Source: a virus (taxonomy: Duplodnaviria > Caudoviricetes). From it: DNA of 27,589 nucleotides. Shown piece by piece: positions 1 to 27,589 of this stretch. The translations under genes and the position numbers were made by a program. Position 1 is the stretch's first letter. The number at the start of each line of letters is the position of its first letter. Where the stretch lies: positions 1-27,589 of IMG/VR virus record IMGVR_UViG_3300048080_000580; one strand, 5' to 3'. The notes under the pieces are model-generated. The model was not told where the DNA came from. It worked only from the letters and a program-made list of their open reading frames with translations, and did no database searches.

Positions 1-1
1 G

Positions 2-589
2 GTCGGATCGATCGAACTGGGCGGTGCTTTCGTCAACGGCAACGCCTCGCTCATTGACGGCGAAACGTTCGGCCCAATCTCGGATGGCTTCGCCTCCAAG
101 ACCTTCGAGTTCGACAAGACAGGCAACGGCGTGTCAGGAGGCAACGTAGTAGTCAACGTCACGGCCGCCACCACGAACAGCCTCGTAATTCAGGCGATGA
201 TCGCCGCCGCCAACGGTTGCGGACTCTTCCTCCGCGCCGAGGGAACCAACGCCCGGGTTTACTTCTACGCTATGCTCCCAGGCACACGCGCTAACGGAAC
301 TATCGCCGACACCGTGGCCAACACTGGCTTCGTGCCTGCCGCCATGGCCGGAGGAACGAACGTAGCGATCGGAGACTACGTGATCGTCTCGGAGCCGGGG
401 CAGGACGTCCTGGTCCTCGCCGAGGCCAGTGTCATCGCGCGCGGAATGAACGTCACGCGCAGCGCCGCAACCGCTGGGCACGTCGCGGCTCTAGCTGGAG
501 CGGGAAACTACGTAGGGAAGACTCGAACAGCGTCACCGGGAACGATCGCGCCAGTCCTGGTCAGGATGGACGCGGCCTACGCGCCCTAG
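2..589 (+). CDS. 5'-truncated virion-associated protein; C-terminus resembles a DUF2190/capsid-cement-like beta domain
   Basis: Frame is open from base 2 (VGSIELGG...KTFEFDKTGNGVSGG) to TAG at 587-589, so the true start lies outside the window. Gly/Ala/Val/Thr-rich; ends VIARGMNVTRSAATAGHVAAL...VGKTRT. Confidence 0.6.
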   Translation, partial: VGSIELGGAFVNGNASLIDGETFGPISDGFASKTFEFDKTGNGVSGGNVVVNVTAATTNSLVIQAMIAAANGCGLFLRAEGTNARVYFYAMLPGTRANGTIADTVANTGFVPAAMAGGTNVAIGDYVIVSEPGQDVLVLAEASVIARGMNVTRSAATAGHVAALAGAGNYVGKTRTASPGTIAPVLVRMDAAYAP

Positions 590-816
590 CCCTCGTCCCG
601 CCAGTACCAGCAAGGCTTCGCGCCGCTGGTCACGTCGCGATGAGAGGCCACCGCTACGGCGCGCCCTCCGCCTGCGGCCTTGTACTCCAACTTGCAGAGG
701 CCGTTCGGTGCGTCCATCCACATTGTGATGTTGGCGTCGTACTTCCCGCCCATGTCCTCGAACGTGACCTCGGCCATCGCAGTGTGCTGCCTGCTCGCGT
801 CGGGCTTGTAGGGCAT
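586..816 (-). CDS. hypothetical protein, 76 aa (MPYKPDAS...CWYWRDEG)
   Basis: ATG at 816 is preceded by AGGAGAGAAA. It is the C-terminal part of track ORF 586..1386, whose upstream part overlaps the 825..1733 gene. Its stop shares CTAG with the convergent gene. Confidence 0.7.
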   Translation of the reverse strand: MPYKPDASRQHTAMAEVTFEDMGGKYDANITMWMDAPNGLCKLEYKAAGGGRAVAVASHRDVTSGAKPCWYWRDEG

Positions 817-824
817 TTTCTCTC

Positions 825-1733
825 CTAGAGTGGCGGGCCGATGAGGGCCATGACCAGGCCCGTGGCGCCGCCGGACTTGGCCTGAAGCGCGTAGCCGACG
901 TTGGCCGCGAGTGCCGAGGCCGCCGTGGCCCCCTGCTCCTGCGTGGCAGACGTTTGGATGATCCCCTGCGCCACCACCGCGGTCGTCGTGCAGAGGATCG
1001 GGAACACGCCGGTCAAAGCGCACTGGACGATCGCGCCGTTCGTGTTGCCGGTGACCACCACGAGGGCGGCGCTCTGCGCGGCGCCGGTCGTCCTGATCAC
1101 CGTCTGGTTGGCAGCAGTCGAGATTCGACAGAGATCTCCCGCCGTTAGCGTGATCCCGCTTCCGTTCGTGAACGGCATCACGAAGCCGGCTGCGGTACCC
1201 ACGGCGGTCTGCAGCTTGATCTGCGTGGCGAGCAGGCGCATGCCTGCGAAACCACCGTTCGACCCAATGACGAAGTCGTCGCCCGACGGGTAACCACCCA
1301 AAGCTGGCTGCGTAGGATGGTGCCCGAGGTCCGCTCGCACCGTACCACCGCCGTCTCGCCATTCGCTGAGCGGGTAGCCTACCCAACGAACGTCACGAAG
1401 CAGGTTCTTGGTCGTACCGTTCGCAGCGATCTGGACCACTCGGTCCTGTTGAGCCCCGGTGGTCGGGGTGTCCACGCCGGACAGCCACTCCTGCGTGAAC
1501 GCCTGAGCACCGGCGCCGTCCGCCGAGGTCGTCTGGATGACGTTCGCTCCGTTGAGCAGCCGCACCAGCGCCGCTTGAAGCTCTAAACGCGAGATCCCAT
1601 CCACGAGGAACTCGAGTCCCTCAGGCGCGGTCCTGCGTCGGATGATCTCGTTGTCGGACTGGATCGGTAGTGGTGTGCCCAAACCTCCACCGTAGAAGCC
1701 ACCCTGATCTCCGCCGTACCAAGAGCTCGGCAT
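825..1733 (-). CDS. putative virion structural protein with C-terminal DUF2190/cement-like domain
   Basis: 302 aa, AAGGAG RBS. C-terminus NGSGITLTAGDLCRIS...VVAQGIIQTS...VGYALQA has the pattern of cement/decoration domains. Confidence 0.6.
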   Translation of the reverse strand: MPSSWYGGDQGGFYGGGLGTPLPIQSDNEIIRRRTAPEGLEFLVDGISRLELQAALVRLLNGANVIQTTSADGAGAQAFTQEWLSGVDTPTTGAQQDRVVQIAANGTTKNLLRDVRWVGYPLSEWRDGGGTVRADLGHHPTQPALGGYPSGDDFVIGSNGGFAGMRLLATQIKLQTAVGTAAGFVMPFTNGSGITLTAGDLCRISTAANQTVIRTTGAAQSAALVVVTGNTNGAIVQCALTGVFPILCTTTAVVAQGIIQTSATQEQGATAASALAANVGYALQAKSGGATGLVMALIGPPL

Positions 1734-1742
1734 TACGGCTCC

Positions 1743-2138
1743 TTACGCCCGCGCGCCGGCGGCGATTGCGGAGATGGTCACGTTGCCTGAGAGAGCTGCA
1801 GAGGTACCGTTGCGCATCCAACTGACCTTGACTGTCTCGGATACAGCTGCGATTCGAACTTTGATGCGGACGTGGTTGGTTGCCCCGGGGGTCGCGATCG
1901 TCTGATCGGCGGCTTCACTCCAGGCCACGCCGGAGACGACGCCGAGTTGATGATACGTATCGGCCTGGTCAACCCCCTGGAACTCGACCTTCCAGAGGAG
2001 CCCGACCGTTTCATCCCCACCAGTGTAGTCGATGAAGAGGAGGAGATCCTCGCCCGCCGTGGCTTCGAACGTCTGTGCGACGTACGCGCCAGTCAAGACG
2101 ACAGCCTGCGCCAGTACCTTGGAATTGTTCTTGGCCAC
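1743..2138 (-). CDS. hypothetical beta-rich protein, possibly virion decoration
   Basis: 131 aa, GTG start with AGGAGG at 2143-2148; tightly packed with 825..1733. Confidence 0.7.
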   Translation of the reverse strand: MAKNNSKVLAQAVVLTGAYVAQTFEATAGEDLLLFIDYTGGDETVGLLWKVEFQGVDQADTYHQLGVVSGVAWSEAADQTIATPGATNHVRIKVRIAAVSETVKVSWMRNGTSAALSGNVTISAIAAGARA

Positions 2139-2162
2139 CAGACCTCCTACAAAGCTCCGTAA

Positions 2163-2191
2163 ACATTACAACTCTTTGGCAAGCGCGTCAA
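2163..2191 (-). promoter_or_regulatory. putative sigma70-type promoter TTGACG-N17-TAATGT
   Basis: AT-rich divergent intergenic region. -35 at 2191-2186, 17-nt spacer, -10 at 2168-2163, upstream of the RBS of 1743..2138. Confidence 0.45.
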
Positions 2192-2208
2192 GGTAGAAAG
2201 CAGCCTAA

Positions 2209-2231
2209 GATCAAGCACAAGGGAGAAAAGA
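2209..2231 (+). repeat. intergenic motif half-site GATCAAGCACAAGGGAGAAAAGA
   Basis: 23-nt exact match to 10912-10934. Confidence 0.95.
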
Positions 2232-2250
2232 TGGTGTAGACTGGGCCTTC

Positions 2251-2598
2251 ATGGAGTGGCAAGACTGGCTGCAGGATGTCCGGGCAATCGCCGTGGAGCA
2301 TAAGTCACGGCATCTCCCCGACATTGACCGTGTGATCCAGATGCTTGAGGATGGAGTCGTGCCCTCTCCGAGGGTCCTAGCTCGATTCAGGGGGCTGTTC
2401 GCCACTACCCCTGTGTGCGCCAGGCTCGAGTCAGACGGGGCTTGCGCGTGGCTGCGGCCTCATGGGGCGGCCCACGGGCTAATCGTCCCGCCAGCGGGCC
2501 AACGTGCGATCTGCCCGTTCTTGCGGAAGACTGAAGAAGGCCGTAACAACTGGGATTGGTGCGCTGGGTACCGGAGGGAACTTCATGCAGACGATTGA
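2251..2598 (+). CDS. hypothetical protein with four Cys (possible metal binding)
   Basis: 115 aa; first gene of the plus-strand block, overlapping the start of the next gene. Confidence 0.6.
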   Translation: MEWQDWLQDVRAIAVEHKSRHLPDIDRVIQMLEDGVVPSPRVLARFRGLFATTPVCARLESDGACAWLRPHGAAHGLIVPPAGQRAICPFLRKTEEGRNNWDWCAGYRRELHADD

Positions 2599-2872
2599 GT
2601 TGAAGGTCTACGAGCTCGACGAGAGGGGGAAGCCAATTGACCAGGCTCCAGTCCTCTTGAAGGAGTTCGTCTGTGTCGACCTGGATGACGGACGACATCA
2701 AGCCAAGCGAGTCATCCTAGAGAAGGGCTTTATCCTGCGGTCCCTGAGCTTCGTCAGTTTGGAGAAGAAGTCACCCACGAAGCAGCAGACTGCACTTGTT
2801 GCGTACGTCGCCAAGTTGCCGCCAACGACTTCGGGGATTCCCGGCTGGCGATACAAAGCGCCCCCGCGCTAA
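2585..2872 (+). CDS. hypothetical protein, 95 aa (MQTIELKVYE...)
   Basis: ATG at 2585 with GGAGGG RBS at 2572-2577; preferred over the track start at 2504. Confidence 0.7.
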   Translation: MQTIELKVYELDERGKPIDQAPVLLKEFVCVDLDDGRHQAKRVILEKGFILRSLSFVSLEKKSPTKQQTALVAYVAKLPPTTSGIPGWRYKAPPR

Positions 2873-2878
2873 CCGCCG

Positions 2879-3955
2879 TTGTCCACTCCAGCCAACATCA
2901 GCTCGAGGATCCAGACCTACGCAGATGCGTTTGGTAACTTGGACCTGCGTGTCGGGGTGGGTGCTCCGGGAGATCCTATCCTCGTTCGGGGGGAAGCGAA
3001 GTCTCCTGGCGCCGCGTACAACTCCGGCAACCCGAGCTTCCTCAACGCCGTCATCACCGGGATCGCTGGAGAGATCGACGCGCAGATCTCTTCCTTCTCG
3101 GGCCAAGCCTACGCCGCGGGCACGTCGTCCACGCGTGGTGGAACCCTCTCGTTCGCGAACGCCGGCAACGTGTCGTTCGGCCTGAACGGGAGCACCATCA
3201 CGGCGACCGCTACTGTACCGGCCAGCGTGCAGTTCTACGCGGCCGGCACGACGTCAGGATCCGGGGGCACACTCAGCTTCTCCAACGCCAACGGGTTCAC
3301 GTTCGGGCTGAATGGGAGCACCATCACGTTGAGTGCTTCACTGACGGCGGCGGCTCCAGTCCTCTCGTTCTACCAAAACATGCAGGCAGCACAGTTCGCG
3401 TCCTTCACGACGCCGCAAGTCAGCACCGCAATCAATCTCAGCCTGCAGAGATTCTCAGTTCCTTGGAACATGACGGCCACACTTCTTGAAATGCCGGGAG
3501 CCCTATCGGTACTGGGCAGCGCTTCCGCGGAATACTCGCTCAGTGTGGCTGTGTACACACTAGCGGGGCTCTCCGCAAGCCGAATGTCATCCGCGCAGGC
3601 GACAGCTTCTTTCGCGAGCGGTTCGAACAGCACGCTCTCGTCCGTGTACGGAGCTTGGACGAACACGCAGTGGCGATCGGTAGCGATCGGCTCTTGGAAC
3701 TTTACGCCGGGGGAGTATATGTTCGCGTTCATGATGAGCGCGACCGGGTCCTCGGCGATTGCCTTCTCGTGGCATGGCATGAGTAGTCTATCAGTCCGCG
3801 GATTCATGGGGGGAGAGCGCAGCTTCTACTGGGCGAATGGCGTCTACACTTCTGCAACAGGTGCGTTCCCTGACGTACTGCAGTTGAGTCAGTTGATCCA
3901 GACAGGAAGCACACCCAATAGACAGGTCTTCTTTCAAATGCACGGAACCTACTAG
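2879..3955 (+). CDS. Ser/Thr/Gly/Ala-rich protein with internal tandem repeat; putative virion fibre/decoration protein
   Basis: 358 aa, very few charged residues, two copies of YAAGT..GGTLSF.NA....FGLNGSTIT, beta-rich C-terminal domain. Confidence 0.7.
   Translation: MSTPANISSRIQTYADAFGNLDLRVGVGAPGDPILVRGEAKSPGAAYNSGNPSFLNAVITGIAGEIDAQISSFSGQAYAAGTSSTRGGTLSFANAGNVSFGLNGSTITATATVPASVQFYAAGTTSGSGGTLSFSNANGFTFGLNGSTITLSASLTAAAPVLSFYQNMQAAQFASFTTPQVSTAINLSLQRFSVPWNMTATLLEMPGALSVLGSASAEYSLSVAVYTLAGLSASRMSSAQATASFASGSNSTLSSVYGAWTNTQWRSVAIGSWNFTPGEYMFAFMMSATGSSAIAFSWHGMSSLSVRGFMGGERSFYWANGVYTSATGAFPDVLQLSQLIQTGSTPNRQVFFQMHGTY
3110..3328 (+). repeat. coding tandem repeat, 126-nt (42-aa) period
   Basis: 3110-3202 vs 3236-3328; 23 of 31 aligned residues identical. 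Confidence 0.9.
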
Positions 3956-3971
3956 GTTCGAGGTCAAGGGC

Positions 3972-4730
3972 ATGAAAAGTCGAAGAGCTAAGAAGGGCAT
4001 GATGCCGGCGCACAAGGCCGCAGCATCTCCGGGCCGCGGATTCGAGATGGTGAAGGTCCTCCCAGGCTCGACCTACAAGGACAACTCGACAGTAATCGTG
4101 ATCCCATCGAGGGGTATGGTTCATCACCGCTTCGTCCAAGCAAAGAACGGCTTGATCGCTCCCATGAACGCCAAGCGTGGGGAACTTTGGGCGGTAGGGG
4201 ACGAGGTCGGGGTGGCGTACGACCGGACCATCAAATTCATCCTCGCGCACGATGAGCTCAAGACCTGGAAGTACGTCATGACGATCGAGGACGACAACAT
4301 CGTTCCTCCCGATGCCCACATCCGTCTTCTTGAGTCCATCGAGTGGGGCAAATTCGACGCCGTGAGCGGGCTCTACTTCACCAAGGGCGACGTGAATATG
4401 CCCATGGCCTACGGCGATCCCGAGGAGTACAAGAGGACCGGCACGCTCGACTTCCGCCCGCGGGACGTACGCGAGGCCCTGGCTGCTGGGCAGATAATGC
4501 CGGTCAACGGCATCGCCATGGGTTGTGCTCTGTGGCGAATGGACTTGTTTCGCGAGCTCCCACCACCTTGGTTCGTCACGATGTCGGACTACTTCCCAGG
4601 GAAGGGCGCCGTCGGATCGACGCAGGACCTGTGGTTTTGTCGAAAGGCGAAGGAGGCCGGGAAGACGCTTGCAGTGGATCTCAGAATTAAAGTTGGACAT
4701 TTGGATGTGTCCAGTGGGATTGTATTTTAA
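3972..4730 (+). CDS. GT-A fold (family 2-like) glycosyltransferase
   Basis: VIVIPSRG strand, YVMTIEDDNIVPPDA (DxD-like), AMGCALWR, QDLWFCRKAKEAG and terminal VGH, all typical of phage GT2-like enzymes. Confidence 0.8.
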   Translation: MKSRRAKKGMMPAHKAAASPGRGFEMVKVLPGSTYKDNSTVIVIPSRGMVHHRFVQAKNGLIAPMNAKRGELWAVGDEVGVAYDRTIKFILAHDELKTWKYVMTIEDDNIVPPDAHIRLLESIEWGKFDAVSGLYFTKGDVNMPMAYGDPEEYKRTGTLDFRPRDVREALAAGQIMPVNGIAMGCALWRMDLFRELPPPWFVTMSDYFPGKGAVGSTQDLWFCRKAKEAGKTLAVDLRIKVGHLDVSSGIVF

Positions 4731-4748
4731 CCAAGTTCAAGGAAAATT

Positions 4749-5450
4749 GTGTTGAACAAGAAGAAGGTGGAACTGGCCTTGGCGAAGTCCCGTGCGGAAC
4801 TCAGACTAGATCTGGCGTGCGGGAGGTCCTGCAAAGAAGGCTTCGAGGGCGTAGATCGGAAGATCCTCACGGGTGGACCGATCCTCGATGCACAGGGGAA
4901 GCCGACCGGGCGAAACCACGCAGACGTGGTACACGCCGTCGACCTCTTCAAGTTTCCCTTTCCCTGGGCCGACAGTTCGGTCGAGGAAATTTTCTGTTCT
5001 CATTTCATAGAGCACATCCCAGCGCGAGAGGTAGAGGCTCGGGATTTGCACGACCCTCGCAAGGAGGATCAGAGTGTTCTGATCGGGAAGGACATGCTCG
5101 TCGCATTTTTCGACGAGTGCTATCGTATCCTGAAGCCAGACGCGTTCATGACGATCGTATGCCCGTCGGCCAGGAACGAGCGCGCCTTCCAAGATCCGAC
5201 TCACCGGCGTTTCATCGTGCAGAACACCTTCGCGTATTTCGACGCCACAGCCCGTCAGGCCATGGGGATTGAACACTATCTGGGCGGGTGCGACTTCTTG
5301 TCTCAGGTCGGTTGGTACCATAGCGACGACATCACGCTCCTCAGCGAAGAAGCCAGGCAACGGCGGTTTGGTGCGGAGTGGAATGTGATCTGGGACTACA
5401 ACGTCAAGGCCAAAGCCTGTAAACCGAGCAGGGTGGTGAGCGTGAAGTAG
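4749..5450 (+). CDS. class I SAM-dependent methyltransferase (Methyltransf_11-like)
   Basis: LDLACG motif I, FPWADSSVEEIFCSHFIEHI, ECYRILKP, FQDPTH. Confidence 0.85.
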   Translation: MLNKKKVELALAKSRAELRLDLACGRSCKEGFEGVDRKILTGGPILDAQGKPTGRNHADVVHAVDLFKFPFPWADSSVEEIFCSHFIEHIPAREVEARDLHDPRKEDQSVLIGKDMLVAFFDECYRILKPDAFMTIVCPSARNERAFQDPTHRRFIVQNTFAYFDATARQAMGIEHYLGGCDFLSQVGWYHSDDITLLSEEARQRRFGAEWNVIWDYNVKAKACKPSRVVSVK

Positions 5451-5456
5451 CTATTG

Positions 5457-5495
5457 TTCCTTGTGCTTGATCAACTGTTGATCAAGCACAAGGAA
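5457..5495. repeat. dyad of the intergenic motif: TTCCTTGTGCTTGATC-AACTGTT-GATCAAGCACAAGGAA
   Basis: Perfect 19-bp inverted repeat around a single T at 5476, between convergent genes. Confidence 0.95.
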
Positions 5496-5507
5496 ATAAA
5501 GCCCGTG

Positions 5508-7325
5508 CTACGGGACGGGCGTCGTGATCGTGTAGGTCACGTTGACGCAGTAGACTCGTACGTCAAGCGCACCCGCGCCAGAGTTGCTTGCTTGTAGATC
5601 TACCACGAACGACCGGGCGTCTCGATCCAACCCGATTGAGCCTGAGAAGATGGACGTGGACACGATGGCAGCGGTGCCGACTGTGGATGAGGCCGTGCCA
5701 ACGGCGGTTCTCGTATTGCTGGTGCCGTTTGCTTCCAGCCACGCTCCATAGAAGAGCGTGTCATCGGTGTCGCCAGACCACACTATGGAGATGCCAGTGA
5801 TCGTAGCGCCGTCGGGAACACGGTCGATCGGGAAACTGGCTGTTCCACCCTTCACCCCCGCGCCTAGGGCGGAGATAGTGCGGATGTTGTGGCGTGTAGC
5901 GCCATCCGTCGTCAACGTGTTGACGACGGACCAATCAGATGCACCCGCTGCGGTGCGTTCCAAATTGGCTGCCGGTGCCCCAATTGTGTGGACCATCGTG
6001 AGGGCGGGGTCCAGGATGTACGCCTCCGAGAACACCGCGTTCCAAGTCAGCCCCGCCGACCCAATGTCCCTGGTCCCGTCTGCCTCCGGCATGATGTTGC
6101 CGGCGACGTCGACGCTCGCCGCGAAAACGTTCCATCGGTTGGTGCCCGCTCCGGTAGCTCCAAGGTCACGCGTCGAACCGCCCGTGAGAAGGTTCGACGC
6201 CATGCCGGTGACGTTGAGCGCCGTGAGGAAGGCCGTGCCAAAGCGGGTGGTACCGTCGCCGAGGTTGTTCGACGCGGACGACGCCAGGATGTGCCCGCTG
6301 ACGGTGTCTCCGCCGCGCTGGAAACGGCCGTTGATGCCGACGAGGAGTTGGTCGAGTTGCGCCTTGACGTGGGTTGCCGTTGTAGAGACTGCACCGCCGG
6401 TGGTGTTGAGCGAGCCTGTGGTCGCGGAACTCCCGATCTTGGCGGACCCGCCGGGAACAGTGCCGCCAGCGGTCGAGCCGAGGTCGGTGAGGATCTTGTC
6501 GAGTTGCACCTCGAGCGTCGCAGCAGGGTTGGTCGTGGCGTCGGCCCAAGCTGCGCCGCCGGCGTAGTCAATCGCCGTGGCTGCGTGCTTGTCCTGCGGA
6601 GATGTGTTGGAAACGTGCCTGTTGTAGAACTCAAGGATCTTCGCGATGGCGGCTCTGGCGTCGCCCGTGCGCAGCGTTCGCGTTGGGTACGTTGACGACT
6701 CGCGAACGAGCCAGTCCTGGCGCCGGTCGGTTGCCGTGGTGCCGTCCTCGATCTCAAGAACGCCGGCGGTGTTGCGTCGTATGTCCGCGAGGAGGATGCT
6801 ACCGGTCTCGAGTGGTGGGCGTGTGGGAGATGGATCAGGAGCACCCATCGTCACCTTGAAGACGAAGCTCTCTGCGCGGAGGTAGTACACCGTGATCGAG
6901 TTCCCGTCGATCCGCGGGACGGACAAGAGGCGGTCGAATCGAATGAACAACGAGATCCAGCGCTCGTTGACGCCGCCTGGATCTGTAGAGGAACCTCCCG
7001 CAGGAGTGCCCCCCGCGCCGATCGCGGTCTCGCCGGTGACGGAGCAGTCGACCGTGAACGCGGAGCCGGTGCGGATGCGTCGTCCTGAGTTGTCGTAGCC
7101 TGTCCCAGCAGCCGCGGTGATGTTGAACGCGGATGGGTTGGTGATCGTCCACCCAGCGCGGATCCCACCGTCTATGTCAGGTGCGATCAGTACTGCCGGC
7201 TGGACCAGGCCCTGGTTGGTGTCGAGCGCGAGGTTCAGGTCTGCGAGCTCAATGGCCGCGAATGCCGAGTCAAGCTCGTCCTGAGCTACGATTTGCTTGA
7301 AGAAAAAGTCGTATAAAGTCGCCAT
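5508..7325 (-). CDS. tail fibre / receptor-binding protein
   Basis: 605 aa, last gene after the wedge gene, AGGAGG RBS. N-terminal baseplate-anchor-like region (FFFKQIVAQDELD...GTGYDNSGRRI), Gly/Thr-rich shaft with DLG...RW repeats, beta-rich C-terminal head. Confidence 0.75.
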   Translation of the reverse strand: MATLYDFFFKQIVAQDELDSAFAAIELADLNLALDTNQGLVQPAVLIAPDIDGGIRAGWTITNPSAFNITAAAGTGYDNSGRRIRTGSAFTVDCSVTGETAIGAGGTPAGGSSTDPGGVNERWISLFIRFDRLLSVPRIDGNSITVYYLRAESFVFKVTMGAPDPSPTRPPLETGSILLADIRRNTAGVLEIEDGTTATDRRQDWLVRESSTYPTRTLRTGDARAAIAKILEFYNRHVSNTSPQDKHAATAIDYAGGAAWADATTNPAATLEVQLDKILTDLGSTAGGTVPGGSAKIGSSATTGSLNTTGGAVSTTATHVKAQLDQLLVGINGRFQRGGDTVSGHILASSASNNLGDGTTRFGTAFLTALNVTGMASNLLTGGSTRDLGATGAGTNRWNVFAASVDVAGNIMPEADGTRDIGSAGLTWNAVFSEAYILDPALTMVHTIGAPAANLERTAAGASDWSVVNTLTTDGATRHNIRTISALGAGVKGGTASFPIDRVPDGATITGISIVWSGDTDDTLFYGAWLEANGTSNTRTAVGTASSTVGTAAIVSTSIFSGSIGLDRDARSFVVDLQASNSGAGALDVRVYCVNVTYTITTPVP

Positions 7326-7368
7326 GTTAGCTGTCCTCCTGCCTCGACCTGTTTAGGTAGTGTACCAC

Positions 7369-9054
7369 CTAGCCGTCCAGAACCGTAGATTCTCCAAGTG
7401 AACTTACACCAAGCTCCCAAAGCGTGGACGGAGTCGGCGGTACGCCCAGCGTGGGCTCCTTCAAAGCCACATAGTGCTCATGCGCCACCTTCATGTACTC
7501 CACGATCTCCTGGATCCAGAAGCGCTGAAGTTCCGTCAACGCGGTTGTGGAGACGACCTGGAAGGCGTACTTCAGGAACGAAGTTCCTGGCCCAAGGACC
7601 GTGTCGATCCCGAGCTCCGAAACCCCTAACATCCACGACCCAGCAGGATCGTTAAAGGGTTGGACGTCGAGTGGGATGCCGAGGAAGAAGAGTAGAGTTG
7701 CCTCCATCCCAGCCTCGGTGCCCTTGCTCTTGTAGATCTCCACCAAAACGTCGGCGAGACGGCGCTTCTCGGTCTCCGTGAGGTCGAACGAGAACGGGTT
7801 CCCGAGGTGGCGCAGCAGCGCGTCGAGGAGTTCCGCCGGCGCGAGATCGATGTCCAGCATGATGGACAGACGATCGACATCAAAACGGATCAACTGGAAC
7901 GCCTCGTCGAAACAACGGACGAGCGCCTCCATCTCATGCGCCGCGTCCTCGCGCTTGTTCAGCGCGGGGATGAGATCGTACAATCCGTACCGGGGAGGAG
8001 AAGCCCGCGGGATGGGTGGTGCGTCAAACGTAAACGTGAGGCCCTCGGCCCCATTCTCAAACAGGTCCACGACCTCCGCGACCGCGAGCGTGTAAGTCCG
8101 TTCTGGGCTGAGGTCGTCTTGTAGGTCGAGGTCGACGTAGCGACGATAGTCCTCTGACGGCGCGAGCTCGTCTACGGCAACTGCAAGGGCCTTCAACACG
8201 ATCGGAGTGAAGGCGGGCTCGACTACAGGCGCGCCCGGGGGCACGTGTGCGAGCCGGTACGGGGAGACCACTGCGATGGTGAGCAAGCTCGAGGGCTCTC
8301 CCGCGACCTCCCCGACGATGGCGACTGTGTCGGCAGAGACCACGCTCGAGATTTCGAAGTAGCCGTTGTTCACAGCTTCGTTTGCACGGGCGACGCCAAC
8401 GAACAGTCCGACGTCGTCGACCGTGAAGGTTGCACCGGGCGCCCGGATGTGGTTCGGCTCGATGAACTCGACGCCGCCAGAGACGTTCCGCAGATTGATC
8501 GCAGAGCCCACCCCAGAGGGCAAGATCGGCTCGGTGAACAAGACGCGGATGCGGCGGAAGCCCCGGACCGAGATACTCGAGACCGCTGGGACCGTGAGAT
8601 CCTCGATCTCGAACGAGTACGTCTCATCGAGTACAGAACTCCCGCTGCCAGCCGCGAGGACTCGAACCTCGATCACATCGAGAGAAGAGAACGGAGTTGC
8701 TCGGACGAGCTTGACAACGTGCTCGTCGTCAAGTAGCGCACCAGGGGACTTCTGCGAAATGAACGTGGAAGATGCGGCGTACTCTGTAGAGAAGACCGGG
8801 CCGCTCGTCGTACTGAACACGAGCGCTAGCGGCCCTCCGTTCACAGATACATAGACCTGTGTCCCCACAGCCGTGATAGAGTTCGCCCCCGTAGCAACGA
8901 TGGTGAGTCGGATCGCGGTATCGGGCGTAGCCCCCCACTGCATGTCCTCTAGGGGAGAGTCGGGTTCAGGGTCCCGGTTGATCAGCCGGAGAACCTGCGT
9001 ACTGACCTCTTGGTCGACGAGGTCGATGTAGAACGCGCCGAAAGTGGTCCGCAT
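7369..9054 (-). CDS. baseplate wedge protein, P2 gpI-like C-terminal domain with Ig-like N-terminal extension
   Basis: LDIDLAPAELLDALLRHLG...EKRRLA..LVEIYKSKGTEAG...IVEYMKVAH is the gpI/Tail_P2_I pattern; lies just before the fibre gene. Confidence 0.8.
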   Translation of the reverse strand: MRTTFGAFYIDLVDQEVSTQVLRLINRDPEPDSPLEDMQWGATPDTAIRLTIVATGANSITAVGTQVYVSVNGGPLALVFSTTSGPVFSTEYAASSTFISQKSPGALLDDEHVVKLVRATPFSSLDVIEVRVLAAGSGSSVLDETYSFEIEDLTVPAVSSISVRGFRRIRVLFTEPILPSGVGSAINLRNVSGGVEFIEPNHIRAPGATFTVDDVGLFVGVARANEAVNNGYFEISSVVSADTVAIVGEVAGEPSSLLTIAVVSPYRLAHVPPGAPVVEPAFTPIVLKALAVAVDELAPSEDYRRYVDLDLQDDLSPERTYTLAVAEVVDLFENGAEGLTFTFDAPPIPRASPPRYGLYDLIPALNKREDAAHEMEALVRCFDEAFQLIRFDVDRLSIMLDIDLAPAELLDALLRHLGNPFSFDLTETEKRRLADVLVEIYKSKGTEAGMEATLLFFLGIPLDVQPFNDPAGSWMLGVSELGIDTVLGPGTSFLKYAFQVVSTTALTELQRFWIQEIVEYMKVAHEHYVALKEPTLGVPPTPSTLWELGVSSLGESTVLDG

Positions 9055-9827
9055 TATGGCACGTCTCGCTCGTCTACAAAGGCAAACTCAAACTTGATCG
9101 AGTGCTGACTTTGTAGCTTGGACACGTGCGCGCGAATGTCGAGGCGGTCCCTGTAGCGGCCCAGTACTTCGCCCGTCTCCACCCGAAGGAGGTCCTCAAC
9201 ATAGACTCGAGCAACGAAGCGTGCCCCCAACTTGAGCACGCTCATGCCGGTGGTGGGACCTTCGTCGACCAAGTTTCGATCGAGTAGCGCCGTCGTGATT
9301 GGGGCGCCCGGAGTCGCGGGTGGGACAAGCCCGATGATTGTCGCCTTCCCGACGTTGGAGCCCATCGCCGGGTTGGTGATCTCGATTTCCTGACCCAGAT
9401 CCGCCACAGTGAAGTTTGCGCTCGGAGCTAACATCACACCGCCGACTTGACCGTAAACGTCAGGCGCTTGGATGAGGACCTCAGCCGCGCTATAGAGGAC
9501 GATGTCCTCGGGCGTACCCTGCAGTTCTCTCTGGCCTGGTGCGTCCTGCGGCTGTCGGATCCTTATCCGCGCGCCAATCAAGTCGATACCCGTGAGGTCG
9601 ATCACCTGCTCGAAGCTGAACTTCTCCCCGATAGCCAACTTGAAACTGGGAGACTGGAGTAGATCGCTGCCGATGCAAAGGACGTAGGCACCGTCCGGGA
9701 CGGGGAAGTTCTGTGGTTGGATGCGCCCCTGCGTAACTCCGAGGTCATACGCCCACGGGCTTGTATTCCCGCCGGAGGGCTCGAAGCTGCCCTCTCTCCA
9801 AACGTATGTCTCGAAGTCGAACGGCAT
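9054..9827 (-). CDS. hypothetical baseplate-region structural protein
   Basis: 257 aa; TAATG coupling to the wedge gene. Confidence 0.7.
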   Translation of the reverse strand: MPFDFETYVWREGSFEPSGGNTSPWAYDLGVTQGRIQPQNFPVPDGAYVLCIGSDLLQSPSFKLAIGEKFSFEQVIDLTGIDLIGARIRIRQPQDAPGQRELQGTPEDIVLYSAAEVLIQAPDVYGQVGGVMLAPSANFTVADLGQEIEITNPAMGSNVGKATIIGLVPPATPGAPITTALLDRNLVDEGPTTGMSVLKLGARFVARVYVEDLLRVETGEVLGRYRDRLDIRAHVSKLQSQHSIKFEFAFVDERDVP

Positions 9828-9830
9828 AGT

Positions 9831-10769
9831 TTAGTTCGTTGGCGTAGTGACCCCGTTACCGGGCACGCTGTACATGGCGTCCGTAGATCCAATGACGTAA
9901 CGCAGCTTATCATTCGACACGTCGTGTAGGTCGTGCGAGTAAGAGACTTGTCGCAGGATTCGACTTGTACCGCGAACCGTAGTGTTCACCGCGCCGAACC
10001 ACAATACCTCCACGCTGGGGGCATTCCCGGTTCTGGCGTCCGACGTGTCCATCAACTCGAACGCGTCCTGCCCCGTGTTGATGTCGAAGTACTGGATCAA
10101 GGTCAAACCGGACGTACCACGCACCTGAACTGTCACATCATCGACGTTGTAGCCCACCGCGATGGCGGCAGTCTGCAACGTGAGCAACTGCAGAGGTACT
10201 CCACTGGTCCACGCCCCGAAACCGGGCTTGGCATCCCCGGACTTCACGTCCTCGAGCCAGTCGAAGAGGCAGATGAACGCGAGTGCGTTGACCCCTGTGC
10301 CGGCGTACGCAAGAAACGCCGGGGACGAACTGTCACAGAGGTACTGCGCGACGAAGTTCGCGGTAGGGATGTTGCAGTGCCCCAAGGTGCGATCGGCTAC
10401 CGTCACCTGATCCGTTGCGGTCGGCGGCGCGGTGGCTGATGGAGACCCACCGGTGAACTGTGCTGCGCGCGACCAGAGGCAACCAAGAAACTCCTCCGCA
10501 CCAGAGGTGTTTCGCATCGACATGATGAGCTCAATGCCAGTCAACGTGTGACGGAGACGCACCCACGCGCCTTCTCCAACGATGGAAGCAGCCGTCACCC
10601 ACAGGTCCACACCAACGTTGTCGAACGCGCCGGTGTTGCCTGTGCCGGTGCCCTGGACCGTCCATCCACGGGCCTTGAGAAGGGTCTTCAGCGTGAAGAG
10701 GTGCAGTCGGGACCTCTGAAGGTCGTTAGCCCCGGTGATCGACACGTTGACATTGTGGTAGAACGCCAT
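9831..10769 (-). CDS. hypothetical virion protein (possible accessory fibre/appendage)
   Basis: 312 aa, GAGGAGG RBS; LKTLLKARGWTVQG N-terminal pattern is common in phage virion proteins. Confidence 0.7.
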   Translation of the reverse strand: MAFYHNVNVSITGANDLQRSRLHLFTLKTLLKARGWTVQGTGTGNTGAFDNVGVDLWVTAASIVGEGAWVRLRHTLTGIELIMSMRNTSGAEEFLGCLWSRAAQFTGGSPSATAPPTATDQVTVADRTLGHCNIPTANFVAQYLCDSSSPAFLAYAGTGVNALAFICLFDWLEDVKSGDAKPGFGAWTSGVPLQLLTLQTAAIAVGYNVDDVTVQVRGTSGLTLIQYFDINTGQDAFELMDTSDARTGNAPSVEVLWFGAVNTTVRGTSRILRQVSYSHDLHDVSNDKLRYVIGSTDAMYSVPGNGVTTPTN

Positions 10770-10874
10770 TTACGCCTCCTCGAACGAGAGGATCATCAGT
10801 TCCTCGACCCAACCCGGGAGAAGGAACTCTCCGAAGTCTACGTCAAGATCCGGGTCGAAAGTAAAAGCTGCCAC
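10770..10874 (-). CDS. small acidic ORF, 34 aa (MAAFTFDPDLDVDFGEFLLPGWVEELMILSFEEA), below the track cut-off
   Basis: GTG at 10874; TAA at 10772-10770 abuts the next ATG at 10769; fills the intergenic gap exactly; third positions mostly G/C. Confidence 0.5.
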   Translation of the reverse strand: MAAFTFDPDLDVDFGEFLLPGWVEELMILSFEEA

Positions 10875-10881
10875 GGGATAA

Positions 10882-10934
10882 TCTTTCTTCCCTTGTGCTT
10901 GATCAGTAGTCGATCAAGCACAAGGGAGAAAAGA
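10882..10934. repeat. dyad of the intergenic motif: TCCCTTGTGCTTGATC-AGTAGTC-GATCAAGCACAAGGGA
   Basis: Perfect 16-bp arms at 10889-10904 and 10912-10927, 7-nt spacer, imperfect pyrimidine/purine extensions. Confidence 0.95.
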
Positions 10935-10939
10935 GACTA

Positions 10940-11635
10940 CTAAGTTTGGCGCTGGGCTACGTAGTGGTCGACGTAGCCCCGTCGCGATAGCCCTGCCGAT
11001 TGAAACGCAAACCCGCAGCGCCCGCCGATGAGCGGAGCCGTCGCGGTGAGGACCTGAAGGGCGTCGTCCACGACCTGCGAGATCCCTGGGATCGCGATCC
11101 AGCTAGGCGCCGTCACTGCGTTGAGGGCGAGATCGTTGTAGAAGCAGTTGATCACGACGTCGCCGTTCGGGTTGTTGATCACGTCCAGTCGTACGTGTAC
11201 CCACGTGTTCGGAGGGAAGGTCAACGACGAGATGGCTAGCACCTTCGATGCAGTTGGGGCGAGTCCCGTGTTCGGCGAGCCCTTGCGGAGGATGATCGCG
11301 TGTGGGTCATCGTCTGACAGGCCCAGCAGGTAGCCAACGCCCGACACATCTGCGCCCGCCTCCTGTATGCCCGTGAACAAAATCGGGGCAAACCCGGTCG
11401 TGCCCGAGGAGAGGCCACGCTTCAGCGCCGCGCGTACGGAAGACCCTGACGCCAGCGGGTTGAAGTTCGCGACGTTCAAGTAGAAGCCTCGGGTCACCGC
11501 GCTCGTCACTAGGCTGTTGAAGCCGAAGACGAACGTCCCGCCACCGTTGGGCTTGACGGGGGCCGCGGACACGCCCGCGAGGATGGACGCGGCCGACGCC
11601 GAGTTGGTCATGATCGTAAAATCGAACTCGCTCAT
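10940..11635 (-). CDS. hypothetical beta-sandwich (lectin/ConA-like?) baseplate-region protein
   Basis: 231 aa, AAAGGA RBS; GYLLGL...IILRKG...NTWVHVRLDV...GRCGF pattern suggests a ConA-like fold (inference). Confidence 0.65.
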   Translation of the reverse strand: MSEFDFTIMTNSASAASILAGVSAAPVKPNGGGTFVFGFNSLVTSAVTRGFYLNVANFNPLASGSSVRAALKRGLSSGTTGFAPILFTGIQEAGADVSGVGYLLGLSDDDPHAIILRKGSPNTGLAPTASKVLAISSLTFPPNTWVHVRLDVINNPNGDVVINCFYNDLALNAVTAPSWIAIPGISQVVDDALQVLTATAPLIGGRCGFAFQSAGLSRRGYVDHYVAQRQT

Positions 11636-11668
11636 AACTCAATCCTTTCGAAGCCTTACGCTACATCA

Positions 11669-12613
11669 TCAGAGGGTCAAAGTCCACTCGTTCTCGAAGT
11701 CCTCGGTGTCCTTGGCGAATCCGAGGATGTCGACTACGCCGGCCTGCGCGCCGATTGGAGGGGACTCGGTGATGCTCGTCACATCCCGCACACCCGTGGC
11801 GCCGATCTGCTCCACCACCTTGAAGCGCATACCGACCGTGCTCGTCGCGGGCACGTCCACGCCGCCGTCGTTCCCGCCCACGCCCAGCCCGTCGATGTAG
11901 GCCACGGTGAGGTGCGCGGCCAGAGCCCCCGTCGTTGTGGTGACCTCTGCAAACGTGATGACAGCGTACGCAGGAGGCGTGTAGGCCGCGCCGTTGGCGA
12001 ATGCACTCGTCGTCCAGTTGTAAGAGCCCAGGTTCACCGATGTGCCGATGCCACATCCCTCGAGGTTGGCAGCGGCGAAGGTGAAGAAGGAGTCCTCGTT
12101 GTCGTCCCATTCCTCTTCGAAATCCTCGAAGGCCTCCGGAGTCCCCGCATCGAACATCGCGGTAGCGGTAGAGACATCATCCCAACTGAACTCGGAGCCC
12201 TGGTTGAATGGAGCTCCGCCAGCCTTCGGGAGCTTCCAGTCCTCCTCGTAGTCCTCGTGAGGTTCGGGAGCCGTGTCGAACTGTGCCTCTACGATTGTCA
12301 GGACCGACCAGTCGTCCAGGAAGCCTGCGTCGTTGTCCCAGCCCACCTCGAAGTTCTCGTACGGGTTGGCGGAGAATGTAGCGAAGGCGACGTTCGGGGG
12401 CTCGAGCTCGAACAGAGAGTCCTCGTTGAAGGGCGGGGACGCCGGCGAGTTGGGTAGTTTCCAACCGTCCTCCATCCCGTCGTAGCCTACGTGGGAAGAG
12501 CCGAACGCAGCGACGATCTCGAGTGTAGGAGTCTGGACGGGCAGCCAGCCTTCCGGCACGCCTGGGTTGTCCGAACCAGTCTCGAAGCTGGCATTTACGA
12601 TGGGCGTTGCCAC
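11669..12613 (-). CDS. highly acidic repeat-containing structural protein
   Basis: 314 aa, starts IVNASFETG, repeated EDFEExW motifs; TAGTG coupling to baseplate J. Confidence 0.75.
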   Translation of the reverse strand: MATPIVNASFETGSDNPGVPEGWLPVQTPTLEIVAAFGSSHVGYDGMEDGWKLPNSPASPPFNEDSLFELEPPNVAFATFSANPYENFEVGWDNDAGFLDDWSVLTIVEAQFDTAPEPHEDYEEDWKLPKAGGAPFNQGSEFSWDDVSTATAMFDAGTPEAFEDFEEEWDDNEDSFFTFAAANLEGCGIGTSVNLGSYNWTTSAFANGAAYTPPAYAVITFAEVTTTTGALAAHLTVAYIDGLGVGGNDGGVDVPATSTVGMRFKVVEQIGATGVRDVTSITESPPIGAQAGVVDILGFAKDTEDFENEWTLTL

Positions 12614-14163
12614 TATGGCACCACCGTCAGCACAGTCGCGCCAGTGTCAGCGTTGAGGATCGTCATCGTACCCAACTTCGGGAACTTCAGAGAGCCGATC
12701 AGGACAGACGATCGCAGGCTATTCAACAAGAGCCCGATGGGCCCTGCGTCGACTTCGCGCACGCCAACCGTGTCCCGCACCACGTTGAATATGTCGGACC
12801 ACGGCATGGTCGCAGTGATCGTACCCTCTGTGTCCTTCAGGTTTGCACCGAAATCCACCGCGGCGTTGGCGTTGCCTTCGAAGTCCAGTACAGCAAAGTG
12901 GTCCTTGAGGTTGTCTACGATCGTTTGGGCCACCGTCGCCGGCGTGGCACCAGTCGAGAAGTAGACGCGGGTAGACACAGCGATGGTCGTGTACTCCGCC
13001 GCGCGGACCTCGAGGGTGAACGTCAGCGTATGCGGGAACGTGACGGTCACCATCTCCTCGACTTCGTCAAGTAGCGCAGACGAGGGAGTTGCCCCAAGCG
13101 TCGCTCCCGAGGCAAGATGCACGCCCTTCGCGATGACGTAGAGGATGCCAGTGTTCTCCTGGATGGCCGAGCTCTCGTTGCTTGTGGCCATTAGAGATCT
13201 GGCTACGCCGGCCACCTTTAGTGCGTTGATCTCGAAGTCGTCCTTGGACACAGTCCGCGTGGTGGTGCGCAGGGTCTGTGGTCCCAGAGACCGGGCCTGG
13301 GCCAAGCTCATGCGGTCATCACCACCGCTGGACTTATCCGCGTTGGTGACCCGGAGAGGCGAAACCTGCCCAGCCCCATTCAATATCACTCCCTCAATGA
13401 TCGTGATCTGGCCCTCGTCGACGTTCCCTAGAGCGCCTCCGCCGGTCTTGTAGTCGACCGTGATCGTGCCTTGCGGAATCTCGCCGTTGGCCCCATTGCC
13501 GAAGCGCACACGCCCCTGGTCGAACTGGTCCACCAGGATGACGAAGGTCCGGTCCGAGGGGCCGCTGCCGAGGAAGCTCAGCACCTCAGAGTAAGCCCCG
13601 TTGGCCGCCGAGGGCTCAGCCGAGTCATCTAGGTACGGCTTCTTGCTGAGCGTGAACTCTTGGTTGGGGGCACCACTCGACTGGAAGACGTCCTGTTCAG
13701 CTGTGGCCTGCTCCGCTGCGATGATTACCGAGGATTGCCCGATGCCTATTGTCCCATCCGCAATTGTCCGGAACGTGACAGGGTTCGTCGGATCCTTTGA
13801 GCGGCATCGAGTACCAGCCGGGATCGTGACAACCACAGCAGCTACCGAGGGCAGTGAGAACGTGAGGTCGACCGTAGCTGCCACAGCGCCGGCGAGCTTG
13901 AAGTTGATGAGGCGTCCAAGACGGATAGCTGCGATGCGTTGGTTCATCGTCGGCCAGTACGCATTGAGCGCGGAACTGTCGACGTAGTAGTTCAGGACGT
14001 CGCCCACAAAGGCGAAGAGCTCGAGCAGGATGTTCCCGAAGTTGGCGGTGTTGAAGTCCGTCCACGTCGGGAAGACCGAGCGCGCGAGACCAATCAGGCG
14101 TAGGCGGAGACTCGCGAAATCGCGGTCCGTCAGGTCCACGTTCGGTTGCGGAAGAATTGGCAT
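12613..14163 (-). CDS. baseplate J / gp47-like wedge protein
   Basis: DLTDRDFASLR...WTDFNTANFGNILLELFAFVGDVLNYY, VRFGNGANGEIP, GGALGNV, RTVSKDDFE. Confidence 0.92.
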   Translation of the reverse strand: MPILPQPNVDLTDRDFASLRLRLIGLARSVFPTWTDFNTANFGNILLELFAFVGDVLNYYVDSSALNAYWPTMNQRIAAIRLGRLINFKLAGAVAATVDLTFSLPSVAAVVVTIPAGTRCRSKDPTNPVTFRTIADGTIGIGQSSVIIAAEQATAEQDVFQSSGAPNQEFTLSKKPYLDDSAEPSAANGAYSEVLSFLGSGPSDRTFVILVDQFDQGRVRFGNGANGEIPQGTITVDYKTGGGALGNVDEGQITIIEGVILNGAGQVSPLRVTNADKSSGGDDRMSLAQARSLGPQTLRTTTRTVSKDDFEINALKVAGVARSLMATSNESSAIQENTGILYVIAKGVHLASGATLGATPSSALLDEVEEMVTVTFPHTLTFTLEVRAAEYTTIAVSTRVYFSTGATPATVAQTIVDNLKDHFAVLDFEGNANAAVDFGANLKDTEGTITATMPWSDIFNVVRDTVGVREVDAGPIGLLLNSLRSSVLIGSLKFPKLGTMTILNADTGATVLTVVP

Positions 14164-14906
14164 CAGTTTTCTCCCGCGATTCGCTGGGCGTGTACGCTGA
14201 GTATGCGCCTTGCGATGATAAACTTACGCTTCAACACTGGGCGATGCCTCTTGTACAAAAACAGCACTACTGCCGAAACGTTGCTCCAAGAGGACCATTG
14301 CGCGTAGGCTGTATTGTTCCTATGGCGAATTGTTCCTGCTTTAACACCAACACAGGCTTCAATACACTGGACTACCCAAGCAACGACGTCTGGGTGCCCG
14401 CAGAATGCCACAAGTGGGCTCCTACCATCTTCGCCCAAATACACGCAACCGTCCCCATCAAAAAGTCCGCGCAGGAAGTCGCGGAGGAATTCTTTGGGAA
14501 CTTGAGGCATGACCGGATGGCGAGACTTGCTTGGGGCAACCCCCAATTTCAATAGATCCAACACCATGCTACGGGAGTAGACCACCCAGCGGACCCTTGG
14601 ACCACCTTTTACCACATGTCCATTCAACATGTGGTCGGTCGAGGCAGTTAGATCGGTGACTCTACCTCCAATAGTAGCTTGGAGGTCAAGCAAGTGTTGT
14701 TTGTCTTTACTCGCCAAGTTTATCGTCACAGCCCAATACGGCTTCAATCGTATGTTGCCGTCGGCATATAGGAAGCCCAACCAGTAAGCTGTTGCGGGGC
14801 TAGATACAGCCGAGAAGTACGCTTCTTTCACGTAGGTTTTACGTGGACGCCCTCGAGTAGAAAGTGCGGCTGTGTAGTCTACGCTAGGTTGCGGGAGGAT
14901 GGGCAT
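14163..14906 (-). mobile_element. free-standing double-motif LAGLIDADG homing endonuclease gene
   Basis: AYWLGFLYADG and DFLRGLFDGDG motifs, basic protein, visibly more AT-rich than its flanks. No intein termini. TGATG overlap with baseplate J. Confidence 0.88.
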
Positions 14907-14907
14907 A

Positions 14908-15333
14908 CTAAGCCTCGATCACCTGGACCACGGGGCCTAGGATAGCCCCGTTCCTTGGGTTGTTCGTCGCTACTACGGACCACACCACCTTGACATCGAG
15001 GCGCGTATCCTTCTTCTCCACCGAGACCTCGTTCAGCGTGGCACGAGGTTCGTACTCCCGGATCGACTCCGTCACTTGGAGCTTGGCCAAGGCCATGTTG
15101 CCGTCGTCCATATTCTTGAGCCGAACGGACTCGAGCAGGACCCCGAAGCGCGGGCGCCATCGGAGCTCACCTGGAATCGTGCCAACGATCTGAGACACCG
15201 ATGACGCTACAGCGGCCTCTCCTCCGCCAGTCTGGAAGTCCGAGCCTGTGCGGCGCAAAGGGCGGACCAACCCAAAGCCAAGGAAGCTCTTGGATCCATT
15301 CAGCGAAAGGCCGCGCGGTGTGGAATCGCTCAC
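14908..15333 (-). CDS. GPW/gp25-family baseplate wedge / sheath initiator
   Basis: SVSQIVGTIPGELRWRPRFG...SIREYEPRA signature. Confidence 0.9.
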   Translation of the reverse strand: MSDSTPRGLSLNGSKSFLGFGLVRPLRRTGSDFQTGGGEAAVASSVSQIVGTIPGELRWRPRFGVLLESVRLKNMDDGNMALAKLQVTESIREYEPRATLNEVSVEKKDTRLDVKVVWSVVATNNPRNGAILGPVVQVIEA

Positions 15334-15343
15334 CTATACTCCA

Positions 15344-15353
15344 TTGTGCTTGA
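15344..15353 (-). repeat. degenerate half-site TCAAGCACAA of the intergenic motif
   Basis: Exact 10-nt core in the 31-nt gap upstream of gp25, running into its GGAG RBS. Confidence 0.7.
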
Positions 15354-15364
15354 ACAGCCTCAAA

Positions 15365-16093
15365 CTATACAGGGATCGCATCGCGTATGTCCGAAATGGT
15401 GTCGACGAACCCCTCGAGTACCGCAATACCGGCTGCCGGGTCGGTAAACTCGCCGATCGCAGGCATCTCGGGCAATCCTGCGAGACTCGCCAAGAGTGTA
15501 ATGATCTCAAGGATCTTGCCGATAGGCCCCATGCTGGCGGACATGTTCGCAGTCTGGATGTCCACATTCTCTTGAAGACACTGCGCGATGTCCCGGAGCC
15601 GATCACTGTCCAAGACCTCGGCTCTCGCTGCAGCATCAGTTGCCCGTTGTGCGTCCTCGGCGAGTGCGCCGAGTTGTCCCACCACGCCTTGCAGGAACAG
15701 GATCACGACGTCGATCAAGTTCACGATCATTAGGGGAATCGACAACTGCGGAATGAGTGCAGCAACCGCAGCCAACTTTGGGGCGAGCTCCTGGATGGCC
15801 TCGAGGATCGGTTCCGGCGAGAGTTGAAGAATGGCATCTGGAATGGACGACCCCAACTTCGCGAGGGCCATGATCGCATCCAGCAACTTGAAGAACGGGG
15901 CGAGCCCCGACATCACCGGGCCCGCTTGATCGATGAGGCTCTTCGCAACGCGAAGAGGTTGCGTGGCCTGCTCCGGGGGGGCGGCGCCCTCGAGCGTAAT
16001 GCCCCCAGGGAACGTGACAGAGATCGGCGGAATCGCAGGCGCCAGGTGAGCACACAGGTCCGCTGGGAACGGTGGTGTAGGAACGAAGACCAT
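15365..16093 (-). CDS. hypothetical alpha-helical, hydrophobic/acidic protein between spike and gp25
   Basis: 242 aa, tightly packed in the operon; Leu/Ile/Ala/Pro-rich. Confidence 0.75.
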   Translation of the reverse strand: MVFVPTPPFPADLCAHLAPAIPPISVTFPGGITLEGAAPPEQATQPLRVAKSLIDQAGPVMSGLAPFFKLLDAIMALAKLGSSIPDAILQLSPEPILEAIQELAPKLAAVAALIPQLSIPLMIVNLIDVVILFLQGVVGQLGALAEDAQRATDAAARAEVLDSDRLRDIAQCLQENVDIQTANMSASMGPIGKILEIITLLASLAGLPEMPAIGEFTDPAAGIAVLEGFVDTISDIRDAIPV

Positions 16094-16097
16094 GGGC

Positions 16098-16694
16098 TTA
16101 CGCCACCCTCTTCGTGATGCCGTCTACTTGAACCATCAGAGAACCCTTGACCAAGATGTTGGGGGCGTCCAAGAGGATCGTTCCATCCGCCTTGAGAACT
16201 ATCGCGTCCGAACCTTTGATCCCGATACCCATCCCATCTGTGGCATTTCCTACGATTTGGATGCTGTCCCCTGTGATGCGGTTAGCTATGACAAGAGCCT
16301 CGCGACCTTCTTTGTCGGTGAACGAGATCTGGAAGTTGTGCGTCGTGATCACGACCACTTGATCCGCGTCGGCGGCGTTGGTCGCGCCATCGGGACCGCT
16401 GTGGCGTTCCCAAGGTCCTGGCATGTACAGAGGAGAATCCAAGTCTCCATTCAAGAAACACACGATGATCGATGATCCTGCCTGTGGAACCCAGGAGAAG
16501 CCGAGTCCGGCTTCGCGCTGTCCGGCGCCAGGAAAACCAATGGGAAGAATCCAACCAGTAGAAGGCTCGATCAACCCAGGGATGATCGCCTTCACGCGAC
16601 CGCGCTTTTCTGGGTCCTGGTTGTCCAAGACCTCTCCCTTGTACATGCCTTGCAGCAGGCTCAGGCCACTGTCGATGTCCTCACGAAGGCCCAT
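16098..16694 (-). CDS. baseplate spike (gpV / gp5 N-terminal OB-fold)
   Basis: YKGEVLDNQDPEKRGRVKAIIPG...GW...VPQAGS.IIVCFLNGDLDSP signature, followed by a short beta-helix. Confidence 0.9.
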   Translation of the reverse strand: MGLREDIDSGLSLLQGMYKGEVLDNQDPEKRGRVKAIIPGLIEPSTGWILPIGFPGAGQREAGLGFSWVPQAGSSIIVCFLNGDLDSPLYMPGPWERHSGPDGATNAADADQVVVITTHNFQISFTDKEGREALVIANRITGDSIQIVGNATDGMGIGIKGSDAIVLKADGTILLDAPNILVKGSLMVQVDGITKRVA

Positions 16695-17914
16695 TAGATC
16701 TTCCTTGCCTTCTGCGGTGGGAACTCGACGAGCGTTGCAGCACGGGTCTCAGCCGCTCCAGTGGGGCCGGGAGCCACGAAGCCGACGAGAGCTCGATCTG
16801 CGCCAGGACCAAATCCCTTTCGGCGGAGGAGGATCACCGTCACGTAACCGTTCTCATCGATCGTGTGTGTAACCTCTTTGATGAACCAGGGGCCGTCCAC
16901 GAGGGGCCCGAAGTTGATGAGGTTCACCCCCATGCGCACAAAGAGCCTGGGATTTCCTACCACCGTGAGCTTGATCTTCCAAGTAGCAAACGCAGCTTGT
17001 TCCATACGCCTGATTGCGGCTTTGGACGCGGACCTGGACGGAGGTGCCAGAAACTCCTCGAAGCGTTCGTCTAGGGTACGGACAACTTCTGCGTCTCGTC
17101 GTCCGGCAAACTCCACTAACGTGGTAGCTCCTGTGACCGGGGGACCGTAGGCAGATGCCCCCTCGAAACCAAAGAGACCGCGTGGAGTAGACGTCGTGGG
17201 AACGGGCAGCGTAAAGTCCCCTTCGACTTCCCACGAGAGGACATCTGGCCCCTCGAAGAAAGTGATCTGTTCGAATAGAGGACCAGTACCTTCCGGACCA
17301 AAGTGAAACCCTCGATCCGAAATCGAGAACGCGAAGTTGCTCTCGAGGTTCGCGAGGCGATGGAGGAAGTGAGCTTCGGATTCTCCTACCTTCATCGCGA
17401 CCATCTCGAGGATCTCACCGGTATCTTCGATGTAGACGTTGTCCCCCTCGAACCCGTTGCGCTTAGCGACTTCTCGGACGACGTCGCTGACCTTCATGTT
17501 CAAGAAGACCCGCGTACCCGTACGAGCCAAGATGGTGTTGAGGTCCACGATCTTACCTCGTGCCTCGTACGTAACCGTGGCGCTTCCACCAGACGCGGCA
17601 GGCACCATGTGACCGCCCGACTTGGAGACCAGGCCCTTGATCTTTCGGACCACTAGAGTACGGACGGGCGACTCAAGGGTCGGGTAACCCCAGGTCAACC
17701 GGAGCGAAACCCCCAGCGCGATCCGGTTCAACTGGGTGAGCTCTCCGTCAGGGTTATCCAAGACCAGGGTTACCTTCTCGTCATTCTTCTTGAGAGATTC
17801 GGTGTACTCGAATTTGACGAGACGCTCCCACAACGGGATCCCGGCCAAGGCCGAATCGGCTGTAGTTGCGATCCGAACTCGTGGGTTACCGAGGTCTGTT
17901 CCCTGAAGAGACAC
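16694..17914 (-). CDS. baseplate hub / late control gpD-like protein
   Basis: VTLVLDNPDG, LTWGY, KVSDVVREVAKRNG, ESEAHFLHRLA, GNPRL...GPWFIKEVTHTIDENGYVT. Confidence 0.88.
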   Translation of the reverse strand: MSLQGTDLGNPRVRIATTADSALAGIPLWERLVKFEYTESLKKNDEKVTLVLDNPDGELTQLNRIALGVSLRLTWGYPTLESPVRTLVVRKIKGLVSKSGGHMVPAASGGSATVTYEARGKIVDLNTILARTGTRVFLNMKVSDVVREVAKRNGFEGDNVYIEDTGEILEMVAMKVGESEAHFLHRLANLESNFAFSISDRGFHFGPEGTGPLFEQITFFEGPDVLSWEVEGDFTLPVPTTSTPRGLFGFEGASAYGPPVTGATTLVEFAGRRDAEVVRTLDERFEEFLAPPSRSASKAAIRRMEQAAFATWKIKLTVVGNPRLFVRMGVNLINFGPLVDGPWFIKEVTHTIDENGYVTVILLRRKGFGPGADRALVGFVAPGPTGAAETRAATLVEFPPQKARKI

Positions 17915-17932
17915 TGATTACAAGCTCCAATC

Positions 17933-17954
17933 GATCAAGCACAAGGGAAAGAAG
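17933..17954 (+). repeat. half-site GATCAAGCACAAGGGAAAGAAG
   Basis: In the 40-nt gap between the LysM and hub genes, directly after the stop codon. Confidence 0.95.
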
Positions 17955-18302
17955 CTACGCCAGCCGTGGTGCCCGCGCCTGGATTCGTGCAAGGACGTCA
18001 CTGTTCACGTAGTCCTGAGACGGTATTACCATGATCGTACCCCCCTCGAGGGCTTCTGTCGGGTCCTGGATCGGCTCGGGCTGGAACTGCCCGACGATCC
18101 AGTAGAGCAGCGCCGAGTCCGCCAGACCGCCGAAGAACCGGTCAGCAAGGAGCTCGAGGGTCTCACCCTCCTTCACCATGTGAAGGACGTTGTCGAAGCG
18201 CGGTTGGTACGGAACGGGGTCCTCCTGCTGGATGAACGTCCGTCCCTCGGCGTCTTTGGCGACTCCGGCGTTGGCGTATCGAGAGTTCCCTCGTGCGGAC
18301 AT
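17955..18302 (-). CDS. LysM-like / tail protein X (gp53-like) baseplate protein
   Basis: SRY...HMVKEGETLELLADRFFG...LYWIV...IQDP...IMVIPS. Confidence 0.85.
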   Translation of the reverse strand: MSARGNSRYANAGVAKDAEGRTFIQQEDPVPYQPRFDNVLHMVKEGETLELLADRFFGGLADSALLYWIVGQFQPEPIQDPTEALEGGTIMVIPSQDYVNSDVLARIQARAPRLA

Positions 18303-18895
18303 TAGATGAGCCCCTCTCCGAGCGAGTCACTCGATGGCGTGAACGTGAGGCCAGTACGACGAGCTCCGGCGGATCCGGTGGGGCTACCGAAGCCATCAAG
18401 GCGGGCGTCGCTGTACTCTCGCAGTGTCTGGCGCCGCTCGATCAACGTCATGTCAATCGTGTAGATGAGGGGGGAACCGTCCTTGGCAAACTGGGTGTAG
18501 TTGAACTGGAGGTTCTCCACGACGCACTTGATGATCGTGACGTTCGGCCAAACGAAGGTGACGTCGGAGGGCTTGTCCCGGCGCCCGAATGGATAGATCA
18601 GCCCGAGGAAGAAGTTCCGGAACTCGAGAGGGGACATCGTCATTCCCCGCTCGTCCATCTCGAACTTGGAGATGTAGAGCTGGATCTGCGTCTGCATCGT
18701 CACGGTACGAACGTACTGCAGGACCTCGTGCGAGAGCCCGAGCACAGGCTGCTTGGCCCAGATCGCTTGGACGGTCTCGGGAAAGGCGGACGGATTCAAC
18801 AGAGCGTCAAGGCGCTCACCGAAGCCAGAGTCCACGAAGAAGACTCGGGTCAACCCGTCGCGAATCCGGCCGAAGTTGGTTACTGGATCTGGCAT
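18302..18895 (-). CDS. tail tube initiator (CIS-tube-like) protein
   Basis: LNPSAFPET.A.W...LQY...VTFVWP..IKCVVENLQFNYTQFAKDGSPL; directly follows the tape measure. Confidence 0.75.
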   Translation of the reverse strand: MPDPVTNFGRIRDGLTRVFFVDSGFGERLDALLNPSAFPETVQAIWAKQPVLGLSHEVLQYVRTVTMQTQIQLYISKFEMDERGMTMSPLEFRNFFLGLIYPFGRRDKPSDVTFVWPNVTIIKCVVENLQFNYTQFAKDGSPLIYTIDMTLIERRQTLREYSDARLDGFGSPTGSAGARRTGLTFTPSSDSLGEGLI

Positions 18896-18898
18896 GGC

Positions 18899-21367
18899 TT
18901 ATGGTCCTACCTCTCCGGTAACGCCAGGAGGGAATCCTGCGGCTGCTCCATCGATAGCATCGACACCCTTGACTGTGCGGAGCCCCACCTTCATTGCGTT
19001 GTCCCCGATGATCACGGTGATGTTCGGGATGAGCGCTCTGTTGGAACCGAGTGGCGCTTCGTTCAAAAGACGGGTCGCCCGATTCTTCCTGTCGATCTCC
19101 AGGTTGACCGCCAGCATCTTCATGACAGCAGCCTTGGCATCAGCGGCGCCGCGGGCATCGGCAGCCGTCTTCATCATCAGGGCGTCGACCATGGCGATCG
19201 ACTTGTTGGCGGACTCAAGGCTACGACTCTCGGGAGTTGCGGAAGCCAAACGCCGGGAGGTGAGCAGATCCTCTGTCAGAGGCTCCTTCGGATCGGTGAT
19301 GCCAGTCTCGACCATCTTCGAGCCGCCGGCGATGAAGGCCGCCTTCTCGAGGACTTTCGGGTCCGTCATCTTGGTGAACTCGTCGATCATCCCGCGGATC
19401 TCTTCGCGGAATGCCTCTGTGCCCTCCTTCTTCTGGAGTTGGCCCTCGAGCATCTCGAGCGCAGAGACCATCGCCTTGATGTTCTCCACATCTGGGGCAG
19501 CTCCGCTCCGGAGCTCGTCCAGAGTCTTGGTGTAGAGCCCAAGTGCATTCGCCGTAGTCTCGTACGCAACCGGGTTCATCAAGTCCTTGATGCCGTGAAG
19601 CATCGACACGGACTTGGCCATGATCGCGTGGTCTTTCGCGTTCAATAGCGGCATCTCGATCTTCGACCGCTCCGCAGTGAGCTCGAGGAACTCTCGGAAC
19701 TTACCGATGAGCTTACTCGTGTTCGCGGCAGCCTCGAGCGCGTGCTTGGAAGCGCTATTGAACGCAGTTGGGATCGTAGCCAGGCTCGTCTTGAAGGAAT
19801 CGACTGTTGCCTTCAGGCTTGCCGTGTTGGCCTTGAGCCGTTCAAATCGGGCCTGCACTTGATCGATCGCGAGGATTACCAGTCCGATGGTAACGGCGAG
19901 TGCGAAGAGTGCTGGGTTGGCCAGCACCAGGCCCTTGAAGCTTTCCGCCAAGGACGCGATACCTGCCTTCACGATGCGGAGTACGCCAGCAAGGGCCATC
20001 AGCGCCGCCGTGATCCCAATGATCACCGCTGGAGCTCCAATCAACACCTTGATGAATCTGCCCACCTTTGGCCACTCTTGATTGAGGTTCTTGACGCCTT
20101 CTATGGCACTGGACAATACGGAGACCACGCCGATGAGCCCACGGACCAAGGGTCCGCCCAGATCCGCCGCCAAGCTCTTGGTAACCTCTGCGAGGCGCCC
20201 GAGTTGGAACGTCAAGGAATTCTTGGCCGCCTCGCCGGCGCGATCCATCATTCCAGTGCCATTGGTCATCGCCTCGTTCAACGCAGTGAAGGCTTCAGTG
20301 CCAGTACGCAGGGTGCCGTTCAAATCGCGTACGCCGTTCGACATGGCGAGGAGTACGGCGTTGATGGCAGAACCGGACTGTTCTCCGAATACCTGCGTCA
20401 TCAGGACGCGGGCCTCCTCGGAGTCCAACCCGGACACAGACCTCGAGAGGTCCCCCATGATCTCTGGCAGAGCTCGGAGCCCGCCGGCGGCGTTGCGCAG
20501 GTCGACACCGAACAGCGACTTGATCTTGTCGATCTTCTTGGGGTCACCCATCTCGGAGATCGCACGGGCCAAGTCGGTCGAGGCCATGCGTGTGTTCGGG
20601 AGAATGGTTCGCGCGAGGGAGAACGTGGCGAGGACGTCCTTGAAGCTCTGGTCCCCCTTGAACGCGGCGATGCCGAGCTTACCGAGCGCGTTGGTCATGT
20701 TCTCGATGCCGATACCCGATACCCTGGCAGCACCGAAGACAGCGCCGAGGTGTTCCTTGATGTCTTTGGAAGCTACACCGAAGCCACGGATCGTGTCCAC
20801 GGCGATACCGACGGCGCCTTCAGGCCGCAACTTCCCAGCGGAAGCCTCCGCCAAGATGAAGGCCGGACCAATGGCGTTAGCCGCAGCCGTGGCGTCCCCA
20901 AGGGCTCGACGTAGCGCTGTGACTCCCTCGATCGCTTCAGTAGGGGTGAACGAGGTCGCGATGGCGGCGCGTGTGGCCGCCTTTGTCATCCTGTCGAGGT
21001 TGGCGCCGACCTCACCGGTCGACACGCTCAACGTGTTGATAGCGTGATCTAGCTCGATCGCCGGAGAGATCATCGCAACCATGCCGTCCTTGACGTGCTT
21101 GGCAACGATCAGCATGTTGTAAGCGCCCGCGAGGTTCTTGAAGCTCTCGGCGTTTTCCTTGACCGCCTTATCGACCGCTTTCATGCGCTCGACATCAACG
21201 GGGCTCCCCATGGGGCGGGCGATCTTGGTCACCGACATGTTCATGTCGGCTACTGCCTTGCTCTGATTCTTCAGGCTGTTGGCAATACGATTCATTCCGG
21301 CCTCAACGCCGGTATCAACCATAGAGGCCTTGAATCGAAGGTCAACCGTGTTGTTGTTCGACGCCAC
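18899..21367 (-). CDS. tail tape measure protein
   Basis: 822 aa, Ala-rich and helical, TP901-type core (ATSFTPTEAIEG...QVFGEQSG), central hydrophobic segments, located after the chaperones. Confidence 0.9.
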   Translation of the reverse strand: MASNNNTVDLRFKASMVDTGVEAGMNRIANSLKNQSKAVADMNMSVTKIARPMGSPVDVERMKAVDKAVKENAESFKNLAGAYNMLIVAKHVKDGMVAMISPAIELDHAINTLSVSTGEVGANLDRMTKAATRAAIATSFTPTEAIEGVTALRRALGDATAAANAIGPAFILAEASAGKLRPEGAVGIAVDTIRGFGVASKDIKEHLGAVFGAARVSGIGIENMTNALGKLGIAAFKGDQSFKDVLATFSLARTILPNTRMASTDLARAISEMGDPKKIDKIKSLFGVDLRNAAGGLRALPEIMGDLSRSVSGLDSEEARVLMTQVFGEQSGSAINAVLLAMSNGVRDLNGTLRTGTEAFTALNEAMTNGTGMMDRAGEAAKNSLTFQLGRLAEVTKSLAADLGGPLVRGLIGVVSVLSSAIEGVKNLNQEWPKVGRFIKVLIGAPAVIIGITAALMALAGVLRIVKAGIASLAESFKGLVLANPALFALAVTIGLVILAIDQVQARFERLKANTASLKATVDSFKTSLATIPTAFNSASKHALEAAANTSKLIGKFREFLELTAERSKIEMPLLNAKDHAIMAKSVSMLHGIKDLMNPVAYETTANALGLYTKTLDELRSGAAPDVENIKAMVSALEMLEGQLQKKEGTEAFREEIRGMIDEFTKMTDPKVLEKAAFIAGGSKMVETGITDPKEPLTEDLLTSRRLASATPESRSLESANKSIAMVDALMMKTAADARGAADAKAAVMKMLAVNLEIDRKNRATRLLNEAPLGSNRALIPNITVIIGDNAMKVGLRTVKGVDAIDGAAAGFPPGVTGEVGP

Positions 21368-21552
21368 TAGCCCCTCTTCTCGTCATCCTCCTGCCAAGAA
21401 AGCCGGAGTTCCCGCAGGATCCAGTCCCTCCATTGTACGTCCATTTCGAGGAGTTCGCCCAGCCCGATCAGCGGCTTCGCCTTCAAGTTCGAGCCCTGCA
21501 AGATCAACATCCAGACCATCTTCCGCCAGGACTCCTCGTCCTGGTATGCCAT
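21367..21552 (-). CDS. tail assembly chaperone C-terminal part (gpT / gpE'-like), probably expressed by -1 frameshift from the upstream gene
   Basis: MAYQDEESW...GELLEMDVQWRDWILREL; lies in the -1 frame of 21570..22331, is open through the slippery site and is coupled (TAGTG) to the tape measure. Confidence 0.65.
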   Translation of the reverse strand: MAYQDEESWRKMVWMLILQGSNLKAKPLIGLGELLEMDVQWRDWILRELRLSWQEDDEKRG

Positions 21553-21569
21553 CAGGTTCAACCAGGGGG

Positions 21570-22331
21570 CTACCCGTCTGAGTTCTTCTCCTGAACCGTC
21601 TCCCTCCCCTGCCGGAACATCTTCCGGTTCGAGAAGAACGTTGCCCCTAAAGGGAGGATCACCATCTGCTGGAAGCCGCAAGCCTGGCAGACGATCTCGA
21701 ACTGCGTATTGTAGCCACAATCCACGGACTCGAGCTCGTCGCGCAACTGGTCGCCGACGGCCCCATCCAGGTTCTTGAGCCACTCCTTGATCTTGATCGG
21801 GTCCTTGACTACACCCTCGACCTCGAGGATGCGCCGGACAAAGCGCGTGTTGACGTTGTCCGCCACGCTCTTGCCCTTGTAGGTCGCGGCGAAGCGGTCG
21901 TCCTCCCCGCGGAGGAGACGGTACTTGACGGTCTTGCCGTCGCACAACGTCACGAACGGCGCGTCCTCACGCACCTTCCGGCGCGACTCCGGATCGAGCG
22001 GCGTCACGTCCAGGTCGTTGAGGTTCAGAGACCACTCGATCGCTTCCTTGCACGAGGAGTTATCGCACTGCGTACGGAAGTCGTAGTGGGGTCCGTAGCT
22101 CAGGATGCGGGCCTGCATGATGATGTACAGGCGATCGCCGGCGAGGACCTTGTCCCAGTCCAGTGGAGCCTTGTACGGTCCCTGATCCAGGACCTCCACG
22201 AAGGAAGCCTTGCAGATCTCGGTGAGCACAGTGCCCGCGCGATGGTACTTCTGGTCGGTGTAGATTTCCTCGTCGCGGACCTTCCAGCTTCGGATGTTGC
22301 CGCGGAGCCCGGACGGGCAGGTGATTTCCAC
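21570..22331 (-). CDS. tail assembly chaperone (gpG-like; resembles T4 gp26-type proteins) with two Cys pairs
   Basis: Between tube and tape measure; ITCPSG, GDRLYIIMQARILSYG, CDNSSC and CQACG, late FF motif; AAGGAG RBS. Confidence 0.75.
   Translation of the reverse strand: MEITCPSGLRGNIRSWKVRDEEIYTDQKYHRAGTVLTEICKASFVEVLDQGPYKAPLDWDKVLAGDRLYIIMQARILSYGPHYDFRTQCDNSSCKEAIEWSLNLNDLDVTPLDPESRRKVREDAPFVTLCDGKTVKYRLLRGEDDRFAATYKGKSVADNVNTRFVRRILEVEGVVKDPIKIKEWLKNLDGAVGDQLRDELESVDCGYNTQFEIVCQACGFQQMVILPLGATFFSNRKMFRQGRETVQEKNSDG
21648..21654 (-). other. putative -1 ribosomal frameshift heptamer C CCT TTA
   Basis: X XXY YYZ pattern in the correct phase (codons 227-228); the -1 frame is open to 21367. 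Confidence 0.6.
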
Positions 22332-22369
22332 TTTCTGTCTCCTTGAACTGTGGGTTCCCCCACTTTATC

Positions 22370-22395
22370 TCCTTGTGCTTGATCAAGCACAAGGA
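22370..22395. repeat. perfect 26-bp palindrome TCCTTGTGCTTGATCAAGCACAAGGA
   Basis: Two arms of the intergenic motif share one central GATC; lies just after the tube stop codon. Confidence 0.97.
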
Positions 22396-22409
22396 AGAAA
22401 AGAGTGCTG

Positions 22410-22919
22410 TTACGTCAGGTTCACGCGCTCCCAGAAGTCGTACTCGAGCTCAAGCTTCTCGATGACGATCTCGTCGGCCGTGTTGTCCCAGTCACCGGCA
22501 ACGAACTTCTTCACCCAGGCGCCGAAGAAGTCGTAGCGGATCAGGTTCGTGTTGTCACGGTCACGCTGGTAGAGAGAACCGTTCCGGCGGAACCCCGGGC
22601 TCACGACGCCCGAGCCGCCAGGAGGCGAACCCACATCGCCAGGCCCGCCGGGAATGCCGACAGCCGCGTTGCCGCACTCCAGGGCCCAAGCGTGGGCCGT
22701 GGCGTTGCGCGAGGCCCCGCGCTCAAGCGTGAGCGGCGGGAAGGTCGCACGGCCAGGGGTCTTGACCGGGATGATCGAGCCACCCTCGTAGTAGGGCGCA
22801 GTCGCGAACTCGACCGAGATCTCGCTGCACTTCTGGAAGAAGAAGTAGTCGAAGCCGTCGATGACCACGACGAACTTCCACTTTCCATGAGTCTCGCGAG
22901 GAGTGCCGAGGACAGCCAT
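22410..22919 (-). CDS. tail tube protein (T4 gp19-like family)
   Basis: KWKFVVVIDG...FQKCSEISVE...YYEGG...KTPGR.TFPPLTLERG...AWVKKFVAGDWD...IVIEKLEL. Confidence 0.93.
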   Translation of the reverse strand: MAVLGTPRETHGKWKFVVVIDGFDYFFFQKCSEISVEFATAPYYEGGSIIPVKTPGRATFPPLTLERGASRNATAHAWALECGNAAVGIPGGPGDVGSPPGGSGVVSPGFRRNGSLYQRDRDNTNLIRYDFFGAWVKKFVAGDWDNTADEIVIEKLELEYDFWERVNLT

Positions 22920-22964
22920 CTTCGATCACCTTTCCAACGTATCCAAGCTAAGTGCTTGTTTTGG

Positions 22965-25205
22965 CTACGAAATCTCGGACTCCAAAGCCCTCGTATCTTG
23001 GGATACGGTGACGATGATGAACTCAGCCGGCTTGTTCGTCGCAAGGCCGACCTTGACGAGGAGCTTGCCCGCCGCGATCACAGAGGGCTTGTTCAGCCCC
23101 CCAGGACCGTCGCTGACGTCCACGAAGAACGCGGTCGCCGGGTCGAACGAGGCCAGGCAGCCCTTCGCCATGCGGTCTAGGCAGAGCAGTCGCGCGGTCT
23201 TCTCGACCGTCCCGCGGAGCTCCTGCGTGTTGTTCTTCAGGCGGGCGAACTCGAGCCCACCTTGCAGCACGCGCTCGAAGTCCGAGACGCCGAGGCGCTC
23301 GCCGAGGGACGGGAAGTTCCCGTCGCCCTTCATCGTACGGACACCGTCGAGGAAGAACCCGCGGCCCGGGATGCTCCGGATCGGGTTGATGCGCTTGGGG
23401 TAGAGAATATCGCGCACCGCCTCGCGGTACACGTCCTCATTCTCCACGCCCACAACGCCCTGGAGCACGCCGTCCTCCACGCCACCGGGTTGCGTGAAGG
23501 CACCTGCCGCGCGGACAGCCGCGACGTTGGCGTACACACCGGAGATCGAGCCGGAGGGGGCGACCAGGATCTTCTCGTCGAGGCCGAAGATCACGGACGA
23601 CGGGTTCGGGATGTAGACGCGGGGCCAGTAGATCGCAGCCACTTCCGACGCGCCCGGAGAGAGCGAATCACGGTGCGTGACCATCGACGTGTACGAGAGC
23701 CCAGTTGGCGGGTCGATGACCGCTACCATCAGGCGGTTTCGCGTGACCTCGCAGTACGTGATCATCGCGTTCTGGACAGCCACGGTGGCTCTGTCCGGAA
23801 TAGCGATCATCGTAACTTCTGGCTTCGTGTCGAGCGCTCGAATGCCAGTTTGGCCCGCCGAATCACCGATGAAGTCCGCATCCGCGAGGCTCGCGAGTCC
23901 GTCGTTGCCTCCTGTGAGGGCCGCGAACGGAGAACTGTTGTTGGCCGGGCGGCGCTGCGTAGGAGTACCGCCGGCCGCGAGGTCGACGGCCTCGACGAGG
24001 TTCGACCCATCTTCGGGGTCGTTGACGATCGTCTCGATGTAGTTCGAGAGAGTCGAGTCCATCGTCACGTTCGGCCACTGCTCGACGAGGATGGAGCTCC
24101 GGCGGATGTTGTAGTTGAACTCGCTCGCGATGCCGCTCGTCGCTGCCGCCAACTCGACGGTGAGCGCGTTGGCATACGTGCCCTTCGTCTTGCCGTCCGT
24201 GCGAAGCGTGGCCACCGACCCCGAGGAGCCCGAGTGCGTGGCGTTGTCGAGGCCGAGTTCGTCGTCCGCGGTGGACGACGCCTTCACTTGGATGCTAGCC
24301 GACGCGCCGGTAGCCACTGTGGTGATGTGGACCTTTCCACCCACGCTCGTGATGGAGACGCCGCTGTTGCTGGTCCAAACTGCTTCGACAATGGTCTCGA
24401 TCTCGGCGACGGTCACGGAGTCGATGTTCGCGACGTTGCCCGTGCCAGCGATGTTGCCGGTCGTGAACCCGAGGGCGCCGTTGGCGGTGCCGCCAGTGAC
24501 GTTGACGCCCGAGCTTGTGCCGCGGACGTCCGAAGTGATCCGAACCTGCGTGCCACCGATCACCAAGATCGAGCAACCCGTCAGTTCAGCGGCGAGAACC
24601 GCGGCGACTTCCTCGGCCGTGGCAGTTGCGATGTTCGAGAACTCGCTGGTGTTGAAGATCGCCGTCTGCACGCCGCCGGAGTTGATCGAGACGGTCAGGG
24701 TCTGCAGATCGGCCAGGGCAAACGGCTCCGTCAAGCTCGTACGAGCTGCCGCCGTCGCGTTGAAGGTTGCAGTCTGATCGCCGGCGCCACCAACGGACCC
24801 GACCAGCGTGTCGGCCGGCTCGAGGTTGAACGGTCCGACGACAGTGCCCTCAACTTCACCCGGTGACGCCGCCGCCGCCGCGTTGTGCGTAGCGGTGCCG
24901 ACCACGCCCTGCGCGTTGGCCGCGCTCGTGGCGTCTGGGCTGTAGTGCAGCGTGCGGATGACGAAGCAGCGCCGCCCACCGTTCAGGAAGTACTGTCGAA
25001 CGGCGAGGGCGAGCTCGGAGGCAGCCGTGAAGCCGCCGAAGATGTTCACGTACTCTTCGTACGAGGTGATGTCCGTCGCGACGCCGACGGGGCCACGCTC
25101 CGCAATGCCGATGAAGCTCCCGACCGCGGCGGGCAACTCCGGCGCAATGCGGATCCGGGGGTCCCCCTCCTGCATGACGATCTTGGAAGACAGAAGTTCG
25201 GCCAT
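22965..25205 (-). CDS. contractile tail sheath protein with inserted duplicated domains
   Basis: FIGIAERGPV, YFLNGGRRCFVIR, LTGGNDG, AAIYWPRV, APSG, RINPI, KPAEFI. Confidence 0.95.
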   Translation of the reverse strand: MAELLSSKIVMQEGDPRIRIAPELPAAVGSFIGIAERGPVGVATDITSYEEYVNIFGGFTAASELALAVRQYFLNGGRRCFVIRTLHYSPDATSAANAQGVVGTATHNAAAAASPGEVEGTVVGPFNLEPADTLVGSVGGAGDQTATFNATAAARTSLTEPFALADLQTLTVSINSGGVQTAIFNTSEFSNIATATAEEVAAVLAAELTGCSILVIGGTQVRITSDVRGTSSGVNVTGGTANGALGFTTGNIAGTGNVANIDSVTVAEIETIVEAVWTSNSGVSITSVGGKVHITTVATGASASIQVKASSTADDELGLDNATHSGSSGSVATLRTDGKTKGTYANALTVELAAATSGIASEFNYNIRRSSILVEQWPNVTMDSTLSNYIETIVNDPEDGSNLVEAVDLAAGGTPTQRRPANNSSPFAALTGGNDGLASLADADFIGDSAGQTGIRALDTKPEVTMIAIPDRATVAVQNAMITYCEVTRNRLMVAVIDPPTGLSYTSMVTHRDSLSPGASEVAAIYWPRVYIPNPSSVIFGLDEKILVAPSGSISGVYANVAAVRAAGAFTQPGGVEDGVLQGVVGVENEDVYREAVRDILYPKRINPIRSIPGRGFFLDGVRTMKGDGNFPSLGERLGVSDFERVLQGGLEFARLKNNTQELRGTVEKTARLLCLDRMAKGCLASFDPATAFFVDVSDGPGGLNKPSVIAAGKLLVKVGLATNKPAEFIIVTVSQDTRALESEIS

Positions 25206-25229
25206 TGCAACGTCCCCTGTAGGGTCGAG

Positions 25230-25505
25230 CTACTTGCTCGAGCTGACGATCAGCGTTCGCTTCGCGATGGCATCCACTACCTGAGGTAGCGACAGCACCG
25301 CCTCGTGCAGGCCCTTGACCTCTTCGCCTCCGAAGATCGTGAGCGAAGACGGATTCACGCGCTTTCCGCGTGCCATCGCGTAACCCACAGCGTAGTCGTA
25401 TTCCTCACGCTTGCACTTGCAAGGACCCCCTTTGGCGCAGTAAAGGCCGTGATAGAGGGTCGCCACGAACGGCCGCTTGCCGCGGTTTCTCAGCACGATT
25501 GCCAC
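25230..25505 (-). CDS. small basic protein with H-x3-C...C-x-C cluster
   Basis: Track ORF 25230..25535. GTG at 25505 (MAIVLRNRG...) is favoured because the promoter candidate overlaps the upstream codons; start uncertain. Confidence 0.6.
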   Translation of the reverse strand: MAIVLRNRGKRPFVATLYHGLYCAKGGPCKCKREEYDYAVGYAMARGKRVNPSSLTIFGGEEVKGLHEAVLSLPQVVDAIAKRTLIVSSSK

Positions 25506-25511
25506 GTTGTC

Positions 25512-25540
25512 ACATTGCCCCATGTTGGAGTGCAAGTCAA
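25512..25540 (-). promoter_or_regulatory. putative promoter TTGACT-N17-CAATGT upstream of the sheath-tube unit
   Basis: -35 at 25540-25535, -10 at 25517-25512; same design as the 2163-2191 candidate. Confidence 0.4.
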
Positions 25541-25569
25541 GTCTACAGAGACACTCCGAAATTCGTTAC

Positions 25570-26535
25570 TTAGGACGTTATGAAGGTCTCGGGGGCCGAT
25601 CCGACTGTACTCATCAAATCTCCCTCGATTGTCAGGATCTTGTAGCCTCGCGCCCTTGCTTGGCTAAACAGCACCGTGACCCCTCGAACGCGGATAGTGG
25701 AAGAGAATACACGGAGGTTGGAGTCGGAGGGGCCCCCAATCTCGGTTGGTTCCTCGACCTGCTGCAGGGCCTGTTTGACACGGGGCAGCACGCCGCCGCG
25801 GTCGACGTCGAGGTAAGCGATCTTCTCGAGCGTCTCTCGCGCAGCGGTCATCATGCGCAGGAGCTCGATGTGAGAATCCGACGCGCCGATGACCTTGTAC
25901 TCGAGCATCGTCACGATTGGCGGATCGTACAGATCGAAAACGTCCCCAGGCAGATTCTCTTCGACGAATTCCTGGCTGGTGAACTCCGAGTCGAAGGCCG
26001 CCTTGGGGCCTACGATGTGCAGGGACGGCAACTCTGCGACGTCGAGCTCTACGTAAGGGGAATCCGCGTAATCGGTGTGGGTCGTGTACGAGACGTTCTT
26101 GTGCACGCTGCGCTTGTACAAGCGGATCAACTCGCGGGTGACGCGATCGTACGGGTCGTCCTCAGCTGCAGGCGCCACCGTGGGAATGCGCTCATACGTA
26201 TAGGCTGCTGCGAGCGTGCCAGTCTCCCCAACGATGGGGACGCCGGCAGAGTCCAGATTCTTGACGACGATGGCGACCGCAGGGAAGACGGCTTCGTTAG
26301 CATCCCCGCGGTAGGCGGGCATCCTCACACTGAGAGACGTGGCGGAGAGGACTTCCACCGACTGCGCTAGTTCCCCGTTTACGAGGACCTGGACGGTGCT
26401 CAACTGCGTGTTGTACGGAGGCGGAACGTAGACCGCCGAGGGAAGCTTGAAGTTCGTGCCTGTGATCGTGACCACGTTCCGCCCGAGGGACGGCCCGGTA
26501 TTCGGGGAAACTGCTGTGACGGTCGGAACTGCCAC
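25570..26535 (-). CDS. IPT/TIG-domain protein; probable tail terminator / neck-associated protein
   Basis: PTVTAVSPNTGPSLGRNVVTITGTNF is a classic IPT/TIG start. The C-terminal domain (ELPSLHIVGP...LEYKVIGASD) and position before the sheath suggest a tail terminator. Confidence 0.7.
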   Translation of the reverse strand: MAVPTVTAVSPNTGPSLGRNVVTITGTNFKLPSAVYVPPPYNTQLSTVQVLVNGELAQSVEVLSATSLSVRMPAYRGDANEAVFPAVAIVVKNLDSAGVPIVGETGTLAAAYTYERIPTVAPAAEDDPYDRVTRELIRLYKRSVHKNVSYTTHTDYADSPYVELDVAELPSLHIVGPKAAFDSEFTSQEFVEENLPGDVFDLYDPPIVTMLEYKVIGASDSHIELLRMMTAARETLEKIAYLDVDRGGVLPRVKQALQQVEEPTEIGGPSDSNLRVFSSTIRVRGVTVLFSQARARGYKILTIEGDLMSTVGSAPETFITS

Positions 26536-27239
26536 TAGACCCTCACCTTCAAGAGTGCCAACTCGGGAGCGATCATCTTCTTCAAGATCACGTACGGGTT
26601 CAGTTCTTTGAACCGCCCGCCGGTGAACCCGGTCCGCAACTCGGCGTCCACCGCATCGTGGAACTTGCTCCAGATGGGGCGAGGCGGAATGTGCACGAAT
26701 ATCCTGCGATTACCCTTCTTTGCCCGCTTGGAAAGTTCCCGATTCCGCAGTAATCCAGCTTCACGGAACATAGCCATCAGGAAACTCTGCATCCGCTGCG
26801 TTACTTCGATCGAGAAACTCCCCCCGGTTTCAAGGAGCCCCGCCAATCGATTGTAGTTGGCCCCCGTGAAGCTCCTGGATCCAGACTCAAGCTTTACTAT
26901 GAACGTACCGCCGGCGCTGTGTTCAAGGACAACGCTCTTAGCGAGGTCCCCTGTATGTACCAGTGCCTTGGTGCTACGGCTCTTGGGAGACGCCGTCGTA
27001 GCCCCCGCAGCCTTCCCCATCGCGCGCTTCATCAAGGTCAGCGTGCTCGGTGGCTCGATCGGGGCGACGAAAGCTCCCGCTTTCCCGCGCCCCATGTAGG
27101 CATCCTGCAGCCAAGCGCGAGCTCCAACGGCGCTCTGCCGCACGGATGCGTTGAAGGCCTTCTTGAACTTCACGGAGAAGCCCTCGAGGCCACGCTTCGC
27201 GCTGGCGAAGTCTCCCTCTATCTTGACGCGGAAGGGCAT
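26535..27239 (-). CDS. virion morphogenesis / tail completion protein (P2 gpS / HK97 gp10-like)
   Basis: KALVHTGDLAKSV, LLETGG, HIPPRPIW motifs; ATG at 27239 with GAAGGGGG RBS and TAATG coupling. Confidence 0.75.
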   Translation of the reverse strand: MPFRVKIEGDFASAKRGLEGFSVKFKKAFNASVRQSAVGARAWLQDAYMGRGKAGAFVAPIEPPSTLTLMKRAMGKAAGATTASPKSRSTKALVHTGDLAKSVVLEHSAGGTFIVKLESGSRSFTGANYNRLAGLLETGGSFSIEVTQRMQSFLMAMFREAGLLRNRELSKRAKKGNRRIFVHIPPRPIWSKFHDAVDAELRTGFTGGRFKELNPYVILKKMIAPELALLKVRV

Positions 27240-27589
27240 TAGACCCCCTTCTGTCGGTCGTTCAAGAAGATGAGTTCGAGGTCGTGACCTTCGGGGCCGA
27301 ATCCCCAAGAGGCCGAGCGGACCTCAAAGACATAGAGCCCGTCCCCGCTGAAGGGGTGGACGGTCGCCCCGTTCTTCATGAGCTTCTCGACCCGATCGTT
27401 CACGTGGACGTCGACCTTTCGTTTTGCATCCAGCAAGCCCATCGCCTCGAGGTTAATCCGGGACAAAACCAGCACGATGTCAGACGAGGGTACGTTGCCC
27501 CCAAACAACTGGTGCAACTTCTCTTGGGACATGACCTCTACTTGGCAGGGCACGCGGATAGCTGGTTTCTCGGATCGAACGAAGCGCCG
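27239..27589 (-). CDS. 5'-truncated putative head-closure / head-tail adaptor protein
   Basis: Frame is open to the window edge (RRFVRSEKPAIRVPCQVE...); position upstream of the tail completion gene. Confidence 0.55.
   Translation of the reverse strand, partial: RRFVRSEKPAIRVPCQVEVMSQEKLHQLFGGNVPSSDIVLVLSRINLEAMGLLDAKRKVDVHVNDRVEKLMKNGATVHPFSGDGLYVFEVRSASWGFGPEGHDLELIFLNDRQKGV

Follow-up and report, generated by a model that had tools for sequence, protein, structure and literature searches.

The DNA analysed here, i.e., a stretch of 27,589 nucleotides from an uncultured myophage (the window), contains a repeated arm of 18 bases which we lean towards reading as a dispersed asymmetric DNA signal, placed at gene junctions and likely bound, genome-wide, by one protein encoded by the phage. 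A sequence-only reading of the same DNA had placed nine copies of the 10-mer TCAAGCACAA at six intergenic loci; all nine exact copies were reproduced at the same places and on the same strands, vs 0.06 expected (mean of 100 shuffles; maximum 1), and each of the six loci is located outside the genes called in this analysis, where 2.3% of the 10-mer positions of the window lie. The identity over 23 nt between 2209-2231 and 10912-10934 was also confirmed, as were, at the paired copies, the pyrimidine run 5' of the stem and the A-rich run 3' of it. The eight full-length copies of the earlier reading correspond to the exact 14-mer GATCAAGCACAAGG, which is present in eight of the nine arms (the arm at 15342 departs from it at two positions); the conserved unit is to be refined to about 18 bp, purine tail included, the longer unit being YCAARCACAAGGAAGAAG. 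Where an arm precedes a start codon, this tail may also act as ribosome-binding-site (RBS) sequence. The strict alternation of orientation holds for the nine arms of the window (three of the eight switches being forced, since they are inside the three paired sites), but it is not significant in the closest relative, G012 (runs 30 vs 25.3 expected, p 0.10), a contig of 137 kb, 84% complete, with a median protein identity of 51%.

Five of the six motif loci are held by the contractile-tail operon (5508-27589, minus strand; sheath, tube, tape measure, hub, spike, gp25, and baseplate J). An accessory block of five genes (2251-5450) is, among the late genes between 586 and the end of the window, the one block encoded on the plus strand. 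A lone arm (2209-2231, plus strand; ortholog G012:88183), located in the divergent gap 2139-2250 and in sense for gene 2251, forms one end of this block; the other end is the arm at 5451-5472 (minus strand; ortholog G012:82797), which lies directly after the stop codon of gene 4749-5450, antisense to it, and is also the left half of a convergent pair. The right half (5480-5502, plus strand; ortholog G012:82779) is located after the stop codon of gene 5508-7325, again antisense, with a 7-nt spacer between the two and an 18-bp stem (z about -8). Another pair, also with a 7-nt spacer, is formed by the arm at 10882-10904 (minus strand), which is in sense, has its tail where the RBS of a conserved acidic 34-aa ORF is expected (10770-10874, minus strand; same place in G012), and has no counterpart arm in G012, and by the arm at 10912-10934 (plus strand; ortholog G012:77413), antisense after the stop codon of 10940-11635. 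The lone arm at 15334-15355 (minus strand) is degenerate and in sense, and its tail would be, judging by sequence, the RBS of the gp25 gene; its ortholog, G012:73752, has the full consensus. A further lone arm (17933-17954, plus strand; ortholog G012:71168) directly follows the stop codon of gene 17955-18302, antisense to it, and precedes the baseplate hub gene. After the tube gene (22363-22403, both strands), two arms overlap on GATC and give a perfect 26-bp palindrome, whose ortholog (G012:66728) has a degenerate partner. A second motif-like hairpin can be seen at 22350-22363; it resembles the unit of another relative, G007, and recurs at no further intergenic position of the window.

The longer unit is found along the whole G012 contig, with 53 matches to a position weight matrix (PWM) vs 0.6 in Markov-shuffled copies. 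The 41 G012 seeds used for training match the PWM by construction; the matrix also recovers eight of the nine window arms, on which it was not trained, and gives 0-2 matches in each of 19 other contigs of the clade (none in 15 of them). Only seven of the 53 copies are located deep in genes, vs a background of 81% (p 4e-26), and the other 46 are not; these seven are weaker, sit inside long genes, occur on both strands, and outnumber the total matches of any control contig (0-2). Besides about 40 other places, G012 carries a copy, in the same orientation, at the junction orthologous to each of the six window loci: nine of the ten site-bearing gene ends of the window are site-bearing in G012 as well, vs two of the 42 other ends (p 1.4e-7, adjacent ends not being independent). 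The spacing is more even than random both in G012 (CV 0.65 vs 0.87 for uniform placement, p 0.015, and vs 0.99 for a junction null, p 0.0013) and in the window (CV 0.25, p 0.013), with a test picked after the data were seen and on two phages that are not independent of each other. Single asymmetric arms account for 41 of the 53 copies. As for orientation, 24 copies are in sense, 22 antisense, and 7 at convergent or divergent gaps (a later recount moves one copy to sense, because of a false ORF), and at junctions the end of a sense copy is in most cases 6-13 nt upstream of a start codon. These data do not support the idea that the virion region is divided by the arms according to functional module: the motif is genome-wide in G012, its alternation is not significant there, and the core tail genes follow the same order in the two phages. 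No further close relatives beyond the phage of G012 were found.

Recognition as double-stranded DNA is suggested by the conservation of the full 18-mer and its purine tail on either strand and by the fact that most copies have no local partner. Of the options put forward in the sequence-only reading, that of operator sites for a phage regulator is favored by the data, with the regulator itself represented by candidates. By analogy with an operator/stoperator network, the bound protein would damp or time transcription genome-wide; it would block the promoters or RBS regions that it overlaps (2209, 15342) and would act as a roadblock after stop codons. The phage might reuse the arm as an RBS when it faces a start codon, and two meeting arms (5459/5480, 10891/10912, 22371/22381) as an mRNA hairpin; probably, the arms once also gave the short homology for an inversion of 2251-5450. 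Against a binding site, the orientation of the arms is not tied to the direction of transcription, unlike that of stoperators, and lysogeny, the usual reason for genome-wide silencing, is without support in G012, since neither an integrase nor ParA was found in this contig (84% complete). The possibility of a -35 element was rejected: TAnnnT at -35 spacing is present in 1 of the 53 copies vs 16/450 in the background (reading out of the head end only). Overall, the signal does not appear to be a switch that shuffles tail modules, and binding by a phage protein is most likely.

No gene for such a binder is present in the window. G012 harbors several HTH genes, one of them for a LuxR HTH, and its candidate binders comprise a protein with a triple winged helix, an orphan ParB, and a sigma-4 HTH. 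The first one, P0143 (233 aa), shows three Xis/MerR-like winged-helix repeats (judged by eye), with matches to Pfam HTH_17 and TIGR01764 below the cut-off; it is placed first among the candidates because tandem domains suit a long asymmetric site, i.e., on account of its architecture, and it has no homologue in the other 20 contigs, G007 included. Two further proteins were considered and discarded: the Fis-type HTH protein of G001, G006, and G015 is absent from the called proteins of G012 and the window, whereas the product of gene 2251-2598 (plus strand), a 115-aa orphan protein with four invariant cysteines, has no family match and is encoded in G018 and G019 (fragments of 32-37 kb) without a visible motif family.

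Putative dispersed, asymmetric operators of this kind have a counterpart in phage P1, whose C1 operators, of about 17 bp, are single or arranged in overlapping inverted pairs, spread over the genome, and located at promoters of a plasmid prophage. The arms share with them the asymmetry, the dispersal, and the two arrangements, and differ in that most of them lie between co-directional genes and a plasmid lifestyle is without support. The operators/stoperators of Cluster A mycobacteriophages (L5 gp71, TipsytheTRex repressor) are described (PMC9283540) as asymmetric sites present in tens of copies in short intergenic spaces of temperate phages, bound by a monomer with two DNA-binding domains and oriented according to transcription. 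The arm is likewise long, asymmetric, genome-wide, and present in many copies in short intergenic spaces; it differs in its orientation (24 sense vs 22 antisense), in its 18 bp with an RBS-like tail, and in that no integrase is seen in G012 (84% complete). The SAS/ESAS of Cluster K mycobacteriophages (PMC3203893) are asymmetric repeats that include the Shine-Dalgarno core, a short distance upstream of the start codon, and similar start-associated repeats occur in Cluster EF Microbacterium phages (PMC7302621); their positions are conserved among relatives, and they are found in one orientation and at non-structural genes only (PMC3203893, PMC7302621). The sense half of the arms is similar, since these copies coincide with the RBS, a few nucleotides upstream of the start codon, at conserved positions; unlike SAS/ESAS, about half of the arms are reversed after stop codons, and a structural operon carries five loci. 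The 17-bp repeats of Cluster O mycobacteriophages (PMC4351075) are perfect dyads in more than 30 copies genome-wide, not linked to starts. The two have in common the genome-wide distribution with some copies in genes, the independence from transcription direction, no integrase, positions kept in relatives, occasional recombination between copies, and a binder that is only putative; in contrast, the arm is asymmetric and forms dyads at some sites only. Genome-wide short repeats recur in phages (SAS, Cluster O, EC/EF/EG), and among those compared a binder is known for stoperators only; if the sites described here are plain operators, they add a further case to a known class, from a host group that has received little study.

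A less probable alternative is that the arms work at the RNA level. The pyrimidine strand after stop codons would be a termination, processing, or stabilizing site, the complementary purine strand would cover RBSs, and pairing (local, distant, or in trans) would tune translation and mRNA decay. Folding energies of the paired sites range from -30 to -36 kcal/mol (z from -3.8 to -8.2), and, at the place after the tube gene that is taken by an arm pair in the window and G012, a strong hairpin is present (judged by eye) in many of the 20 relatives. Moreover, conservation of the core is higher in antisense than in sense copies (off-consensus positions 1/210 vs 10/250, p 0.014), six of the ten deviations in sense copies are A>G, compatible with kept G-U pairing, and the arm ends at a median of 9-10 nt from the facing start or stop codon (17 and 13 hand-picked junction copies). 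The antisense bias, together with the degenerate G012 partner at the tube junction, which has lost invariant bases and is still G-U compatible so that the hairpin is kept, would suit an RNA role. However, the single copies that prevail in G012 rarely pair locally: flank tests gave pairing of lone arms at p<0.05 in 3 of 64 cases for G012 and in 0 of 6 for the window, so that the RNA stems proposed earlier apply to the paired sites but not to the lone arms. In addition, A-C or G-A clashes occur at the variable position on the transcribed strand in some adjacent G012 pairs (43182/43225, 134345/134370), in-gene copies are on both strands, no Rfam family matches, and the RNA listing contains no motif holder. 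The arms are not intrinsic terminators (a G+C stem followed by a U-tract), the stems being followed by an A-rich run with no U-tract, and no arm hairpin is among those listed by the terminator scan.

Rather unlikely, in our opinion, is the use of the arms as loading sites, one every 3-5 kb, for an orphan ParB/Noc-type CTPase clamp that would spread in order to coat, position, or shield the phage chromosome. G012, though not the window, does encode a full ParB-family protein of 288 aa (104776-105642), with ParB_N, HTH, and KorB-like matches and an intact GERRLRA box, no ParA being found in the contig (84% complete); the even spacing of the arms and the weak copies inside long genes also point in this direction. 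Nevertheless, parS and Noc-binding sites are palindromic, as suits a dimeric protein, whereas the arm is asymmetric, is not a palindromic site of 14-16 bp, and gives a perfect palindrome at only one window site; in addition, this ParB has no homologue in the other 20 contigs, which include the complete G001 and G006 with their own motif families. A broader version appears doubtful as well, i.e., that a large Myxococcota phage tiles its chromosome every 3-5 kb to load either this clamp or the triple winged-helix protein, which would coat the viral DNA and organize or shield it, the same 18 bases serving as RBS, mRNA hairpin, and recombination hinge in a chromosome-organizing signal rather than a gene-by-gene operator. 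If the even spacing reflects function, it would point to control or organization of the whole phage chromosome.

That the arms are recombination sites which invert or exchange cassettes, by a site-specific system or through short homology, is unlikely. The block 2251-5450, bounded by the inverted arms 2209/5459, is flipped with respect to G007, G018, and G019 (all three of the more distant relatives with these genes), where the homologue of 2251-2598, which marks the inversion, directly follows a fibre-like gene; the event is old, being common to the window and G012, and the arms may have settled in roomy junctions after it. The gene content adjoining the arm 5459 differs between the window and G012, and in G012 inward-facing arms flank several blocks of genes. 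G012 also encodes an AAA_24/PD-(D/E)XK pair, which resembles Sak4-type recombination modules. On the other hand, the two phages do not differ in core tail gene order at the four junctions within the tail operon. As for a recombinase or transposase elsewhere on the element, none is over the cut-off in G012 (84% complete): no tyrosine recombinase was found, and the only resolvase match, below the cut-off, lies antisense to the DNA polymerase gene. The gaps between paired cores vary (2, 13, and 13 nt in the window; 7, 14, 14, and 32 in G012) and most copies are single, unlike site-specific recombination sites with a fixed spacer of 6-8 nt. Two other assemblies of the phage of G012 are 100% collinear, and single unitigs (perhaps from the source sample, with rare forms dropped) cross each window site in the reference order. 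PeSLs of T4-type phages (PMC4122927; see also PMC2839356) are promoter-terminator composites that act as exchange points in hyperplastic regions; the arm is similarly a repeated intergenic element that may serve as an exchange point, but no promoter spacing was found for it, its lone copies have no stem, and core tail genes carry sites. The arm-associated rearrangements amount to one old inversion and one content change, and no strain-level relatives differ.

A host or phage REP/MITE-like mobile repeat is very improbable: the arms are indeed intergenic, in singlet and paired forms, often directly after stop codons, with two tail-to-tail "empty" pairs in G012, but the 16-mer is found in 0 of 18 host-side genomes (the true host may not be among them) and Y1_Tnp in 0 of 5 phage contigs, the same junctions are kept at about 50% protein identity, and no other multi-copy holder is present among 26 viral and 119 metagenome loci (23/64 metagenome parts scanned). 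The 119 loci derive from a pair-pattern scan, and none has two or more PWM matches at a score of at least 16; similarly, 163 sheath- or J-related loci have at most one exact 10-mer each, and cultured phages gave only distant sheath matches (25-31%). Exact 14-mer matches in viral contigs (at least 123 loci, 7/64 parts scanned) are almost all single and were taken as chance, and the two loci from a palindrome-pattern scan are single sites, unrelated to the window by tblastn. No account of this architecture in this clade was found in the openly accessible literature.

Coming back to a phage-encoded binding protein, other members of the clade carry genome-specific families of their own: G007 has 21 copies of another purine-tailed unit, and TGT-N12-ACA palindromes are present in G001 (14 copies), G006 (12), and G015 (10), the latter being closer than the arm to the Cluster O repeats. 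This fits a binder whose specificity drifts. Within the clade, a single shared gene scaffold bears at least four lineage-specific motifs, with few candidate DNA-binding genes for each of them, so that site-protein pairs are directly testable. Evenness of spacing is not significant alone in G001, G006, G007, and G015 (uniform p 0.08-0.39). Sharing of site positions across the different motif families was considered and is not significant (p 0.88 in G007, 0.44 in G001, 1.0 in G006 and G015); the junction after 10940-11635 is the only one that bears a site in the window, G012, G007, and G001 alike.

The 10-mer TCAAGCACAA occurs nine times in the window, exactly where the sequence-only reading had placed it, against 0.06 copies expected. 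The exact 14-mer is present in eight of these copies, while the ninth (15342) differs at two positions; moreover, 2209-2231 and 10912-10934 are identical, as had been reported. All six loci (2209, 5459/5480, 10891/10912, 15342, 17933 and 22371/22381) are intergenic, although just 2.3% of the window 10-mer positions fall between genes, as called with our own codon-usage script and verified with ORF lists and family matches. The loci are also evenly spaced (CV 0.25, p 0.013, the test having been picked after the positions were seen). The 27.6 kb record consists of a minus-strand contractile-tail operon and a single plus-strand accessory block (2251-5450). Since the bacterial-genome relatives of its sheath belong, by title, mostly to Myxococcota or Deltaproteobacteria, the host is likely to be a myxobacterium.

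The motif is real and conserved. It is essentially missing among 163 related loci, and among 21 contigs examined in full (the window and 20 others) it is common only to the window and G012, a 137 kb phage contig (estimated 84% complete) encoding the closest sheath with a long context (P0003, 59%). A PWM of the unit YCAARCACAAGGAAGAAG matched 53 times in G012, eight times in the window and 0-2 times in each of the 19 other contigs; it was built from 41 G012 seeds, which match by construction, whereas the window copies do not. Because G013 and L295 are 100% identical to and collinear with G012, i.e., the same phage, this is the sole independent relative with the window's motif among the contigs examined.

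For all six window loci, the orthologous G012 junction bears an arm (an 18-base asymmetric motif copy) in the same orientation. Gene ends with a site in the window also have one in G012 in nine cases out of ten, versus 2/42 of the other ends, the median identity of the proteins being 51%. The strict alternation of orientations described for the window is not maintained at these G012 junctions, because the window sense arm at 10891 has no counterpart there and that of the arm at 22371 is degenerate; a runs test gave p 0.10 over the whole contig and p 0.09 on the 41 single copies alone. Since the order of the core tail genes is also identical in the two phages, the proposed partition into modules mostly reflects a signal of the whole genome seen through a small sample.

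Only seven of the 53 G012 copies lie deep inside genes, versus 81% of positions. Twenty-four copies are oriented with transcription and 22 against it, and seven occupy gaps between convergent or divergent genes (the sense count includes an in-gene copy reassigned when an ORF proved to be false). In sense junction copies the purine tail is located at the RBS, mostly 6-13 nt ahead of the start, and antisense copies have it next to the upstream stop, at comparable distances, a mirror image that may derive from tight phage junctions. The tail is equally conserved in antisense copies, where an RBS role is impossible. The G012 loci are more even than random (CV 0.65; p 0.015 under a uniform null and 0.0013 under a junction null, in a test picked post hoc).

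Judging from this site pattern, the most likely explanation is a single phage protein that recognizes the 18-mer in double-stranded DNA, whichever way it faces; once bound, it would obstruct promoter or RBS regions where genes start and impede read-through behind stops, and the phage would reuse the same sequence as RBS and as hairpin. By analogy, such a system would work most like stoperators, SAS and Cluster O repeats. Each of these, however, is defined by a feature that the arms lack: stoperators have an orientation bias (PMC9283540) and SAS a single orientation (PMC3203893, PMC7302621), whereas the window and G012 arms lack the former and occur in both orientations, and Cluster O repeats have a dyad symmetry (PMC4351075) that this unit lacks. 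A search of the open literature found nothing on this clade.

Four candidate binders are encoded by G012 and none of them by the window. The first, of 233 aa, consists of a protein in which three Xis/MerR-like repeats were recognized by eye and whose gene has an arm pair directly behind it; its family is rare (three other full-length relatives) and gave no informative solved structure. The second is a full-length orphan ParB (104776-105642, minus strand) with an unusual recognition helix, whose gene lies just upstream of that of the third, a Cys-rich sigma-4 HTH protein with an arm copy inside its own reading frame. The fourth is a LuxR HTH protein with an arm copy 16 nt upstream. Neither integrase nor ParA was found in G012 (84% complete); the purpose might be lysogenic silencing, or else temporal control or chromosome organization in a lytic cycle.

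Part of the evidence, on RNA and on recombination, speaks against the protein-binding reading. A role at the RNA level is real at least for arm pairs. Paired arms fold as strong hairpins without a U-tract, and lone arms show no pairing with their flanks above the chance level. A strong hairpin lies behind the tube gene in many relatives and is built from arms in the window and G012; the partner arm at the G012 tube junction lacks invariant bases, yet keeps G-U pairs. Furthermore, antisense copies are better conserved than sense ones (p 0.014).

Recombination likely left a trace at arms 2209 and 5459. In G007, G018 and G019, a Cys-rich gene and its neighbour come directly after the fibre-like gene and are co-directional with it; in the window and G012 the two stand at the head of an inverted block with these arms at its ends. 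If the block were flipped back, the fibre-like gene and the block genes would be separated by a sense arm, and the late region would be co-directional down to 586. It is just as possible that the arms settled at these junctions after the inversion, and G012 yielded neither a recombinase nor a Y1 transposase. In sequencing run X1, which may be the window's source sample and whose contigs drop rare forms, single unitigs span 2209, 5459, 10891, 15342 and 17933 in reference order. Two joints were listed: that at 5501 arises from cross-matching with the site at 22371 (its loose letters are those of the window at that site, with an 11-nt gap), and that between 2225 and 17933 (21-nt side) is most likely another arm copy or, less probably, a real rearrangement joint. 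A further tail-to-tail arm pair, seen at a loose end in X1 on a contig outside the window, presumably belongs to the window's own phage.

The arm as a -35 box was rejected.

Other features of these regions can be mentioned. A -10-like hexamer 7 nt ahead of the Cys-rich gene's ATG (window 2238-2253, G012 88159-88175), read by eye and without a listing in the scan, points to a leaderless promoter overlapping the arm. A phrog_1574 gene is paired with a methyltransferase-like gene at 3972-5450 (plus strand), a pair located about 11 kb from the accessory block in G012. Between gp25 and baseplate J, a free-standing LAGLIDADG endonuclease gene (14163-14906, minus strand), absent from G012, opens by nearly repeating the first ten codons of J; it seems to be an insertion in which the start of J was duplicated.

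Other motif families were disclosed in the clade. G007 has 21 copies of a different purine-tailed unit in both orientations, while TGT-N12-ACA palindromes with lineage-specific cores are dispersed over the whole of G001 (14), G006 (12) and G015 (10), about one per 8-9 kb. Evenness was not significant in any of these four contigs singly and was borderline when they were combined (p 0.056 under a uniform null and 0.019 under a junction null), and their sites do not coincide with those of the window beyond one junction. The three palindrome-bearing contigs have an integrase (below the cut-off in G015) and share a Fis-type HTH family, with weaker matches in G009 and G014 and none in the protein sets called for G012 and the window; in all three, a sigma-4 HTH gene diverges from the Fis-type gene in a switch-like layout. 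The one perfect palindrome of the window (22370-22395) shares the TGT-N12-ACA frame, which may be chance. Such families are not universal, since G010 and G017-G021, six fragments or partial genomes of the subclade, show none.

Smaller intergenic repeat families (4-17 copies, some promoter-like) occur in G002, G003, G004, G014 and G016, and a second quasi-palindrome family of about 19 copies is clustered ahead of small early genes in G015 (45379-57058). L143 carries a tandem array of imperfect repeats of about 84 nt upstream of the sheath gene (4200-5000). Lastly, a palindrome of the type CTRTTCCGA..TCGGAAYAG recurs in several genome-resident relatives, always at the same position 6-7 kb upstream of the sheath gene: near 2600-3000 in L157, L219, L228 and L245 and near 3780 in L280, L282, L283 and L285.
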